NCBI GenBank assembly: GCA_963674755.2
Contig: CAXXVS010000003.1
Location: 1,248,001 to 1,312,000, forward strand
DNA from: Desulfobacterales bacterium
GTDB taxonomy: Bacteria; Desulfobacterota; Desulfobacteria; Desulfobacterales; UBA5852
Length of the DNA: 64,000 nt
Direction: 5' to 3'
Shown here: positions 1-64,000 of the stretch, one piece after another
Numbering within the stretch: position 1 is the stretch's first letter
How the letters are laid out: each line of letters opens with the position of its first letter
Program-made: the position numbers and the translations under genes
Notes under the pieces: model-generated
The model's database searches: none
What the model was told of the DNA's origin: nothing
The model's input: the letters and a program-made list of their open reading frames with translations, nothing else

Positions 1-2
1 AT

Positions 3-1592
3 GACGATCAGCGCAACGTCGTACGCCAGGGCTACGCGGGACTGCTCTGGAGCAAGCAGTTCTATCACCTTGTCGTCGCGGACTGGCTGGAGGGCGATCC
101 GGCCATGCCGACCCCGCCGGCCGGCCGCCGGCAGGTCCGCAACAGCGAATGGCGGCATCTCTACAGCCGGGATGTGATCTCCATGCCGGACAAATGGGAG
201 TATCCCTGGTTTGCCGGCTGGGATCTGGCCTTTCACATGATTCCCTTCGCCCAAATCGATCCGGACTTCGCCAAATCCCAGCTCATTTTGTTCCTGCGCG
301 AATGGTATATGCATCCCAACGGGCAGCTGCCGGCCTACGAGTTCGCCTTCGGTGACGTCAATCCGCCGGTGCATGCCTGGGCGGCCTGGCGGGTTTACAA
401 GATCGCGGCCGCGCGGGGCGACCGCGACCGCGATTTTCTGGAAAGCGCCTTTCAAAAACTCCTGCTGAACTTCACCTGGTGGGTGAACCGCAAGGACGTT
501 CAGGGCAAGAACATCTTCTCCGGCGGTTTTCTGGGGCTGGACAACATCGGGGTGTTCGACCGCTCCAAACCCCTGCCCACCGGCGGCGTCCTGCAGCAGG
601 CCGACGGAACCGCCTGGATGGGGTTTTACTGCGGCACCATGCTCAGTATGGCCATGGAGCTGGCGCACATGGACGGCCGGATCCACCAGGCCTATGAGGA
701 CATGGCTTCGAAATTCCTCGAGCACTTCATCCAGATCGCCGATGCCATCAACAGCCTGTGCGGCGACGGCCTGTGGGATGAGCAGGACGGGTTTTACTAC
801 GACCAGATCCGCTTCGACCATTCCAGTGTACCGCTCAAAATTCGTTCCATCGTGGGCCTGCTGCCGCTGATCACGGTGGAGGTCTACGACGAGGAAACCC
901 TCAAACGTTTGCCCGGCTTTTACAAGCGCCTGGTGTGGTTCCGCAATTTCCGCCGGGATCTGCCCAATCATATCACCCATTACGAACATCACCGCGGACG
1001 TCGCATGATCGCGCTGCCATCCCGCGAGCGGCTGCAGCGCATCCTGCGCACCATGCTGGACGAAAACGAATTTCTCGCCCCCCACGGCATCCGTTCGGTT
1101 TCCAAGTTCCATGGCGCGCACCCCTTCGTGTTCGAGGCCAATGGCAGCACCCACCAGGTGGATTACGAACCGGGCGAATCGACCACCGAGCTGTTCGGCG
1201 GCAACTCGAACTGGCGGGGTCCGGTCTGGCTGCCCATCAACTATCTGCTCATCGAAGCCCTGGAACGCTACCACCACTTTTATGGCGACGACTTCACGGT
1301 GGAATGCCCGACCGGTTCGGGCCATGTGGTAACCCTGGACAAGGTCGCCCGGGAGTTGGCGCGCCGCGTGGCGACGCTTTTTCTGCGGGATGAGAACGGA
1401 CGCCGTCCCTGCTTCGGTGACGCCGCCCGTTGGAGCGACGACCCCTATTGGCGCGATCTGGTGCTGTTCAACGAATACTTCCATGGCGAAACCGGTCGGG
1501 GCCTAGGCGCCAGCCACCAGACCGGCTGGACGGCCCTGGCGATCCGGCACATCGAAGATTTGCATCGGTACCAGGAAGGTGCTCCTGATTAG
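3..1592 (+). CDS. Glycoside hydrolase family 63 / MGH1-like glucosidase, 5'-truncated by window edge
   Basis: Frame is open from base 3 (DDQRNVVRQGYAGLLWSKQFY...). Family motifs SMPDKWEYPWFAGWDLAFH, GGFLGLDNIG, NSNWRGPVW, GASHQTGWT. Confidence 0.85.
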   Translation, partial: DDQRNVVRQGYAGLLWSKQFYHLVVADWLEGDPAMPTPPAGRRQVRNSEWRHLYSRDVISMPDKWEYPWFAGWDLAFHMIPFAQIDPDFAKSQLILFLREWYMHPNGQLPAYEFAFGDVNPPVHAWAAWRVYKIAAARGDRDRDFLESAFQKLLLNFTWWVNRKDVQGKNIFSGGFLGLDNIGVFDRSKPLPTGGVLQQADGTAWMGFYCGTMLSMAMELAHMDGRIHQAYEDMASKFLEHFIQIADAINSLCGDGLWDEQDGFYYDQIRFDHSSVPLKIRSIVGLLPLITVEVYDEETLKRLPGFYKRLVWFRNFRRDLPNHITHYEHHRGRRMIALPSRERLQRILRTMLDENEFLAPHGIRSVSKFHGAHPFVFEANGSTHQVDYEPGESTTELFGGNSNWRGPVWLPINYLLIEALERYHHFYGDDFTVECPTGSGHVVTLDKVARELARRVATLFLRDENGRRPCFGDAARWSDDPYWRDLVLFNEYFHGETGRGLGASHQTGWTALAIRHIEDLHRYQEGAPD

Positions 1593-1659
1593 AGGAGAAA
1601 TTTTCAATAGGTCCGACCAGCGGGGAATAACTTCTTCGAGGGCATCAACCCAACGCAAA

Positions 1660-1691
1660 AAGGGGCCCGCTTCAGCCGAAGCGGGCCCCTT
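1660..1691 (-). terminator. Intrinsic terminator between convergent genes
   Basis: 14-bp perfect stem AAGGGGCCCGCTTC-AGCC-GAAGCGGGCCCCTT; T-run on the minus strand downstream of the 1724..6367 gene. Confidence 0.85.
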
Positions 1692-1723
1692 GCGGTAATC
1701 AACGATGATGGATTTGCGAATGC

Positions 1724-4700
1724 TTATTCGATGATCACGGTCGTTTCTGCTCCTGTCGCTGTTGCGGGGACATTGGCCGGAAACTCCGTAGGCATGAGGC
1801 GGCGGAACATGATGTCGCTGCCCTCCTCGCCCTCGTCCAGCCAGACGCCGTAGAAACGCTCGCCATTGGGCGTCATGCGGATCTGAACCTCCCCTTGCTC
1901 CTGGTCGCCCTTGGCCAGACGGTACCAGCCGCTGACGGTTTCGTCGGCATGATTGCCGTCGCTGTCCGGATTCACGACCCAGGTGTCCTCCACCAGGGTG
2001 TTGCCCCGATCCAGGGAGAAGCTCAGGAAAAGGTCCTCCGGAGCCTTCTCCACGTCGGGCAGGTTGGTGGAAGTGCCATAGGCCAGATAGAACACGTCCG
2101 GGTCCTGCTTGTCTTCGGCGATTCCTGTCCAAACACCGTTTACCTTGATCGTGCCGGGTACGGCCACGATCCGCGGCTCGATGACGCTGACCTTGTTGTT
2201 CTTGATCAGGGACACGTTGCGCGCGGGCTCGTAGACGCCGCCGCCTTGATACACGGTGTCGACCGTGTAGTGCTTGGTCGGCTCGGTGACATCGTTGCCC
2301 TCCGCGTCCAACTCCGCCCCGGAAACCCCTTCGGGATCGAAGAAGTAGTCGATGTGGGTGACATCGCCGTCATAATCTGGATCGGTGGTCCAGGTAGCAC
2401 CACCGTCGAAGGAACGCCGGATGTAGAAGTCATACTTGTCGTGGGCTTTGCGTGAGGCCGCCCAGTTGGGGCAGTAGGAGTAGCCCATGATGACGAAGTC
2501 GCCGCGAATCGCACCGCGATGGGCGCGCGCGTCTTCGTAGGGGTTTACGCCCGACTTCCAGGTCAGGCATTCTTCCGGCTGGATCCAGTCGCAGACTTTG
2601 ACGCCGTCACCCTTGGCGCTCTCGGAACGATCGGGATTGATCCAGGTCGTTCCGGGCATCACTGTGCTGACGTTCTGGGCGCCAGGTAGGAAGTTTGCAG
2701 GTGACCAAGGATTGCCCTTTTTGATGGTGCCGTCTTCATTTTTCACCACGCACCGGCGCATCATGATGTCGCTCGGCCGACCGGCACCTTCCTCGCCCTC
2801 TTTATAGAGGACGATCAGCACGGTGCCCGAGTTGTCCGGCTGTTTGAACGAGCCGTCCGTCTTGGTGCCACCGAAGGCGGACGCCTTGGACTGCAGGATG
2901 AACCGGGGACGGCGGGCGTTCTCGTAGGCCAGGATCGGATCACCTTTCCAATCGAGGATCTGTTGGCCGGCCAGGGGGTTGGGGATCGGTTCATAGCCGG
3001 TGATATTGCCTTCCGCATCGTAAATCGGATCTGACCCGAGATACTCCGGCTCCTGAGCATAGACGGGATTGCCGTATTCATCTGTCTCGGGCAGGTTGAG
3101 GATGGTCCCGGCGCTGACCAGGTCCGGCTGGGTGAAGTCGAAGCTGTGGTAGATGGCGTTTTTGCCGTTGTCCGGGACGGATTCATATGGGTCGTAGCCG
3201 CTGCCGTCCTGGGGCTGTTCTCCGGTTCCTGTTGTTTCCGAAGGCCCGGAACCCAAGCCTTTGGTCTCCTCATAGGCCATGATGGCCCAGGCGCTCTTGG
3301 TGCCGTCCTTCTTGGTGTAGGTCTGCAGGAAGAGGTTCGGACGCGTAGCCGAGGTGTTGCCATCCAGCAGCCGGCCGTCGGTGGCCACCGCCACGGTGCG
3401 CTCCGCGCCCTGGTAGTTGGTCTTGGTATAGAGGCCGATTCCGTCGGGTGAGATGCCATTCTCGTAGGACCAGAGATCCTGCTGCAACCACGGAAAGTTA
3501 TCCATGGTTACCTCGGTGATATAGCGGTGGGAGCCGTCTTTGGTATCGTCCGGATCGGGTTGGATGTAGGGATACGGGTCGTAGGGATAGTAAGCCTCGA
3601 TGATCTCGCCGCCTTCCTGGGTGCCGTCCTTCCAAATGCCACCCATGGCTTCGCATTCGGCGCATTTAACGGCTTCGTCCAGGCCGTAGGACACCGCGAT
3701 TACCCGGTCCCGGGGCACCACGTGATTGTAATGGCAACTCACACAGTCGCTGTTGGTAAATCCTCCCAGGTATTCGCCAGCCCCGTCATTGACCACCACC
3801 AGCGGTACCGGCGCCGCTTGGGTGGGGTTCTCACCATGGGGGTCGGTATCATAAGGCACATGGCAGTTGGTGCAATTCATGGTGGACGAGTGGTCACTCG
3901 GTACGGCCCGCAACACGGCGTAGTCAGCGCTCAGGGCATCGGGGTCGTCCGGTGTCACGATGGTGCCCCCGCCCTCGAATTTGACGCAGCGGGTCAGATT
4001 CGCGGTTTCGTAGGTAATGTCGCCCGCGCTGACCGCCGCGATGGGGTTGCCGTCGGCATCCAGCAACTCGGCGTTGTTCGTGTTGACGGCGTCGTTGTCC
4101 GAAATCCGTACCGGCAGCGACATGGGTACCAGAGCCTTGGGCCGGTTGGTCCACGCGATTTCATTGCCCTCATCGTCATATTGCACGGGATGCTCGGGAT
4201 CACCACCGGCCACGAAGTTTTCGTCGAGCTGCGCGTGATCGGCCCAGGTGATATAGCTGTACCAGATGTCGGTCTTGTGGTTGGCTGTGGCGCCACCCCA
4301 GCCAGGGCCGGGACCCTTGGCTTCACCCGGACGCAGCCCCTTGGGGTCTTCCTGCCAGGTGATGGCGAATCCGGCCCCGTCCGCGGCGCCCATGAATACC
4401 TGGTTGGCATCGCGCCGGCCGGAGGTCAGGCGTTCGGGCTTAAACCACACGATGTCGCCGACCTCCTTGTCGGCCCACCAGCCGCCCCTGTCGATTTCGG
4501 CCTGGGTGACGATGACGCCGCGGCAGGTCCAGACCGCACTGTAGGGCACCTCACCCTCTTCGGGGTAGCCCTGTTCGGTATAGTCCACTGAACGCTGAGG
4601 ACCCGAGACGCCCCAGAAATCGTCCGCTACATAAGGATCGTCGTAAGGATAGTCAGGGCCACATTTTTCATTTTCACCAGACCCTGCGCAGGTTTCGCAT

Positions 4701-6367
4701 TCATCGGGAACGCCATCGCCATCCTTATCCGGACAGGCCCGGATCGAATAGCGCGGCTTGCCGCCTTTGGCGAACTTGCTGGTCCAGGCGATCAGGATTT
4801 TATTGCCCTTGACCTGGAAGACCGGTTTCTTGCAGTAGCCATAGTAAGGCTCGCCATTGGCCAGGGTGAACGAACTGCGGTCGGCCATGCGCGAGATGTT
4901 CTTGCGTTTCCAGGTGTGGCCGTCGTCCCGGGACACAGCCGCCCAGACGTCGTGGGCGCCGGTTTCGGGGTCCGCATCGCAGAAGGTGGCGATGATCGGT
5001 TTGGCTTCGGTGGCCGTTCGGATCAAATTTCCATCTTCATCATAGTAAGGGATCGCGGGGGTCCCGGTCTCATCTGTATAATCCACTGGATCGCCGTTGG
5101 CCTTGAGAGCCGGGAACCAGACGCCCATGATGTTGAGCTTGGCCTTAGCGCTGGCCAGCTCTGGCGTGCGTGAGACGCGCTTGCGGAACATGGACGAGCT
5201 CGTGGATTTGCCCAAGTGGGCCTGGGCGTCTTCAGCTGAGACGGCCACCAGGCCAGTTTCGCTCATGGCACGGGCTTCGGTGATGGTCGCCTGGATGATG
5301 TCTTCCACCATTTCATCATCGCTGAAATTGATACTTTCCAGCCCAATGCCTGCCATGGCAGCGGTAAAGGCAGCGGCCACCGTATCGGTAATCAGGATGC
5401 CTTTTTGCGGGGTCGCATCCGCATCCAGGCTTTGGAGCAGGCGGGCCATGTTGATGACCCGCGGGTCGTCGAGGTCGCTGTTGGCGAACATGTCCAGCGG
5501 GGAGATTTTGTGGTCCACCAGGGTGCTGCCGATGGGGATGCCGCCGATGGAGAGCTCCACGGTCTCGCCCGGGAAATAGTCGAAAGCCCCGGATTCGTCA
5601 GTCAGCCCGTTGTGGGTCGGGGTCTGGAAGGTCATACCTTCCACCGGCGAGTCGATGAAGTGGGCCCGCCGCGGGTGGGCCATCTCGTAGGTGGCGAAGC
5701 CCCAATGGCTGAGGATTTTCTGTTTGAGGAAGCCGTTGACGTGGTTGTGGCGTTCGCGGTTGGCGTTGCCTTTGACAACGATGTGACGGACTTTGCCGAG
5801 ACCCGATACCAGGGCTTCGCTTTCTGGTCCCGTCGCCTCGAATTCCGGATCGACCATCCAGACATCGCGTTGGGAAAGAATTTTCCCCCTGATGCGGTCC
5901 ACAAAAACAAAAACCCCATGGACGCACAGGTTTTGCAGCCGCAGCGCCTCATAGGGCTGCCCCCAACGAAAATCCATGTCCTCTTCCAGATCGAGGACCA
6001 AGGCATACTGGCCGGCGGGCTCCTCGTATTGCACCCGGTAGGGGAAGACGTCTAGGTCGGGCGTACCGTTCGGTTTGAGGGGTACCGGATCGTTGCCCAC
6101 GTAGATGTCGAGCTTCTTGATTTTCCATTCGCCGCTGGCGTCCTGGCAGGTCAGATCTTCGGGCGTTACCCGGATTTGCAGCTTGACGCGGGTGTTCCAG
6201 ATCGCGACGCTACCGGTGGCGGGGTAGGTCAGCCAACCATCGTCGGTTAACTCGCATCGGTAGAGGTTGTTCTGCATGAGGCCGCCGGGACCTTGGTAAG
6301 CCCAACCCAAGGTCGGCAGGAGCGCGAGTAGGAGCCCTGTAATCAAACAACGATGGTGAAATTTCAT
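1724..6367 (-). CDS. Large secreted Asp-box protein, choice-of-anchor-O-like paralog 1, with two CXXCH heme c motifs
   Basis: Signal peptide MKFHHRCLITGLLLALLPTLGWA after purine-rich RBS. Asp-boxes SRDDGHTWK and RSFDGGATWT. Family block WQEDPKGLRPGEAKGPGPGWGGA..HKTDIWYSYI. CTNCH (3860-3874) and CVSCH (3731-3745). N-terminal FIDSPVEG module. Family name recalled, not searched. Confidence 0.75.
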   Translation of the reverse strand: MKFHHRCLITGLLLALLPTLGWAYQGPGGLMQNNLYRCELTDDGWLTYPATGSVAIWNTRVKLQIRVTPEDLTCQDASGEWKIKKLDIYVGNDPVPLKPNGTPDLDVFPYRVQYEEPAGQYALVLDLEEDMDFRWGQPYEALRLQNLCVHGVFVFVDRIRGKILSQRDVWMVDPEFEATGPESEALVSGLGKVRHIVVKGNANRERHNHVNGFLKQKILSHWGFATYEMAHPRRAHFIDSPVEGMTFQTPTHNGLTDESGAFDYFPGETVELSIGGIPIGSTLVDHKISPLDMFANSDLDDPRVINMARLLQSLDADATPQKGILITDTVAAAFTAAMAGIGLESINFSDDEMVEDIIQATITEARAMSETGLVAVSAEDAQAHLGKSTSSSMFRKRVSRTPELASAKAKLNIMGVWFPALKANGDPVDYTDETGTPAIPYYDEDGNLIRTATEAKPIIATFCDADPETGAHDVWAAVSRDDGHTWKRKNISRMADRSSFTLANGEPYYGYCKKPVFQVKGNKILIAWTSKFAKGGKPRYSIRACPDKDGDGVPDECETCAGSGENEKCGPDYPYDDPYVADDFWGVSGPQRSVDYTEQGYPEEGEVPYSAVWTCRGVIVTQAEIDRGGWWADKEVGDIVWFKPERLTSGRRDANQVFMGAADGAGFAITWQEDPKGLRPGEAKGPGPGWGGATANHKTDIWYSYITWADHAQLDENFVAGGDPEHPVQYDDEGNEIAWTNRPKALVPMSLPVRISDNDAVNTNNAELLDADGNPIAAVSAGDITYETANLTRCVKFEGGGTIVTPDDPDALSADYAVLRAVPSDHSSTMNCTNCHVPYDTDPHGENPTQAAPVPLVVVNDGAGEYLGGFTNSDCVSCHYNHVVPRDRVIAVSYGLDEAVKCAECEAMGGIWKDGTQEGGEIIEAYYPYDPYPYIQPDPDDTKDGSHRYITEVTMDNFPWLQQDLWSYENGISPDGIGLYTKTNYQGAERTVAVATDGRLLDGNTSATRPNLFLQTYTKKDGTKSAWAIMAYEETKGLGSGPSETTGTGEQPQDGSGYDPYESVPDNGKNAIYHSFDFTQPDLVSAGTILNLPETDEYGNPVYAQEPEYLGSDPIYDAEGNITGYEPIPNPLAGQQILDWKGDPILAYENARRPRFILQSKASAFGGTKTDGSFKQPDNSGTVLIVLYKEGEEGAGRPSDIMMRRCVVKNEDGTIKKGNPWSPANFLPGAQNVSTVMPGTTWINPDRSESAKGDGVKVCDWIQPEECLTWKSGVNPYEDARAHRGAIRGDFVIMGYSYCPNWAASRKAHDKYDFYIRRSFDGGATWTTDPDYDGDVTHIDYFFDPEGVSGAELDAEGNDVTEPTKHYTVDTVYQGGGVYEPARNVSLIKNNKVSVIEPRIVAVPGTIKVNGVWTGIAEDKQDPDVFYLAYGTSTNLPDVEKAPEDLFLSFSLDRGNTLVEDTWVVNPDSDGNHADETVSGWYRLAKGDQEQGEVQIRMTPNGERFYGVWLDEGEEGSDIMFRRLMPTEFPANVPATATGAETTVIIE

Positions 6368-6509
6368 CCTGCCCCCTTCCTTTTGGTTTGTTTCCGTTCG
6401 CATGCGAAATGAGATGGGTTGACCTTTCCTTGCGGGCGATCAACAGAAGCGCCCATGTTGTCAAAATCGGCTAAGAACTTTTGTGGGATGAATCGTCAGG
6501 GGTAGGACT

Positions 6510-6525
6510 AGCAATTTGAGTGCCA
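6510..6525 (-). promoter_or_regulatory. sigma54 -24/-12 promoter of paralog 1
   Basis: Minus strand TGGCAC-TCAAA-TTGCT, a perfect match to TGGCAC-N5-TTGCW. Confidence 0.85.
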
Positions 6526-6586
6526 TATAATAATAGGAATTATAACCATTTATTATCAGACAGATACGGATTAAGTAAATTTTAAA

Positions 6587-6646
6587 ATGAAATATATTTC
6601 ATAATATTGTTGCGAAAGTTTCGTTTGATTATGAAATATATTCCAC
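6587..6646. promoter_or_regulatory. Tandem palindromic regulator-binding sites
   Basis: Perfect palindrome ATGAAATATATTTCAT (6587-6602) and near copy ATGAAATATATTCCAC (6631-6646) in an AT-rich region upstream of the sigma54 promoter. Confidence 0.6.
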
Positions 6647-6778
6647 AATCAAAAGATTTGATTAATTGCGGCAGGGAGGTAATGGCGGATCTTGATAGTT
6701 GTCTTATCATAGGGTATCGGGCAAATTTGAGGCTGCCAATGACCATTCACGTAGACTGAGAAGCGAGGGCACCTGACC

Positions 6779-7588
6779 ATGCCTTTGGATCATACGAACG
6801 ACAGGGCGCGGATCATATACTTCTCCCACGGCGGCGGGCCGCTGCCGATTCTTGGAGATGCGAGCCACCGGGCCATGATCGCCTTCATGCAGGTCCTGCC
6901 GGACCAGCTCGAAAGGCCGGAGGCGGTCGTGGTGATCAGCGCCCACTGGGAAGTGCGTGTCGCTACGGTATTGGGGCATCGCGCGCCCGGCATGTTCTAC
7001 GACTACTACGGGTTTCCGCCGGAAGCCTATCAAATCAACTACCCGGCTCCGGGAAACCCCGGCCTGGCGGAGAAAATTGCGGCGTTGCTGAGCAACAGCG
7101 GCATCTCCGCCCAAATCGATTTCGAGCGGGGCTTCGACCACGGCTTGTTTATTCCCATGGCAATGATGTACCCCCAGGCGGAGATTCCCATGCTCCAGCT
7201 ATCCCTTATCCGGGGGCTGAACCCGGCTAATCATATCGCCCTGGGCCGTGCTTTGCGTAACTTGCGAAGCGAGAACATCCTGGTGGTCGGTTCCGGATTT
7301 TCATTTCACAATATGCGGGCCTTCTCCTGGCAGGGGACGAAAGCTCCCGACCCCCGCAACGATGCCTTTCAAGATTGGCTTGTCGATGTTTGCACCGGCC
7401 CGCATTCCCAAGAGGAGCGCGAAGCCCTGTTGATCGAATGGGAACAAGCCCCCCATGCCCGCTACTGCCATCCGCGGGAAGAGCATCTTCTCCCCCTGCA
7501 TGTTTGCCTGGGGCTGGCCGACCGGCCCGCGGAAGTGATTTTCGATGATAACATTCTTGGCAAGCGGGCGGTGGCTTTCAAGTGGTAG
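6779..7588 (+). CDS. DODA/YgiD-type extradiol ring-cleavage dioxygenase (LigB family)
   Basis: SHGGGP, VISAHWE, YDYYGFP, RGFDHG, GSGFSFHN and HPREEHLLPL motifs. Confidence 0.85.
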   Translation: MPLDHTNDRARIIYFSHGGGPLPILGDASHRAMIAFMQVLPDQLERPEAVVVISAHWEVRVATVLGHRAPGMFYDYYGFPPEAYQINYPAPGNPGLAEKIAALLSNSGISAQIDFERGFDHGLFIPMAMMYPQAEIPMLQLSLIRGLNPANHIALGRALRNLRSENILVVGSGFSFHNMRAFSWQGTKAPDPRNDAFQDWLVDVCTGPHSQEEREALLIEWEQAPHARYCHPREEHLLPLHVCLGLADRPAEVIFDDNILGKRAVAFKW

Positions 7589-8025
7589 CTATCACCCATA
7601 TCCAAATGCTGACATCGCCGGCTAACGGGAAGAAAGTTAAAACGGCAATGGGCTTTTTGCAGGCGCCTGAAGCCTAGTGCAAGGCGTTAACGGCGACGCC
7701 TGAACAGCGGGCGGCCGTGCAGGGAACGGGCGTAATTTCTCAACGGCCAAAAAGCAGGCAGGTGTTTCCGTAAGCCGGCCTGGCCGAACCTCCTGGATAA
7801 TCTGCGGGTCGGATTGGTCTTGATAACCCTGCCTTCGACCAGCCCGGACAATACAAGACAGCCTGAAAAAGAAAACGAGAGATCTGGCGCCGACACGTCA
7901 GGTCGGCTTTGAGGTGATCATGGCGCAAGCGCTGTCGCTTCAGTGGGAGGTGCTGCCGGGCAGTTTCGGCATTTACCGCTGCTTCGAATCAATTCTGCCG
8001 CATCCGACGGGTGCCGCTTGCCTGG

Positions 8026-8379
8026 TCAATACTTCCCGTAACGCAGGCGGGTGCCATAGTCGAGGGATAGACGGATTTCCTGGGGCGACAATTCCGGCGG
8101 GAAATACACACCGGATATTTTCGCTCCGTGAATGCTGGCCCCCTCGAGACGGCAGGTGCTCAAGTCCAACCCCCGCAAGTCCGTCTGCCGGAAATAGCAG
8201 CCCGAAAAGTCAATGCCTTGCAGATTGAACTGCCGCAGGTCCTGGCTGCGGAAATCGAGATTGCGGAAGTCGCAGCAGTTTTCCTCGGTACATCGTGCAT
8301 TGAAGGCGTCGATGTCTTCATCCAGGATGAGCTGATAGAGCTTATTGCGGGTATCCCTGTGTGGCGGTTGATTTTCCAT
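8026..8379 (-). CDS. Pentapeptide repeat protein
   Basis: Repeats LDFRS QDLRQ FNLQG IDFSG CYFRQ TDLRG LDLST CRLEG ASIHG AKISG. Confidence 0.85.
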   Translation of the reverse strand: MENQPPHRDTRNKLYQLILDEDIDAFNARCTEENCCDFRNLDFRSQDLRQFNLQGIDFSGCYFRQTDLRGLDLSTCRLEGASIHGAKISGVYFPPELSPQEIRLSLDYGTRLRYGKY

Positions 8380-8585
8380 GTAACGCTCCCTTTTTCGGCA
8401 ATTGCCGTTTTGGTTCGCCGACGACCCTGCACGACTATGGCGCGGCCGTCCTATTTATTAACGGTAAAATGCCGGAAAACTTGAATTGGATAGGCCTCTT
8501 CCCGATGATCGGCCTCACGGTCCGTCGAGCATACGACGCGGTTGACCCGATGCCGAAATCGATCTTCTGTGGCCTCTCAAACGGC

Positions 8586-8599
8586 TGTAGCATGACACA
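8586..8599. promoter_or_regulatory. Putative enhancer (TGTGTC-N2-GACACA family)
   Basis: TGTAGC-AT-GACACA, 144 bp upstream of the sigma54 site at 8743. Confidence 0.5.
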
Positions 8600-8742
8600 A
8601 TTGCGGGAGACCCATAATTGTGTCGCCGCGGCCGGACACCTTTCTGCGAAAACTTCCCCGATTGCTTTCTGCTTCAATACGAATCAGCGTCATTCTTAGG
8701 AACGCAACGATCTGTCCCTCTTTCAATGATGAACGACTTCGG

Positions 8743-8758
8743 TGGCACAGGATTTGTA
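8743..8758 (+). promoter_or_regulatory. sigma54 promoter of the cytochrome operon
   Basis: TGGCAC-AGGAT-TTGTA (variant -12). Confidence 0.6.
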
Positions 8759-8929
8759 AAACCACCATGCCACAGGATCGGCAGACAAGGTCTCCCAAGT
8801 GCGGCAGGATAGTGCAAGACCCCCGGGTCCGTGACGCCCCGCAGCGTTTCCCCCTTTTGCTTTCAAACCGGAGCATTTTCGATAACGCCCAGACGGCGAA
8901 CGATCTTCATGAAAGGAGAACACACCAAA

Positions 8930-9820
8930 ATGGCCAAAAAAATTCATCGACGGGAATTCCTGGCCGGCGGCCTCGGGGCCGGCGCCATGGCGCTGGGGCT
9001 GGGAATCAGACCGGCCCCCTTGCAGGCGAAGGAGTCCGAACCGGAGTCCATTCCGTTTCCGCTGCCCCCACCCGTTGTCCCGCTGGACGTCGCTGCCGTG
9101 CGCCAGACGGCCTATGATCGCTATTTTCAAGGGGGCTGCATGTACGGCGCTGCGGCGGCGCTGGTGGAAGGGCTGCGGGAGGCCTGCCGACCCGCCGCCG
9201 ACGGGAGCGACTACACGGATTGGGATCTCATCCCCACCGGCATGTTCAAATACGGCAGCGGGGGCGTGGCCGGCTGGGGGACGATCTGCGGCATCTTAAA
9301 CGGCACGGCGGCGGTATTGGCCATGGCGGACTATGGTGGCCTTATCGATCAGGTGATGGGATGGTACACGATGCAATGCTTTCCTCTGGCGGACAGCGAC
9401 GATCTAGAGACGTCCGATCGCTCCTACCGGGCCCTGGCGGATAGCGAGGTGCCGGCTCACACGGTATCCGGTTCGCCCTTGTGCCATATCTCCATTGGCA
9501 AATTTTGTGCAGCCGCCGGCATTACGCTCAAGGACGCTTCGGCGGAAGGGATGAATTATAAACAGGACCGCTGTAGCAAAGTCTGTGCGGAGACAGCGGC
9601 TCTGGCGGCCTCGCTGATCAATGCCCAGTTGGCCGAAAGCGCGGAAACCCTTTACACCACACCGGAGTCCTATGCGTCCTGCCTGACCTGCCACGGGACC
9701 ATAAAAGATCAGGTGGGCAAGATGAACTGTCATGGATGCCATTCCACCTCCGAGGTTACGCTTGTCGGGAGCGGGCATGAGCGCAATGTGACAGCACCCA
9801 AGAATCGCAAAAAGCGTTAA
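8930..9820 (+). CDS. Tat-exported C-GCAxxG-C-C / split-Soret cytochrome c family protein with C-terminal di-heme
   Basis: AGGAG RBS; twin-arginine signal IHRREFLAGG; GGCMYG, GWGTICG, LCHIS, DRCSKVC; C-terminal CLTCH and CHGCH. Confidence 0.8.
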   Translation: MAKKIHRREFLAGGLGAGAMALGLGIRPAPLQAKESEPESIPFPLPPPVVPLDVAAVRQTAYDRYFQGGCMYGAAAALVEGLREACRPAADGSDYTDWDLIPTGMFKYGSGGVAGWGTICGILNGTAAVLAMADYGGLIDQVMGWYTMQCFPLADSDDLETSDRSYRALADSEVPAHTVSGSPLCHISIGKFCAAAGITLKDASAEGMNYKQDRCSKVCAETAALAASLINAQLAESAETLYTTPESYASCLTCHGTIKDQVGKMNCHGCHSTSEVTLVGSGHERNVTAPKNRKKR

Positions 9821-9905
9821 TCCTGCATCTGGCGCTCCGGCGCCCCAAACCACTGTTTTCGCTAAACCAATCACCCGCCCAAACGGGCGGGCGGCGAAGA
9901 CCGCT

Positions 9906-12323
9906 ATGACACCAATAGCCGTATCAGATTATCACCAGAGACCGTCTGTGGTCGTCGGCACGGGGTTGATCCTGTTTACGATCCTGTTGGTCTGGTGCTT
10001 GCCGGCCATAGCCAAGATTCGCACCTGCGGACCGATTTACCTGCGGGATGCCGACGGGCGGGTCATCAACCCATTGACCGGGGAGAATGCGGATCAACCC
10101 TTCAGCACACGGCAGACCTGCGGCGCCTGCCATGATTACGAGCGCATTACGTCCGGCTACCATTTTCAACAGGGTTGGGATCGCATCCGGGATGATTTCT
10201 CCAAGGAAAAGCCCTGGGTGCTTTCCGACGGCATGATGGGCAAGCAGTGACCGCCCTCTTTTCGCCAGTTGGCGAAAAAGACAAACCAAGTCCCGGAAGC
10301 GATCGACCTCACCGTGTTCGAGTGGGTGACGGCCGGCAGCAATCCCCTCAAAGGCAAACCCGGCTGCGGCGGCTGCCACCCCGGCGGCGGCGGGATGGAA
10401 CGCGATCGCGACGGGCAACGCTACGACCGGCGGCTGGCAGAGCAGCCCGAACTGGCCCGAACATTGGACGGCGACTACCATCGCAGCCAATGGGACCGCA
10501 GCGGGGTGATCGAGGCGGATTGTTTTATCTGCCATCTCCCAGGGTATTACTTCAAGGAACGTATCCGTCAACTCGATCGGTTGAATTTCAAGTGGGCCAT
10601 CGTGGCCGCCACGGGCATCGGGCGGGTGACCGGTGCCGTAAAGGCCGGCGAAACGCCGGAGATTGTCTACAATCGTCGCTACTTCGACGATGACGGCCGC
10701 ATCGTCCTGGATTTGCTCTCGCCCCCGTCATCGGAGAATTGTGTGGCCTGCCATGGCATCGCCGATCTCATTAAACGCGGTTTCTCCTGGAACGAGCGCA
10801 TCAATCACGATGTCCATAATCTTCACGGTCTGGAGTGTGTCCAGTGCCACGCCGGCAACCCGGAGCATAATTTCGCCAAGGGCGATGAAAACATGTCAAC
10901 GGTGCGTGACGATCTCGACAACACCATGTTGACCTGCCGCCAATGCCACATGCAGGGGTTTATGGGGGCGCCCCGGCCGGAGCATACCGGCATCCGCCCC
11001 AACCATCTGGAAAAACTGGGCTGTGAAGTGTGCCACATCCCGGCGGTCTACCGCACGGCCGCCCGGGGGTTGTGCGTGTCCACGGGCAAAGTGGCCAATT
11101 ACCCCATGGCCGGCGCCCAGCACATCGGCGAACGGGTGCGCTGGCAGCCGGATTACCGGCGGGATGCTGACGAGGTACTGAAGCCGGTCAACGCCTTCCA
11201 GGCCAATCTCTATACCAACCGCGACGAAGACGGCCTTTATCATCCGTTGTTCGCCAGGGAGATCGCCGCTGCAGCCAAGATCATGGGCCCGCCGAAAGCC
11301 GCGCCGCAGTCCGATCAGCCCTTGATTCGGGAACCGGAGGACATCCGAGGCATGCTGTCGGCTCTGAAGACGACGCTTACCACGAATCGGCGCTTCGGCC
11401 GTGTTCGTCCGCGCTATCATTTACAGGGACGGATCTACGCCTTGGATGAAGCAGGCCGTCTCGTCGATACCCCGGACACCACCTGGGTGACGGAGGAGAA
11501 GGGGTTCAATATCAGCCACAATGTCGCCCCGACCCACGCGGCCCTGGGTGCCCAGGGGTGCGGCGACTGCCATTTGCGCAGCAGCCATGTCTTCGAGAGC
11601 TGGATTGCCCAGGAGCTGCAATCTCTGGAAACGCACGCCCCTCTGAAAATGAGCGGATTGAGCTGGCGTGGGCGTCCCCTGGCCGACTACCTCAAGGAGC
11701 TGCATGCGCACAATTGGCTGAAATACTACCTCGTTCCCGGATTGTTCACGCTGGTGTTTATCATCGTGGTCCATCGCCTTGTCGGCGGCGGCCTGCGGTC
11801 CGCATCGCTCCTGGGAACATGGACTGTCAACCTGCAGGTGGCCAGAGCTTTGCTGGTCACCTTTCAGGCGCTGGCGATCTCTTTTCTGGCGTTTTCAGGC
11901 CTGGTGTTCTTCTACAACAACATGTCGCTGTTGTTTATCTTCTTCAGCGACATGGAAACGGCCAGCCGTTTGCATGTCGCCATCGGGATCGCCTTCCTGA
12001 TATCAATAGGTCTGGTGAACGTGATTGACCGCCTTTGCGATTTTGCCCCCGGACGCCACCAATCCGGCCGCTACCTTTCCGGGCCCGTCCACCGGAAGTA
12101 TGGACGGGCGGCGGTTCCGGTTTGGCGCTCCTGGACGGACCACCTGGATACGCGCCTCATGTTCACCCTGGCGGTTTCCGGCGGCATCATGCTGTTTCGC
12201 CGTCATTTGGGATTGGAAATCAAATATCTCGTTTCCGCCTGTCACGCCGCCGCTGCGGTGGCTTTCGTGGCGGCCGTTCTGGCCAAGGTCTATTATCGAT
12301 TCACCCGACGGAACACGGGCTGA
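9906..12323 (+). CDS. Octaheme c-type cytochrome with C-terminal cytochrome-b-like membrane domain; probable selenoprotein (in-frame TGA 10248-10250)
   Basis: ORFs 9906..10250 and 10269..12323 are in the same frame (GMMGKQ-TGA-PPSFRQLAKK). 8 CXXCH: CGACH, CGGCH, CFICH, CVACH, CVQCH, CRQCH, CEVCH, CGDCH. Hairpin right after TGA. Several C-terminal TM helices, two carrying His. Confidence 0.75.
10257..10281 (+). promoter_or_regulatory. Candidate bacterial SECIS element
   Basis: Stem TTTTCGCC/GGCGAAAA with loop AGTT; loop starts 16 nt after the UGA and has G in position 2. Confidence 0.65.
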
Positions 12324-13012
12324 ACACCTTCTCTCTCCTGTAGTCCCCTTGGGGACGCCATATGCCTCACTCCTTTTTTCCATACCCCCCCCCTCCATAT
12401 ATACTGAACATCATTCAGGTAGTAAAAAGTTGCCCAATTATGTCGCCTGAGGAATCATTTGACCCACAAATGCGGCATGGACGATTTTCCCCCTGACACA
12501 TGATCGCCCCTTTCCGGGATCAGCTTATAATCACGACAAAAACGTCCGTTAGAAACACCGCTGCCGATATGGTGCGATGGCCCGTTGGAAGCGATCGGCG
12601 GAAAAATCGCAACGCCGGGTGGCGGGCCGGTTACCGCTAACGCCATCCCAAGATAGGGGGAGTCAACCACTTGCATGCACCATATATAGCGCATTCAGGG
12701 CTATTCCCGGTATCCGATATGAAATTATTTTCTTATTATTAAACGGTCTTTGAGAGCCGCGTATGTCATAATAGATTGATAATATTCAAAAAAAAATGAA
12801 TTTGTCGGGATTGCATGAAATTTGCTTTCACCACAGCTACGATCACTCTCAGACAGACTTCGATCCATTATCGTTCTTGATATCGAGGGTGTTGCCAACG
12901 GCATAGGCAAACCCTGCAAATAGTGTTGATCCATTTAATTCGGTTTAGAGCTTGGCGATGTTCTCCTTGTAGCGCGCCGCTTCCCTTGCGCGCAGACGAC
13001 AGGACGATCCTC

Positions 13013-15107
13013 ATGACCGGTTTGGGCAACCGTTTTCACGAACGATGGTGGGCGAATAACATCTTCTATGTCGGCCTGGCCCTCGGCATTCTCTACTGGG
13101 GGCTTGAATCCGCAATGCACGTCTATATTTTCGATGAAGGCACCCTGGCACAGCAGGTGATCAGCCCGGATGCCCACGAAATCTGGATGCGCCTGATGGT
13201 GGAAGGCCTTCTGGTGGGTTTCAGTTTCTACTGCCAAACCATCATCAACGCCCGGGAGCGGGTGGAAAGCGCCCTGATTCGCCGTGAAAAAGAGGCCAAC
13301 GATATCCTTGAAAACAATCCTGCCGCCATCATGCTCATCGATACAGAGACCCGGCGTATCAGTTGGGTGAACTCCAATGCCGTGCAATTGACCGGCAGTT
13401 CCAAGGAACAGCTCGTCGGTCGCGTCTGCCACGACCATCTCTGCCCTTCAAATCGCGGCAATTGCCCGGTGCTGGACTGGGGGCAGGTCCTGGACCGCTC
13501 CGAGCGGAAATTGATCGCGGCCGAAGGTACCGAGGTCCCCATTTTGAAAAGCGTGACCCGGGTCAACTACAAGGATCGTGAGCATTTGCTGGAGGCGTTT
13601 TTCGATATTACCAAGCAGAAGGAAATGCAGCGGGCCATCAAATCCGCCCATGCCGAACTCGCACAGATTTTTCAGACCGCCTCGGTGGGCATGCGCCTGA
13701 TCGACCGCGATTTCAATATTCTCAAGGTCAACGAAACCTTCGCGCGCCTGTCCGATTTCCCGGCGAATGAAGCCGTGGGCCGCAAATGCTTCGATGTCTT
13801 CTCGGGCGCCAAATGCCATTCGGCGGATTGCCCCCTGATCCAGATCCGCGACGGCCATGATCCTGCTGAATACGAAGTCACCAAGAAACGGACCGACGGT
13901 ACCCAGATTCCCTGCATTCTGCGATCGACCCCCTTCATCGGCCCGGATGGCGAAACCATCGGTATCGTAGAATCCTTTCAGGATATTACCGCCCTGAAGG
14001 CCATCCAGGAGGAGTTGCGGTCCGAGCGGGACAAGCTCCACCGCATCCTGTTCCAGCAATTGGAAGGCGTCGGCATCGTCAATGCCGAATGGCATATCGA
14101 ATACCGCAACGAGACGCTGGATACCATGCTGACCAACGTCGCCGGGCAAAAATGCTACGAGGTGTTCCGCCAGCGCGCAACGCCCTGCGCCCATTGTTAT
14201 ATGAAGGCCTCCATCGCCACGGGCACCATCCAGCGGTGCGAGTTCGATGCGGCCGACGGCAAAAGCTACGAACACACTTACACGCCCTTCGTGGACAGCG
14301 ACTTCCGGAAGAAAGCGGTCATCTCGGTGCGGGATATCACCGAGCGCAAGGCTTCGACCCTGGCGGCGGTACGCTCCGACCGGCTGGCCGCTTTGGGTGA
14401 ATTGGCAGCCGGGGTGGCCCATGAGATCAACAATCCGGTCAACGGGATCATCAACTACGCCCAGATTTTCGTCAACCGGTACCAGACGGACGGAATGATC
14501 AACGATATCAGCGGCCGCATCGTGAAAGAGGGCGACCGGATCGCCCGGATCGTCGAAAGTCTGCTGGCCTTTGCCCGCCAGGACGAAGATGAACGCGCTA
14601 TGACGGCGATCGAGGAGGTCCTGGCGGATTCGCTGACCTTGACGGCGGCCCAGCTGCGCAAAGACGGCATTGCGATCATGCTGGATATGCCGGCCGGTCT
14701 GCCGCCGGTGGAGGTTCACACCCAGAAGATTCAACAGGTCTTTGTGAACCTGATCAGCAATGCCCGTTACGCCCTCAATAAGAAGACGGACAAGGAGACG
14801 AACGGCGGCAAGCAGCTTCGCATCTCCGCCGAAACCGTTGATCAGGAGGGGGGGGGCCTGGCTGCGGATCATCTTCCATGACACCGGCATCGGTATTCCG
14901 GCAGAGGTCATCGACAAAATCATGAATCCCTTTTTTTCCACCAAACCCAAAGGGATGGGGACCGGTCTGGGGCTCAGCATCAGCCATGGCATCATCAACG
15001 ACCATCGCGGAACCCTGACGATTGAAAGCCGCGAAGGTGACTATACGCGTGTTACGATCGATCTGCCGGCAACCGTGCCGGCCGAGGAGGGCAGGTTAGC
15101 GTCATGA
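13013..15107 (+). CDS. Membrane multi-PAS sensor histidine kinase, frameshifted at G9 tract 14848-14856
   Basis: Two TM helices, PAS repeats, H-box GVAHEINNP and N-box QVFVNLISNA in one frame. HDTGIGI, PFFSTK and GTGLGLSIS are in the +1 frame ending at 15107, overlapping the next ATG (ATGA). Confidence 0.85.
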
Positions 15108-16804
15108 ACGAGAAAATCCTGGTGGTGGATGACGAAGAGAGTATCCGTTATACGTTCCAGATGTTTCTGGAGGATGAAGGGTACCAGGTAACGACCGCGG
15201 ACAATTACGAGGTAGCCCTCGAGCACATCCAGGCCAGCGAATTCGATCTGGTGTTCATCGATATTATTTTGGAGGGGCGCTCCGGCATCGATTTGCTCCG
15301 CGCCCTGCGCGAACACCGCCCGGGGGTCCCGGTGATCATGATCACCGGGGCGCCGAGCGTCGAAACGGCTTCCGAAGCCCTACGGCTGGGGGCGCTGGAC
15401 TACATCGTCAAGCCGGTGCGCCAGGACAACCTGATGCGGGCCACCACCATGGCCGTTCGCCACAAACAGATGCTGGACGATAGGGAAAGCTGCCGGCAGA
15501 ACATGGAGGCCATTTTTCGCAGCGTCAAGGACGGCATCGTCACCGTGACGGCGGACATGACCGTGATGGAGGTCAATGCCGCGGCGGCGGTCATCTGCGG
15601 TATCCCCAAGGGCGATATTTCACAAAACCCGTTGGCCGCCATGCTGGGCGATTGCAGCGGCGAGTGCCTGAGGGCATTGCATGAGACGCTTAAAAGCCAG
15701 AAGGCCACCCATTTGCACCATATCGAATGCCGCGCCGGACGCCGGCCGGGACAGGTGGTCAGCGTCAGCGTTTCCCCTTTGTTGAGTCGACGCAACAAGT
15801 TTGCCGGGGGCGTTATGGTCCTGCGGGACGAAACACGTCTGCTCAACCTGGAAAGGAACTTGAAGGAACGCCAATTCTACGACCGCCTGATCGGCAATGC
15901 GCCCCGCATGCAGCGGGTCAAAGCGCTGATCAAAGACCTGGCCGGTGTGCCCACCACGGTTTTGTTGACCGGCGAGAGCGGCACCGGTAAGGAGCTGGTG
16001 GTGGACTCCCTGCATTTCCAGGGGGACCGGAGCGACAAGGCCCTGGTCAAAGTCAACTGCTCCGCACTTTCGGACAACCTTCTGGAGAGCGAACTCTTCG
16101 GCCACGTCAAGGGCGCCTTCACGGGGGCGGTCAAGGATCATGTGGGCCGCTTCCAGAAGGCTGATGGCGGGACGATTTTCCTGGACGAGATCGGCGACAT
16201 CTCCCCCAAGATGCAGCTGCGGCTGTTGCGGGCGATCGAGAACATGGAATTCGAGCGGGTCGGCGGCAACACCTCCATCAAGGTGGACGTGCGCATCGTG
16301 GCGGCGACGAACCAGGATCTGCGCCTCAGGGTGGCCCGGGGGCAGTTCCGGGAGGATTTGTTTTACCGGTTGCGCGTGATGGAAATCAATCTTCCGCCAC
16401 TGAGAGAGCGCCGGGAAGACATTCCCCTGCTGGTGAGCCATTTTATCCAGAAATTCAACCGCCGGCTCGGCAAACAGATCAAGACCGTGACGGAAGAAGC
16501 CCTGCGGTCCCTGACCTGTCATGACTGGCCCGGTAATGTGCGCGAGCTGGAAAACATGATCGAGCGGGCCTTTGTCCTCTGTCACCAGTCCACCATCACG
16601 ATGGACCACCTGCCCGAAGAACTGCTGTCCGGATCCCGCTCGCCGATGGGCGGTGCCTATCCGCTCACCGAAGACGAGGAAGTTTCCTCCATTCTGTCCG
16701 CCCTGGAGAAGACGGCCGGCAACAAGAGCCGGGCCGCCCGTCTTCTGGGGTTCAGCCGCAAGACGATCTATCGCAAGATCGAAAAGTATAATTTACACGT
16801 TTGA
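15104..16804 (+). CDS. sigma54-dependent response regulator (REC-PAS-AAA+-HTH, NtrC family)
   Basis: ILVVDDE receiver, GESGTGKE Walker A, GAFTGA, FLDEIG, WPGNVREL, Fis-type HTH NKSRAARLLG. Confidence 0.92.
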   Translation: MNEKILVVDDEESIRYTFQMFLEDEGYQVTTADNYEVALEHIQASEFDLVFIDIILEGRSGIDLLRALREHRPGVPVIMITGAPSVETASEALRLGALDYIVKPVRQDNLMRATTMAVRHKQMLDDRESCRQNMEAIFRSVKDGIVTVTADMTVMEVNAAAAVICGIPKGDISQNPLAAMLGDCSGECLRALHETLKSQKATHLHHIECRAGRRPGQVVSVSVSPLLSRRNKFAGGVMVLRDETRLLNLERNLKERQFYDRLIGNAPRMQRVKALIKDLAGVPTTVLLTGESGTGKELVVDSLHFQGDRSDKALVKVNCSALSDNLLESELFGHVKGAFTGAVKDHVGRFQKADGGTIFLDEIGDISPKMQLRLLRAIENMEFERVGGNTSIKVDVRIVAATNQDLRLRVARGQFREDLFYRLRVMEINLPPLRERREDIPLLVSHFIQKFNRRLGKQIKTVTEEALRSLTCHDWPGNVRELENMIERAFVLCHQSTITMDHLPEELLSGSRSPMGGAYPLTEDEEVSSILSALEKTAGNKSRAARLLGFSRKTIYRKIEKYNLHV

Positions 16805-16939
16805 AGTTGGGATCCCCTTGTCCTTCCCCGCGCCTGCCGGGCGAATCGCGCATGATCGCAGCTGGCGACGGCCTCCAGCGCTTTTCCTAGCAATGAAAGC
16901 CCTCCGCTGATACACCTTCCCCAGCCCAAGCTGCAAACA

Positions 16940-16953
16940 TGTGTCACGACACA
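16940..16953. promoter_or_regulatory. Putative enhancer, perfect TGTGTC-N2-GACACA
   Basis: TGTGTC-AC-GACACA, 147 bp upstream of the sigma54 site at 17100; degenerate copies nearby (TGATACAC at 16908 and 16961). Confidence 0.6.
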
Positions 16954-17099
16954 ATGGCCCTGATACACAAATGTGACATGGCGCATGTCTTGGGCGGAAC
17001 AATTTCCGGATGCGACCCGAATTCCTTTCTTCTAAAGCCATAACGCTCTGTAAATACATCGAAAAATAAGTTTCAAGAATAGGCCGTCGACGCCCGGTT

Positions 17100-17115
17100 T
17101 GGCATGGAACTTGGA
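17100..17115 (+). promoter_or_regulatory. sigma54 promoter of paralog 2
   Basis: TGGCAT-GGAAC-TTGGA (variant -12). Confidence 0.6.
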
Positions 17116-17259
17116 GTAGACACCGCGCAGGCGGCAACAACGGCCGGCATGAACGGAAGCGCGGGTTTTAAAACCCCGGTAGAGGTGAAATTTTCCATAA
17201 GAAGACCAATTGAGTTCGCTGAAGCATACAAGCGATCCAGAAGAGAAAGGAGACGAGCA

Positions 17260-20200
17260 ATGCGTCGAAAACAATCGTTTTGGGTGGCCTTGGTGGCTAT
17301 TTGCCTTCTGGGGACGATTTCGCCGGCGATGGCCGACTGGGGCGATGTCACCAACAAATTCAGCATATCGACCTCGGCACCTGTCGCCAATACGAACGTC
17401 GATGGCACGTTCACCACAATCGACGTGACCGTCACATTTTCGGCGGATCTCGATGACGCCATCATGGGGGATCTGCGCCTGCTGGTCGTACCGCTGGATG
17501 GAACGCCCGCCCCTCGCAATCCGGACGGCGAGATGGGGTTGGATGGGTCGAATCCAATAATTTATTACATACTCCCCACAGGCGAAGACGGCGAATTGGT
17601 CCCTAACGAGTCTGTGACCATTACAATGGAAATGGAAGGGAACGTGTCGTCACCGGATTTCAACTTCAGTATCGAAGTCAACGACGAATCCATCGATACC
17701 ACCATCTTTCGCAAAAAAATCTCAAAGACACCGGAGTATTACAGCGGTGAAGGGGGCATCGAGGTGATGCCCCTCTATGTCGAGGCCCGGAGCACCCAGG
17801 GGTATGCCTACACAAGGGATACCCTTAGCGGAGACCTGATTCCCTGTTGCCCGGATGAATGCCCGAATGGCGAGGAGGGGGCCGACGACGTCTGCGGCAT
17901 CTGCGACCCATCCTGCGCCGCATCGGGATACGCCACCGTCAAGCCCCTCGTCGTCACCTATGTCCAGGAGGAGGAGGAGGCCCCTTTCAACAGTGTACCG
18001 AGTTACGATCCCAATGAAGACGGGGTGGCGGATGAAGGTGATCGCTATGCCCACGACATTTATGCGGCGGTATCCTACGATGAAGGATTGACCTGGAAGC
18101 GGCGCAACATTTCGCGCACCTCACTGAAGTCCTCCTTCACCCTGCCCAATGGCGTGTCCTATCCGGGGGATTCCGAGGACGCCGACCTCACTGTCGTAGG
18201 GCCATACGCCTTCGTCACCTGGGTCGACAAATACTGCCGCAGCGGGGATCCCTGGGATATGGAAGCTCAGGACATCGATGATATCTACCAGGTGACCGGT
18301 TCCCAGAAGTCGGTGGACTATCTGGATGTCACCGGCGATGAGGACCCGCGGCCCGACCTGGGGGTGCGGCCCTTTTCCTGCCTGTGGGGCGCCCGGGGCG
18401 TGTTAGACATGGAACCGGAAACCGCCGACGGTGAGGCCAACCCCAATTACGGCACCATCGTCTGGTACAAGGCCGAGCAGCTTTCCACCGGCCGGCGGGA
18501 TGCCAAACGCAACTTCAACGCCGGCATCGAACCTGTGCACGATCCTAATTTGAATGAAAACAACCTGGTCGAGGGTACCGGTGGCTTCGCCGTCTCCTGG
18601 CAGGAGGATCCGAAAGGGCTCAAGACCGGCAAGGGGCGCGGTCCCGGGGCCGGCATGTCCGGCGCCTGCGTCAACCACAAGACCGATATCTGGTACAGCT
18701 ACATCGGCTGGAGCGACTTTGCCACCGTCGACGAGGATTTCGTCTCCAACAGCGACGGCGATGCCGTGCAGGATGGCGACGGGGAATCCATGTCCAATTA
18801 CTTCTGCACCGCCTGCCCCTATGTCTACGATCCGGAGCTCGGCGACGTGGAACATGACATCCTGGCGGGAACGTCCTTCGACAGCTTGCCCGAAGACTGG
18901 GTCTGCCCGCTGTGCGGCGCCGCCAAGGCGGATTTCGAAAAGGACGCCAAGCCCCATGCCCTGGTGCACTTCCATCCGCCGGTGCGGGTAACCGACAACG
19001 CGGTGTGTCGCGAGCGCAACCCCACCGAGATCATGGGGCACGTCCACACCGCCGACCATATCGCCGTCACCGACTGCGACTACTACTACGAGGGCGGCAC
19101 CACCAACCAGCCGCTGGCCTGGGACGATCTGCCCGACGATTGGGCCTGCCCCAAGTGCGGCGGAACGAAAGACACCTTCGAAGCTGAGGCTATCTTCATA
19201 AAATATCGCAACGAGGGTGCGCCCTACTGCGAGTGGTTCGCCAACAACCCACGGGTAGACGGCGACGGCAACGAGGTCTCGTCGACAGAGGATGCTTACG
19301 CGGTGGCCTACTACACCACTGATGAGGGCGAGCCGCTGGACGGTAACACCGGGGCCTCCCGGGCCAACCTCTCCCTGGTGAACTGGCAGGGTGAGACCCT
19401 GGCCCTGATGGCCTACGAGGAGACCAAGGGCGTCGGCGCCGGCAGCGACAAGGAGGCGGCCGCCATGGAGCAGGCAGCGCCCCTTCCGCTGGTGAAAATG
19501 GATGACGGCACCTGGGAGGCCGGCTTTACCAACAGCGACTGCCGAAGCTGCCATTATAAGAATGTGGTGCCCCGGGATCGCGTGATTCCGGTCAGCGACC
19601 AAACAATCTGTGAAGAGGTGAAGGGTGGGGTCTGGAAGGAGGAACTCGAAGCGTACTTCCCTTACACCGGCTATCCCTACATCACCGATCAGTCGGTGGA
19701 CGTCGGTCAGCTGGCCGCCGACGGAGTATCCTATGACACCAGCAACGCGGTCAAATGCGTCAAGTTTCAGGGCGGCTGGGGCATGTACCCCCGGGACTAC
19801 GCCCAGATCTACGAAGGCGACAATTACTACAACCTGCCCGACCACATGCCCGGGTGGCATCAGGAGGCGCTGGACTGCACCGGCTGCCACCTGCCATACA
19901 ACACCAAGGATTCGGACGGCGACACGATCAACGATCGTGCCGACATGTGTCCCGGCACGCCCGCCGGCGCCGATGATATCGATATGAATCCTGAAAGCGT
20001 CAACTACGGTTGTTCGGCATCCGAGAGTCCCGACGACCAGGACAACAACAAGGACGAGCCGGATCGCTTCCGGCACGGCAAGAACCTCTACTACCACCAC
20101 TTCGTCTTCAATGATCCGGACTTGGCGGCCATCGGCCACGGCGACCAGATCAACGGCTTCAGCCGGGACGTGCTCGGCCAGGATGATGAGGGCAACGACA

Positions 20201-21702
20201 TTCTCTGGTCGGCCCCGGACACCTACGACCCCTATGAAAACGCTCGCCGGGTGCGGGTGGTACCCAATGACGAACTTGATGAGGAGAGTACCAACGGGAT
20301 CACCTTAGGCCTTCTTTACAAGGAAGGCAAGGACGGCCAGGGTGCGCCGGCCGACGCCATTTTGCGACTATTCCGCGGCGGGTTCGATGTCGCGGATATG
20401 GATCCGGAGCCGCTGAACTTGAGCTCTTCGACGCCCTACCTGTTCCAGAATCCGGATGATGCCGGCAGTGAAGACGGAAGCGGCGACAACCCGGCCGGCG
20501 ACGGCACCGGCGACATGCTGCCCAATCGCAACACACCCAAGATCGATCACTTCTACTGGACCGACGCCAACCTGCACGATCCCACCGGCTATTGGTACAA
20601 GTCAGAGGCCGGCGACAACCTATTCGACGAAGACGGCTACACGCCGGATATCAGTGGCAATCCCTTCGAGAACGTCTTCTCCACCCGCCTGGCCATCCAC
20701 GGCGACCTTGTCCTGGCCGGTTACGCCTACTGCGTCAACTGGTCGGCGGGCAAAAAGGCCAAGGACCACTACGACTTCTATATCCGGGTCTCCGAGGATG
20801 CCGGCGCGAAATGGACCCTGCCGGTCAATGTCTCCCAGCTCAAGAACCACGAGGAGTCGGTGGCCGACTGCCGGGTGATCCTCACGCCGCCGACGCTGGA
20901 TGATTGGGCAATTTACGATTCGCCATATGGTCAACGGATTCCTTTCTCCATGACCGGTGCCCCGGCGATTGAATCCCCGGGAGACTTCAACGAACCCAAC
21001 ACCTTTTTCGTGGGCGTGGGCACCAAGGAGAACATCCCCCAGCCTAGTCCCAACGTAACCGAATTGGAGGAGAGCGAGGTTTTTCTGGACACGTTCTACT
21101 CCCAGGCCAAAATTACGAACGGGGTGATTGAGTTCGAGACCTACCAGAAGGACAATCCCAAGTATATAGAGGGATCCAAACCCTACTTGGACGTCGACGG
21201 TAACCCGACCGATGACGCATGCGCGGAAATCCTCGACGATGACACCGGCACCTGCGTGCCCAACGAGCCCAACCCGGCCTTTCCCGAGCTGGTCGACGAG
21301 TTCAACTGGCTGGCCAAAGGCGACGCCAATCAAGGGGACATTCAGATGACCTGCAACCCCTTCGGCAGCCGCCTGTACACCATCTGGGAACAGGAATTGC
21401 CCATCACTGACGAGGACGGCCAGAAACACTTCCAGGGCTCCGACGTTTGGTTCCGCAAGATCATCTACGAAGAACCGGAGGCCTCCGAAAGCGGGGATGT
21501 GAACGGGGACGGCGACCTGACATGGGACGACGGTCGTGCCATTCTGGACGCCGTCGGCACGACGGCCTATGATGCGGATTTTCTGTGGGCCGGCGACTAT
21601 GACGGTGACTACCGCATTTCCGGCCGGGACTATAGCCGCTGGAAGCGCCTATACACCAAAGACAGCCTTGGCAATAAGAGAAAGAAATGGCGTTCAAAGT
21701 AG
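17260..21702 (+). CDS. Large secreted Asp-box protein, choice-of-anchor-O-like paralog 2, with rubredoxin-like domains, two CXXCH and a C-terminal dockerin-like domain
   Basis: AGGAG RBS; signal MRRKQSFWVALVAICLLGTISPAMA; SYDEGLTWK; WQEDPKGLKTGKGRGPG. Rubredoxin CTACPYVYD..LPEDWVCPLCG; second partial copy LPDDWACPKCG. CRSCH (19540-19554), CTGCH (19876-19890). DSDGDTINDRADMCPGTP. GDVNGDG...GDYDGD duplicated Ca-loops. Confidence 0.78.
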   Translation: MRRKQSFWVALVAICLLGTISPAMADWGDVTNKFSISTSAPVANTNVDGTFTTIDVTVTFSADLDDAIMGDLRLLVVPLDGTPAPRNPDGEMGLDGSNPIIYYILPTGEDGELVPNESVTITMEMEGNVSSPDFNFSIEVNDESIDTTIFRKKISKTPEYYSGEGGIEVMPLYVEARSTQGYAYTRDTLSGDLIPCCPDECPNGEEGADDVCGICDPSCAASGYATVKPLVVTYVQEEEEAPFNSVPSYDPNEDGVADEGDRYAHDIYAAVSYDEGLTWKRRNISRTSLKSSFTLPNGVSYPGDSEDADLTVVGPYAFVTWVDKYCRSGDPWDMEAQDIDDIYQVTGSQKSVDYLDVTGDEDPRPDLGVRPFSCLWGARGVLDMEPETADGEANPNYGTIVWYKAEQLSTGRRDAKRNFNAGIEPVHDPNLNENNLVEGTGGFAVSWQEDPKGLKTGKGRGPGAGMSGACVNHKTDIWYSYIGWSDFATVDEDFVSNSDGDAVQDGDGESMSNYFCTACPYVYDPELGDVEHDILAGTSFDSLPEDWVCPLCGAAKADFEKDAKPHALVHFHPPVRVTDNAVCRERNPTEIMGHVHTADHIAVTDCDYYYEGGTTNQPLAWDDLPDDWACPKCGGTKDTFEAEAIFIKYRNEGAPYCEWFANNPRVDGDGNEVSSTEDAYAVAYYTTDEGEPLDGNTGASRANLSLVNWQGETLALMAYEETKGVGAGSDKEAAAMEQAAPLPLVKMDDGTWEAGFTNSDCRSCHYKNVVPRDRVIPVSDQTICEEVKGGVWKEELEAYFPYTGYPYITDQSVDVGQLAADGVSYDTSNAVKCVKFQGGWGMYPRDYAQIYEGDNYYNLPDHMPGWHQEALDCTGCHLPYNTKDSDGDTINDRADMCPGTPAGADDIDMNPESVNYGCSASESPDDQDNNKDEPDRFRHGKNLYYHHFVFNDPDLAAIGHGDQINGFSRDVLGQDDEGNDILWSAPDTYDPYENARRVRVVPNDELDEESTNGITLGLLYKEGKDGQGAPADAILRLFRGGFDVADMDPEPLNLSSSTPYLFQNPDDAGSEDGSGDNPAGDGTGDMLPNRNTPKIDHFYWTDANLHDPTGYWYKSEAGDNLFDEDGYTPDISGNPFENVFSTRLAIHGDLVLAGYAYCVNWSAGKKAKDHYDFYIRVSEDAGAKWTLPVNVSQLKNHEESVADCRVILTPPTLDDWAIYDSPYGQRIPFSMTGAPAIESPGDFNEPNTFFVGVGTKENIPQPSPNVTELEESEVFLDTFYSQAKITNGVIEFETYQKDNPKYIEGSKPYLDVDGNPTDDACAEILDDDTGTCVPNEPNPAFPELVDEFNWLAKGDANQGDIQMTCNPFGSRLYTIWEQELPITDEDGQKHFQGSDVWFRKIIYEEPEASESGDVNGDGDLTWDDGRAILDAVGTTAYDADFLWAGDYDGDYRISGRDYSRWKRLYTKDSLGNKRKKWRSK

Positions 21703-21893
21703 CAGATCGGCAAGGAAGCATTGAATCATCTTGTGAACGGTGGACTGCACTGATGGTGATTGAGCAGTCCGCCGTCACAGCCCCGTTTCCCTTATAGTGG
21801 GTGCTGATTCCCGCTGTTCCGGAATCCGGTCGGATCGAAGTCCTGACCCGTCAAGGAAACCATCGGAGCCTCTGTCCAAGGAAGGGTGCCGCG

Positions 21894-22097
21894 ATGAAGA
21901 TTGACGAGGCTGCCTTGATGCAAGCCCCTGTGAAAGAGAGAAAAGACTTCGCTGCGATTGGCCCGGAACAGCGGGATCGGCGCTCAGGTATCGACCGGCG
22001 TCAGTTTTCCTACGCCGTTCATTTGCCGGAGAGACGGCGCGGTCGGGAGCGGCGTCGGATGTGGTCGGCCTTGCCAACGGGTGCCGCCGGGCGATAG
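21894..22097 (+). CDS. Small Arg-rich protein with DRRSGxDRR/ERRxGxERR repeats
   Basis: GGAAGGG RBS; RDRRSGIDRRQFSYAVHLPERRRGRERRR. Confidence 0.55.
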   Translation: MKIDEAALMQAPVKERKDFAAIGPEQRDRRSGIDRRQFSYAVHLPERRRGRERRRMWSALPTGAAGR

Positions 22098-22388
22098 GGC
22101 CTTGCCGGTCTGAGCGTATGAAACCCGCTGATCTTGTGTACAGGCGGTCCTTATTGCCTGCCATCATCAGTGCCAATCGGAGGTTGCGCTTCAACCGCTG
22201 GGGTCATGCGTATTGGAAAAACGGATCTCGATTAAGAGGTAAATAAATTCCCAGTCTAATTGCACGTACTGCTTTTGGCAGACGCCTTCCATAACCGTCA
22301 ACATCACCCGTCGCTGCCGCATTAATTGGCCTTCAGCCTGCAATCGAGACAACGCTATAAATCCAGACTCCCGTGGAAGGGTTGCGCC

Positions 22389-22661
22389 ATGATGGAAAAA
22401 CGTCAGTTTTGCCGCACCGATCTGACGATGCCGGTCAAAGTCCGGCACGGCGCCCGGGTGGCGTGGCAATCCGTGGAAAATATCAGCCGCGGCGGAGCGT
22501 ATATCAGGGGCAAAGCAATGGCCCGGCGGGGCGAGCGCCTGGAACTGGTTTTCAGCTTCCCCGGCCTGGCCGCGCCGATTCCGCTGCCTTGTCGGGTCGT
22601 ACGGCGGGATGCTGCCGGCATCGGTGTCCACTTCATTCCCTATCCGGTGGGCGAATCCTGA
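22389..22661 (+). CDS. Stand-alone PilZ domain protein
   Basis: EKRQFCR (RxxxR), ENISRGG (D/NxSxxG), CRVVR...GIGVHF. Confidence 0.75.
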   Translation: MMEKRQFCRTDLTMPVKVRHGARVAWQSVENISRGGAYIRGKAMARRGERLELVFSFPGLAAPIPLPCRVVRRDAAGIGVHFIPYPVGES

Positions 22662-22758
22662 CACGGTCGAATTTCAACGGCGGCCGGACCGATCCAAATA
22701 CGATGGTAACATTCCGGCGGTATCGCCTGGGGCTTGCCATAAAACGTGTGGGGGTGGT

Positions 22759-22774
22759 TGGCACGATAGATGCT
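22759..22774 (+). promoter_or_regulatory. sigma54 promoter of the gspE operon
   Basis: TGGCAC-GATAG-ATGCT. Confidence 0.7.
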
Positions 22775-23005
22775 ATAGACTTCCTCACGGACGCCGGTGC
22801 GTGGGGACCGGCTGTTTACAGGCGCGACGATCTGGTGCTAATGTGATTGTGGTGGCGCCGCAGCAGGGTACGATACGGTTTCCAGCGAATGGCCGCCGAA
22901 ACGCCCGGGGGCATTTCGCCCATATCTCGTGCCGGACATTGCCCACCGCCCTTGCCGCGGTTGGTCTTCACGGCTTCGATCATCTGACACAGGCGGTATT
23001 CCGAC

Positions 23006-24541
23006 ATGCGCGAATCCCAAGCGAACGACCGTATTCCACGCTCCCGTTATCCCCTTGAGCCGGTAGCCCTCGATAACCTGTCGGTCAAGTTTATGAAGCA
23101 GGCCTGTTTCGTGCCGCTGCGCCTGGCGGGTCAGGAGCTGGAGATCGCCATGGCCGACCCCCAGGCGGTGGACACCCTGGAAGCGCTGGAAGCGGCGTTC
23201 GGCCTGTCGGTCGTGCCTGTGATCGGCCATCGTGAAGATATCCAGGAAGTCATCGAACTATTGTACGGCACCGGGCGCCAGTCCATGGAGACCATTATCG
23301 AACAGGCCGGACAGGATGTCTTCGAAACCATTGGCGATGGCGAGGAGGATGCCGATCACTTGCGCGATATGGCCTCCGAAGCGCCGATTATCCGCCTGGT
23401 CAACCGCTTGATCCTCAATGCCATCGAATTACGGGCCAGCGATATTCACTTCGAACCCTTCGAGAGCGAATTCAAGGTCCGCTACCGCATCGACGGCGTG
23501 TTAAACGATGTGGAGGCGCCTCCCAAGCGGCTGCAATCGGCCATCATTTCGCGGGTCAAGATCATGGCCAAGCTGGATATTTCCGAGCGCCGCCTGCCCC
23601 AGGACGGCCGCACCAAGCTGAAGATCGGCGGCAAGGAGATCGATTTCCGTATTTCGACGATCCCCACCCTCTTCGGGGAGAGCGTGGTGATGCGCATCCT
23701 GGACAGGGATACCCTGGTGCTCGATCTGCGGCAATTGGGCTTTCCGGACCACCTGCTGGACCGCTACCTGAAACTGGTCACCCAGCCCCACGGCATGATC
23801 CTGGTCACCGGACCCACCGGAAGCGGCAAGACCTCCACCCTCTACGCCACCCTGGCCCGGATCAATTCGCCCGAGAATAAAATCATCACCCTGGAAGATC
23901 CGGTGGAATACCAGTTGAAGGGCATCAACCAGATTCAGGTCGCCCCCAAGATCGGGCTGACCTTTGCCGGCGGGCTGCGTTCCATCGTTCGCCAGGATCC
24001 AGACATCATCCTGGTGGGAGAGATCCGGGACCGGGAAACCGCCGAGACGGCCGTGCAATCGGCCCTGACGGGCCACTTGCTGTTCAGTACGCTGCACACC
24101 AACGATGCGGCGGGGGCGGTGACCCGCATGCTGGATATGGGGGTCGAAAGCTTTCTTCTCAGCTCGACCCTGTTGGGGGTTCTGGCCCAGCGCCTGGTGC
24201 GTCTGCTTTGCCCCGTGTGCAAGACGCGCCACGAGCCGGATCCGGACGAATTGGCCACCATGGGCATCCCCCCGGACGAGGCGGCCGGCCTGACCCTCTA
24301 TGAACCCCAGGGCTGTGAGGCCTGCCGGGGAACCGGTTATAAAGGGCGCACCGCCATTTTCGAATACCTGAGGGTCGACGACGACCTCCGCCGGGAAATC
24401 AACGCCCATGCCGACACCGAACGTATCAAGCAGGTGGCGGTGGAAAAGGGCATGGTGCCGCTGCGCCGCGACGGGTGGCAGAAGGCCGCCCAGGGCGTGA
24501 CCACTCTGGCTGAAGTATTCAAGGTAACCCTCGAGGACTAG
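23006..24541 (+). CDS. gspE: Type II secretion ATPase GspE
   Basis: ASDIHFEP, RRLPQDGR, GPTGSGKT, EDPVEY, RQDPDIILVGEIRD, CPVC..CEAC Zn motif. Confidence 0.92.
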   Translation: MRESQANDRIPRSRYPLEPVALDNLSVKFMKQACFVPLRLAGQELEIAMADPQAVDTLEALEAAFGLSVVPVIGHREDIQEVIELLYGTGRQSMETIIEQAGQDVFETIGDGEEDADHLRDMASEAPIIRLVNRLILNAIELRASDIHFEPFESEFKVRYRIDGVLNDVEAPPKRLQSAIISRVKIMAKLDISERRLPQDGRTKLKIGGKEIDFRISTIPTLFGESVVMRILDRDTLVLDLRQLGFPDHLLDRYLKLVTQPHGMILVTGPTGSGKTSTLYATLARINSPENKIITLEDPVEYQLKGINQIQVAPKIGLTFAGGLRSIVRQDPDIILVGEIRDRETAETAVQSALTGHLLFSTLHTNDAAGAVTRMLDMGVESFLLSSTLLGVLAQRLVRLLCPVCKTRHEPDPDELATMGIPPDEAAGLTLYEPQGCEACRGTGYKGRTAIFEYLRVDDDLRREINAHADTERIKQVAVEKGMVPLRRDGWQKAAQGVTTLAEVFKVTLED

Positions 24542-24542
24542 T

Positions 24543-25769
24543 ATGGCCGCCTATACCTACAAAGCCGCCGACCCCCAGGGGAAGATCATTCGCGGCAGCA
24601 TGGAGGCCGCCGACGAGGCCGCGGTCGTGGCCGGGTTGCAGACCAAGGGATGCCTCCCCATCCGCATTCAGATCGCCGAGGCCTCGCCCTCGGGCCGCGC
24701 TTGGGGGCGTCTGTTGACCGCCACTTGGGGCGGTGCCGTGACAGGGCGGGATCTGACCGGGTTTACGCGGGATCTGGCCACCCTCTTCGGGGCCGGTCTG
24801 CCCATCGACCGGGCGCTGCACATCCTGATCGATGCCACCGAAAATCAGCGTTTCAAGCCCATTATTCAATCTATGCTGGAGGACGTTCAGGGGGGCAGCT
24901 ATCTCTCGGATGCGATGATGAAGCATCCGCGAATATTTTCCAAATACTATACCAATATGGTCCGGGCCGGGGAGGTGGGCGGCGTGCTCGAGGCCGTTCT
25001 GGGCCGTCTGGGCGTTTTTCTGGAAGAAAGCCAGGACCTGCGCGAGTACGTGCGCTCGGCCATGATTTATCCGATCTTCCTGGTGGTCGTGGGAGGCGTT
25101 TCCGTTCTCATCCTGCTGACCTTTGTCATTCCGAAATTTGCGATCATTTTTGCGGATATGGGCCATGCGCTGCCCCTTTCGACGCGTTTTCTGCTGGGTT
25201 TCAGCACCTTTCTGCGGGACTATGCCTGGATCATCCTCCTGACCCTGGCGGCAGCGGGAATTGCCGTGTCACGCTGGCTGCGCACACCCATCGGCCGCTA
25301 TCGGATCGATGGCCTCAAGCTCCGGCTGCCGGTCTGGCGGGATATTGTACAGGCCATGGAAACGGCCCGCTTTACGCGCACCCTGGGGACCCTTATCCAA
25401 AGCGGCGTTCCCATTCTCAAAGCACTCATGCTGGTGCGGGACGTGATCGCCAACCGGGTCGTGGCCGATGCCATCGAGGTCATTCAGGACCGTGTCAAAG
25501 AGGGGGAGTCCATGGCACGGCCCATGGCGAGCGCCGGCTACTTCCCCCCGCTGGCCGTGCAGATGGTGACCGTGGGCGAAGAGACGGGAACACTGGATCT
25601 CATGTTGCTGAAGATTGCCGACAGTTACGACAAACACCTGCGCAGCCTGATCAAGCGTCTGATCAACCTGCTGGAGCCCGTCATGATTCTCGTGATGGGC
25701 CTGGTGGTGGGATTTGTCGTAATTTCCATGTTGATGGCCATTTTCAGCATCAACGAATTGCCTTTTTAA
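24543..25769 (+). CDS. gspF: Type II secretion inner-membrane platform GspF
   Basis: AGEVGGVL, AMIYP, VGEETG, LLEPVMI. Confidence 0.92.
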   Translation: MAAYTYKAADPQGKIIRGSMEAADEAAVVAGLQTKGCLPIRIQIAEASPSGRAWGRLLTATWGGAVTGRDLTGFTRDLATLFGAGLPIDRALHILIDATENQRFKPIIQSMLEDVQGGSYLSDAMMKHPRIFSKYYTNMVRAGEVGGVLEAVLGRLGVFLEESQDLREYVRSAMIYPIFLVVVGGVSVLILLTFVIPKFAIIFADMGHALPLSTRFLLGFSTFLRDYAWIILLTLAAAGIAVSRWLRTPIGRYRIDGLKLRLPVWRDIVQAMETARFTRTLGTLIQSGVPILKALMLVRDVIANRVVADAIEVIQDRVKEGESMARPMASAGYFPPLAVQMVTVGEETGTLDLMLLKIADSYDKHLRSLIKRLINLLEPVMILVMGLVVGFVVISMLMAIFSINELPF

Positions 25770-25784
25770 AGTTGGGAGCGTTTT

Positions 25785-26219
25785 ATGCGTGTATCCGAAA
25801 ACCGCCGCCAAGGTTTTACACTGATCGAATTGCTGCTGGTGATGGTGATCCTCGGGCTGCTGGCCGCCCTGGTGGGACCGCGTTTCTTCGGCCAGGAGAA
25901 AAAGGCCAAACAACGGGCCGCCAAGGGGCAGATCGCGCTTTTCGAGGCGGCGCTGGATAATTACCGTCTCGATGTCGGGCGCTATCCGACCACCGCGCAG
26001 GGATTGCAGGCCCTGCGGGAAAGGCCCGACGGGGTGACCAAATGGGACGGCCCCTACCTCAAAAAAGCCGTTCCGAACGACCCCTGGGGCAACGCTTTTG
26101 CCTACGAATCGCCCAGCGAGCACGGGGATTATGCCATCATCTCCTATGGAGCGGACGGACGTCCGGGGGGTGAGGATGTGGACACGGACATTGTCAGCTG
26201 GCAGGACATCGCCCGATAG
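25785..26219 (+). CDS. gspG: Major pseudopilin GspG
   Basis: G|FTLIELL prepilin site; YRLDVGRYP, DPWGNAF, SYGADG. Confidence 0.93.
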   Translation: MRVSENRRQGFTLIELLLVMVILGLLAALVGPRFFGQEKKAKQRAAKGQIALFEAALDNYRLDVGRYPTTAQGLQALRERPDGVTKWDGPYLKKAVPNDPWGNAFAYESPSEHGDYAIISYGADGRPGGEDVDTDIVSWQDIAR

Positions 26220-26220
26220 G

Positions 26221-26757
26221 ATGACGCCCTTCCTAAAGCAACGTCATGTGCAGAGGGGCTTCACCCTTCTGGAATTGCTGGTGGTCCTGCTTCTGGTGGG
26301 GGTGTTGGCGGCCTTCGTCCTGCCCCGGGTGGGGGGATCGCTGCCCGGTCTGCAATTGCGCACGGCCGCCCGCAAAATGGCCGCCACCTTCCGCTACGCC
26401 ACCCAGCGGGCCATGACGGAACAGGTGACGTATCGTGTCCGTCTGAACGATGATGCCGGTATGGTAACCCTGGCTCCCGTACCGGCTTCCGGCGTACTTC
26501 CGGCCGATCCGTTTGCCGCGGCGCATACGCCTTCCCCGTCCTTGGATCGCTGGCAGCTGCCCGAAGAGATCCAGCTTCTCTTCCCCCTGGATCGGGACGA
26601 TCAGACGGCCGGCGATGACTATGTGATCTTTTTTTATCCGGATGGCAGCGGCAGCGGGGGGGCGGTCAGGCTGGCCGCCACCAATGGGCGGCAGATGGAA
26701 GTTCAAACGGATTTCATCACCGGCGAAACCACCATCCGGGATGTTGAACAGGGGTGA
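26221..26757 (+). CDS. gspH: Minor pseudopilin GspH
   Basis: RG|FTLLELL; FYPDGSGSGG. Confidence 0.8.
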   Translation: MTPFLKQRHVQRGFTLLELLVVLLLVGVLAAFVLPRVGGSLPGLQLRTAARKMAATFRYATQRAMTEQVTYRVRLNDDAGMVTLAPVPASGVLPADPFAAAHTPSPSLDRWQLPEEIQLLFPLDRDDQTAGDDYVIFFYPDGSGSGGAVRLAATNGRQMEVQTDFITGETTIRDVEQG

Positions 26758-27206
26758 GGCGTGCCAAGATGACCGGTCCAACCTTCACACAGATTGTCAT
26801 GCGGCCCGTTATGGGCGCCCGCAGGGGATTCACCCTGCTGGAAGTGTTGGTGGCCACCATGGTGCTGGGTATTGCGGTGGTGATCGTCATGCAGCTATTT
26901 TCAGGCGGGCTCGACCAGGCCAAACGGGCCGGGGATTATACCCGGGCCGTCTTTCACGCCCGGGCCAAAATGGAAGAAGTCCTGCTCGATCCCCCGTCCG
27001 GACCGGTTGCGGAGCAGGGCGAGTTCGACGACGGATACCGCTGGGCGTTGGAGACCGTGACGGATGCGGATTTGACGGCCGAGGGGTTGGGGGTGCAGCC
27101 GGTCGTGGTGCGGGTAACCGTCGGCTGGGGCTTCGATCAGCACCCCAAAACCTTTTCCCTCCAGACCATGACCCTGGCCCCGGCGCCGGAGGAACCGCCG
27201 TCCTGA
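26754..27206 (+). CDS. gspI: Minor pseudopilin GspI (start uncertain)
   Basis: RG|FTLLEVL; position after gspH. Confidence 0.75.
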   Translation: MRRAKMTGPTFTQIVMRPVMGARRGFTLLEVLVATMVLGIAVVIVMQLFSGGLDQAKRAGDYTRAVFHARAKMEEVLLDPPSGPVAEQGEFDDGYRWALETVTDADLTAEGLGVQPVVVRVTVGWGFDQHPKTFSLQTMTLAPAPEEPPS

Positions 27207-27268
27207 CCGCGGATGATCGGCAACGGCCTTGTCCCGGCGGAGAATCGAATAGGGGAAAGCGGACTGCC

Positions 27269-27895
27269 ATGCCCACCCATAGAGGATTTACCCTGCTGGA
27301 ACTCATCCTGGCATTGGCCATCATGGGGATGGTCGTTCTGGTGGCCCTGGGGGCTTTCCGCATCGGACAGCGCGCCTGGGAGCGCGGGGATGCCGTTGCG
27401 GCCCAGAACCAGCGGCTGCGTATCGGCGCCGAGCGCCTGCGTCAGCAGTTGGCGGCGGCCACCATCTATCTCATGCCGGGGGAAGACGAGGCCGTTATCG
27501 GGTTTACGGGCAGTGCCAGCGAAATTCGTTTCGTATCACGCCTGTCGCTGGTTCCCGGCCATGAGCAGGGGCTCGTGTATGTTCACTACCGCCTACTGGA
27601 AACCGCGGATCAGGGACAGGTGCTGGCCTTTTACGAACAGCCCGTGATGCTGCTGGAGGGCCTTCCCCAGGACGAACCGGCGCCGGAAGCGTTCCATCGC
27701 CTGATCGTGGGGCTGAGTGAGGCGGCTTGGCAGTACCGTGGTGGTGGGGACAGCGCCGAGGGCTCATGGCAGGCGGTCTGGGAGGCGGGCGAGGCGCTGA
27801 ACCTGCCGGAGGCGGTTCGGCTGCAGCTGGGCTACGGCAATGATCCGCCCCTGTCGGTCATCATTCGCGTGGTCAACCCCGAGGAGGGATCGTGA
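27269..27895 (+). CDS. gspJ: Minor pseudopilin GspJ
   Basis: MPTHRG|FTLLELI; C-terminal W...LPEAVRL. Confidence 0.78.
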   Translation: MPTHRGFTLLELILALAIMGMVVLVALGAFRIGQRAWERGDAVAAQNQRLRIGAERLRQQLAAATIYLMPGEDEAVIGFTGSASEIRFVSRLSLVPGHEQGLVYVHYRLLETADQGQVLAFYEQPVMLLEGLPQDEPAPEAFHRLIVGLSEAAWQYRGGGDSAEGSWQAVWEAGEALNLPEAVRLQLGYGNDPPLSVIIRVVNPEEGS

Positions 27896-28971
27896 CGGTG
27901 TGGCGGGCCGCCCTCTATCGATCCGGCGTGTTGCCGCGGGACTTCGGAGGCTGCCGGCATCAGGGACTGTCCGGTCAATCCGGGGTGGCGCTTGTCATGG
28001 TGATCTGGATTCTGGCCCTGCTGATGGTGATTGTGGGCGAGTTTGGCTACAGCATGCGTACCGAGGTCAACGCCACCCGGCAGTTCAAGGAAGCGGCCGA
28101 AGCCTACTACATTGCCGAAGCCGGCCTCAGCCGAGCCATTGTGGAGATCTTGCAGCAAAGCACGGCCAGCGATGAAGCGGACGATGGGGCCGCGCCATTA
28201 TCCGCGGAAGGTCCCGAGGCCCCCTGGCGCGTCAATGTCCCCCTGCCGGCGGTACCTTTCGGCGAGGGGCAATACCGTGTCTACATCGACAATGAGAGCG
28301 GTCGCGTGAACATCAATACGGCGGAACGCGGCCTGCTGCAGATGCTGGTGGATCACTTCGACTTGAGCGAGACTGAAAAGGATACCATCGTGGACGCCAT
28401 TCTGGACTGGCGCGACAGCGACGAACTGCACCGCCTCAACGGCGCGGAGAGCGACTACTACCAGTCCCTGCCCCGGCCCTATCACAGCAAGAACGGCCCC
28501 TTCGATTCGGTTTCGGAACTGCTTCTGGTGCGGGGCGTCACACCGGAGATTTACTACGGCGGTTTGCAGGACATGGTCACTGTGGCGCTGGACGACGGGT
28601 CCTGGGCCGGCCAGGGACTCACCCGCGCCAAGGCTTTGCGCCGCGCCGCCGGTGGCGCCGTCAATATCAATGCGGCGCGGCCTGCGATGCTGGCGGCGCT
28701 GCCGGACATGACCGCCGATGCGATTCAGGATGTGCTCGCCTTTCGCGAACACGACGATTTTCGCTCCCTGGACGAGGTGGCCACTGTGGTGGGTGGGGAA
28801 ATATTCGAAGCCATTGCGCCGTTTATTACCCTTCAAATGTCACCCTATTACATCATTCACACGGAAGGCCGTTTGACGGACAGCCCCGTTCGGCAGCTTG
28901 CTTCCACCCGTGTGCGCATCGATCCTGGGGGAGAAACGACATTTGTCGTACTCGAGCGCCGCATGAATTAA
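27892..28971 (+). CDS. gspK: Minor pseudopilin GspK
   Basis: SG|VALVMVI, AEAG, ESGRVNIN, ILDWRD, ELLLVRG. Confidence 0.85.
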   Translation: MTVWRAALYRSGVLPRDFGGCRHQGLSGQSGVALVMVIWILALLMVIVGEFGYSMRTEVNATRQFKEAAEAYYIAEAGLSRAIVEILQQSTASDEADDGAAPLSAEGPEAPWRVNVPLPAVPFGEGQYRVYIDNESGRVNINTAERGLLQMLVDHFDLSETEKDTIVDAILDWRDSDELHRLNGAESDYYQSLPRPYHSKNGPFDSVSELLLVRGVTPEIYYGGLQDMVTVALDDGSWAGQGLTRAKALRRAAGGAVNINAARPAMLAALPDMTADAIQDVLAFREHDDFRSLDEVATVVGGEIFEAIAPFITLQMSPYYIIHTEGRLTDSPVRQLASTRVRIDPGGETTFVVLERRMN

Positions 28972-28986
28972 ACGCTCTCATCGGTG

Positions 28987-29000
28987 TGTGGCGTGATACA
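28987..29000. promoter_or_regulatory. Putative enhancer (TGTGTC-N2-GACACA family)
   Basis: TGTGGC-GT-GATACA, 125 bp upstream of the sigma54 site at 29125. Confidence 0.5.
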
Positions 29001-29124
29001 CTCCTGGTGACCCACAAGTGGGACTTTGTCCCTCCAAGGGTCACACTCCCCGGCCTAGGGGATGGAAACGGTTTGATTTTTTTGATAAAACATCCGCAGT
29101 TGCTGGGTCACAACGCGATGGATT

Positions 29125-29140
29125 TGGCACGGGTTTTGGA
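29125..29140 (+). promoter_or_regulatory. Internal sigma54 promoter for gspL-M-C-D
   Basis: TGGCAC-GGGTT-TTGGA in the gap between gspK and gspL. Confidence 0.65.
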
Positions 29141-29214
29141 TTGAAAGAACGCGGCGGCACCGATTCGATGGGCACCGTCGAGCGGATAGGGTCAAATCGA
29201 CAGAAAGGGGCAGC

Positions 29215-30615
29215 GTGCTGCAACCTTCGAGCATAGGAATCTCCATCAGTTCATCAAGGGTGGCCGTCATCGGCATGCGACAGGCGTTAGGAAAGGTCGC
29301 CATCCTGTCCCGGGAGACCTTCGCCCTTGATAGCGCTAAGCCGGTTTCGGATCAGATCGAGGTCATCAAGCAACGCCTGGTGGCCTTTATCGGCCAGCAT
29401 CGTCTGGAAACGGCCAGCCGTTTTCTGGCTGTGCCCTCGCCCTCGGTGATGTGGCGCCGGATCGTATTACCGGCGGTTGCCCGGGAAAATCTGAGTGATG
29501 CTCTGCGCTATGAAGCGGAGAAATATCTGCCGATCCCGCTGGAGGAGTTGTATTGGGATTACCAGCTGATCGAAGACAATCGCAGCACCGCTGAGTTGTC
29601 GCTTCTGCTGGCGGTGATCAAGCGCAGCGACTTGGCGCCCTTCGCCGAACTGGCGGAACAGCTACCGGGCGGTCTTTCAGGGGCGGAACCGGCGGCCAGC
29701 GCCATCGCCAACGTATTTCATCGGCATGCCGATGTCCTGCCGGGGGGCAATTGCGCCCTTCTGGTGCTGACCGCCGACCAGATGCATCTCATCCACATGC
29801 AAGACGGCACCCTGCAGGGGGGGCGGACCTATCCCCGGCCATCCGACGAGGCGGCGACGATCGCCGGTCTGCGGAAAGGACTCGAAGCCCTGCGGTTGGT
29901 GGGGGGCGAGGCAACAGAAACGGATTTGTTACCGGTGATGGTTTGCGCGGATGATGCCGAGGAGGCCCTTGTGACGCGGTTCCCCGAGGCGCTTCCCCAG
30001 TTTGCCTGGCACAGGATGGACTGGCGCGAAAACGCTCTGCCCGAACCCGACATGCTGCCGGCCTACGGCCTCGCCCTGAAAGGGCTGCAGAAGCCGCTTG
30101 TGGCCATCAATCTGCTGCCTTTGAGGCTGCGCAAGCGACCCTCCCGTCTGGGACAATATCTGATGGTGGCCCTGGTGGTCCTGACGATGATCAGCGGTTT
30201 GACCTGGGGCGGCAGTGCCCTGCTCCAGAAGCGCTTCCAGCATGCCCGTCTGGATCGCGAAATCAACCGCTTGGCCGATGAGGTGGCGGATATCGACCGC
30301 CTCCAGGCCGGCACCCAGGTCCTGCGCACCAAACTGGAATTCCTCCAGGAGCAGAAAGGCGGGCCTTACAATGTGTTGGATATTCTCAAGACGCTGACCG
30401 AAATCATACCGGATTCCGCCTGGGTGCGTGAAATTGCCATCGAACCGGGCGGCATCCGGGTGGACGGGTATGCCGATGCGGCCGCCGAACTGATCCCCCT
30501 GATCGACGCCTCCCCGCTCTTTACGGATGTGGCGTTCCTCTCGGCCATTACCAAGGGACGCGACGGGAAGGAGAAATTCCGGATCGGGTTCAAGCTGGCC
30601 GCAAGACGGCCTTAA
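29215..30615 (+). CDS. gspL: GspL-like (PilM-like plus PilN domain) assembly protein
   Basis: ALRYEAEKYLP..LYWDY, INLLP followed by TM, PilN-like LTEIIPDSAWV. Confidence 0.72.
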   Translation: MLQPSSIGISISSSRVAVIGMRQALGKVAILSRETFALDSAKPVSDQIEVIKQRLVAFIGQHRLETASRFLAVPSPSVMWRRIVLPAVARENLSDALRYEAEKYLPIPLEELYWDYQLIEDNRSTAELSLLLAVIKRSDLAPFAELAEQLPGGLSGAEPAASAIANVFHRHADVLPGGNCALLVLTADQMHLIHMQDGTLQGGRTYPRPSDEAATIAGLRKGLEALRLVGGEATETDLLPVMVCADDAEEALVTRFPEALPQFAWHRMDWRENALPEPDMLPAYGLALKGLQKPLVAINLLPLRLRKRPSRLGQYLMVALVVLTMISGLTWGGSALLQKRFQHARLDREINRLADEVADIDRLQAGTQVLRTKLEFLQEQKGGPYNVLDILKTLTEIIPDSAWVREIAIEPGGIRVDGYADAAAELIPLIDASPLFTDVAFLSAITKGRDGKEKFRIGFKLAARRP

Positions 30616-30661
30616 TCCTTAGCAGCCCTGACCGCTGTCAGGGGAGTAGGAAAAGCGCAAC

Positions 30662-31225
30662 ATGGCGTTTACGTTAACCAGAGAGCGGAAGATCATTCTG
30701 ATCGGCGGGGCGATTCTTTTGCTGCTGGGCTTGATCTACAACCTGGCGCCCACCGTCCAGGGGATGTTTGCCGAAGATGAAGCCCTGGCCCTCAAGGAAC
30801 AGAAGCTGGCGAAGTACCTGGCCAAGGTCAACGAAAAGACCGCCTACGCCCGGCAGGCCAAAGCCCTTGAAAACCGGTTGCGGCGTATCGAGACCGGCCT
30901 GCTGACGCCCAAGACGCCGGCCCTGGCTGCGGTGGATATTCAGACCATGATCCGCGACATCGCTGTACGCTACGGTGCCGAGGTCAAGACGATGCGGATT
31001 CTTTCTGCGGAATCCTCGGACGACAATGCCTATGTGGCCATTCCCGTGGAAGTGACGTTGTCCTCCGACATTCGCCAACTCGTGGAAGTCCTCTACGGGA
31101 TCGAAACTTCCAGCCGCCTGCTGCATGTGGTTGACCTGACGGCCCGTGCGGCCGGACGGCGCAGCGGCAGCACAATCCTGGCAACGATGACGGTGGAAGG
31201 CTTCATGAAGAAGCAGGACGTTTGA
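30662..31225 (+). CDS. gspM: GspM/PilO-like protein
   Basis: LTRERK plus TM, coiled coil, LYGIE; position after gspL. Confidence 0.7.
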   Translation: MAFTLTRERKIILIGGAILLLLGLIYNLAPTVQGMFAEDEALALKEQKLAKYLAKVNEKTAYARQAKALENRLRRIETGLLTPKTPALAAVDIQTMIRDIAVRYGAEVKTMRILSAESSDDNAYVAIPVEVTLSSDIRQLVEVLYGIETSSRLLHVVDLTARAAGRRSGSTILATMTVEGFMKKQDV

Positions 31226-31250
31226 CCGTTCTAAACAACCGGACGTGACA

Positions 31251-31898
31251 ATGACGGGTAATCGATGGCTCATCATACTTTTGCTGGCGGCACTGACGGT
31301 GGTCTTTACCGTTCAGGCGGTCCGGACCTGGTTGCGGCCCTTCCAGAGCTATGCGGTTGCCGAAACCGACGAGGAAACGGGCAAAACACGTTTGCCGCCC
31401 GTGGTGAAAAAACGCCAACCGCCCATGAGTGCCTACGACGTTATTGCCACCCGGAGCCTCTTCGATCAGAACCGCACCGAAGGCGAGATCGGGGTGCAGG
31501 TCGGCAACCTTAAGGACGCGGATACCAGCCGCTATGCCAAACGCATTGGATTGTTCGGTGTGATCATCAGCGACGGGGAGAAGATGGCCCTGGTCACTAA
31601 GGATATGGGCCGCCGCGGCCGCGACGATTACCTGTGGGTGCGGGTAGGGGACGAGATCGACCGACTCAAGGTGGTGGGGATCGAACGGGACCGCATTTAT
31701 CTCCAGGAGAACGGCAGCCGGTATGAAGTTCTGCTGAGCGATCAGCGGCATCCCGACAAGCGCACCAAAGAGGAGAAGCGTCAGGGGCCGACGGTGATTT
31801 CCACCACCGTCAAGACGGAGAAGGCACCGGACGCCAAACCGCAGATCCCCAAGATCCGGGTCAAGGCGCAAAAGAAGGAACCACCAGCCAGCGACTGA
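31251..31898 (+). CDS. GspC-like T2SS protein
   Basis: N-terminal TM, RSLF, LFGVI...ALV...VGDEI...VVGIERDRI (HR-domain-like); lies between gspM and gspD. Confidence 0.6.
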   Translation: MTGNRWLIILLLAALTVVFTVQAVRTWLRPFQSYAVAETDEETGKTRLPPVVKKRQPPMSAYDVIATRSLFDQNRTEGEIGVQVGNLKDADTSRYAKRIGLFGVIISDGEKMALVTKDMGRRGRDDYLWVRVGDEIDRLKVVGIERDRIYLQENGSRYEVLLSDQRHPDKRTKEEKRQGPTVISTTVKTEKAPDAKPQIPKIRVKAQKKEPPASD

Positions 31899-31960
31899 AT
31901 ATATACGGTTAGAGCGGCAGCTTCAGGCGCAATCGATAAAACGGAGGGGGGCGGCAACTC

Positions 31961-34252
31961 ATGAAACCCATATCAGGCGGCAATTCGATAAGGCTATCCG
32001 TGGTGTTTGTGATGATGATCTGGGGGCTGGGCGGGTGCGCCACCTCCACGCTGCCGGAGGGCGGCCGGAGCGGCGATCCCGCGGCCGAGGCCCCCCCCAG
32101 GGCGGCGATCCGAACTGCACAGGCAGCGCCGGCCGCCGAAGGGGAACATCATCCGATGGCCCCGATAAAGCCGGGGATTTCGGTCACGCCGAGTAGCGCC
32201 AAACAGCCTGCGGCACCACGCCTGGCAGGCCCGGTTGTTACACCGGCAAGGCCGGCAACGGAACGGATGCCGGGAAGCGCTTTAGCGGTCGGAGACAGCT
32301 ATTACCCCGGCACGCTGATTCCGGTGGCGAATGAGGATGCGGCCGGGTCCCAGGGCGGTGCCGTGTCATCCGGCAGCGGGAGCACGGTTGAAATCAATTT
32401 CGATAATGCCGACCTGATCGAAGTGATTCGCACCCTGGCGGATATCCTTGAGATCCAATACATCCTGGATCCCGGTGTGCAGGGCAGCGTTACGATTCAC
32501 ACCGCCGGCGGGATGGCACGCGAGAATCTGTTGCCCCTCTTTTTTAAAATCCTTGAGGTCAACGGGCTTACCGCCGTGAAGGACGGGCCGCTGTTCCGCA
32601 TCACGCCCACCACCGACGCCTCGCGATTGCCGATCATGTTCGGTCGCGGCGGCGGGATGGGCGAACACGTACCGCCCGGCGAAAGGATCATGATCCAGAT
32701 TATCCCCTTGAAGCATATTTCGGCCGGCGAAATGAGCAAACTGCTGGTGCCGTTCACCTCCGAGGGCGCTACGATCGTTGCCCACGAGGCCACCAATACG
32801 CTGGTGGTGGTGGACAAGGGCGACAATATCCTCAAGGTTCTCAAAATGGCGGCGGCGTTTGACATCGGGCTGTTCGAGCGGCTGGAGCACCGCTTTTATC
32901 TTCTGGACAATGCCTCGGCCACGGAAACCGCCCCCATGTTGCAGGAGATATTCGCCGTAAACGGGAAAAAAGGGACGGTGCGCTTTATCCCCATCGAACG
33001 TCTCAATGCGATCCTGGCCCTGAGCGCCGACCCGCAGGTCTTCGTCAAGGCCGATCAGCTCATGATTCAACTGGATGCGCCGGGAGGGGGAACCGAACCG
33101 CAGATTTACGTCTATTTCGTGAAAAACGGCGGGGCTGAAGAACTCGCCGGATTGCTCAATTCCGTATTCGGCAACAAGGTCGCTCAAAGCCGCATGGCCG
33201 TTCAAGACGCAAAATACCGCTTTTCACGCAATCCCTTCGCCGTGCAGCCCACACCGCCGGTGGTGGTGGAAGAGATCCCGCCGGCCACCACACCGGCCGC
33301 TGCACCGGAGGCATCGGCAGACACCTCCCTCGCCGCCACACCGCGGGGCACGATTACCATTGTTCCAGACCTGGTACGCAATGCGCTGCTCGTGGAATGC
33401 GCTCCCATGGATTATCGCGTCATTTCGGGCATCCTGGACCGGATCGACGTCCTGCCCCGCCAGGTGTTGATCGAGGCCGTGATCGCGGAAATCTCTTTGG
33501 GCGACCGCTTCGAGCTGGGGGTGGAGTGGGAGTACACCCGGGAGCGTGCAAGCAATAAAACCGGTCTCTTGAGCGGTACCATCAACGGCGACGGGCTGAG
33601 TTATGCCATCGCCTTCTCCCAGGATCTGCTCCACAACCTGGATACCCTGGCGTCGAAGAACAAAGTGAACATTCTCTCCTCGCCGCACGTGCTGGCTTCC
33701 GACGGCAAGGAGGCCAAAATAGACGTATCCAACGAAGTGCCCATCATCAGCTCCGAAACCGTGATTTCGAGTTCCGCCGAGCCGCTGGTGACCACCGACA
33801 TCCAGTACCGGGATACGGGTGTGCTGCTGGCGGTGACGCCCCACATCAACGAAAACGGCCTGGTAACGATGGATGTCTACCAGGAAACGAGCGAGCAGGG
33901 CGAAGACGTCAATGTGGCCGGGGCAAATTATCCCTCCTTTTTTAAGCGCTCGGTGGATACCACCCTCACCGTGGGAAACGACCAGACCATCGTGCTGGGT
34001 GGGTTGATCCGCGAAAACAAAAATTCGGGACGCAGCGGGGTGCCCGGCCTGATCGACATCCCCGGTCTGGGCTGGCTCTTCGGCGACCGCAGCACGACCC
34101 AGGACAAAGCGGAACTGATCATCCTGCTCACCCCGCGCGTGATCACCTCCCTGGACGAAGTCCGGGCGGTCACCGAGGAATTCGAAAAGAAGGTCGTCGA
34201 GACCATCCAGTACATCCGAAGCAAACAGCCGGCCGATTACTACAACCCCTGA
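31961..34252 (+). CDS. gspD: Type II secretion secretin GspD
   Basis: Lipobox-like LGGC; INFDNADL; QVLIEAVIAEI; GVLLAVTPHIN; LGGLI; ELIILLTPRVI. Confidence 0.92.
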   Translation: MKPISGGNSIRLSVVFVMMIWGLGGCATSTLPEGGRSGDPAAEAPPRAAIRTAQAAPAAEGEHHPMAPIKPGISVTPSSAKQPAAPRLAGPVVTPARPATERMPGSALAVGDSYYPGTLIPVANEDAAGSQGGAVSSGSGSTVEINFDNADLIEVIRTLADILEIQYILDPGVQGSVTIHTAGGMARENLLPLFFKILEVNGLTAVKDGPLFRITPTTDASRLPIMFGRGGGMGEHVPPGERIMIQIIPLKHISAGEMSKLLVPFTSEGATIVAHEATNTLVVVDKGDNILKVLKMAAAFDIGLFERLEHRFYLLDNASATETAPMLQEIFAVNGKKGTVRFIPIERLNAILALSADPQVFVKADQLMIQLDAPGGGTEPQIYVYFVKNGGAEELAGLLNSVFGNKVAQSRMAVQDAKYRFSRNPFAVQPTPPVVVEEIPPATTPAAAPEASADTSLAATPRGTITIVPDLVRNALLVECAPMDYRVISGILDRIDVLPRQVLIEAVIAEISLGDRFELGVEWEYTRERASNKTGLLSGTINGDGLSYAIAFSQDLLHNLDTLASKNKVNILSSPHVLASDGKEAKIDVSNEVPIISSETVISSSAEPLVTTDIQYRDTGVLLAVTPHINENGLVTMDVYQETSEQGEDVNVAGANYPSFFKRSVDTTLTVGNDQTIVLGGLIRENKNSGRSGVPGLIDIPGLGWLFGDRSTTQDKAELIILLTPRVITSLDEVRAVTEEFEKKVVETIQYIRSKQPADYYNP

Positions 34253-34280
34253 CGCTATCGTCTACTTAAGCCGTGCAAAC

Positions 34281-34305
34281 AAAGAGGTCCCGTGCGGGCC
34301 TCTTT
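34281..34305 (+). terminator. Probable terminator after gspD
   Basis: AAAGAGGTCCCGTGCGGGCCTCTTT hairpin followed by T-rich sequence. Confidence 0.6.
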
Positions 34306-34361
34306 ATATTTGAGGTTAACGGACAGGAACCGTAAACTCTTGGTAGATTGCCCTTCACTTT

Positions 34362-35452
34362 AGGGGACGTTCTTTCTTATTTACCTTGTTATACCCATAC
34401 CGTCATGCTATCTTTCCAGTATGCCACGCCAATCACGCATAGATGCTCCGGGCGCTGTCCATCACATCATCGTCCGCGGTATTGCCCACCGTGCGATCTT
34501 TCGGGATGATTACGATCGCCACACATTTCTTGCGAGGTTAGGAACGTTGCTTATCGAAACGGAAACCCCTTGCTTCGCGTGGGCCCTGATGTCCAATCAC
34601 TTTCACCTGCTGCTGCGAACAGGCTGTGTTCCTATCGCGAGCCTGATGCGGCGGTTGCTCACTGGCCATGCGGTGCGTTTCAACCGCCGTCATAACCGTT
34701 ATGGGCATCTGTTTCAGAATCGTTACAAATCGATTCTATGCCAGGAAGAAACGTATTTGCTGGAGTTGGTGCGCTATATCCACCTGAACCCTCTTCGCGC
34801 AGGATTGGCAAAGGATATGGGCGCTTTGGATGACTATCCATACAGCGGTCACAGTGTACTTGTGGGGCGTTATCGAAATGACTGGCAGGAAACGGACTAT
34901 ATCCTTAAGCGATTTGGCAAACGTAAAACTCAGTCCCGTAGGGCCTATAGGGCTTTTGTTGAAAAGGGGGTTGAAAGGGGCAGGCGGCCGGAACTGATCG
35001 GGGGCGGTATGATACGCAGTGCAGGCGGTTGGGAGAAGATCAAGGCGGCGCGTGCGAATAAAGTATACCTGAAAGGTGACGAAAGGATTTTAGGTGACAG
35101 TGATTTCGTTGGGACGGTTCTGGCCCAGACAAGGGAAGAGCAGGATAAACGCAACAAGTTGAAGGCTCAAGGCGTTACCGTCGATCAGGCAGCCCGGAAA
35201 GTGGCGGAACTGATGGGGATATCAGTTGAGACGGTATGGGCGGCCGGTCGATATCCCCAGGTGGTCCGGGCGCGGAGTGTGCTGTGCTATTGGGCGGTCA
35301 GAAAATTGGGAATCAGTATGACGGATATGGCCAAACGGTTGGGGATGTCGGTGCCAACGGTGAGCAAGTCTGTGCGGCGGGGGGAGGGGATAGCACGGGA
35401 GGGAGGATTTGAGTTGAAGGGGGGGTAAGTTAATAAAGAAAGAATGTCCCCT
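34362..35452. repeat. 26-bp imperfect inverted repeats bracketing the RAYT gene
   Basis: AGGGGACGTTCTTTCTTATTTACCTT (34362-34387) versus AAGTTAATAAAGAAAGAATGTCCCCT (35427-35452); 22/26 match as reverse complements. Confidence 0.7.
34421..35428 (+). mobile_element. REP-associated tyrosine transposase (RAYT, Y1 HUH) with C-terminal HTH
   Basis: MPRQSR..HHIIVRG, ALMSNHFHLL (HUH), GHLFQNRYKS, YIHLNPLRAG, YPYSG. Confidence 0.85.
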
Positions 35453-35464
35453 TGACGTCCCGGA

Positions 35465-35492
35465 AATGCCGCGGGGGTGGCCCCGCGGCATT
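35465..35492. terminator. Hairpin terminator between convergent RAYT and paralog 3
   Basis: AATGCCGCGGGG-GTGG-CCCCGCGGCATT, 12-bp perfect stem. Confidence 0.7.
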
Positions 35493-35529
35493 GGTTTTTG
35501 GTTGAAGTGATATAAAAGTCAGGTATCGA

Positions 35530-38500
35530 TCAACGACTTTTCTTGCCTTTGACGACCACAGTGGTGGTTGTCGTTATTGAGGTTGTAGTGTCGACGGTTG
35601 AGGTCCTGCTTTTTCCTGGTTTAGTGGGAGTAGGTGCGGGGTCGTCATCCCCGGGATCTACTGGGTCAACAACAGGATCCTCGGGTTCTTCACCTGGATC
35701 ACCGCTGTCATCGTCGACAGTGGGGACGTAATCATCGAGGAACAGAACTCGACGGAACCAGGCGTCGGCGCCGACTTCTTCGCCATCTCTATCGAAATCC
35801 CACTGGTTCCAAACTGAATAGAAGAACTGGCCACCCGGACTGCTTGTGATGGAAGCCTCTCCAGATTCATCAAACTGGCTGCCCTCAAGGGCGTCGAACT
35901 CGTTGCAGAAAAGGTATGTGCCACTATCTGTTGTTATTTCGCCGGGCAAACAGTCGGTGGTAGGTTCATCCTGCCACACCAGGTAGTCGTCACCCCAGTT
36001 AACCGCCCTGCTATAGAAAAGATCAAGCGGTTCGGCTTCACCGACTGCTACGGTAGTGTTGTCGCCTGTTTCATAGACCATGAAGAAGCGCGAAGGATCG
36101 CGGGTGTCATCGTCATAAAGCGGGGCGGTGAAGCCTTCAGGTAACGCTGTACTGACCGAGGTTTTTGTTATGCTGCGAGTGGTGGGCGAGTAGCGCGGAT
36201 CGAGGATGGTTTCCTTCGTGCCCACGAGCTGCGACAGGTTGCGAGCCTGCTCGAAGTCGCCGGCGCCATAGGTGGTGCATACCAGCTCTTCGGTGTCCGA
36301 CCCTGCCGGACCCATCCACTCGCAGGTGGTTGTGCCGTCAGCGGTCCAAGAAACGTCTTCGTCGATCCCGTCCGGACTCCAAGCCGAGGGCGTGGTCGTC
36401 CACGTCTTGCCACCGTCGAAGGAGCGGCGGGCGTAGAGGTTGTAGTTATCGTGCCCTACGGTGTTGGCCATCCAGTTAGGGGACCAGGCGTACATGGCCA
36501 GTATATAATCACCCGCCATAAAGCCGCGGTGGCCTTTGGCCACATCATAGGGATTCTCCCAAGAGGTGTCATCGAGATTGGTTAGAGTCGGATTGGTGAT
36601 GGTTTCTCCGTAATCCGGGCCAGTCTGCTCCCAGGTCAAGATTTTGGCAAGTCCATCCGTAGCTTGCGTCATGTCGAGATCGTCGAAGTATTCGCTGAAC
36701 GGAAAGGCATCCTGACAGGATGTTGCGTCAGTACAGGGGTCCCCGGTGAGGATGGTGTTCCCGGAGAGATTAATTGCTGGGTCTGCACACAAGCCTTTAA
36801 CATAGCGAGGGTTGGACCCGTCGGTGAAGGCCCAGGTTTCGCAGGCCATATTGCCGTAGTCATAAGGATTGTCAACGATGGAGTTGAATTCGTCCGGGAT
36901 CACGAAGCGCCGGCCCATGATGTCGGCCGGGCCGCCGCGCCGGATGATACCCTGCTTCCAGAGTTGGAGGGCCACCGTACCGGTTGTTCCGGCGTCGTAC
37001 CAGTCCTGGGTGATGGGACTCGGTCGTCGGGCTATCTCGGTCTGATATAGTATAGAGGCCGTATCCTCCTGGCCGGTCAAGGTTTCGTAGATCGGATCGG
37101 GGTCGATCTGGTAAAAGTTGTACCCACCAAGCGAAGTATCCTGGAATAGCACCCCTAATGGGTCAGTAAAGTCCTCTGGATAAACTGCGGGTTGATTAAG
37201 CATCAACCCCTGGGAAACTACCTCAGGATTGAACATGTCGAAGGTGTGGTACCAGACGTTTTTACCCATATCAATTTTTTCTAGTGGATCAGTGGATAGA
37301 ATAGCTTCTTCGCCGTCTTCTCCCAAACCTTTGTTCTCCTCATAGGCCATGGAGAACCAGGCGCTGTCGATAGAGTCGTAGAAATCTGTGTTGTCTTCAC
37401 CCGAAACGAATGCCACCGTCGTTGAGTAGCCATGCAGGCCGAGTCGGGCACGGGTAGAAGCCGTGTTCCCTCGCATTAGGCGACCATCTTCGGTCACGCA
37501 CATGTTGAGGCCTTGAGTTGGCCCTTCGGGAGTTACGATCGTAACTTCAACCGTGCTCGCACAATAGTCAGGAGTACCGTTGCCATCAAAGTCAATATGG
37601 CAGAAGGGAGCCGTGGAGGTGTCTGTACACATCGCATTGTCGGTCAGGCGCACCGGGATGGACATCGGGATTGCGGCTTGGGGAGTACCATTGGCATTGT
37701 CAGCTACCCAAGTGGTAAGATCCCCGGCTTCGTCGGATAAAGATCCGTAGCCCTCATCCCCGATGACCAAGTCGAAATCGTCCCAGTCGATGTAAGAGTA
37801 CCAGGTGTCGGTCTGGTGGTGAGCGATGGCGCCGCTCCAGCCCTCGCCAGGTCCTTCACCCTCGCCGGGCCGGATCCCTTCTGGATCTTCCTGCCAGGTG
37901 ACCACGCAGCCGGCCCCTTTGACGCAGACCGCCTCGGGCCGGTTCGCGTCCCGGACAGCGGAGCTGAGGCGTTCGGCCTTGAACCAGACAAAGGTGCTGC
38001 TTTCGCCTTCTGCGGCAGGCGGCAAGATTACGCCGCGTGCCACCCAGACGGCGGCGTAGGGCAGTTCACCAACTAGCGGATAGCCCTCATCGGCAAGATC
38101 GGAGGATCCTTGGGATCCTGCCACACCGAAGTGGTCCTCGAGATAGAGGCAGGGTGTGTCGATCAGGTTTTCGTCCGTGCAGGCTTCCACATCGAGGCCC
38201 AGGTACTCTGCTACTACTCCCCGCTCATCGTTGGTCATGGCGTAGTTGGGATTGCCACCCCGGGCGTAGCGGCTCACCCAGACCATTAATACCTTGTTGC
38301 CATCCGAGGCGGCAAAGGTGCGGCCGACATCGCCAGGGTACGGGACCTTCATTTTCCCATCTTTTATTTTGAATGACGACAGATCCGCTGACTTGGACAG
38401 ATTGGTGCGCTTCCAGGAGGCACCGTCGTCCAGGCTCACCGCACCGTAGGCGTCGCGTTTACCATGGCCGGGGAAGCCGCCGTAGCCTTCTTCTTCGATT

Positions 38501-38796
38501 CCCTCGACATGGCCGTCAGTGTAGAGTGTGATCAGGGGGCGGGCATAGAGCCGATTCTCAGGTTGCTGCTCTGTAGACCCGTCAACTAATGGATATTCGA
38601 TCCCCTCTTCTCCCAGCAGTGTTCCGTCGGACGTCTGTGCCGGAACATAAAGCGGCAGCATACGTAGGGCCGCATGCTCAGTTTCTAGTTCCGGTGTTTT
38701 CGAGACGTTTTTGCGGAACATTTCGCCGTCGTCGGACCAGGCCGTGGCTGCCAGCATGAGTGCCAGGATGATTGTCAAATAGCGTAAGTAACGCAT
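35530..38796 (-). CDS. Large secreted Asp-box protein, choice-of-anchor-O-like paralog 3 (no heme motifs)
   Basis: Signal MRYLRYLTIILALMLAATAWS; SLDDGASWKRTNLS; WQEDPEGIRPGEGEGPGEGWSGA; RRSFDGGKTWT; Pro/Thr-rich then basic C-terminus. Confidence 0.78.
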   Translation of the reverse strand: MRYLRYLTIILALMLAATAWSDDGEMFRKNVSKTPELETEHAALRMLPLYVPAQTSDGTLLGEEGIEYPLVDGSTEQQPENRLYARPLITLYTDGHVEGIEEEGYGGFPGHGKRDAYGAVSLDDGASWKRTNLSKSADLSSFKIKDGKMKVPYPGDVGRTFAASDGNKVLMVWVSRYARGGNPNYAMTNDERGVVAEYLGLDVEACTDENLIDTPCLYLEDHFGVAGSQGSSDLADEGYPLVGELPYAAVWVARGVILPPAAEGESSTFVWFKAERLSSAVRDANRPEAVCVKGAGCVVTWQEDPEGIRPGEGEGPGEGWSGAIAHHQTDTWYSYIDWDDFDLVIGDEGYGSLSDEAGDLTTWVADNANGTPQAAIPMSIPVRLTDNAMCTDTSTAPFCHIDFDGNGTPDYCASTVEVTIVTPEGPTQGLNMCVTEDGRLMRGNTASTRARLGLHGYSTTVAFVSGEDNTDFYDSIDSAWFSMAYEENKGLGEDGEEAILSTDPLEKIDMGKNVWYHTFDMFNPEVVSQGLMLNQPAVYPEDFTDPLGVLFQDTSLGGYNFYQIDPDPIYETLTGQEDTASILYQTEIARRPSPITQDWYDAGTTGTVALQLWKQGIIRRGGPADIMGRRFVIPDEFNSIVDNPYDYGNMACETWAFTDGSNPRYVKGLCADPAINLSGNTILTGDPCTDATSCQDAFPFSEYFDDLDMTQATDGLAKILTWEQTGPDYGETITNPTLTNLDDTSWENPYDVAKGHRGFMAGDYILAMYAWSPNWMANTVGHDNYNLYARRSFDGGKTWTTTPSAWSPDGIDEDVSWTADGTTTCEWMGPAGSDTEELVCTTYGAGDFEQARNLSQLVGTKETILDPRYSPTTRSITKTSVSTALPEGFTAPLYDDDTRDPSRFFMVYETGDNTTVAVGEAEPLDLFYSRAVNWGDDYLVWQDEPTTDCLPGEITTDSGTYLFCNEFDALEGSQFDESGEASITSSPGGQFFYSVWNQWDFDRDGEEVGADAWFRRVLFLDDYVPTVDDDSGDPGEEPEDPVVDPVDPGDDDPAPTPTKPGKSRTSTVDTTTSITTTTTVVVKGKKSR

Positions 38797-39112
38797 GGCT
38801 TCCCCCTTCTGATTGAATGTTGTTTTTAAAATCCCAAATTCGGCGGCGAGAAACCGGCGGAGTACGCTTGATGTGCGGAAACGGCCGCGGGTTTTTCGCG
38901 AATCAGTGCCTAACAACGGGCGGCGGCGTGAAAGAGAGAAAAGCGGGGTGGCCGACTTCTGATAAAGGACATAAATCACCTGTCCGACCCTTTGCCGCGG
39001 AAGCGCGATTCGAAGCCGAAAGGTGCGCTGAATTGTCGAGGCTGCCTGATGCAGGCCGCAGTTGAGGTGCCGCCTGTCCTACGATGTAAATCCCCTGTGT
39101 ATCCTGTTACCT

Positions 39113-39128
39113 ATCGAAAAACGTGCCA
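39113..39128 (-). promoter_or_regulatory. Possible sigma54 promoter of paralog 3
   Basis: Minus strand TGGCAC-GTTTT-TCGAT: good -24, weak -12. Confidence 0.45.
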
Positions 39129-39279
39129 TAATCGCCCGGATGGGCAAAATATTTGGGTGTGTTGGTTTCTGGTTGAAAACATAACGTTATTTTGGAGGGG
39201 AGAGAGGATCAGGGCGATAAGTAAGGTCGTAAGGAAAGGATAGGGAGTGGGTCGGGTGGGACAGTGGGGCGTCCACAAC

Positions 39280-39293
39280 TGTGTCATGACCCA
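39280..39293. promoter_or_regulatory. Putative enhancer (TGTGTC-N2-GACACA family)
   Basis: TGTGTC-AT-GACCCA, 152 bp upstream of the -24 box at 39128. Confidence 0.5.
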
Positions 39294-39419
39294 GGGTGGG
39301 TTTGTGATTTCACCAATTTCGGCGTTGCGCGGCGTCGCGGTGTCGCTGCGGCGTACCGATGTACGCCTCACTCTCCACGACTTGCGCGCCTTGAACTTGG
39401 CGAAATCACAAACCCACCC
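39294..39419. repeat. 126-bp MITE/REP-like palindromic element
   Basis: Terminal inverted repeat GGGTGGGTTTGTGATTTC / GAAATCACAAACCCACCC (18 bp perfect, extendable with mismatches); internal hairpin GGCGTAC-CGAT-GTACGCC. Confidence 0.75.
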
Positions 39420-39535
39420 GGTTATATTGTAAAATTTGCTCTATGCGTTTACATCGGCCTGCGTCTTGTTCTCGGAGACGATCTCATCCATGGCAAAGCC
39501 CCCAAGAATGGATACGACTTCTTCATTTCGTCAAT

Positions 39536-40711
39536 TCAGTCGCTTGGTTTTGTTCCAAGCGACTCCTCAATGACCTTTTCAGGGATGCTTCCGGGGTAGG
39601 TTTGATCGCCTATCACGTAGGTCGGTGTTCCCCTCAATTTTAATTCATGGCCGGCGGCAATGTCTTTGAGGACCGCCGATTTGGCGTCCTCACTAGCCAT
39701 GCAGGCGCGCAGCGCTTCAGGATCTATGCCGATGGCCTCGGCCAGTTCTTCGGCAGTAACCGGATTTTTACGGCGGCCATTCGCATACAGATAGTCGTTG
39801 GCCTCCCAAAAACGCTTTTGTTCGCCGGCACAGTGGGCCATGACCGCATAGACGAACGAATACCGATGGCGCTTCAAAGGATAGTTCCGGTGGACAAGTC
39901 GGATTTGGTCCGGATGCCGGCTGACCAGCGCTCTGACCTTGTGGTGACCCCGGCTGCAATAGGGGCACTGGTAGTCACTGAACTCGGTGATCTCGAGAAC
40001 CGGTTGGCGGGCGCCGATCCAGTCAAACCCCTCGGCTGTTTTGCCAACCAGCAACCCTCCGGGACCGGTCGTGATGTTGGCCTCCCAGTAAGCGGGTAGG
40101 GTGACCCACACGATTCCCAACAGCGCCATAAAGCTCGCAAGATATAAAGAAGCCGTCAGCCTTTTGCCGGAAACGGCCTTGGTGTCCATACCAAATGCCT
40201 TAAACGGCCCGCATTTCAAGCGGCGCAGATCGAGGATCGTAAGGCCCAATAGCAGGCCGTTGATGACGTAGGTGGCCATGCACAGGAGGCACAGGGAGTG
40301 GATCTCCCGGTGGGAAATGAAAAACAGGACCGCGCTTACAAGAACGGAAACAAGGCTCAGCCAGAACAAAAACCCAAGGGGCCAGGTATGGGGCGGCTGT
40401 TTCCGGCGGGCAAGCCCCCACAGGCACAGGCCGCCCATGAACAGATAGCCGACGATACCCCACAGGGCCACGGGAAGGCCGGCAATAACCGCGTAGGGGC
40501 TTAGCGCAACCGTTTCGCAATTGAATTGCTCGTTCACGGCGCAAAGGGCGTGATAGGCGGGGTCGGTGTAGACCTTCACATGCAGCCGCAGCAGTTCGGC
40601 ACTGAAGCAGGCGCCTAGGACACAGAGCACCAAGAAAAGGATGCGCCACACAGGAAGCGGCCCGGATGTATCGGTAGAATGTCGGTTGGCGCTTAGCGGA
40701 TGAGGTGTCAT
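39536..40711 (-). CDS. VKOR - DsbA/thioredoxin fusion (disulfide bond formation); start may be 40729
   Basis: VKOR CAVNEQFNCETVALSPY..GLPVA and CLLC; DsbA EFSDYQCPYC and GTPT. Confidence 0.88.
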   Translation of the reverse strand: MTPHPLSANRHSTDTSGPLPVWRILFLVLCVLGACFSAELLRLHVKVYTDPAYHALCAVNEQFNCETVALSPYAVIAGLPVALWGIVGYLFMGGLCLWGLARRKQPPHTWPLGFLFWLSLVSVLVSAVLFFISHREIHSLCLLCMATYVINGLLLGLTILDLRRLKCGPFKAFGMDTKAVSGKRLTASLYLASFMALLGIVWVTLPAYWEANITTGPGGLLVGKTAEGFDWIGARQPVLEITEFSDYQCPYCSRGHHKVRALVSRHPDQIRLVHRNYPLKRHRYSFVYAVMAHCAGEQKRFWEANDYLYANGRRKNPVTAEELAEAIGIDPEALRACMASEDAKSAVLKDIAAGHELKLRGTPTYVIGDQTYPGSIPEKVIEESLGTKPSD

Positions 40712-40863
40712 GGAATAATTTTCCTGCATCGACTTTTGACGGGATGATAAAAGGAAAGGGGGAGGATGTCCAGCCGGAAAACTTGTCGGTGATGGGGTCC
40801 CAATACAAAAGGCGGAGATCAAGCGCTCCGCCTTTTGTTTCAGATCCGGTTATCGGATGCAAA

Positions 40864-43632
40864 TTATCGCTTTTTCCCGCCCTTTTCCCCGGTGAATAGG
40901 GGGAATTCCCGCGGAGTGAAATCGTCGAAGATCTCTTTCATGCTGAGGAAATTGTCATCGAAGATGGGCACACCGTATTCCAATGTAATGTTACCGGATT
41001 CACCTAGCGGAAACATGCTTTCGATGCGGATCGGTCCCTTACGACCGAACTCAACCACATGCGCGTAAGTTGAACGGGAAGCGAAGGGCGTGGTCCACTC
41101 AATAGGTGTCGCATTAATTTTTTCTAGATATGTATTCAGCAGGTCGTGCCTGTACTCGATGTTTCCACGAGGCACGTCGATGGGGATCGATCCCCCATAG
41201 GTAGCCATGACATTTTCAAAGGCCCTTATGACAATGGCTTCCAGAGTTTGGGGTGCGTTTTGGTTGCTGTTGCTGAACCAGTTGTAGGTGGTTTTAATGC
41301 CGTCGTCATCTTCATTCATGGCATGCAGGATCACATTGAAAAGCAATGTGTTGTTGCACGCCAGATATCCTCCCTCTCCGTCTCCCAACTCGTCATCGAA
41401 TGTCAGGTGGATGATTTCCTTTAGCCAGTCGTTCATCAGGACCCAACCCTGGGCGCGGGTGTCTCCATTGACCCAGTTGCCTTCCACGAAATGTCCATCA
41501 TCATTATTCCACTTTTCAAGGATTTCTAAAACTCCTGGGAAATCTTCATCGAGCTTGTCATCTTTGGCATATTGAATGAACTTATTCGCCACAAAGGCCC
41601 AGGGGTTGCCCCCGCCGTTAAAAGAATCTGTTGCGGCGATGTTGAGGGCCAGGTCTCGGATGTCCTCGAAGGTCAGGTCGTTGTTAGTGGTCAAATAATT
41701 ATAGATTACGTGGGCTCGTTGGAAGGGGCCGTAGATGTCGTTGTTGCTGTTAAAAGCATTAAAATAGGTGGGACTGGTCTTGTTGTTCCAGCCGGCGAAA
41801 AAGTCCCTTTTAGGATTTCGGGCGTGGGAGCGGGGCACGAGTTCATTGTCCACCCAATCTGTCACAGGCTCACCTTCAGTTGCATCCTGGGGTAGGAAAA
41901 AGAGGTAGCGCATCTTTGGGTCGTCCATCCCTTTACGCGCGGGATCACGGCCGGACATCCAGTAAGCGATATTGCCGTCCCGGTCGGCGTAGCAGAAATG
42001 CTGGCTGACGGCGATCTCTTCGATGGCCGTGCCGAAATCATTCATGCTTTCGGCACGGGCAAGGCCCAGGAAAGCTTTGACGACATTGAACTCATATCCC
42101 CAATGAGCATAGCGCCAGGAGATGAACGGATCAGTTTTTATGACCGGGCCATATTCTGTTCGGAATACGTTAAAAGTTTTCTTATCCATTTGGTAGGTTT
42201 TGAGGTTGATAACTTTTATTGTCTCTTCCCTGCCCTCATCTAGCGAGCCTCCTACAGTGTAGTCGGTGGTGTGTGCGTGGCCTACTTGCATAGACCAGGC
42301 ATGATGGGGGGTGCGCCCGATAATAATGCCCGGGATGCCGGGCACCGTCATGCCGGATATGTTCAGCCCGGCGGCTCGGATGGAACCCTCGCAGACGATG
42401 GAAGGCACTGAGAAACCCATCTGGGGGCCTGAGTAGATGATGGGGTTGCCCGAAGCGGTCTTCTTGCCGGACACCACCCAAGCGTAGCTTCCCATCTTGA
42501 CCTTGGCGTTGATCTTCTTTAGGTTTTCTTTGATTTTATCTATGCGTTTCGCAAACTCATTGCAGGCTTTTCCAAGCCCAGGGACAATCTTTGGGACTAT
42601 GTCTGTATCATCGGCATTTTCTATCGCTTCTTTGGTATCAACAATATAGGTCTGTGCTTCTGGATCGTTAGACCAGCGGAGATCTTTGAACATGGCCATA
42701 GCCTGATAGACGTCTTCGTCTGAAAAAGCGGTTAGATGCTCCAGCAAAGCGGCATTTTTCAGCTGAGCTTGGTCCAGAGCTTCGGGATCGAATTCGCGCT
42801 GGAGCAAGGCGCACCAAGCCAGGATATCCTCAACGGTCCACTCTGTCAGAACAGATTCCAGGGGTAGCTCCGATAATTGAAGAAATTCAAATTCGAATGG
42901 GAGAATGGTTGTATCTTCATAAATTTGCCATATTCGCCGGTTGATGCCGGCCGCATAACCCGCAATGATAGCCTTGCTTTCGTCATCCAAATCGGCAAAG
43001 CCTGCGCTCAGTTCATCATCGGAATAGCCTATGGTCCGCATGAAGACATCGCTTTTGAGCTGGCTCTCGCCGAAAATTTCCGCCAGCCGTCCCCGGGCCG
43101 TACGGCGGTAAAGCTCCATCTGCCAGAGGCGGTCGGTGGCGATGGCATAACCCATGGCCTCGAACGTATTGTATAGGCTGCTGTTGACCTCGAAGGTGCA
43201 GGCCGCCACGTCCACACGCTTTTTAGCACCGCGGACCTTGGCCCGCAGCCGGTTGAAGCGGGCTTTCTTGGAGCGGTATTTGTGCCTGCGGCCCTCGATG
43301 AACCACACGCCCTTGTCGTCCCGGCTGGTTTCGATGGTTTCAGAATAGGAGCGCACACCGTCGTCGGGGTCGATCACGGCCGTCATGGTGCTGCCCGTCA
43401 ATGTGAAGCGGTCGGTAATCTCTTTGCTGTTGAGCCAGGCCCGAAAGGTGGACGGATCGGCACCGTTTTTCAATTCCACTACGACCTCGACGGTATCCTG
43501 CAGGCAGGTCTGGCGTTTGGTCGGGGATTGGATGGTCAGTAGCTGGTGTTGCTTGGCCTCGGTCGTGGCGGTTTGGCCTGGCATGACCAACATGATCACG
43601 GCCAGTGCGGTGATCAGAAATCGTTTGTGCAT
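40864..43632 (-). CDS. Secreted penicillin acylase family (Ntn-hydrolase) protein with N-terminal accessory domain
   Basis: Signal peptide; GYAIATDRLWQM; autocleavage site G|SYAWVVSGKKTASG; YADRDGNIAY; GWNNK. Confidence 0.85.
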   Translation of the reverse strand: MHKRFLITALAVIMLVMPGQTATTEAKQHQLLTIQSPTKRQTCLQDTVEVVVELKNGADPSTFRAWLNSKEITDRFTLTGSTMTAVIDPDDGVRSYSETIETSRDDKGVWFIEGRRHKYRSKKARFNRLRAKVRGAKKRVDVAACTFEVNSSLYNTFEAMGYAIATDRLWQMELYRRTARGRLAEIFGESQLKSDVFMRTIGYSDDELSAGFADLDDESKAIIAGYAAGINRRIWQIYEDTTILPFEFEFLQLSELPLESVLTEWTVEDILAWCALLQREFDPEALDQAQLKNAALLEHLTAFSDEDVYQAMAMFKDLRWSNDPEAQTYIVDTKEAIENADDTDIVPKIVPGLGKACNEFAKRIDKIKENLKKINAKVKMGSYAWVVSGKKTASGNPIIYSGPQMGFSVPSIVCEGSIRAAGLNISGMTVPGIPGIIIGRTPHHAWSMQVGHAHTTDYTVGGSLDEGREETIKVINLKTYQMDKKTFNVFRTEYGPVIKTDPFISWRYAHWGYEFNVVKAFLGLARAESMNDFGTAIEEIAVSQHFCYADRDGNIAYWMSGRDPARKGMDDPKMRYLFFLPQDATEGEPVTDWVDNELVPRSHARNPKRDFFAGWNNKTSPTYFNAFNSNNDIYGPFQRAHVIYNYLTTNNDLTFEDIRDLALNIAATDSFNGGGNPWAFVANKFIQYAKDDKLDEDFPGVLEILEKWNNDDGHFVEGNWVNGDTRAQGWVLMNDWLKEIIHLTFDDELGDGEGGYLACNNTLLFNVILHAMNEDDDGIKTTYNWFSNSNQNAPQTLEAIVIRAFENVMATYGGSIPIDVPRGNIEYRHDLLNTYLEKINATPIEWTTPFASRSTYAHVVEFGRKGPIRIESMFPLGESGNITLEYGVPIFDDNFLSMKEIFDDFTPREFPLFTGEKGGKKR

Positions 43633-44283
43633 GGTGTCCTCCTTTCGCGGGCAATCGATGTGTGGATTAACAGCGGGTTGATGGTTGCTTGAAAAAGATC
43701 GTGGTTGTCACGGGAAGGTCGTCTCCGGGATAAAGTCGGTCGGCGGTGGAAGGTGGAAACGCGACGGGCGACGGCGGGAGAGGTTTTGTCAAACCACAGC
43801 GCAAACCTGTCCGCATGGCCTGTTCAGGAGGTACCCCACCATCACTATGACTTTGTGCCTATACCTTGTGACGCGAGCTGCTTTCCCGATTGGGCCCCTG
43901 CGGCCCACCAGGTGGTTCCGGGAAGAGAGGGGTCCGGGAAACACCGTCACGGGAGGATCATGCATTTTATCTTTTGATGAATGAAAGGAAAACGAATGAA
44001 TGAGAATCACTCGCTGAAATCTATCTTTAAAGGAAACCGCCTGCGCGCGTCAACCCAAAATTTGCATCCGATAATCGTCCGGGAATACGCCTACGATCAG
44101 CCCTCGCGTAAGAACTAGGTGGTATTGGAAATCCTCAAAAATACAAAAACGTATTTCAATGATTTTTTTTCAACATAATTGTATTTATACGATTGTATTT
44201 TCTATTCCTGCATCTGGCGATAAAATCATAAATTAAGTTTAATATCAAATAGTTAAAAAATTTCTGGGGGTTTTCGGGCTGGA

Positions 44284-44299
44284 TGGCACGTCCCTTGCC
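44284..44299 (+). promoter_or_regulatory. sigma54 promoter of amtB
   Basis: TGGCAC-GTCCC-TTGCC; upstream AT-rich region with palindrome AAATAC-N6-GTATTT (~44139-44156). Confidence 0.75.
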
Positions 44300-44413
44300 A
44301 GTATGTCACTACCAAAAAACAAGCATGTCTCGGCCATCGCCGCAGAACGAGCAGGTCGGACTCAAAAATGATGATCAACCCTATAACCTGATGGAATGAG
44401 TGAGGAACAGATC

Positions 44414-45814
44414 ATGAAACGAATTTTGACAATGCTGATTTTTCTTCTATCTGTCGCATCGGTCTGCTGGGCGGGCGACGAGGTGCCGACGACCCTGTCG
44501 AACAAGGCCGCCATCGATCTCGTGCAGGTGCACGCCAACTTCCTGTGGACGCTGGTGGCCGCGGCCCTGGTCTTTTTCATGCAGGCCGGATTTGCCATGG
44601 TAGAGACCGGTTTTACCCGGGCCAAGAACGCCGTCAATATCATGATGAAAAACCTGATGGACTTTTCCATCGGCTCCATTGCTTTTTGGGCTATCGGTTT
44701 CGGCCTCATGTTCGGGGCCACCACCACCGGCTGGTTCGGGACGACGGGCTTTTTCCTGAGCGACTTCACGGGCGAAGGCACCGAATGGATCCTGGCGTTC
44801 TGGATGTTTCAAGTGGTGTTTTGTGCGACAGCCGCCACCATCGTCTCCGGCGCCATGGCCGAACGCACCAAATTTGTCGGGTATCTGTGCTACAGCGTGG
44901 TCCTGAGCGCCATTATCTATCCGATTTTCGGCAGTTGGGCCTGGGGCAGCCTGCTAAACGGCGATGGCTGGCTGGAAGGCCTGGGTTTCATCGATTTCGC
45001 CGGCTCCACCGTGGTGCATTCGGTAGGCGGCTGGGCCGCCCTGGCCGGCGCCATGGTATTGGGACCCCGCATCGGCAAATACACCAAAGACGGCAAGATC
45101 CGTCCGATCCTAGGCCACAACATGCCCCTGGCCGCTTTGGGGGTGTTCATTCTCTGGCTGGGCTGGTTCGGGTTCAATCCCGGTTCCACCACCACGGCGG
45201 ACAAGAGCATCGCCATGATCTTTGTGAACACCAACCTGGCGGCGGCGGCCGGCGCGATTCTGGCGATGGTCATCTCGTGGATGAAGTTCGGCAAGCCGGA
45301 AGTGGGCATGAGCCTCAACGGCGCTCTGGCGGGCCTGGTGGGCATCACGGCCGGCTGCGCCAATGTGACCCCCGGCAGTGCGATCATCATCGGGTCGGTG
45401 GCCGGTGTTATCGTGGTCTACTCGGTGGTGTTTTTTGACAAGATCAAGATCGACGACCCGGTGGGTGCCATTTCGGTGCATGGGGTCTGTGGTGCCTGGG
45501 GCACCCTGGGTGCCGGGATCTTCGATATGGCCGGTTTCTCCCTGAAGACGATCGGGGTGCAGCTGGTGGGCATCGGGGCCTGCTTCCTGTGGGTCTTCCC
45601 GCTGGCCTTCCTGATGTTCAAGCTGATCGACCTGACCATCGGCCTGCGCGTATCGCCTGAAGAAGAACTGGAAGGGCTCGATTGGGCCGAGCACGGCGGG
45701 ACCGCCTACCCGGACTTCGAGGTTTCCAGCTACACGACCAGCCCCGGAATTTCCGGCGGTCCCGGCGGTCCCAAACGCGCCCCGGTCGGCAAGCCGGTGC
45801 CGGAAATGAGTTAG
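44414..45814 (+). CDS. amtB: Ammonium transporter
   Basis: FMQAGFAMVE, DFAGSTVVH, LWLGWFGFN, DDPVGAISVHG; N-terminal signal peptide. Confidence 0.95.
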   Translation: MKRILTMLIFLLSVASVCWAGDEVPTTLSNKAAIDLVQVHANFLWTLVAAALVFFMQAGFAMVETGFTRAKNAVNIMMKNLMDFSIGSIAFWAIGFGLMFGATTTGWFGTTGFFLSDFTGEGTEWILAFWMFQVVFCATAATIVSGAMAERTKFVGYLCYSVVLSAIIYPIFGSWAWGSLLNGDGWLEGLGFIDFAGSTVVHSVGGWAALAGAMVLGPRIGKYTKDGKIRPILGHNMPLAALGVFILWLGWFGFNPGSTTTADKSIAMIFVNTNLAAAAGAILAMVISWMKFGKPEVGMSLNGALAGLVGITAGCANVTPGSAIIIGSVAGVIVVYSVVFFDKIKIDDPVGAISVHGVCGAWGTLGAGIFDMAGFSLKTIGVQLVGIGACFLWVFPLAFLMFKLIDLTIGLRVSPEEELEGLDWAEHGGTAYPDFEVSSYTTSPGISGGPGGPKRAPVGKPVPEMS

Positions 45815-46180
45815 TACCTTAGTACGTCTAATGGATGACGCTCGCCAGCGTCTACGATGTCATGGCCGGCCGAAGCTCCTTGAACCCTCTCCCTCAACGG
45901 GGCTTCAGCCGGCTGACAACCAGCAGGAAGAGGTTGGTCTCCCAAATCGGTACCGGATACGGAGGTGCTCCGGCCGGCTGCTGGAACACCTGCCCGGATG
46001 CCGAGCCATAGTGTCCGCTAAATGGTCTGTTCCTCCCTACCGCCCAACCTCTTCCTGCCCCTCATTCGCGCGGCCCGGCGCATTTTTCAGCCACCCGTTG
46101 CCGCCCCCTTCTTCCCCCGGATGTCCCAACGGATTTCCCTGTCGGAAGATCCGCATCCGCCCGGCCGGGCCAAAGAGACG

Positions 46181-47191
46181 TCACGCATCGAAGTCGATGT
46201 CCGGATAATGTTTTGCGGCGCATTCCGGACAGAGGCCGTGACTGATATCGGCCTGGGAATGACTGCGAATATAGACATCCACAGGCTCCCAACGCCCGGT
46301 GTCGTCCCTGATTTTTTTGCAGAAGGAACACACCGGCAATATGCCCCGCAAGGTATTGATTTCCGCGAGCGCCTCCCTGAGTTCGGTGATAAGCTGTTCG
46401 CGCTCCCTTTCCGCCTGCTTGCGCAGCGTGATGTCCCGACAAATACAGAAAATGAGCTTCTGGCCCCTGTAAAACGTTGCACTGGTGCTGATCGCGACTT
46501 CGTAGAAGGTGCCGTCTTTACGCTTGTGTAAGGTTTCGAAATGATCGCCGGTCCCGTCGATTGATCGGATCATTTCCAGCAGCGTCTCCCTGGGATAGTT
46601 GCTGTCCCAATCCCAGACGGAAAGCGCCCGAATTTCCTCCATGGTATAGCCCAACATGGCCGCGTATTGCCGATTGGCCTCATAAACCTTGCCCTTTTGA
46701 TCGATGACCACAATGCCGTCCCGGGATTGTTCCACCAGCATGCGCCGTTGGGCTATTTCATCCTTCAACAGCGCCTCGGAACGTTTCTGCTCGGTAATAT
46801 CGCTAATGAAGCCTTCGATAAGAGGGATGTCGTCGGGCTTATGGCCGAAAATGGCCTGGCCTTTTTCCAGGACCCATTTTTCTGTGCCATCAGCGGTTAT
46901 TATACGATATTCGATTTGAAAGGAGCGCTTGGCGCCAACGGCATCGGCGACGGTATCGTATACCATCGGCCGATCTTCCGGATGGATAAGTGAAGCGTAG
47001 GTAGCGCAGGCATTGTGCATCAGGTCCTGGGGACGATGGCCGGTCACCGCATGGCAGCCCGCACTGACGAATTCCATCGTCCAATCGCGGTCCATTTGGC
47101 AGCGATAGGCCATGCCGGGTACATGGTGCAGCAGTGCGGCCAATTGCCGTCGGCATTCGCGCAGGGCTTTTCGATGAGTATCAGATTCCAT
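46181..47191 (-). CDS. Tandem PAS domain protein with C-terminal Cys-rich putative Zn-binding domain
   Basis: IHPEDR PAS/PAC; GILPVCSFCKKIRD...SHGLCPEC. Confidence 0.8.
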   Translation of the reverse strand: MESDTHRKALRECRRQLAALLHHVPGMAYRCQMDRDWTMEFVSAGCHAVTGHRPQDLMHNACATYASLIHPEDRPMVYDTVADAVGAKRSFQIEYRIITADGTEKWVLEKGQAIFGHKPDDIPLIEGFISDITEQKRSEALLKDEIAQRRMLVEQSRDGIVVIDQKGKVYEANRQYAAMLGYTMEEIRALSVWDWDSNYPRETLLEMIRSIDGTGDHFETLHKRKDGTFYEVAISTSATFYRGQKLIFCICRDITLRKQAEREREQLITELREALAEINTLRGILPVCSFCKKIRDDTGRWEPVDVYIRSHSQADISHGLCPECAAKHYPDIDFDA

Positions 47192-47438
47192 GCCAAAATG
47201 TCTCGTTTATTAAAGGGATCGGTTCCTGCCATACCATATCGGACGGATGGCCTGGCCACTAAAGACAATTTTGTTCGCATTAAGTCTAATACGCGTGCGC
47301 GGGGTGTGGAAGATATGGGGGGGAACGAAAGGCTTGCAGGTCACAATGATCCGGACCACGCTGCATTGACCCCACGTGGTTCCAACGCATTTTAGAGCCT
47401 GCACAATGGTTGCGGATCATGGCCTATTTTTCAAACCG

Positions 47439-47476
47439 CAAGCACCCGGAGGGGCCTTCAGCCCCTCGGGTGCTTG
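47439..47476 (-). terminator. Hairpin at end of hdr-met operon
   Basis: CAAGCACCCG-G-AGGGGC-CTTCA-GCCCCT-CGGGTGCTTG. Confidence 0.65.
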
Positions 47477-47503
47477 AAGCAGGTGGTCGCCGACCGGAAG
47501 GCT

Positions 47504-48613
47504 TCAGGCGGACTGACCTTTCACCAGTTGGTCATGCATTTGTCGGGAGTGGGTTTTCTTGCGGTCCGAAGCCTCCCTGATGGTCTTGAAGATGGCGGCC
47601 GGTTTGTTCTCGACCCCATCGAAGTCGTACAATTCGATGGTTTTGTCCCGAGCGTCGGCCATGATGGCACGACCCACGGGCGAACGGGTGATGACGGTGG
47701 TCCAGCCTTCCTCGGCGCCCAGTCCGCCAAAGGAGATATCCGCGTATTCGGCGGAATAGTCCGGGCAGTAATGGCAGGCATAGCGCTTCATGAACTCCAG
47801 CTTGTCCAGCGGAATCAATTTCTTCCCGCCCGTATTGAGCTTGATGATCAGGTGGCTGCGCAGGTTGACTTTGACCACATCCTCCCACTTAAACCCGCCG
47901 ATGGTCTCCAACTCTTCCTTTTCCTTGGCATCGAAAAGGAAATTGCCTGAACAGAAGAGGCCCAGGGTGTAGCGGATCGAATCCGAGGGCACGATGCCCA
48001 GGGCTTCGATTTTGCGCAGGGCCTTGATCTGGCAGGGCGTACCCACCAGGGCCACCCGGCGCAGCCCCCGTTGCACCATGGGCCGGAACTCCTGCACGGT
48101 GGGGGCATAGGTGGAGTAGTCATGCCCGAAATGCTTCATGCCGTGGGAGCTGTCCAGGTAAAAGCCGGCGGCATCGATGATTTCCTGGCGGGACGTGGCC
48201 AGCAAGGGATCGCGCTCGAACGGCCCGGTTTGGCGGGTGACGATGGCCCCGTCGATGTGGCCCCGGTCGAACAGGTGCACCAACAGGGCGGTCACCACGC
48301 CGCCGTCGGTGGCCTTCTGCCGGATGGCGGGATCCTTGGCCCGGGCTACGGTGGTGTCCAGGACATGTCCCATGGGGGGTTCCCAGCCGGCGACCTTTTT
48401 GGTTTCCTCCTGGAGTTCGTCGATTTCAGGGCAGATGCTGTAGCACAGCCCGCACTCGATGCATTTGTCACGGTCGGCAAAGCGCGGCACGCCTTCTTCG
48501 CTCAATTCCAGGGCCCCGTAGTTGATGGAGGTGCAGAAGGTGACGCAGCCGCCGCAATGGTGGCAAAGCCCGGGTTCCTGGACTTCCTTGATCAGGTTTT
48601 CAAAGGTCTTCAT
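47504..48613 (-). CDS. FrhB/FdhB family (F420 hydrogenase/dehydrogenase beta-like) Fe-S flavoprotein
   Basis: CHHCGGCVTFC and CIECGLCYSICP; DGGVVTAL; VGTPCQ; GLFC; ACHYCPD..ADISFG. Confidence 0.85.
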   Translation of the reverse strand: MKTFENLIKEVQEPGLCHHCGGCVTFCTSINYGALELSEEGVPRFADRDKCIECGLCYSICPEIDELQEETKKVAGWEPPMGHVLDTTVARAKDPAIRQKATDGGVVTALLVHLFDRGHIDGAIVTRQTGPFERDPLLATSRQEIIDAAGFYLDSSHGMKHFGHDYSTYAPTVQEFRPMVQRGLRRVALVGTPCQIKALRKIEALGIVPSDSIRYTLGLFCSGNFLFDAKEKEELETIGGFKWEDVVKVNLRSHLIIKLNTGGKKLIPLDKLEFMKRYACHYCPDYSAEYADISFGGLGAEEGWTTVITRSPVGRAIMADARDKTIELYDFDGVENKPAAIFKTIREASDRKKTHSRQMHDQLVKGQSA

Positions 48614-48621
48614 GTCGCCTC

Positions 48622-49551
48622 CTACACTTCAGGCCTGGGGTAAAGACCGGCGGCTTCGACGATGCCCGGGACTTTCTCTTCCCATTCGATGGCCATGATG
48701 TGGAATCCCCGGACGCCTTCACATTCCTTTAGGCGCTGGATGGATTCGATGCACATTTTGATGCCCTCGTCGGCCTGCTTGTCCTTGGGGGTGTCCGCCA
48801 GGCGTTTGACCACCTCATCCGGCACATCCATGCCCGGTACGCGGTTTTTCATGTAGCGCGCCATGCCGGCCGATTTCATGGGTGTCAGCCCGGCCATGAT
48901 GGCACACTTTTCATGCAGGCCGCGATCCACGACGCCCTTCATCCATTCCTCGAACTTGTCGAGGTTGTAAATGCACTGGGTCTGGATGAATTGGGCCCCG
49001 GCCTTGACTTTCTTGGCCAGGCGGGCGACGCGGATTTCAAAGGGATCGGCAAAGGGGTTGGCGGCCGCGCCCACGAACATCTGGGGCGGACGTTTGATAT
49101 CGTCGCCCCCCAGGAATTTGCCCTGGTCGCACATGAGGCGCACGGTTTGCAGCAGCTGCATGGAGTCCAGGTCATGCACGTTCTGCCCTTGGCTGCTGTC
49201 CCCGAAACTCTGATGGTCGCCCGACAGGCATAAAATGTTGTTGATATCCCAGGAGGCCGCCCCCAGAATGTCGCTTTGCAGGGCGATGCGGTTGCGGTCG
49301 CGGGTCACCATCTGCAGCACCGGCTCCAGCCCCAGGGTCTTCAAGCGGATGCAGACCGCGAGCGAACAGGTGCGACAGACCGAGGTCTGATTGTCGGTGA
49401 TATTGATGGCGTCCACGTAATCCTTGATCATTTCGGCCTTTTCAACGATGGCCGTGGGATCGCTGCCGCGGGGAGGACCGCATTCGGACGTTACGGCGAA
49501 GTGACCCGCAGCCAGGACTTTTTCCAGTTTGCTCGGTGTTTTAGCTGTCAT
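48622..49551 (-). CDS. metF: Methylenetetrahydrofolate reductase
   Basis: TSECGPP, NITDN, RDRNRIALQSD, LSGDH, KKVKAGAQFIQTQ. Confidence 0.92.
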   Translation of the reverse strand: MTAKTPSKLEKVLAAGHFAVTSECGPPRGSDPTAIVEKAEMIKDYVDAINITDNQTSVCRTCSLAVCIRLKTLGLEPVLQMVTRDRNRIALQSDILGAASWDINNILCLSGDHQSFGDSSQGQNVHDLDSMQLLQTVRLMCDQGKFLGGDDIKRPPQMFVGAAANPFADPFEIRVARLAKKVKAGAQFIQTQCIYNLDKFEEWMKGVVDRGLHEKCAIMAGLTPMKSAGMARYMKNRVPGMDVPDEVVKRLADTPKDKQADEGIKMCIESIQRLKECEGVRGFHIMAIEWEEKVPGIVEAAGLYPRPEV

Positions 49552-50212
49552 GCTGCACATCCTCCCTGACGAGTTTGCGTGGACCTCCGGCGCGATCGGA
49601 AGACCAGTCCTTGATGGGGGTGAGTTTTTCGTAGTCGTCCATGCGGCCCAATAGCTTCAAGCGGTCCACAATGAGCTGCCAGGCGCAGTCGACATCTTTG
49701 CTGATTTCGCATTTCCCGTTGGTGGAGCCCCCGCAGGGGCCGTTCATGACGCGTTTGGCGCAGCGGGCAATGGGGCAGATGCCGCCGGTCTGGGCCAGGA
49801 TGCACTGGCCGCAGGCCTGGCAGCGCTCGGTATAGAGTCCCAGTTTCTCGACCGCACCCAAAAAGGTGGTGTTCAGGCCCGGGTAGATCGGTTTGGGGTA
49901 TTTCTCCGCCATGAACTGCACACCGATGCCGCAGGCCGTGCTCAACACGGCATCCGCCCACTCGACGTGCGCTTCGGTCTTTTCGAAAAATTCATGCTCG
50001 CACTGGCGTTCGATGCCGGAATCCTGAATTTCCATCTCGACGCCTTCCTGGGTGGCCTTCATGCGCAGCAGGGAGGCCAGGATTTCGGCTTCCTTGTTGC
50101 CCCCTTGCTGACAAACGGCGACACAGGTGTTGCAACCGAACACCAGGACCTTTTTGTGGCCTTTGATGGTCTCCCATAGCTCTTCAAGAGGTTTCTGTTC
50201 GCCCACGATCAT
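49541..50212 (-). CDS. metV: MetV (MTHFR small Fe-S/Zn subunit)
   Basis: GCNTC, RQCE, ACGIG, CQACGQC, ICPIARCAK..NGPCGG, CAW. Confidence 0.88.
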   Translation of the reverse strand: MIVGEQKPLEELWETIKGHKKVLVFGCNTCVAVCQQGGNKEAEILASLLRMKATQEGVEMEIQDSGIERQCEHEFFEKTEAHVEWADAVLSTACGIGVQFMAEKYPKPIYPGLNTTFLGAVEKLGLYTERCQACGQCILAQTGGICPIARCAKRVMNGPCGGSTNGKCEISKDVDCAWQLIVDRLKLLGRMDDYEKLTPIKDWSSDRAGGPRKLVREDVQHDS

Positions 50213-50718
50213 GGCTGTTTTCTCCTTTCCTGCGCCTGAAGTGCAAGCCGTATGGGAGAAGGACCGAGTTGCTGGATCCTTTCCGTGAATTCATTGCAGA
50301 TTTCCGCCCATCTCGGCCCCATGGCGGCCGACAAATTATACATCGCGAGGCGTTCGGGATCGAGGCCGACCTTGGGGAGAATGGTTTTCAGATAATTGAC
50401 GCGCTTGGCTGCATTGAGATTTCCTTCCAGGAAATGGCATTGGCCCTCCAGTCAGCCGGCGACGAACAAGCCGTCCACGCCCCGTTCAAATGCGCGCAGC
50501 ACATAGCTGTGGTCCAGCTTGCCCGTGCAGGGCATGCGGATGATTTTGACGTTGTGAGCGTAGGACAACCGCATGACGCCGGCCAGATCGGCTGCGGCGA
50601 AGGCACAGTAATGGCAGGCAAACGCGAGAATGCTGGGGTCCCAGTCGGCCGGGATTTCCCTCGGGGGTTCTATGGGGGGGGCTTCCTCAGCGACGGCCGC
50701 TTGCGCTTGTACGGTCAT
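50209..50718 (-). CDS. mvhD: MvhD/FlxD [2Fe-2S] subunit, selenocysteine-containing (TGA at 50454-50452)
   Basis: FACHYCA..AADLAG, RMPCTGK, FVAG-TGA-LEGQCHFLEGN. Frame continues to ...LGPSP...KQP*, with the stop overlapping the metV ATG. Hairpin ATTTCC-TGGAA-GGAAAT (50435-50419) follows the UGA. Confidence 0.88.
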
Positions 50719-50759
50719 GGTGATCGTTCTCCCTGTGGGTGTGATTGAGGGTTGTTCAT

Positions 50760-53700
50760 TCAGGCCTTTTCAAAGACATCTTCCGTGGCGGCATCGACCA
50801 TGGCACGGATCTGTTCATCCGTGAAGTTGTTCACCTGGAAGGCCTTGGCCGGGCAGATGCCGGCGCAGATACCGCAGCCGGTGCAGATGACCTCGTTGTG
50901 GCTCACCTTGCCGTCCTCGTCGATAAAGGGCGAGCCGAAAGGGCAGACCCGGAAACAGGCCAGGCAGGACATGCAGATATCCCGGTTGTGTTTGGAGATG
51001 ATGCCCGAAACGCTCAGCCGGTCGTGGGAGAGCAGTACCCCCGCCCGCCCGGCCGCGGCCAGGGCCTGACTGATCGTCTCATCAAGATTTTTGGGGGCAT
51101 GTGCCAGACCGGCCACATAGAGCCCTTCACTGGGGAAATCCACCGGCCGCAGTTTGACATGCGCCTCCAGAAAGAACCCATCCGGGTTGCGGGTGAGTTT
51201 GTACTGTTTGCCGATTTTTTCCGTCAGCGGGTGGGGCCGCAGTCCGGTGGAGAGGACGACCATATCGGGGTGCAGGCGAATATCCCGGTTCAGCACGTAG
51301 TCGAAGGTCGTGACCTGGAGACGCTCGCCGCCGGTCTCCACCTGGGGTTTGTTCTCCGGCTCAAATCGGACGAAGAGGACTCCGACTTCCCGGGCCTTCT
51401 GATAGTAGTCCTCGCGCAGGCCATAGGTGCGGATATCGCGATAGAGAATCGTGACCTGGGCCGACGGCGATTTCTCCTTGATGGCGATGGCGTTTTTAAT
51501 CGCGTCCTGGCAGCAGACCCGCGAGCAGTAGTTCAGCGGTTCCTCGCGGGATCCGACACACTGGATCATGAGATAGTGTTTCCCTCCCGGGTCGAGCCCT
51601 TCGGCGATTTGTTTCTCAAGCTCACGCTGGGTAATGACGCGGTCGCTGTCCTTGTAGCCGTATTCCTCAGGTTCATATTCGGTACCCCCGGAGGCCACCA
51701 CGATGGCGCCATGATCGAATTTGTCGCCGTTTGTCAGGGTGGTTTTAAAGCCCCCCACAAATCCACCGGTGGTTGCCACTTCCGATCCCAGGTGGACATT
51801 GATCTTGGGGTGGTTTTCCACGGCGGCGATTTTTTCTTTAACAAAGGCCTGGACATCGCTGCCGTCCAAGGTGCGGTAGACATTCCCGGCCAACCCGCCC
51901 AAACGCTCGTTCTTTTCGACGATATGGATATCGAATCCCTGGTCGGCCAGGGCGATAGCGGAGGTCATGCCGGCCACACCGCCGCCGATGATCATGGCGG
52001 CCGGGGTAACGGGTACCGAATCGGTTTGCACCGGCTGCAGGTAGCGGGCCTTGGCCACGTTCATTTTGACGATTTCAGTGGCTTTTTTGGTCGCAATCTC
52101 CTTCTGTCCCATATGGCACCAGCTGCACTGCTCGCGAATATCGGCCAGCTCGAACAGGTATTTGTTCAGACCGACTTCCCGGATGGTGTCCTGAAACAGG
52201 GGGGCATGGGTGCGGGGTGTGCAAGAGGCCACAATGACACGGTTGAGCTTGTGTTCGTTGATCAACGCCTTGATTTTCTCCTGGCCGTCGGGCGCACAGG
52301 CGTACATCAGATCGTCGGAATAGGCCACATTCGGCACGGAGCGCATTTCTTCCGCGACACCTTTAACATCCACGGTCTGGGAAATGTTGATGCCGCAGTG
52401 GCAGACAAAGACGCCGATGCGCGGTTCTTCGCCGGCCACCTCCTTTTCATCGGGCAGTTCCTGAACGGTGATTTCCGTACCCCGGGCTTCCCCCAGGAGG
52501 GCCATGCTGCGGCCGGCCACGGCGCTGCCCTGGGCTACGGTCTCCGGGATGTCCTTGGGCCCCTGGTAGGTGCCGGTGACGTAGATCCCCGGCCGCGTGG
52601 TTTCCACCGGCCCGAAGGTTGTCGTCTTGGCAAAGCCGTGGATGTTGGGTTCAATGCCGAAGGTGCGGGCAAATTCAGCTGCATCGGCATGGGGTTGAAA
52701 CCCGATGGAGAGCACCACCATGTCGAAGATTTCCTCGATCAGAGTGCCGTCTTCGGTGGCAAATCGCAGAATCAGGCTGCCGGTGTCCGGATCTTGCTTG
52801 ACGTCGGAGATCATGGTGCGGCGGTAGACCACGCCATATTGGTTTTTGGCTCGATCGACGTATTTGTCGAAATCTTTGCCGAAAGCCCGCATTTCCATGT
52901 AAAAAACCGTGGGCTGAATGCGGCCGTCGTGTTCCTTGGCGATGACGGCCTGTTTGGTGGCGTACATGCAGCACACCGACGAGCACCAGGGGTTGGCGTT
53001 GTGCGGGTCCCGCGATCCGACACATTGGATCCAGGCCACCTTGCGGGGGTGTCGTTCGTCGGAGGGGCGTTTGATTTCGCCGGCGAAAGGGCCGGAAGCG
53101 GACAAAATGCGTTCGAACTGGAGCGAGGTGACGACGTTGGGCCAGCGGCCGAATCCCAGTTCCTGGCGCACCCGCGGGTTGTAGCGATCCAGGCCGGGGC
53201 TCAGGATGATGGCGCCCACTTGCAGGTCATAGTTCTTGGCTTCATCCTCGAAGTTGATGGCGCCGGCGTCGCAGAATTTCTCACAGGCCTTGCAGCGGCC
53301 CCGCTGCAGGTAGAGGCAGTTGTCGGGATCGATGACACGGGTGTTGGGAACGGCCTGGGGCAGGAGGGAGTAGATGGCCTTGCGTTTGCTTAAGCCCTGC
53401 TCGAATTCGCTGACCACCAGCTTGGGACATTTTTTCTCGCAGGCGCCGCAGCCGGTGCATTTTTCGGCATCCACATAGCGGGGCTTCTCGTGCACGGTGA
53501 CGGTGAAGTCGCCCGGTTCGCCTTCCACGGCGGTCACTTCCGCCAGGGTATGGAGGACGATGTTGGGGTGCCGTCCGACTTCCACCATTTTGGGGGAGAT
53601 CATGCACATGGAGCAGTCGCCGGTGGGGAAGGTCTTGTCCAGCATGGACATGGTCCCGCCGATGGAGGGATCCCGCTGGATCATGTGGACCTTGAAGCCA

Positions 53701-53795
53701 CTGTCGGCCAGATCGAGGGCGGCCTGCATCCCGCCGATGCCGCCCCCGGCAATCAATACCGATCCGCGTTTGGTGCTAGTTCCCTTTTTCGTCAT
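50760..53795 (-). CDS. hdrA: Heterodisulfide reductase subunit A-like flavoprotein (two FAD domains)
   Basis: GGGIGG, LDKTFPTGDCSMC, CVGSRD..CSSVCC, IREQCSW, second GGGVAG, C-terminal ferredoxin motifs. Confidence 0.92.
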   Translation of the reverse strand: MTKKGTSTKRGSVLIAGGGIGGMQAALDLADSGFKVHMIQRDPSIGGTMSMLDKTFPTGDCSMCMISPKMVEVGRHPNIVLHTLAEVTAVEGEPGDFTVTVHEKPRYVDAEKCTGCGACEKKCPKLVVSEFEQGLSKRKAIYSLLPQAVPNTRVIDPDNCLYLQRGRCKACEKFCDAGAINFEDEAKNYDLQVGAIILSPGLDRYNPRVRQELGFGRWPNVVTSLQFERILSASGPFAGEIKRPSDERHPRKVAWIQCVGSRDPHNANPWCSSVCCMYATKQAVIAKEHDGRIQPTVFYMEMRAFGKDFDKYVDRAKNQYGVVYRRTMISDVKQDPDTGSLILRFATEDGTLIEEIFDMVVLSIGFQPHADAAEFARTFGIEPNIHGFAKTTTFGPVETTRPGIYVTGTYQGPKDIPETVAQGSAVAGRSMALLGEARGTEITVQELPDEKEVAGEEPRIGVFVCHCGINISQTVDVKGVAEEMRSVPNVAYSDDLMYACAPDGQEKIKALINEHKLNRVIVASCTPRTHAPLFQDTIREVGLNKYLFELADIREQCSWCHMGQKEIATKKATEIVKMNVAKARYLQPVQTDSVPVTPAAMIIGGGVAGMTSAIALADQGFDIHIVEKNERLGGLAGNVYRTLDGSDVQAFVKEKIAAVENHPKINVHLGSEVATTGGFVGGFKTTLTNGDKFDHGAIVVASGGTEYEPEEYGYKDSDRVITQRELEKQIAEGLDPGGKHYLMIQCVGSREEPLNYCSRVCCQDAIKNAIAIKEKSPSAQVTILYRDIRTYGLREDYYQKAREVGVLFVRFEPENKPQVETGGERLQVTTFDYVLNRDIRLHPDMVVLSTGLRPHPLTEKIGKQYKLTRNPDGFFLEAHVKLRPVDFPSEGLYVAGLAHAPKNLDETISQALAAAGRAGVLLSHDRLSVSGIISKHNRDICMSCLACFRVCPFGSPFIDEDGKVSHNEVICTGCGICAGICPAKAFQVNNFTDEQIRAMVDAATEDVFEKA

Positions 53796-54666
53796 CTTGC
53801 TCCAACTCCTTCAAGAGTGTTGTGCCGTCGATGAAATGTCGATCGGTCTGCAATTCCTCCGGCGGAATGCCTATGGCCGCCCCGATGATCTCCGTGATGA
53901 AAAATACCGGCAGGCGCTCTTCGATGTCGTTTTTCAGGCAGAAGGTCTCCTGCTGGGCATCCAGATTCATCTGACACATGGGGCAGGTGGTCACGAAGCT
54001 GTTGGCGCCGCGGGTCACGGCGTCCTTCATGATCCGCGCCATCAAGTTGTGGGACGTCTCCGGGTCGTTCACGGCGGCCGAGGCGCCGCAGCAGGCCGTC
54101 TTGTGATTCCAGTCCACGGTCTTTATTTTCAGCGCCCCCAGGACCCGTTCCATCCCCTGGGGGTTTTCCACATCGTCGGGCACTGGCACGGTGTAGGGAA
54201 ATCGTGTCAGCATGCACCCGTAGTAGCAGACCGGCCGCAATCCGGTGAGTTTCTGGACCACGCGGTCCTTCAGCGCCCCGGCTGCGATGCGGGCTTCGAG
54301 GGCTTCCAAAATGGAGGAGACCTTGAGAGCGCCGTTGACGGGGGCCCCGAGCTCGCTGTTGATCTCGGCCTTCAGGGTCCCATCATCGGCCATGCGCTGC
54401 TGGGCCACCAGGGTGCGCGAGTAGCAGGCCGAGCAGGGGATGACCATCTCCGCGAACCCGGCACGCTGGGCGATGCCGATATTGCGGGCCGGCATGGCCG
54501 TGGCCATGAAATCGTCCACCTTGCCGGCCGAAGTGGCGCCGCAGCAGTTCCAGTCCTCGATTTCCACGAGTTCCGCGCCCAGCTCCGCGAAGATGCGCCG
54601 GCTCTGGACGTCGTAGAGGGCCGACGACTGCTGCAGGGAACATCCAGGGTAGTAGGCTAGTTGCAT
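53776..54666 (-). CDS. hdrB: Heterodisulfide reductase subunit B
   Basis: YYPGCS, WNCCG, CSACY, YYGC, ACCG, TCPMCQMNLD. Confidence 0.92.
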   Translation of the reverse strand: MQLAYYPGCSLQQSSALYDVQSRRIFAELGAELVEIEDWNCCGATSAGKVDDFMATAMPARNIGIAQRAGFAEMVIPCSACYSRTLVAQQRMADDGTLKAEINSELGAPVNGALKVSSILEALEARIAAGALKDRVVQKLTGLRPVCYYGCMLTRFPYTVPVPDDVENPQGMERVLGALKIKTVDWNHKTACCGASAAVNDPETSHNLMARIMKDAVTRGANSFVTTCPMCQMNLDAQQETFCLKNDIEERLPVFFITEIIGAAIGIPPEELQTDRHFIDGTTLLKELEQDDEKGN

Positions 54667-54738
54667 GATGCTCCTCTTCTCCTCCGAGCCATTTTCAAAA
54701 CGCTCCATCGGAAACGCCCTGCAAACGGCCCCTGTACG

Positions 54739-55353
54739 TTAATGAGTGGCACGTTGTTTGGATTTTCGTTGCAGCGCTTTGATTTCCTTGCGTCCCTTGG
54801 CCACCAGAAAGCCGAAGTGCATTCGCCGCAGGCGTGTCATTTCCAGGCCGAGGTGGGCCTGGGCCTTGATTTCATCGAAAATAGCGCCGAACGCTCTGGT
54901 TTTGATGTTGCGCAGGGCGAACTTCATTTCGTAGGCCCCCATGAATTCCATCTCGTTCACCCGTCCCCAGCGCAGACCGGAGTGGACGAAGGCATCGTGG
55001 AAATCGGCAATCTTGGGCTGCAGCGGTTCGAGATGTTCTTCTTTGGCCATCTTCTTCAGCGTTTCGGTGATGCGGGCCGTCTGGATGTCGTTGGGGCATC
55101 TTGTGCCGCAGGTGTAACAAGAGACACATTTCCAAACGAGCTGGTTGCTCAAGGCCTGATCGCGGTCGCCCAGGACCACCATCCGGATCAGCAGGTTGGG
55201 GGTGAAATAGTCGGTTTCATCCCCCACGCTGCAGCCGGCCGCACAGCGGCGGCACTGATAGCACGCACTGAGGTTCTGGCCGGAGCGCGCCATTACCTCG
55301 GCCAGAAAGGGTTGGGTTTGAGCGGGATTGATGTCGATAGCGGGTGCGGCCAT
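54739..55353 (-). CDS. hdrC: Heterodisulfide reductase subunit C
   Basis: CYQCRRCAAGC, WKCVSCYTCGTRCP, GRVNE. Confidence 0.88.
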   Translation of the reverse strand: MAAPAIDINPAQTQPFLAEVMARSGQNLSACYQCRRCAAGCSVGDETDYFTPNLLIRMVVLGDRDQALSNQLVWKCVSCYTCGTRCPNDIQTARITETLKKMAKEEHLEPLQPKIADFHDAFVHSGLRWGRVNEMEFMGAYEMKFALRNIKTRAFGAIFDEIKAQAHLGLEMTRLRRMHFGFLVAKGRKEIKALQRKSKQRATH

Positions 55354-55537
55354 GAATGATTCCTCCCCGTTGCGGGATGCGAAGGCTTTACCTGACGGCG
55401 GGGCGCCTTCCATGGGAATGACACACTGAACAGACCGGCATGCGCGGAAAACCATGTTCAGTCGTGCTGACGATCACTGGCGGACAACGGCAGTTTACCG
55501 GGATTTAAAGGTCCGGAAAATCCTGGGAGGTCAAAAA

Positions 55538-55553
55538 AGCAACCATTATGCCA
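55538..55553 (-). promoter_or_regulatory. sigma54 promoter of the hdrCBA-mvhD-metVF operon
   Basis: Minus strand TGGCAT-AATGG-TTGCT. Confidence 0.8.
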
Positions 55554-55663
55554 GCGCGCTTGATGGCGCGGGCAATTATGGATAATATATAAATATTAAA
55601 TGGTTATGTCGTTTCGGTCGGGAGGGGAGGGAGGTCGGGCGGCGCCGGCGGGCAGGTGGGGCT

Positions 55664-55752
55664 GTCCCAATTTGGAACGGTATGGATTAAATTGGTAGGG
55701 ATCGCAATAAGTTATTGGTGATATGCCATTTTGGAACGGTCTATTTTGGCAG
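55664..55752. promoter_or_regulatory. Repeated near-palindromic enhancer candidates
   Basis: GTCCCAATTTGGAAC (55664), ATGCCATTTTGGAAC (55723), GGTCTATTTTGGCAG (55738). Confidence 0.55.
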
Positions 55753-55839
55753 ATATTCGCTTTTTAAACGGCCGGATGGGACGGATCGACTGTCCGGCGG
55801 AGGGGCGACCCCTTTTACAGCGGGCCGCCCGGATCCAAT

Positions 55840-56331
55840 TCAATTCCGGTGCTTTTCCTGCTCCTCCTTGGACATCGTCCAGAAGGGGGTGCCGTCGCTG
55901 GTGACCCGCACCTTGAAATCAAAAAAGTCGCCTTTTTTGATCTTGGCCGCCATAAAAACGAACTCGCCGTCAATTTCCGCCCAAACGCCTTTGACCTTGA
56001 CCCGGTCACCCCGCCGTATCCCGATATCCTGGGGACCCGCAAACCACTCCGGGCACACTTCAACCAGATTGACGCTGCCTTCGCCCTCCTCCACCAATAG
56101 GGCGGTGGCCGGCGACATGCCCGGCATGGGCACGACGGTAAAGACTTTTTTGACATAGCCCTTGAAAGAATCCAGTTCCCGGGGATCATAGAGTTTGTTG
56201 TAAGGGGAATCCTTGCCCCAGCCCCCCATGTCGCGCGGGTCTTCGGCCATGGCGGTTCCCGAGGCCATCAGCATCATGGTGATGATGGTCACAGCAAGCC
56301 AGCGTCGGGTAAGATCTACGGGTCGCTTCAT
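55840..56331 (-). CDS. Exported OB-fold-like hypothetical protein
   Basis: Signal peptide; GGWG..SPYNKLYD; CPEWF...GDRVKVKG; DGTPFW. Confidence 0.65.
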   Translation of the reverse strand: MKRPVDLTRRWLAVTIITMMLMASGTAMAEDPRDMGGWGKDSPYNKLYDPRELDSFKGYVKKVFTVVPMPGMSPATALLVEEGEGSVNLVEVCPEWFAGPQDIGIRRGDRVKVKGVWAEIDGEFVFMAAKIKKGDFFDFKVRVTSDGTPFWTMSKEEQEKHRN

Positions 56332-56586
56332 TGTTCCTCCAGTTCGTCTATCATCTGATGGGCACGGGGCATTGCCGCCTTGCGACCGTGATTCGGCCGC
56401 TGCACGCGTTCACCCTCTTCTCTGCGGGATGGGTGGGTCTCCGCGCTGCTTGACGCTTCTCCTCCACGGCTATCCCGATCGATATACGGTTCAACCCGCC
56501 GTCTGGGGGACATTTATAGACCCCGCGCAATGCCTTTTCATCACTATAGGACGTCTTGAACAGATAACAAGTCGACATTGCAGACA

Positions 56587-57072
56587 TTATTCGGGGGTTG
56601 CGGGGGAGTGTCCGTCGGTGGGCACGGGTTCCATGTGCAGGCCGCTGGCCTGCATTTCCCAGTAGAAAATGAATTCGTCGAGCCTGTTAAGGGGGTTGTC
56701 GCTGTCCCAGTAGGCGTATTGCCCTAAGTCCTGGCTTAGAAAGTCATTCCAGAAAAGGTCCACCAGGGTTTCTTCGGTAATGGTGGCGTAAATGAAGGTC
56801 GGGCGCAGTTCAAAGCACTTCATGTTGGCAATCAGGTTGCATTCCGGAACCCAGGTGGTTTCCCGTGTGTTCTGATCCTCGGCTTTGCGGAAGGTCACGG
56901 GGCTGCCCGAGTTGAAGACAAACTCCAGCAGCTTGTTGCGATGGTCGCAAAACCACCACCAGTCCGATTCGCTGTCATGAATAATATGACGCGCCAGCCC
57001 ATTGATCTTGAGATGATGGCGCAGATCCTCAGGGGTTTTCAGCTTGAGTTGGATGACGTCGTTATAGTCCAC
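56587..57072 (-). CDS. Hypothetical protein
   Basis: 161-aa ORF with GGAGG RBS; no recognised motif. Confidence 0.55.
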   Translation of the reverse strand: MDYNDVIQLKLKTPEDLRHHLKINGLARHIIHDSESDWWWFCDHRNKLLEFVFNSGSPVTFRKAEDQNTRETTWVPECNLIANMKCFELRPTFIYATITEETLVDLFWNDFLSQDLGQYAYWDSDNPLNRLDEFIFYWEMQASGLHMEPVPTDGHSPATPE

Positions 57073-57148
57073 AATGTGGTCCTCCAGGATTCGTTTTCAG
57101 ACAAGCCTTAACTATCATTTACCGTCAACCGGCGACAAGATTATTCAA

Positions 57149-59284
57149 TCAGAGCACTTTGACCACCGCCAAGGTGATGTCGTCCTCCTGGTGGGGGCCG
57201 GAAAAGGCGTTTACGGCACTGAATACGGCATCCCGGATGGTGTGCGCATCGCAGTCGTGATGCTCCCGGACGATCTGGCAGAGACGATCCTTGCCGAACA
57301 TTTCCCCCTGGGGATTGAAGGCTTCCCAGATGCCGTCGGTTCCGATGACGATGACTTGCCCGGCGGCACCCATCGGCCTGGAGGAAGTTACGAAATCATA
57401 GTCCGCTTCAATCCCCAGCGCCATTCCCTCGCCGGTCAGCTCCGCGAACTGGTCGGTACGGGGGTCATACAGCAGGGCCGGGTCGTGGCCGGCCCGCACC
57501 CAGTGCAACCGGCGGTGGGCCATGTCGAATTCCAGATAGAAGAGCGTGATGAAGTCGCCGGTTTTCGACGTGTCCGGAAACAGCAGGCGATTGACCAGGG
57601 TGATCCGACGGGCCGGGTCGGCCTCCAGGATCGACATACTGCGAATCATGGCGCGCGCTGTGGTCATCAGGAGGGCTGCGGACACTCCATGGCCGGAAAC
57701 ATCGCCCACCACCACGGCCATGGACGTATTGCCGTCGGCGCCGCTTGGGAAGACATCATAGTAATCACCGCCGGTTTGGTCGCAATAATGGCTGTCGCCG
57801 GCCAGATCCAGACCGGGCAGCTTGGGGGCCTGGACCGGGAGCAGGTTGCGCTGAACCTGGCGGGCGAGTTCCATGGATTGGCTGAGATACCAATGGGCTT
57901 CGAGCCGGGGCACGATGTCGTTGAAAGCATTGATCAGGGTGTCGCGCTCGTCGCCGGTATGCTCGTTGATGCGTACCGTGAAGTCCCCGGTGGATAATCT
58001 GTTCCAGGCCCTGACCATAACGTAAAGCGGTCGCAGAATGGTTCGGGTGCCGATCCATCCCACCAGGAGGACCAGCACCAGCAGCAGGGCCGCGATGATG
58101 CCGGTCACGCGATAGATGTGATGCGTGTGGTCCAGAACGTTTTTGCCCACCTGATCCGCGAGGGAGGAAACCAAACTTTTGGGGACGATCAGAATAATCC
58201 AGAGGGCTGTATCCACCGGGGCGTGAAATCGGGCGAAGGCCCAGATGGAGGGGCGGGTGTTGTAAGGCAACTCCATGGCGCCGCTGCCCTGCTTCTCAAG
58301 GGCGTCGACCAAGGCCTTATCCTGGGACGGGTCGGAAAAGCGGAAAAAGGTCTCCCGGCTTTCATTCGGGAAGTCGCGATTGCCATCGCGTGGACTGCCG
58401 CTGGCGATGATTTCGAGCTTCTGGAGGCCCTCGTCGTTTTCGGTTTCGGGGATGACAAGGAAGGCCAGCGTGTCTTGGGACCACTGGGATTGCAGTTGAT
58501 CCATCTGCATAAATTCGCCGGGCAGCATATCGATGGCGGCGACGCCGATAAAGCGGCCCTGTCCGTCGCGAATCGGTTCGGCCACGGTAAAAACCAGATC
58601 TTGTGTCGAGCTGTCCTTATGGGACAGCCAGGTCAGCTTTCCGTGCTGTTTGGTCTCCACATACCAGGGGCGTTTCCGGGGATCGAATCCCGCGCCAATA
58701 TGACCGTGTCCGGGAAAGGAGATATGCAGTCCGTTCGCCAGACCGATGTATACCCGGTGGGCTACCGCCTGGTTGACCTGGAAGATATCCTTGATAATCG
58801 GCGTGAGCTTCTGAAGGCGTACAATTTGCGGCTTCAGAACATTTTCCTTGCCGGCCGGTATCACGACCACCGGGGCGCTGGTGCTGACGGCCGACGGCAT
58901 CAGGACGCCGCCGGCCGTTGCACGGCTGTAGCGCCATGACATCTGCACGTCCGGCGGTGCTGTTTCGGGGTGGTCGAAATCGTGCGGGGTATAGAACGGC
59001 TCCTCCGACGGAAGGGCCGGCGAGGCCAGAGCATTCGCGGTGCTGCCCGCGAGATACTGGAGGGAGAGTTGCAGGCTGGCGACATGCTGGCTGATCGCAT
59101 CGGCGGATACCCGGGCGCTTCGTGTCAGATCCCGACTGAGGGCGGCGGTCTGCTGGGTCCGGGCGTCGTGTGAGAGCGCCGCTCCCAGACGGTTGATGCT
59201 CTGTCGGCTGGTGACGGTGATGATCAGCAGCGGTGTCAGGCTGAAGGCCAGCAGAATGATGAAGACTTTGTAGCGGATGCTCAT
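57149..59284 (-). CDS. Cache-HAMP-SpoIIE (PP2C-type) membrane phosphatase
   Basis: FDPRKRPWY Cache motif, two TMs, HAMP; GGDYYD, GDVSGHG, RAGH, TDGIWE, DDITL. Confidence 0.9.
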   Translation of the reverse strand: MSIRYKVFIILLAFSLTPLLIITVTSRQSINRLGAALSHDARTQQTAALSRDLTRSARVSADAISQHVASLQLSLQYLAGSTANALASPALPSEEPFYTPHDFDHPETAPPDVQMSWRYSRATAGGVLMPSAVSTSAPVVVIPAGKENVLKPQIVRLQKLTPIIKDIFQVNQAVAHRVYIGLANGLHISFPGHGHIGAGFDPRKRPWYVETKQHGKLTWLSHKDSSTQDLVFTVAEPIRDGQGRFIGVAAIDMLPGEFMQMDQLQSQWSQDTLAFLVIPETENDEGLQKLEIIASGSPRDGNRDFPNESRETFFRFSDPSQDKALVDALEKQGSGAMELPYNTRPSIWAFARFHAPVDTALWIILIVPKSLVSSLADQVGKNVLDHTHHIYRVTGIIAALLLVLVLLVGWIGTRTILRPLYVMVRAWNRLSTGDFTVRINEHTGDERDTLINAFNDIVPRLEAHWYLSQSMELARQVQRNLLPVQAPKLPGLDLAGDSHYCDQTGGDYYDVFPSGADGNTSMAVVVGDVSGHGVSAALLMTTARAMIRSMSILEADPARRITLVNRLLFPDTSKTGDFITLFYLEFDMAHRRLHWVRAGHDPALLYDPRTDQFAELTGEGMALGIEADYDFVTSSRPMGAAGQVIVIGTDGIWEAFNPQGEMFGKDRLCQIVREHHDCDAHTIRDAVFSAVNAFSGPHQEDDITLAVVKVL

Positions 59285-59446
59285 GGCGCGGTCCCCGGTC
59301 TATGTATTCAAAGCGCTCAAGCGTCATGTCAATTCCATGACGAGGGGCGATCTTATGACAGGACGTGGCGTTTGGTCATTTCTGATATGGCAATATAACT
59401 ATTTGGAAATAAGGCAATTAATATGAAACGAGGGTCGTGTGCCAGA

Positions 59447-59462
59447 TGGCCTGGATCTTGCT
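59447..59462 (+). promoter_or_regulatory. sigma54 promoter of actin-PBP operon
   Basis: TGGCCT-GGATC-TTGCT. Confidence 0.65.
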
Positions 59463-59551
59463 AATCCCTATTTCCGATCATTTTTCGGCCCATGCATAGC
59501 CAAGTGCTGCGGTTTGCCGGGCGGTATGACAATTTGTTGTGAGGTGATTCC

Positions 59552-60598
59552 ATGTCTTCTGGTACCATTGCGGCAGGGAAAAAGACAAGCCCATCTTCCG
59601 GCGGGTCGCGGCAGCCCATCGGCGTGGATATCGGTACGGCCAATATCGTCGTTTACATGAACGGTCAAGCCGGCGCCAAGGCCCAGATGGAAGCCAATGC
59701 CTTTTTTACGGTGCCGGCCCTGCCCAACACGCGCAAGATTCTGGAAACCAAGGCGGTACGATTCTTTGAAAAGGACGACCGCCTGCATGTCATTGGCAAC
59801 GCGGCCGAGGAGTTTGCCAGCATCCTGGGAGGAACGACCCGTCGTCCCATGGAAAGCGGCCTGGTCAACCTGAAGGAGAGCGACAGCATCCGTGTCATCC
59901 AGGCCATTTTGGATCCCATGATCCCGCCGCCGGCCCAAAAAGACCAACCGCTCTGGTTCAGCGTGCCGGGGGAGCCGGTGGGCCAGTCCGGCGCCATCAT
60001 TTTCAACGAATCGATTTTCAAATCCTATCTCAAAGGGCGCGGATATGCGCCACGCGGCATCAACGAGGCCATGGCCGTAATCATCGCGGAACTGACCGAT
60101 CAGAACGCCACCGGGATCGGCATCTCCCTGGGGGGCGGGATGTGCAATATCTGTTTTTCCTATCTGTCGATTCCGGCGGTCACCTTCAGCATTCCGAAAG
60201 GGGGCGACTCCATCGACCAGACCGTGGGCCTTTCGGTGGGGGAGTCCGCCACCAAGATCAAAGGCATCAAAGAGCAGGAACTGGATCTGAGGGCTGCCCC
60301 CCGGAACAACATCGAACATGGGCTGCATGCGGCCTATGACGACCTTTTCACCCGTCTGGCCCGGAGCCTGGCGGAAGTTTTCAGGGGGGCCGATACCATG
60401 CCGCGCCTTAAGCAGGCCGTGCCGCTGGTGTTGAGCGGCGGTACCGTGCTTCCGCCTGGCAGTCGGGAGCGATTTGAAGCGATTCTGGACGAGGTGGAAC
60501 TGCCGGTCCGGATCGCGAAGGTCATCCAGGCCAGGGAACCGCTGTTGGCCACCGCCAAAGGCGCTTATATGATGGCCGTTGCCGAAGATGAAAAGTGA
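59552..60598 (+). CDS. Actin-fold ATPase, volactin-like
   Basis: IGVDIGTANI, RRPMESG, INEAMAV, GISLGGGMCN, KGGDSID, VLSGGT. Confidence 0.75.
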   Translation: MSSGTIAAGKKTSPSSGGSRQPIGVDIGTANIVVYMNGQAGAKAQMEANAFFTVPALPNTRKILETKAVRFFEKDDRLHVIGNAAEEFASILGGTTRRPMESGLVNLKESDSIRVIQAILDPMIPPPAQKDQPLWFSVPGEPVGQSGAIIFNESIFKSYLKGRGYAPRGINEAMAVIIAELTDQNATGIGISLGGGMCNICFSYLSIPAVTFSIPKGGDSIDQTVGLSVGESATKIKGIKEQELDLRAAPRNNIEHGLHAAYDDLFTRLARSLAEVFRGADTMPRLKQAVPLVLSGGTVLPPGSRERFEAILDEVELPVRIAKVIQAREPLLATAKGAYMMAVAEDEK

Positions 60599-62933
60599 TC
60601 CGCCCAAAAGCGTCGCCATCTATGCCGCTAAAACCGTGCGGGGGCAGATCATTGCCCGGTCATTGGCCCTGTGCGGCATTGCGGTGAGCCTCGATACGCG
60701 GCCGGAAGCAGCCCTTGCCAGGATCGAAAAGGGCGAAGCCGGGCTCCTGCTGGTGGATGTCAACAATCACTTGCAGGCGGAAAGCGAACTCATTGGCTCC
60801 CTTGCCCGCCACCTGGCGGACAGTCTGCTGATCACGCATACGGATCCTCATGACCGGGCCACCCTGGAAGCGTTGGGCATCGATTCCCAAAATTGCATTG
60901 AGGGCCCCCTGGACCCGGAGCAGATCTATGTTGCCGTGGAGGCGTTTTTTGCCGCGGGGGGTGGTTCGGGGTCTGCCGCGCGCCAGCTCCATGGAAAACA
61001 GTGGCGCATGGGTGAGCGGGGTCGGAGGATGCGACGCCGGGCCGGTAAGGTATTCCAGCGCGCTTTGCAGGCTTCGGGTCACAGGGTCGGACGGTGGCGC
61101 ATGACCATCATGCCGTGGATGACGGCGCTGCGGCCGGTGCGTCATTTTCTCATGGTTACGGGTTTTCTGGCCGCCGGCGGGGCGGCCGGCTATCTCTTCT
61201 GGTGCCTCTCCACCCTGCCCGACATCGATCGCCTGAACCATTTCTCACCGTTCAAAGCCTCCAAGCTGTACTCCTATGACAACCAGCTTTTGGCCGAGCT
61301 CTACGAACAGCGGCGCACCCCGGTGGTCCTCAAGGACGTGCCGCCGCATGTGCGCAAGGCCTTCATCGCCGTGGAGGACGCCCGTTATTTCCAACACAGC
61401 GGTATTGATCCCATCCGTATTGCCGGAGCCCTGTGGGCGGATATCAAAGCCGGTGAATATCGTCAGGGCGGCAGCACCATCACCCAGCAGCTCTCCAAGA
61501 TGATCTTTCTGGAATCTGAGAAAACGATTACCCGCAAGATCAAGGAGATGGCCATCGCGATCCAGATGGAACGGCGCTATTCCAAGGACCGTATTCTGGA
61601 GCTCTACCTCAACCAGGCCTACTTCGGCAGTCAAACCTACGGACTCCAATCGGCCGCCGAAGCCTATTTCGGGAAATCGGTGGGGCAATTGACGCTGGCC
61701 GAAGGGGCCTTGCTGGCGGCCCTGCCCAAAGCGCCGAGCGCCTACTCCCCCTTCCAGAACCCCGAGCGATCGCGCTACCGGCGAAATTTCGTCCTGCAGC
61801 GCATGCAGGCCAACGGGTTGATCTCCCGGGCGGAGTGCCAGGCGGCCATGCAGGCGCCCCTGCCCACCGTGTTCCATGGCCGCGTCTTCCAATCGCCTTA
61901 TTTCGTCGACTTTTGTCAAAAACGTCTGGAAGAAACCTATGGCGACCGTCTCGCCACCAGTGGTCTCACGGTTTACACCACCCTCGATGCCCGGCTGCAG
62001 GCCGCCGCGGAAAGCGCTATTCAACACGGCGTGGGGGCGCTCGCGGAACGGGGAATCGCGAATGTCCAGACAGCTTTGGTGGCTCTGGCCCTCGACACGG
62101 GCCAGATCAAGGCGATGGTGGGCGGCACGGACTATGGCCGCACCCAGTTCAATCGTGCCACCCAGGCTCTGCGGCAGCCGGGTTCGGCCTTCAAACCGTT
62201 TGTTTATCTGGCGGCCTTGCAGAAAGGATTGCGACCGGATTCACGCATCCAGGATCTGCCGGTGGCCGTATCGGTGAACAACGGCCGGCAGACCTGGCGG
62301 CCCCGCAATTACACCGGGCGCTTCAGCGGCGAAGTGACCCTGAAAGAAGCCCTGACACGATCCCTCAACGCGGCAACCGTTCATCTGGCCCTGCAAGTGG
62401 GGCTCACGGACATCATTGAAACAGCCCGCCTGGTGGGGATTCAGAGCAAATTGCATGCGGTCTATCCGACGGTATTGGGGGCCTCGGAGGTGACCTTGCT
62501 CGAACTGGTGGCCGCCTATGGGGCCCTGGCCACCGGCCGGCGGATCGTGCCGGTTTGCATGGATCGGATTATCGACAAGGGGGCCGCCACCATCTGGGAC
62601 CCCGGCATCCCGCCGACCGCCATTCTGCCGGCTACCTCGGTTGCGGCGATCCGCGAGATGCTGGCCGCGGTGATCAGCGACGGAACGGCGCGGCGTGCCC
62701 TTAGCTTGGGGCGCCCGGTCTACGGCAAGACGGGCACCACCAATGGCAATGCCGATGCCTTGTTTGTCGGATTCGACGCATCGCTGGTGGTCGGGGTATG
62801 GGTGGGGCGGGACGATCGTCTTCCCATCGGACCCAAAGAAACCGGCGCTCGCGCGGCGCTGCCCATATGGATCGAATTCATGAAACGGGTTCCGGCCGCC
62901 GGGATGCGGATGGCCGCCGTCAACATTCGGTAG
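60588..62933 (+). CDS. Class A penicillin-binding protein (PBP1A family) with receiver-like N-terminal domain
   Basis: Transglycosylase AVEDARYFQH, GGSTITQQL, RKIKE, YLN; transpeptidase SAFK, SLN, KTGT; start overlaps the actin stop. Confidence 0.88.
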   Translation: MKSDPPKSVAIYAAKTVRGQIIARSLALCGIAVSLDTRPEAALARIEKGEAGLLLVDVNNHLQAESELIGSLARHLADSLLITHTDPHDRATLEALGIDSQNCIEGPLDPEQIYVAVEAFFAAGGGSGSAARQLHGKQWRMGERGRRMRRRAGKVFQRALQASGHRVGRWRMTIMPWMTALRPVRHFLMVTGFLAAGGAAGYLFWCLSTLPDIDRLNHFSPFKASKLYSYDNQLLAELYEQRRTPVVLKDVPPHVRKAFIAVEDARYFQHSGIDPIRIAGALWADIKAGEYRQGGSTITQQLSKMIFLESEKTITRKIKEMAIAIQMERRYSKDRILELYLNQAYFGSQTYGLQSAAEAYFGKSVGQLTLAEGALLAALPKAPSAYSPFQNPERSRYRRNFVLQRMQANGLISRAECQAAMQAPLPTVFHGRVFQSPYFVDFCQKRLEETYGDRLATSGLTVYTTLDARLQAAAESAIQHGVGALAERGIANVQTALVALALDTGQIKAMVGGTDYGRTQFNRATQALRQPGSAFKPFVYLAALQKGLRPDSRIQDLPVAVSVNNGRQTWRPRNYTGRFSGEVTLKEALTRSLNAATVHLALQVGLTDIIETARLVGIQSKLHAVYPTVLGASEVTLLELVAAYGALATGRRIVPVCMDRIIDKGAATIWDPGIPPTAILPATSVAAIREMLAAVISDGTARRALSLGRPVYGKTGTTNGNADALFVGFDASLVVGVWVGRDDRLPIGPKETGARAALPIWIEFMKRVPAAGMRMAAVNIR

Positions 62934-62979
62934 CTGACGGGTTTGCCCGTGCCAACCCGCCGGTCGCTGTTTTCTGGTT

Positions 62980-63558
62980 TTAGATCGCCTTGGCTTGCGG
63001 AGCGATAGGCCCGCTCACGATGGATGCATGTGCGATCGCTTTCGTTGCCGGATCGGCATCCATGGCCGCGAAGGCGTCTGCCAGCTGGACCTGATTCCGG
63101 CCCCCGGTTTTGGCCTTATAGAGGGCCTGGCCGGCCCAGCCGACCAGCGCCTCCGCGGGCGTAAGGTGGTCGGGCACACCGCCGGCCACGCCCAGGCTGA
63201 CGGTGGCTTTCAAGATGGCCTGTCCGCTCTTCAACCGATGGGCCGCTATTTCCTGCCGCAGGGATTCCGCCAGGACGGCGGCATCTTCCAGCGGTGTGCC
63301 CGGGAGCAGGATGGCAAATTCCTCGCCGCCATAGCGGGCGATCACATCGGTGCAGCGTTTAAAGGACGTCCGCAGGATGCCGCAAAATAGGAATGCCAGC
63401 CAGGCCGGGTAGGCGATGGAAGGCTGCTGCTGGTGGAAGCCCGTCGCGAAGACGATAATGCTCCAGATGGCCACATAGACCGGAATCCCGGGGATCGAGC
63501 GTTCCACCAGATCCCGGGACAATCGTTCCCTGAATTGCGCTTTCAGACCGTGTGTCAT
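62980..63558 (-). pseudogene. Internally deleted membrane diguanylate cyclase
   Basis: Two TM segments fused directly to ILRTSFKRCTDVIARYGGEEF; first half of the GGDEF domain (D.LTG, DID.FK..ND..GH) absent. Confidence 0.65.
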
Positions 63559-63621
63559 ATGTTGTCTATACCGGTTTCCGCTGCACCGGTTCCCCTTTTG
63601 ACACCATTGCGCGAGGTTGCC

Positions 63622-64000
63622 ATGGACCAGGATTCCCCGAAACCTGCCGGGACCGTTATCGCCCTCTCCGTGAGCAAATCCAAAGGTGAGAAAAAAAGCA
63701 ATATCGACTCCGGCCGGTTTATCGTAAATCACGGCCTGGCAGGCGATGCCCATGCCGCCGACTGGCACCGTCAGGTTAGTTTGCTGGGCGTCGAGAGCAT
63801 TGCCAAAATTCAGGCGGCCGGCATGGATGTGACGCCCGGTAATTTCGCTGAAAACGTGACCACCGCCGGGTTGCGCCTTTGGGAGCTGCCCATCGGCACC
63901 CGGCTCCACCTCGGCGACGAGGTCCGGCTCGCGGTCACCCAGATCGGCAAGACCTGCCATCGACGCTGTCAGATCTTTCATCAGGTCGGCGACTGCGTGA
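63622..64000 (+). CDS. MOSC domain protein, 3'-truncated by window edge (absent from ORF track)
   Basis: GAGG RBS; MDQDSPKPAGTVIALSVSKSKGEKK...GLAGDAHA..WHRQVSLL...PGNFAEN...TQIGKTCH..CQIFHQVGDCV. Confidence 0.85.
   Translation, partial: MDQDSPKPAGTVIALSVSKSKGEKKSNIDSGRFIVNHGLAGDAHAADWHRQVSLLGVESIAKIQAAGMDVTPGNFAENVTTAGLRLWELPIGTRLHLGDEVRLAVTQIGKTCHRRCQIFHQVGDCV

Follow-up and report, generated by a model that had tools for sequence, protein, structure and literature searches.

Two of the three choice-of-anchor O paralogs encoded in the window, a 64,000-nucleotide stretch of a Desulfobacterales genome, carry a module of 150-165 residues with two CXXCH motifs, arranged in opposite internal orders and lodged in different loops of the scaffold. 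Each of its halves, A and B, has a homologous counterpart in the other carrier, and the two halves are unrelated to one another. The sequences make it fairly probable that this insert is a single di-haem c domain, which would have moved between loops in the order B-A, then been permuted in place, and which would act as a tethered electron carrier on the top face of a predicted beta-propeller. More tentatively, we propose that it is an undescribed di-haem c fold found in four states (B-A in one loop, B-A in the adjacent loop, A-B there, and a free exported protein), and that an unrelated two-haem peptide and a rubredoxin-like site arrived in these loops independently.

The three paralogs (P0001, P0002 and P0003; Table 1) are choice-of-anchor O proteins. 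Their whole-protein scores against the NCBIfam profile NF040591 exceed its curated cut-off of 125 bits, as do those of P0206 (562 bits), P0199 and the L054 protein, and the module appears as a gap in the profile match. The likely start codons are ATG at 6367, 17260 and 38796 for paralogs 1, 2 and 3, respectively. The N-terminus of paralog 1 is signal-peptide-like, and from such N-termini, judged by eye here and in the free copy described below, the proteins are likely to be exported. The family holds at least 1,231 proteins, among which paired cysteines and accessory domains that bind metal are frequent. No description of the family name or of the module, nor of haem, rubredoxin or permuted inserts in the family, was found in the literature searched; the text of PMC11492766 contains no occurrence of 'propeller', 'choice-of-anchor' or 'permut'.

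Table 1 Features of the three choice-of-anchor O genes, in window coordinates
Feature	Position (nt)	Strand	Details
Paralog 1 (type 1), choice-of-anchor O gene, P0001	1724..6403	-	1559 aa; NF040591 534 bits
Empty site-2 loop, paralog 1	3164..3268	-	aa 1046-1080, between YEETKG and GKNAIYH
Half B, paralog 1	3557..3823	-	aa 861-949; CXXCH 887-891 (nt 3731-3745), VPRDR, C917, W924, Y941
Half A, paralog 1	3836..4039	-	aa 789-856; C806 and K808 (CVK), H838, CXXCH 844-848 (nt 3860-3874)
Sigma-54 -24/-12 exact consensus, upstream of paralog 1	6511..6525	-
Paralog 2 (type 2), choice-of-anchor O gene, P0002	17104..21702	+	1532 aa; NF040591 419 bits
Rubredoxin domain 1, paralog 2	18790..18939	+	aa 563-612; NF045768 101 bits, PF00301
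Rubredoxin-like site 2 (HxH..C..CPxC), paralog 2, in site-1 loop	19033..19179	+	PF00301 E 3.8e-6, 27.3 bits against a cut-off of 23
Half B, paralog 2	19468..19689	+	aa 789-862; CXXCH nt 19540-19554
Half A, paralog 2	19705..19914	+	aa 868-937; CXXCH nt 19876-19890
Acidic DxDxD..C..C tail after A, paralog 2	19909..20028	+	thrombospondin-type-3-like; Pfam TSP_3 E 0.011, under cut-off
Paralog 3, choice-of-anchor O gene without module, P0003	35530..38979	-	1149 aa; NF040591 693 bits
Site-2 loop, paralog 3	37264-37344	-
Site-1 loop, paralog 3	37471-37656	-

Motif coordinates bear out the first-pass annotation, which had described the two halves in the order A-B in paralog 1, B-A in paralog 2, and neither in paralog 3. 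In paralog 1, CVKFEGG (starting at nt 3988), CTNCH (3874), PVPLVVV (3811), CVSCH (3745) and YPYDPYPYI (3589) are all flanked by PVRISDN (4114) and DGNTSATRPNL (3364). The paralog 2 motifs PLPLVKM (19480), CRSCH (19540), CVKFQGG (19756) and CTGCH (19876) follow MAYEETKG (19408) and precede GKNLYYHHF (20077), and no CXXCH or CXXC occurs anywhere in paralog 3. Aligning the two inserts, a check proposed with that description, yielded two non-collinear blocks with homology well beyond CXXCH: block B with 48 of 86 residues identical (56%, E 6e-25) and block A with 22 of 68 (32%, E 9e-13). With CXXCH held fixed, none of 2000 shuffles reached the A-A score (123; shuffle maximum 61) or the B-B score (214; maximum 59). 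Similarity of A to B was that of chance in all four pairings (matched by 120 to 1145 of 2000 shuffles), so the swap is no artefact of two copies of one repeat.

The termini can be joined in both orders, since the linkers are short at both types of junction: measured between profile envelopes, the A-to-B gap is 4-7 residues in 48 of 53 sequences and the B-to-A gap at most 11 in 16 of 16. A-B and B-A copies share a single insertion point at site 1. A foreign origin by composition was ruled out, as the G+C and GC3 of the inserts are those of their host genes, and no splicing or nuclease domain of a self-mobile element (intein, homing endonuclease, transposon) was matched in Pfam.

At site 1, 59 of the distinct module sequences are A-B and one is B-A; the 24 at site 2 are B-A, and a further B-A copy stands alone as a gene of its own. 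Halves A and B obligately co-occur: neither is gained, lost, relocated or excised without the other, and no intact protein with one half only was present among 328 sequences, in the final set, or among 19 matches from 1.84 billion representatives. Five single-half matches are all truncated or frameshifted records. Every type-2 scaffold carries B-A (20 of 20), type-1 outgroups are empty, and the module is missing from all 120 P0003-like proteins and from 81 of 169 tree rows, with close orthologs differing in its presence. Two sites, this patchy presence and the free gene support the view that the module is mobile, as had been supposed.

A surviving intermediate separates movement from permutation. 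P0206 (locus L098) is built on a scaffold of type 1, shares 80% identity with an A-B carrier, and holds at site 1 a module in the order B-A with its own B-A linker. In the module tree this copy falls between the B-A and the A-B group with support of 98/95 and 100/96, and does so again in a second module tree (100/96 and 100/99); order and site are therefore uncoupled, and relocation and permutation were likely separate steps. The intermediate is a single sequence; a search of 401 genomes from the class of G447, and of four genomes besides, gave no further B-A copy at site 1. In one independent sequencing run (X3), a single contig spans both module junctions with 0 differences, and runs X6-X15 contain small shares of that stretch or none. 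Run X2 may be the source. P0206 keeps C806, K808, H838, both CXXCH motifs, C917, W924 and Y941. The first-pass annotation had envisaged one domain grafted onto two loops of a common scaffold. Its mobility holds, whereas two graftings of differently opened copies are less in keeping with P0206, which makes a move followed by permutation likely.

The free form of the module, also a single sequence, is an intact open reading frame encoding 330 residues, with a signal-peptide-like start, all key residues and the DxDxD..C..C tail of the paralog 2 module. It is nested in the type-2 module group (support 96/85), no scaffold match occurs within 20 kb of it in its single-contig genome, and it adjoins a selenocysteine octahaem gene. 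The reading of P0193 as a contig-end fragment was ruled out.

All 83 rows, from both orders, contain C806, K808, H838, both CXXCH motifs, C917, W924 and Y941, and this invariance of the haem residues indicates purifying selection on the module. We infer that both CXXCH motifs bind haem c. H838, the one invariant histidine outside the two motifs, would be the sixth ligand of one haem, and C806 of half A and C917 of half B would form a disulfide stapling the halves or act as metal ligands. An extra cysteine, C914, occurs in about two thirds of A-B rows without a visible partner, which spoils simple disulfide counting. All 17 genomes with haem-motif members have a cytochrome c maturation gene (PF01578), against 22 of 33 with module-less members, counts in which kin are not independent and genomes are incomplete; the genome of the window (G000) has it as well.

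AlphaFold2, run without haem, gave one moderately confident model per order (pLDDT 69, pTM 0.63; pLDDT 75, pTM 0.69). The models consist mostly of short strands and loops and have similar secondary-structure elements in the two orders, with the C-terminal haem segment of the B-A model below pLDDT 50. Neither model was matched by Foldseek at E <=0.001 or by VIA-align at Z >=2. The module matched no Pfam cytochrome family, its best PDB sequence matches were motif-level only (E 0.008 or worse), and the ESM Atlas search gave no usable match. It is possibly a new fold, judged from models that are haem-free and of moderate confidence. Because the two permutants are joined to the scaffold by different ends, a tether near the propeller mouth is likelier than fixed docking.

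The scaffold is predicted to be an Asp-box beta-propeller bearing the module on its top face. Each paralog has two to three SxDxGxTW-type Asp-boxes, 28 of 35 members have BNR matches below threshold, and blade-to-blade profile matches are weak and mostly in register (best E 3e-4; one reversed control, 7e-3). Sequence and profile searches against PDB gave no match to the scaffold, and in ESM Atlas it falls among unnamed clusters and weak BNR-family neighbours (score 0.82-0.83), which we treat as a lead. Blade counting by Asp-box positions would place the site-1 and site-2 loops side by side on one face and the loop of rubredoxin domain 1 on the opposite face. Across 169 rows, all two-CXXCH inserts with located anchors lie in these two loops (118 + 34 + 10 motifs); a further 14 CXXCH motifs are unanchored and four are single motifs elsewhere. 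Five actinobacterial members in a separate clade carry an unrelated two-CXXCH insert at site 2, and 17 of 20 type-2 rows have the HxH..C..CPxC pattern in the site-1 loop.

We consider it likely that B-A moved between loops first and was circularly permuted in place afterwards. Type-2 proteins would be the resident home of B-A, from which a copy would have entered the site-1 loop of a type-1 gene, giving a state like that of P0206. A tandem duplication to B-A-B-A, whose outer B and A were then deleted, would leave A-B, duplication followed by deletion being a textbook route to circular permutation. Homologous recombination between type-1 alleles could subsequently swap filled and empty site-1 loops: P0060 and L078 are 80-97% identical, but only 45-47% in the site-1 flanks, P0024 is mosaic, and the loop is present or absent block-wise among close orthologs. 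Pruning of one type-2-derived copy would account for the small free-standing gene. On logical grounds a one-step model was set aside, since a single duplication-deletion of A-B-X cannot yield X-B-A, and a one-step route through circular DNA was dropped given P0206.

The direction of these events is inferred, because the module trees have no root and a tree of half B by itself does not resolve (AU p 0.35). In the reverse history, A-B at site 1 would be ancestral, would have become B-A there, and would have passed as B-A into site 2 of type-2 proteins. P0206 lies between the groups in either direction, and A-B has more sequences than B-A (59 against 24) and a wider taxonomic spread. We nevertheless regard this history as unlikely. 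B-A occupies all type-2 scaffolds and type-1 outgroups are empty, and B-A modules are the more diverse (median identity 47% within type 2 against 62% for A-B), also at equal scaffold divergence (46% against 61% in the 60-70% bin), which together argue for B-A as the ancestral order. Closer to plausible, though still doubtful, is that the loops are permissive acidic surface loops in which haems cluster through tolerance and local recombination. The first-pass annotation had read the insertions as implying selection for haems on that face, and the unrelated two-CXXCH insert at site 2 and the rubredoxin-like site at site 1 suggest such selection. Against it, both loops vary in length in most members and take up low-complexity inserts without motifs, L132 has lost loop 1 outright, rubredoxin domain 1 would sit on the opposite face, relatives of P0003 have a cysteine-rich insert in another loop, and Asp-box propellers generally have variable loops on the top face, according to the available part of PMC2716378. 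Tolerance alone, however, sits poorly with the confinement of every anchored two-CXXCH insert to two loops, with the arrival there of an insert unrelated in sequence in a separate clade and of a rubredoxin-like site in type-2 proteins, and with invariant haem residues.

As to what the module is, two independent mono-haem mini-domains arranged like beads would make the swap a case of domain shuffling and not a circular permutation of a single fold. In favour, a CXXCH lies in each half, and divergence across types differs between the parts (A 28%, B 51%, scaffold 40%). Mutual-information covariation (57 and 78 rows) also shows no cross-half excess (15 of the top 40 pairs, 21 expected); the best cross-half score exceeded 30 shuffles in a signal dominated by variable surface positions and relatedness, and with cross-half pairs under-represented we do not use it as evidence. 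The absence of intact single-half proteins from all sets searched, the joint movement of the halves, one lone invariant cysteine in each, and whole-module pTM of 0.63-0.69 in both orders make the beads improbable. Less improbable, though we doubt it, is a catalytic centre and no relay, with one haem ligated by Cys, Lys or Tyr, or a nearby metal site of C806, H838 and C917, and with a small anion, for example a sulfur compound, as substrate, held by conserved arginines at the propeller mouth. Such a centre would fit the single invariant non-motif histidine for two haems, the invariance of C806, K808, C917 and Y941, scaffold arginines R664, R1021, R1164, R1165, R1296 and R1411 invariant across types, and the selenocysteine octahaem gene beside the free copy. 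Precedents are hydrazine synthase, with a Tyr-ligated haem and a Zn-bound motif histidine (available part of PMC12607021), and the polysulfide reductase MccSep, with a His/Cys haem (available part of PMC13510729). Yet most members and some close orthologs lack the module, so the scaffold works without it, and there are three attachment geometries. Very improbable, finally, is a structural or adhesion decoration whose CXXCH motifs bind zinc or form disulfides. It would suit the lack of any Pfam cytochrome family or solved cytochrome fold match and a family rich in cysteine pairs and metal-binding domains, but the histidines of both motifs are invariant in 83 of 83 rows, the starts are signal-peptide-like, and the maturation gene is in all 17 haem-motif genomes and missing from 11 of 33 module-less ones (kin not independent).

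A single di-haem domain of this kind can be set beside several known systems. Quinohaemoprotein alcohol dehydrogenases and cytochrome cd1 are beta-propeller enzymes with haem c domains, and in these and in hydrazine synthase the haem domains are terminal. Cytochromes c4, TsdA, DHC and cytochrome c peroxidase are known di-haem cytochromes c; the module shares with them and with PufC two CXXCH motifs within about 150 residues and spare Cys, Lys and His as possible axial ligands, and has no profile or fold match to any of them (Pfam, PDB, Foldseek, VIA-align). As in the haem c propeller enzymes, including hydrazine synthase (available part of PMC12607021), an exported propeller, predicted here, would be paired with a covalent-haem domain through which electrons could pass to or from it, whereas the choice-of-anchor O module is an optional loop insert without a solved-fold match. 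No Pfam, NCBIfam or PDB-profile match links these three enzymes to choice-of-anchor O, whose members also lack PQQ repeat or family matches (Pfam, NCBIfam). With Asp-box (BNR) propellers such as sialidases (available part of PMC2716378), the family shares Asp-boxes and long variable loops on the inferred top face; unlike sialidases it has no PDB match, and glycosidase activity is not implied. Multihaem cytochromes gain haem modules as whole peptides and lose them by pruning, as described in the portions available of Soares et al. (PMC9250108) and of bioRxiv 10.1101/2025.05.29.656830. Whole-module gain and loss is common to both cases, and the difference is that here a di-haem module sits inside a non-cytochrome scaffold, was moved between loops and was permuted. 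In the available text of PMC9250108, 'circular permutation' occurs solely in the reference list and 'propeller' is absent.

If this reading is true, choice-of-anchor O is a large overlooked family of cell-surface redox propellers in which an electron carrier is swapped like a cassette. Circular permutation and haem-module grafting are each known, and intermediates are rarely caught. Here the surviving intermediate separates relocation from permutation and the module also occurs alone, so that the order of events is testable and need not be assumed. At 330 residues the free protein is, like the two permutants, a small and directly expressible object, possibly of a new di-haem fold, and its set of candidate ligands is unusual: a single spare His, two spare Cys, a Lys and a Tyr. 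That redox motifs reached these two loops repeatedly offers a hint of function for the family, and points to a redox role outside the cytoplasm in sediment anaerobes.

Conservation of a multihaem or octahaem partner is not supported: the neighbouring selenocysteine octahaem cytochrome is present in only 3 of 17 module-bearing genomes searched, and a multihaem neighbour occurs at 1 of 15 loci from such genomes. A family-wide sigma-54 promoter was rejected, with strict matches in only 2 of 74 upstream regions, and matches across the window with at most one mismatch (8 against 5.7 expected) are not significant. The exact consensus upstream of paralog 1 has a near-exact counterpart upstream of its ortholog in G010.

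The three long paralogs of the window all exceed the NCBIfam NF040591 (choice-of-anchor O) cut-off, and their nearest named relatives are found in Desulfosarcina and other sulfate reducers. The first-pass annotation had described a two-CXXCH module whose halves, A and B, stand in opposite order in paralogs 1 (P0001, A-B) and 2 (P0002, B-A), and every motif position it listed was recovered in place. The insert spans window 3554-4045 (minus strand) in P0001 and 19468-19914 (plus strand) in P0002. When P0001 was compared with P0002, the A-A and B-B scores were reached by 0 of 2000 shuffles with CXXCH held, and the similarity of half A to half B was at chance level in CXXCH-keeping shuffles; with homology extending beyond CXXCH, a misread repeat is therefore ruled out as the source of the swapped order. 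The absence of the module from paralog 3 (P0003) was likewise borne out, as this protein has zero CXXCH, and the motif is also absent from its 120 closest relatives among the matches listed. The swapped-module feature is real.

Features of the window and of related loci
Feature	Position	Strand	Remarks
Paralog 1 (P0001)	1724-6403	minus	long gene
Half A	P0001 aa 789-856; P0002 aa 868-937		22/68 identical
Half B	P0001 aa 861-949; P0002 aa 789-862		48/86 identical
Split-Soret cytochrome c-like gene, Tat-type	8831-9820	plus	below equivalog cut-off
Octahaem gene	9906-12323	plus	single in-frame TGA 10248-10250 (GKQ*PPS), hairpin after
Sensor histidine kinase	12923-15107	plus	split, two overlapping frames near G run ~14848-14857
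Paralog 2 (P0002)	17104-21702	plus	long gene
Type II secretion cluster	23006-34252	plus	GspE, GspF, GspD above cut-offs; pseudopilin-like genes between
REP-associated tyrosine transposase	34421-35428	plus	between gspD and paralog 3
Paralog 3 (P0003)	35530-38979	minus	long gene
VKOR-DsbA fusion	39536-40822	minus	upstream of paralog 3
Penicillin-amidase-family gene	40864-43632	minus	upstream of paralog 3
Unrelated two-haem peptide	L052, L054, L056, L057, L068, site-2 loop		CXXCH-x12-CXXCH

Region searches returned 15 and 58 relatives, among which two stable architectures were seen. A module profile built from 24 module sequences and searched against 1.84 billion representatives gave 19 matches (16 with the module or part of it, 3 weak and motif-level), while a genome scan with the scaffold alignment found 447 family stretches, with at least 77 loci retrieved, and half B, used to scan metagenomes, led to 18 loci. 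Distinct module sequences among all those collected comprise 59 with A-B at site 1 (the loop after PVRISDN), 24 with B-A at site 2 (the loop after YEETKG), one with B-A at site 1 and one free; the fragment P0196, which clusters with the type-2 protein P0208, is not counted as a form of its own. Five matches hold a single half, every one a cut or frameshifted record. The family is patchy: of 41 close genomes 2 pass its cut-off, as do 2 of 401 from the phylum, the window's own counted. In genome G010 the three paralogs are arranged as in the window, and there is a fourth. A single 21-kb metagenome contig carries three consecutive A-B type-1 paralogs (L114, L100 and L105), and in a Desulfosarcina cetonica draft (L022:7004-16308) a type-1 gene is directly preceded, on its own strand, by a type-2 gene that is broken into three frames, perhaps through sequencing errors.

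Module order and insertion site are separable, since in one protein (P0206, locus L098) a type-1 scaffold holds a B-A module, inserted at the point used for site 1. Two A-B carriers form the sister group of this scaffold (80% identity, support 100); in the module tree its module branches at a point that divides all the A-B sequences from all those with B-A at site 2, and its B-A linker is its own. In a sequencing run from another study (X3), one 1,075-base contig spans both junctions with 0 differences, and overlapping pieces tile the module in run X4; run X1, a possible source of the locus, was left out of the independent support. No further B-A-at-site-1 copy was found in 401 genomes of the class of genome G447 and four other genomes.

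The scaffold tree (FastTree, module removed) contained 169 rows, 63 of them A-B, 20 B-A, 5 with an unrelated insert and 81 empty, and left out most proteins shorter than 1000 aa, most P0003-like rows and some duplicates. Type-2 proteins form a single group in this tree, with B-A in all, and empty proteins are interspersed among A-B carriers, at least six changes being forced by well-supported branches; IQ-TREE on 49 rows gave the same pattern. Sliding comparisons show apparent block exchange among family genes: P0060 and locus L078 share 80-97% identity but 45-47% in the site-1 flanks, the DNA alignment of the syntenic orthologs L035 and L078 is interrupted only over the site-1 loop, and P0024 is a mosaic. 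The simplest path would start from B-A at site 2, continue to B-A at site 1, then arrive at A-B at site 1 via a tandem duplication whose outer halves were lost, and end with allele exchange. Circular permutation is a known process, for which such duplication with outer-half loss is a model; no remnant of a tandem duplication was seen among the family sequences collected. That the history ran the opposite way is unlikely, though it retains some weight because the trees are unrooted and the half-B tree alone lacks resolution; against it, where scaffold divergence is equal, modules in B-A order show greater diversity than those in A-B order.

The module is very probably a single domain. Linkers are short at both junction types (A-to-B and B-to-A), the halves always travel together in the sequences collected, and P0206 as well as 83 of 83 rows have C806, K808, H838, both CXXCH, S889, P897, C917, W924 and Y941 (P0001 numbering). 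AlphaFold2 without haem gave moderately confident models of the two orders (pTM 0.63 and 0.69), neither of which had a PDB match. Covariation analysis showed no excess of pairs across the halves. Each half has a lone Cys, and the two may form a disulfide between A and B or act as metal ligands; C914, which is unpaired and occurs in about two thirds of the A-B rows, complicates this reading. Covalent haem on the module is likely, given starts that by eye resemble signal peptides and a maturation gene found in the window's genome, in every one of 17 genomes that have haem-motif members and in 22 of 33 with empty members. With only a single spare invariant His, the sixth position of one haem would be open or filled by a ligand other than His.

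The free-standing copy (P0193/P0207), a Desulfoluna limicola protein by NCBI name with a 100% match in genome G1029, is an intact ORF: its start resembles a signal peptide, and it has a linker rich in Gly and Ser, the B-A module and an acidic TSP3-like tail, with no scaffold match within 20 kb. Pruning of a type-2 gene probably gave rise to it, since it retains the type-2 linker AAAMEQ and is nested among type-2 modules (96/85). To judge from the key residues retained on its long branch, it may be expressed and functional. In G1029 there is also, at a distance of 200 kb, a type-1-like scaffold with its entire site-1 loop reduced to a few residues, which shows site 1 to be, as judged from sequence, a dispensable loop. 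A minimal choice-of-anchor O protein (L132:5826-8804, plus strand, 993-codon frame) has nearly all of this loop gone, and its bare scaffold is a good candidate for structure solution. The feature is notable as a complete natural series plus a small testable free form. Literature searches found no published description of the choice-of-anchor O family, the module or its permutation; haem-module grafting and pruning are already described (PMC9250108; bioRxiv 10.1101/2025.05.29.656830).

Asp-boxes are present in the scaffold, and eight blades were counted by eye as four-strand units from them, a count with which blade profiles agree weakly. By this count, site 1 falls where strand 4 of blade 3 passes into strand 1 of blade 4; site 2 belongs to loop 2-3 within blade 4. 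The 4-to-1 link of a propeller is on the top face. Loop 2-3 also belongs to this variable, functional face, and loops 1-2 and 3-4 to the other, according to one account (PMC2716378). Both sites would thus lie on the same (top) face of the predicted propeller. The first-pass annotation had read the two insertions as selection for haems on one face, and the evidence divides. In favour would be an unrelated CXXCH-x12-CXXCH insert at site 2 in five actinobacterial members of a separate clade, mostly with one more His a few residues past each motif; a rubredoxin-like site at site 1 in type-2 proteins; and the failure to locate a two-motif insert elsewhere than at sites 1 and 2 in the 169 rows, where anchors could be placed. 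Against it count the hypervariability of loops 1 and 2, the predicted placement of rubredoxin 1 on the other face, a total of about three independent events and the joining of the permutants to the scaffold by different ends. P0002, which has a signal-peptide-like start, contains two rubredoxin-type sites (window 18790-18939 and 19033-19179, plus strand), unusual for a predicted exported protein; in the second, HxH..C replaces the first CXXC. Many P0003 relatives (P0092, P0102, P0105, P0118, P0129, P0167 and P0169) have a cysteine-rich repetitive insert of roughly 70-130 residues after the DIxxRRF strand, without CXXCH.

The module is most likely a tethered electron carrier on a predicted exported propeller with a putative anion at its arginine-lined mouth. 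It is missing in most family members, and in these the scaffold works without it. Two cytochrome genes lie nearby in the window, one split-Soret-like, with a sigma-54 site (one mismatch) at 8743-8757, the other octahaem, with a TGA in frame and a membrane part; the other neighbours are a sigma-54 two-component system and the type II secretion cluster. The free copy adjoins the same octahaem gene (54% identity). Of the 17 module-bearing genomes searched, only 3 have this gene, so its product was rejected as a general partner and is a local one.

The octahaem gene likely encodes a selenocysteine protein: reading through the TGA gives 8 CXXCH motifs and the membrane part, the TGA and its context are kept in G010, G1029 has an in-frame stop at the same place, and tRNA-Sec was called twice in the window's genome. 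It is weakly related to TIGR04314; the MccSep family has five motifs (PMC13510729). The type II secretion cluster separates paralog 2 from paralog 3, its genes are of similar size in G010, and the large paralogs are candidate substrates. The VKOR-DsbA fusion could serve their many predicted disulfides. The split in the sensor histidine kinase, whose G010 ortholog is one 704-aa frame, may reflect a sequencing slip or phase variation.

Follow-up and report, generated by a model that had tools for sequence, protein, structure and literature searches.

The closest described counterparts of the locus presented here come from Shewanella and Geobacter. In Shewanella oneidensis (PMC1974784), the surface cytochromes MtrC and OmcA are exported by a Gsp type II secretion system (T2SS); heme proteins matured in the periplasm thus cross the outer membrane to serve insoluble acceptors and are fed by a quinol dehydrogenase and periplasmic cytochromes. 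Geobacter sulfurreducens CbcL (PMC9129911) joins periplasmic multiheme c-type and membrane di-heme b-type domains in one polypeptide, which serves extracellular electron transfer as a quinone oxidoreductase. Geobacter MccSep (Sci Adv 2026, PMC13510729) is a pentaheme selenoprotein polysulfide reductase, a soluble periplasmic tetramer with five hemes whose selenocysteine (Sec) lies in a D-G-U-P loop of a C-terminal Ig-like domain, beside a His/Cys heme.

The window, i.e., the whole stretch of 64,000 nucleotides analysed here from a Desulfobacterales bacterium of the sulfate-reducer type, resembles the Shewanella system in combining a T2SS with candidate heme-bearing surface proteins, whose export is predicted here from the genes. 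It differs in that these proteins are giant propellers with a small two-heme or rubredoxin insert rather than decaheme cytochromes, and in that no MtrAB-type porin-cytochrome conduit is encoded nearby: among the open reading frames chosen in the window, Pfam named neither this nor any other outer-membrane conduit. The octaheme cytochrome of the locus is likened to CbcL by architecture, as its family carries PF01292 and matches FdnI, but it has eight c-hemes instead of nine, a selenocysteine in addition, and a membrane domain diverged below Pfam detection. With MccSep as described it shares a multiheme c-type character, a single UGA-encoded Sec followed by Pro, Cys-type homologs and an affiliation with Desulfobacterota, whereas its eight hemes, its membrane anchor and the position of Sec between hemes 1 and 2 set it apart. 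A smaller di-heme protein shares with Desulfovibrio split-Soret cytochrome c an N-terminal Cys-rich domain and two C-terminal c-hemes. The giants themselves all score far over the cut-off of the choice-of-anchor O family (NF040591), a name that carries no function, and neither its heme/rubredoxin subfamilies, nor the pairing of A or C with B members, nor its cytochrome neighbourhoods were found in the literature searched. Every gene named in the original prediction, which read the region as a secreted redox system, was found at or near its predicted position; the gene content, the fused redox motifs and the selenocysteine signature can be read directly from the DNA, and the island probably provides a new respiratory route towards an extracellular substrate.

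The octaheme gene (9906..12323, plus strand) encodes eight CXXCH motifs and a C-terminal membrane domain, and its in-frame TGA at 10248-10250 falls at residue 115, between hemes 1 and 2, within G-K-Q-U-P-P, in agreement with the membrane octaheme selenocytochrome originally proposed. The TGA is kept at the same place in the orthologs of a second member of the genus, G010 (74% identity), and of genomes G061 and G062 (53-54%). The nearest full-length homologs (P0129, P0130, P0132) carry Cys in this column, which is not conserved across the wider octaheme family (T, R or D in P0133, P0134 and P0137). Searches of the genome gave two matches each for selB and tRNA-Sec, all exceeding the respective cut-off. 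An 8-bp stem begins 11 nt downstream of the UGA, with a fold z-score of only -1.09, and no Rfam family was matched in the window. The predicted selenocysteine is well supported by the conserved TGA, the Cys-type homologs and the selB and tRNA-Sec matches. Full-length TGA-bearing orthologs occur only in propeller-bearing genomes (G000, G010, G061, G062): one of 60 relatives has an ortholog, none of 80 other genomes of G061's order does, and the propeller-bearing G041, G063, G064 and G077 lack a close one. The divergent octaheme gene of G061 adjoins a kinase-regulator pair followed by clade-C and clade-B propellers, and that of G062 adjoins the same pair at a contig end.

PF01292 exceeds its cut-off in five of the seven aligned octaheme homologs, and the family profile matches Escherichia coli FdnI (1kqf_C) at E 2.3e-13; the membrane domain of the window protein itself reaches no Pfam threshold (best, DUF4405, E 0.05), and an MtrC/MtrF domain scores 28.2 bits, under its cut-off of 30. 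Given the FdnI-type cytochrome b domain of the family, a link of the octaheme to the quinone pool seems reasonable. The preceding gene (8930..9820, plus strand) encodes a c-type cytochrome with a Tat signal (RREFLAGG) and two heme motifs (CLTCH and CHGCH). The prediction of a split-Soret-type protein holds as a relationship (NF047622, E 4e-29), but not as identity, the score of 101.9 bits falling short of the equivalog cut-off of 400; among 60 relatives only G010 has an ortholog.

It is possible, though unlikely, that the octaheme rather than a propeller is the terminal enzyme, namely a quinol-dependent membrane reductase of soluble periplasmic sulfur or selenium species, while the propellers capture or solubilise a solid substrate outside instead of acting as the last electron carrier. 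The family alignment contains six conserved non-motif His for eight hemes, so that two hemes lack a conserved distal His, and MccSep, likewise a multiheme selenoprotein, reduces polysulfide; the Sec-Pro of the window protein, the presence of sulfur reducers and disproportionators among propeller-bearing taxa (Desulfuromonadales, Desulfobulbaceae) and the dispensability of an outer-membrane conduit point the same way. However, an architecture of eight hemes, a membrane domain and a Sec near the N-terminus is unlike that of MccSep, the Cys/Sec column varies in the wider family, and no account would be given of the heme and rubredoxin sites within the propellers.

The three propeller proteins are the sole NF040591 members in the 6.7-Mb genome and score 534.3 (CAO1), 419.2 (CAO2) and 692.6 bits (CAO3) against a curated cut-off of 125, which settles their family identity; all have a hydrophobic, signal-like N-terminus as read from sequence, as anticipated for three large paralogs. 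CAO1 (1724..6367, minus strand; clade A) has an N-terminal beta-sandwich/helical domain of about 375 aa, conserved in clade A, followed by a propeller. Mapping against CAO3 shows this propeller to be interrupted by an insert of about 190 aa with two CXXCH motifs (CTNCH and CVSCH). Its N-terminal domain yields only generic beta-sandwich matches in fold searches (best Z 7.2), and CAO1 has no sequence relative in the PDB at E<=1. CAO2 (17260..21702, plus strand; clade C) also has an insert with two CXXCH motifs and in addition rubredoxin (PF00301, E 5e-24) in two stretches, the first with four Cys and the second with three; its C-terminal tail is dockerin-like (Dockerin_1 E 0.008, under its cut-off). 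The inserts of CAO1 and CAO2 lie in one blade region but in separate loops of it, and the family profile matches both proteins in two pieces around them. CAO3 (35530..38796, minus strand; clade B) matches the full profile uninterrupted, contains no CXXCH and ends in an acidic linker and a basic C-terminal tail. The expectation that two of the three carry heme or rubredoxin motifs is thereby borne out. The term ‘choice-of-anchor’ refers to a C-terminal region for anchoring or sorting that varies between members, which the variety of tails among homologs fits: PKD, Big, MopE-like, dockerin-like, PGK-plus-basic and, in Chloroflexota, a short [YHF]LP.

The family is large, with relatives encoded on 352 contig stretches in a genome-contig scan and more than 1000 proteins in a protein search, and it is recurrently paired with electron-transport genes in unrelated phyla. 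All five clade-C proteins examined (four in the tree and the G010 ortholog) carry two CXXCH and at least one CPxCG, and CTNCH...C(V/T)SCH is found in four of 16 clade-A members, the other 12 being without a heme motif. In Desulfobacterota, long heme-bearing copies are paired with plain ones. Among the 41 clade-D loci of Chloroflexota, multiheme cytochromes stand beside the propeller in 30, an FG-GAP protein in 31, cytochrome b in 15 and Rieske in 11; the partner cytochromes, with 20-35 hemes, lie in the same gene string, and of the 31 loci that span at least 12 kb, 28 encode a protein with at least four hemes. The corresponding figure for A/B/C-type loci, within 10 kb, is one of 35, and most A/B pairs have no cytochrome nearby. 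A tie of the family to electron transport is supported by three lines independent of the window: fused heme and rubredoxin sites are conserved within subfamilies, multiheme, cytochrome b and Rieske operons adjoin the propellers in Chloroflexota, and a Sec octaheme adjoins the kinase-regulator-propeller module in Desulfoprunum benzoelyticum. This part of the redox interpretation stands more firmly than dedicated T2SS export.

The secretion cluster gspE-F-G-H-I-J-K-L-M-C-D (23006..34252, plus strand) lies between CAO2 and CAO3 and was recovered in full: Pfam and NCBIfam support gspE, F, G, H, I, K, L, M, C and D, with GspC scoring exactly its cut-off of 27 bits, and gspJ (~27272-27895) is recognised by its prepilin motif only. 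The secretin has a lipoprotein-type signal, and no prepilin peptidase (GspO/PilD) was found in the window. In this genus the T2SS travels with the propellers, the whole block being missing from the syntenic site of G004, a close relative without the system. Overall, a full T2SS-like cluster occurs within 10 kb at only three of 77 loci, one in the G010 genome (L015) and two, with a different gene order and after propeller pairs, in Pelovirga (L021) and a Geobacteraceae MAG (L047); two further loci (L022, L048) have GspE-like ATPases only. An exported penicillin-amidase-family protein (40864..43632, minus strand; Pfam E 7e-97) is a window-specific insertion missing at the syntenic site in G004, while G004 encodes a paralog of 54% identity immediately upstream of another gsp cluster and so has a T2SS without propellers. 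The amidase is a possible further cargo of the T2SS, or a rival to the propellers. The proposal of a T2SS dedicated to the propellers is consistent with their linkage in this genus and two other lineages, but the absence of such clusters near most loci and the rival cargo make the propeller-T2SS link the weaker one.

Structural analysis bears on what the propellers may do. The AF2 model of CAO3 (pLDDT 79, pTM 0.84) is a single 7-8-bladed propeller over residues 23-1022 (Z 12.9) with large loop insertions, and the choice-of-anchor O family has no solved relative. An improbable alternative is that the propellers are secreted polymer-degrading or adhesive sialidase-like proteins, exported by the T2SS together with the amidase, the cytochromes being a separate respiratory module that shares only the island and the regulator. 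The best Foldseek matches are indeed sialidases and PL24/PL25 lyases (E ~2e-6 to 4e-4), two Asp-box-like motifs are present, some loci have protease or carbohydrate-binding-type neighbours (S8, C11, CBM48-like), and the lack of cytochromes near most A/B pairs and the amidase paralog adjoining a T2SS in G004 accord with it. Yet TM-scores are at most 0.2 of the query (at most 0.15 for sialidases, at E 2e-6), the core aligns best to propellers of 7-8 blades as against the six of sialidases, BNR scores stay at 17-19 bits, short of the cut-off of 27, and no glycoside-hydrolase family of Pfam or NCBIfam exceeds its threshold. Neither the conserved heme and rubredoxin insertions at two loops nor the giant multiheme cytochromes of the 30 Chloroflexota loci would be accounted for. 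As the fold search yields only generic propellers and weak sialidase matches, a catalytic site was not identified.

A common regulation of the island is suggested by sigma-54 elements. The only exact consensus match in the window, TGGCAC-N5-TTGCT (6510..6525, minus strand), lies 143 nt upstream of CAO1 (at least one match in nine of 100 shuffles), and the corresponding position upstream of the G010 ortholog reads TGGCAT-N5-TTGCT. Similar elements precede the di-heme/octaheme operon (TGGCACAGGATTTGTA, 8743..8758, plus strand; -12 GT, not GC; TGGCACAGCAATTGTA in G010) and CAO2 (TGGCATGGAACTTGGA, 17100..17115, plus strand; -12 GG; TGGCATGGCTTTTGGA in G010), so that the predicted promoters of CAO1, CAO2 and the cytochrome operon are conserved in two species. 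A candidate promoter 232 nt upstream of gspE (TGGCACGATAGATGCT, 22759..22774, plus strand) has one mismatch, with GG and GC kept; G010 has TGGCACAGTAGGTGCA, but 805 nt upstream of gspE. A sigma-54 element also precedes the G061 propeller. A relaxed pattern, for which the amt promoter served as internal control, gave 16 matches in the window vs 4.0 +/- 2.0 in shuffles. The predicted sigma-54 two-component pair is present, with a response regulator of receiver, PAS, AAA+ and Fis HTH domains (15104..16804, plus strand; Sigma54_activat E 7e-66) and a PAS sensor histidine kinase (12923..15107, plus strand; Pfam PAS, HisKA). The kinase is, however, not intact in this assembly: comparison of the frames with the 732-aa G010 ortholog places a frameshift at nine consecutive G (14848-14856), with the ATP-binding part continuing in another frame, and this G tract is equally long in the contigs of runs X1 and X2. 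The same pair precedes propeller genes in G061 and G041; in G062 it is followed by the contig end.

Comparison with G004 resolves the island into three insertions (1585-6812, 8486-39556 and 40834-44137): G004 has the same flanking genes, but between them neither CAO1, nor the stretch that runs from the di-heme gene to CAO3, nor the amidase. VKOR-DsbA, placed within the system by the original prediction, is present but belongs with LigB to a shared backbone that this propeller-free relative also keeps. The island genes co-vary within the genus, propeller, octaheme and di-heme genes being confined to two of 13 members (G000 and G010), and gene order is common to both species; the octaheme-kinase-regulator-propeller arrangement recurs in another order. 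Two minus-strand ORFs at 21775-22664 look like non-coding translation. A reading of the island as a mosaic, in which accessory genes without relation to one another serve no common function, is very unlikely: the island does comprise three insertions rather than one, contains an IS200-type Y1 transposase-like gene with a C-terminal HTH (34421..35428, plus strand; Y1_Tnp E 1.7e-8), and CAO2, at 44% identity to G010 vs 83% for CAO1, is diverging much faster than its neighbours, but conserved gene order (the transposase-like gene included, at the same place and 76% identical), shared and conserved sigma-54 elements and the recurrence in another order argue against such a mosaic.

We tentatively interpret the island as a sigma-54-controlled respiratory branch leading from the Sec octaheme through the Tat di-heme protein to T2SS-exported propellers. 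Electrons would be exchanged between the quinone pool and the Sec octaheme/cytochrome b protein and would pass on, probably via the Tat di-heme cytochrome, to the heme- and rubredoxin-bearing propellers, which the island's own T2SS is predicted to place at the cell surface; both the sequence in which the carriers act and the direction in which electrons flow are conjectural. Long (A or C) and short (B) propellers may form a complex, and the external substrate would be solid or polymeric, elemental sulfur or polysulfide being one candidate by analogy with MccSep. It is intriguing, if doubtful, to extend this to the family as a whole: its propellers could be extracytoplasmic terminal oxidoreductases of a widespread but unrecognised class, wired to the quinone pool by non-homologous means in two phyla, through Rieske/cytochrome b and 20-35-heme cytochromes in Chloroflexota and through a Sec octaheme/cytochrome b fusion and a dedicated T2SS in Desulfobacterota, constituting a new respiratory pathway for an insoluble substrate, e.g., elemental sulfur or a mineral.

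For a large family without assigned function, the tie of choice-of-anchor O proteins to respiratory cytochromes provides a first testable functional lead, and Desulfoprunum benzoelyticum DSM 28570 is a cultured strain that carries the core module. With the octaheme, multiheme selenoproteins would comprise a second kind besides MccSep, one bound to the membrane, and in sediments, sludge and soils the system as a whole may provide anaerobic respiration with a new terminal step.

The island is best accounted for as a sigma-54-controlled respiratory branch in which three giant propeller paralogs, CAO1, CAO2 and CAO3, would act as extracytoplasmic redox proteins, a reading from sequence that is given just short of an even chance. 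The window has a G+C content of 60% and abounds in spurious ORFs; family scans (Pfam, NCBIfam) yield a coherent gene list, and they recover the three giants, the cytochromes, the kinase and regulator, and the gsp genes that the original prediction had reported. All three exported giants belong to NCBIfam family NF040591 (choice-of-anchor O), far above its 125-bit cut-off: CAO1 (1724-6367, minus strand) scores 534 bits, CAO2 (17260-21702, plus strand) 419 and CAO3 (35530-38796, minus strand) 693, and the 6.7-Mb genome holds no other copies. Between them lie a Tat-signal di-heme protein (8930-9820), related to split-Soret cytochrome c at 101.9 bits versus an equivalog cut-off of 400, an octaheme cytochrome (9906-12323), a frameshifted PAS histidine kinase (12923-15107) followed by a sigma-54 response regulator, gspEFGHIJKLMCD (23006-34252, gspJ by prepilin motif only) and an IS200-like gene; VKOR-DsbA and penicillin-amidase-family genes follow past CAO3. 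The 1.3 kb between CAO2 and gspE (21703-23005) contain no convincing gene, two minus-strand ORFs there being low-complexity Arg/Pro/Ala-rich translations. On the minus strand at 47504-55455, a methylene-THF reductase gene is grouped with genes for HdrA-like, CCG-domain, FrhB-like and ferredoxin proteins; the group has the appearance of a common Wood-Ljungdahl-linked cluster and bears no relation to the propeller island.

The limits of the island emerge from comparison with G004, a congeneric genome that has no propeller genes, whose flanking glycosidase is 96% identical in DNA and which carries glycosidase, LigB, pentapeptide protein, VKOR-DsbA and amt in that order within 9 kb. Set against this order, the window is longer by three stretches: CAO1 with its promoter (1585-6812), the region from the di-heme gene to CAO3 (8486-39556) and the amidase (40834-44137). 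VKOR-DsbA and LigB are both kept in G004 and are thus backbone genes; the proposal that VKOR-DsbA is a specific part of the system is contradicted by its presence at the syntenic site of this propeller-less genome. Among 60 relatives, propeller genes were detected in two, G010 (same genus, with the gene order of the window) and G041 (another family), and octaheme and di-heme orthologs in G010 only, so that the propeller, octaheme and di-heme genes appear to have been gained or lost jointly within the genus (2 of 13 genomes). Two genes of G010 (L093, ~2900-6200; window equivalent 35428-35530), for a ~110-aa protein and a clostripain-type C11 peptidase, separate its IS200-like gene from CAO3; the window lacks both, and they recur near clade-B propellers in loci L051, L052, L030 and L050.

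Judged by sequence comparison, the choice-of-anchor O family is large and well conserved. Among the candidates scored, 1057 proteins are propeller relatives at E<=0.001; a scan of genome contigs gave 352 stretches encoding a relative, mainly from Chloroflexota, Desulfobacterota, Pseudomonadota and Acidobacteriota, and 77 of these loci were fetched with their flanks. A midpoint-rooted FastTree phylogeny of 89 sequences that are 950 residues or longer resolves four clades: A (CAO1-like, 16 sequences), C (CAO2-like, 4), B (CAO3-like, 32) and D (Chloroflexota, 37). An A or C copy is also present in 20 of the 34 loci with a B copy, mostly directly upstream of it; several of the 14 remaining loci are short contigs, and because B-type queries were used to fetch the loci, the count is meaningful only in the B to A/C direction. 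Identity to the G010 orthologs is 83% for CAO1, 69% for CAO3, 87% for GspE and 44% for CAO2, which thus evolves unusually fast. Clade-D propellers (e.g., L059:9971-13159 and L065:9935-13108) end in an Ig-like domain and a very short tail with the motif [YHF]LP, 3-5 hydrophobic residues and K or R, which may represent a C-terminal sorting signal not described so far. An exported DUF2202 (ferritin-like) protein recurs beside propeller modules of Desulfoprunum and G041 (L028:19242-19979 and L094:8947-9732).

CAO3 is modelled as a single propeller with very large loop decorations: in its AlphaFold model (pLDDT 79, pTM 0.84), residues 23-1022 align to single 7-8-bladed propellers with Z 12.9. The propellers also have a conserved loop, WQEDPxGxRPGxGxGPGxGW. 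Fold searches of CAO3 returned generic propellers that indicate no function, and Foldseek gave only weak sialidase or lyase matches (E ~2e-6, TMq <=0.2). The N-terminal domain of CAO1 (~375 residues), conserved in clade A and composed of beta-sandwiches and helices, likewise matched only generic beta-sandwiches, again without indicating function. Sequence searches of the PDB gave no match for CAO1 at E<=1 and rubredoxins only for CAO2, and in the ESM Atlas the matches were clusters without names, apart from one weak BNR_4 row at 0.82. The sialidase or lyase matches would be in keeping with propellers that are secreted polymer-active or adhesive proteins, a reading we regard as unlikely and which has to be set beside the redox motifs carried by two of the paralogs.

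CAO3 covers the whole NF040591 profile unbroken, and CAO1 and CAO2 match it in two pieces around inserts. The CAO1 insert spans ~190 residues and contains the motifs CTNCH and CVSCH; the pair CTNCH...C(V/T)SCH is found in 4 of 16 clade-A members. CAO2 has an insert with two CXXCH motifs in a neighbouring but different loop, its two halves in reversed order, together with two rubredoxin inserts (PF00301, E 5e-24) with four cysteines in the first and three in the second. All five clade-C proteins examined (four from the tree and the G010 ortholog) contain two CXXCH motifs and at least one CPxCG knuckle. The C-terminal tail of CAO2 is dockerin-like, under the Pfam cut-off, and the window's genome has no PF00963 match that could provide a cohesin partner. 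Dockerin-like tails also end clade-C propellers elsewhere, and in Pelovirga the secretin of a T2SS-like cluster (L021:9868-12291) bears a C-terminal cohesin domain (PF00963, E 1e-10).

If the TGA at 10248-10250 (residue 115) is read through, the octaheme cytochrome comprises a signal anchor, eight CXXCH motifs and a C-terminal membrane domain. G010, G061 and G062 retain this TGA, and the sequence on either side is conserved; Cys occupies the column in the three nearest full-length homologs, and several database entries start just past it. Two selB and two tRNA-Sec matches exceed their cut-offs in the window's genome, at places that include G000:C2:1902839-1904731 and C1:790172-791366, both outside the window, with one selB adjoining a tRNA-Sec; this suggests two selenocysteine-decoding sets. 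An 8-bp hairpin begins 11 nt past the UGA and is statistically unremarkable, and no Rfam family matched within the 64-kb window. PF01292 is present at the C-terminus of five of seven aligned homologs and the family profile matches E. coli FdnI (E 2.3e-13); the membrane domain of the window's own protein is too diverged for Pfam. A similar architecture, multiheme c plus membrane b domain, is found in Geobacter CbcL, with nine c-hemes and a di-heme b domain (PMC9129911). MccSep, a pentaheme selenoprotein polysulfide reductase (PMC13510729), is an example of Sec next to a heme that can be catalytic, in an architecture unlike that of the octaheme. With such catalysis as a precedent, the octaheme might be the true terminal enzyme, with propellers that mobilise its substrate, an improbable arrangement.

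Beyond the window, the propeller family is linked to electron transport in Chloroflexota, where the propeller gene heads a conserved string encoding an FG-GAP protein, cytochrome b, Rieske protein and cytochromes with ~6, 12 and 22-35 hemes. Among 41 clade-D loci, a multiheme cytochrome occurs in 30, an FG-GAP protein in 31, cytochrome b in 15 and a Rieske protein in 11, and 28 of the 31 loci for which 12 kb or more of DNA is available encode a protein with at least four hemes. The Desulfobacterota picture, from A, B and C loci, is of such a protein within 10 kb in 1 of 35. The octaheme of the window nevertheless recurs in Desulfoprunum benzoelyticum (G061; cultured strain DSM 28570), where an ortholog (54% identity, same in-frame TGA) is divergently oriented and adjoins the kinase, the sigma-54 regulator and propellers of clades C and B; in the Desulfobulbaceae MAG G062 the ortholog, close to a contig end, adjoins the kinase-regulator pair. 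Within the order of G061, propellers were detected in 2 of 81 genomes and a full-length octaheme in G061 alone. Over all genomes compared, four propeller-bearing ones (G041, G063, G064, G077) have no close octaheme ortholog, and three propeller-less ones (G026, G038, G086) have distant partial relatives. An island that is a mosaic without joint function is highly improbable beside the recurrence in G061. The strongest argument for the redox branch is the presence, in each phylum, of a quinone-linked module beside the same propeller family, the two modules being unrelated. Among the matches listed for the literature on choice-of-anchor proteins, no title concerns family O; those listed on Anaerolineae/Ardenticatena multiheme clusters name no propeller partner, no propeller-cytochrome link was found in either, and term searches had 0 matches in PMC5808234 and preprint 10.64898/2026.05.27.727921.

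The claim that the T2SS is dedicated to the propellers has weaker support than the redox link. The gsp cluster belongs to the 31-kb insertion, where it stands between CAO2 and CAO3, and T2SS-like clusters with another gene order stand behind propeller pairs in Pelovirga (L021) and a Geobacteraceae MAG (L047); a full cluster is near propellers at just 3 of 77 loci, these two and L015 of the G010 genome. A second and weaker GspG-type locus is present in the window's genome, as are five or six secretins, and the propeller-less G004 carries a different gsp cluster immediately behind its amidase paralog. By sequence, these three points (few loci, other secretion genes and the G004 cluster) weigh against a strict link, and the position of the G004 paralog means that the amidase may also be T2SS cargo. 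At that locus (L105/L106, G004:C27, ~19-34 kb of the contig), the penicillin-amidase paralog is 54% identical and the gsp order is F-G-H-I-J-K-L-M-C-D-E.

Sigma-54 control is suggested by a single exact window match to TGGCAC-N5-TTGCW, 143 nt upstream of CAO1, with a counterpart at the same place in G010 that has one mismatch. Elements upstream of the cytochrome operon and CAO2 are kept in both species, their -12 parts deviating from GC; a good gspE candidate lies 232 nt upstream in the window and 805 nt upstream in G010, and the G061 propeller gene has an element ~85 nt upstream. A relaxed pattern gives 16 window matches versus 4.0 +/- 2.0 in 200 shuffles and recovers, as internal control, the amt promoter (44284-44299, sigma-54 -24/-12); a strict scan upstream of propeller genes at other loci gave few matches. 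One 16-mer shared by the CAO3 and gspE upstream regions was judged not significant as a common activator site. The kinase frameshift falls in a nine-G run (14848-14856), beyond which the ATP-binding part is read in a different frame; in G010 the ortholog is a single intact frame of 732 residues, and contigs from two runs (X1 and X2) of one sample, probably the source, have the same G-run length as the window, with no covering contig from X3. Possible explanations are an error of assembly, a sensor that is no longer functional, and phase switching at the poly-G tract.

In the respiratory branch so outlined, no porin-cytochrome conduit is apparent, Pfam having named none on the examined ORFs, as originally noted for the window. 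The T2SS of the island would export the propellers, and in the window's genus electrons would pass from the quinone pool to the selenocysteine octaheme, then to the di-heme protein and on to the propellers.
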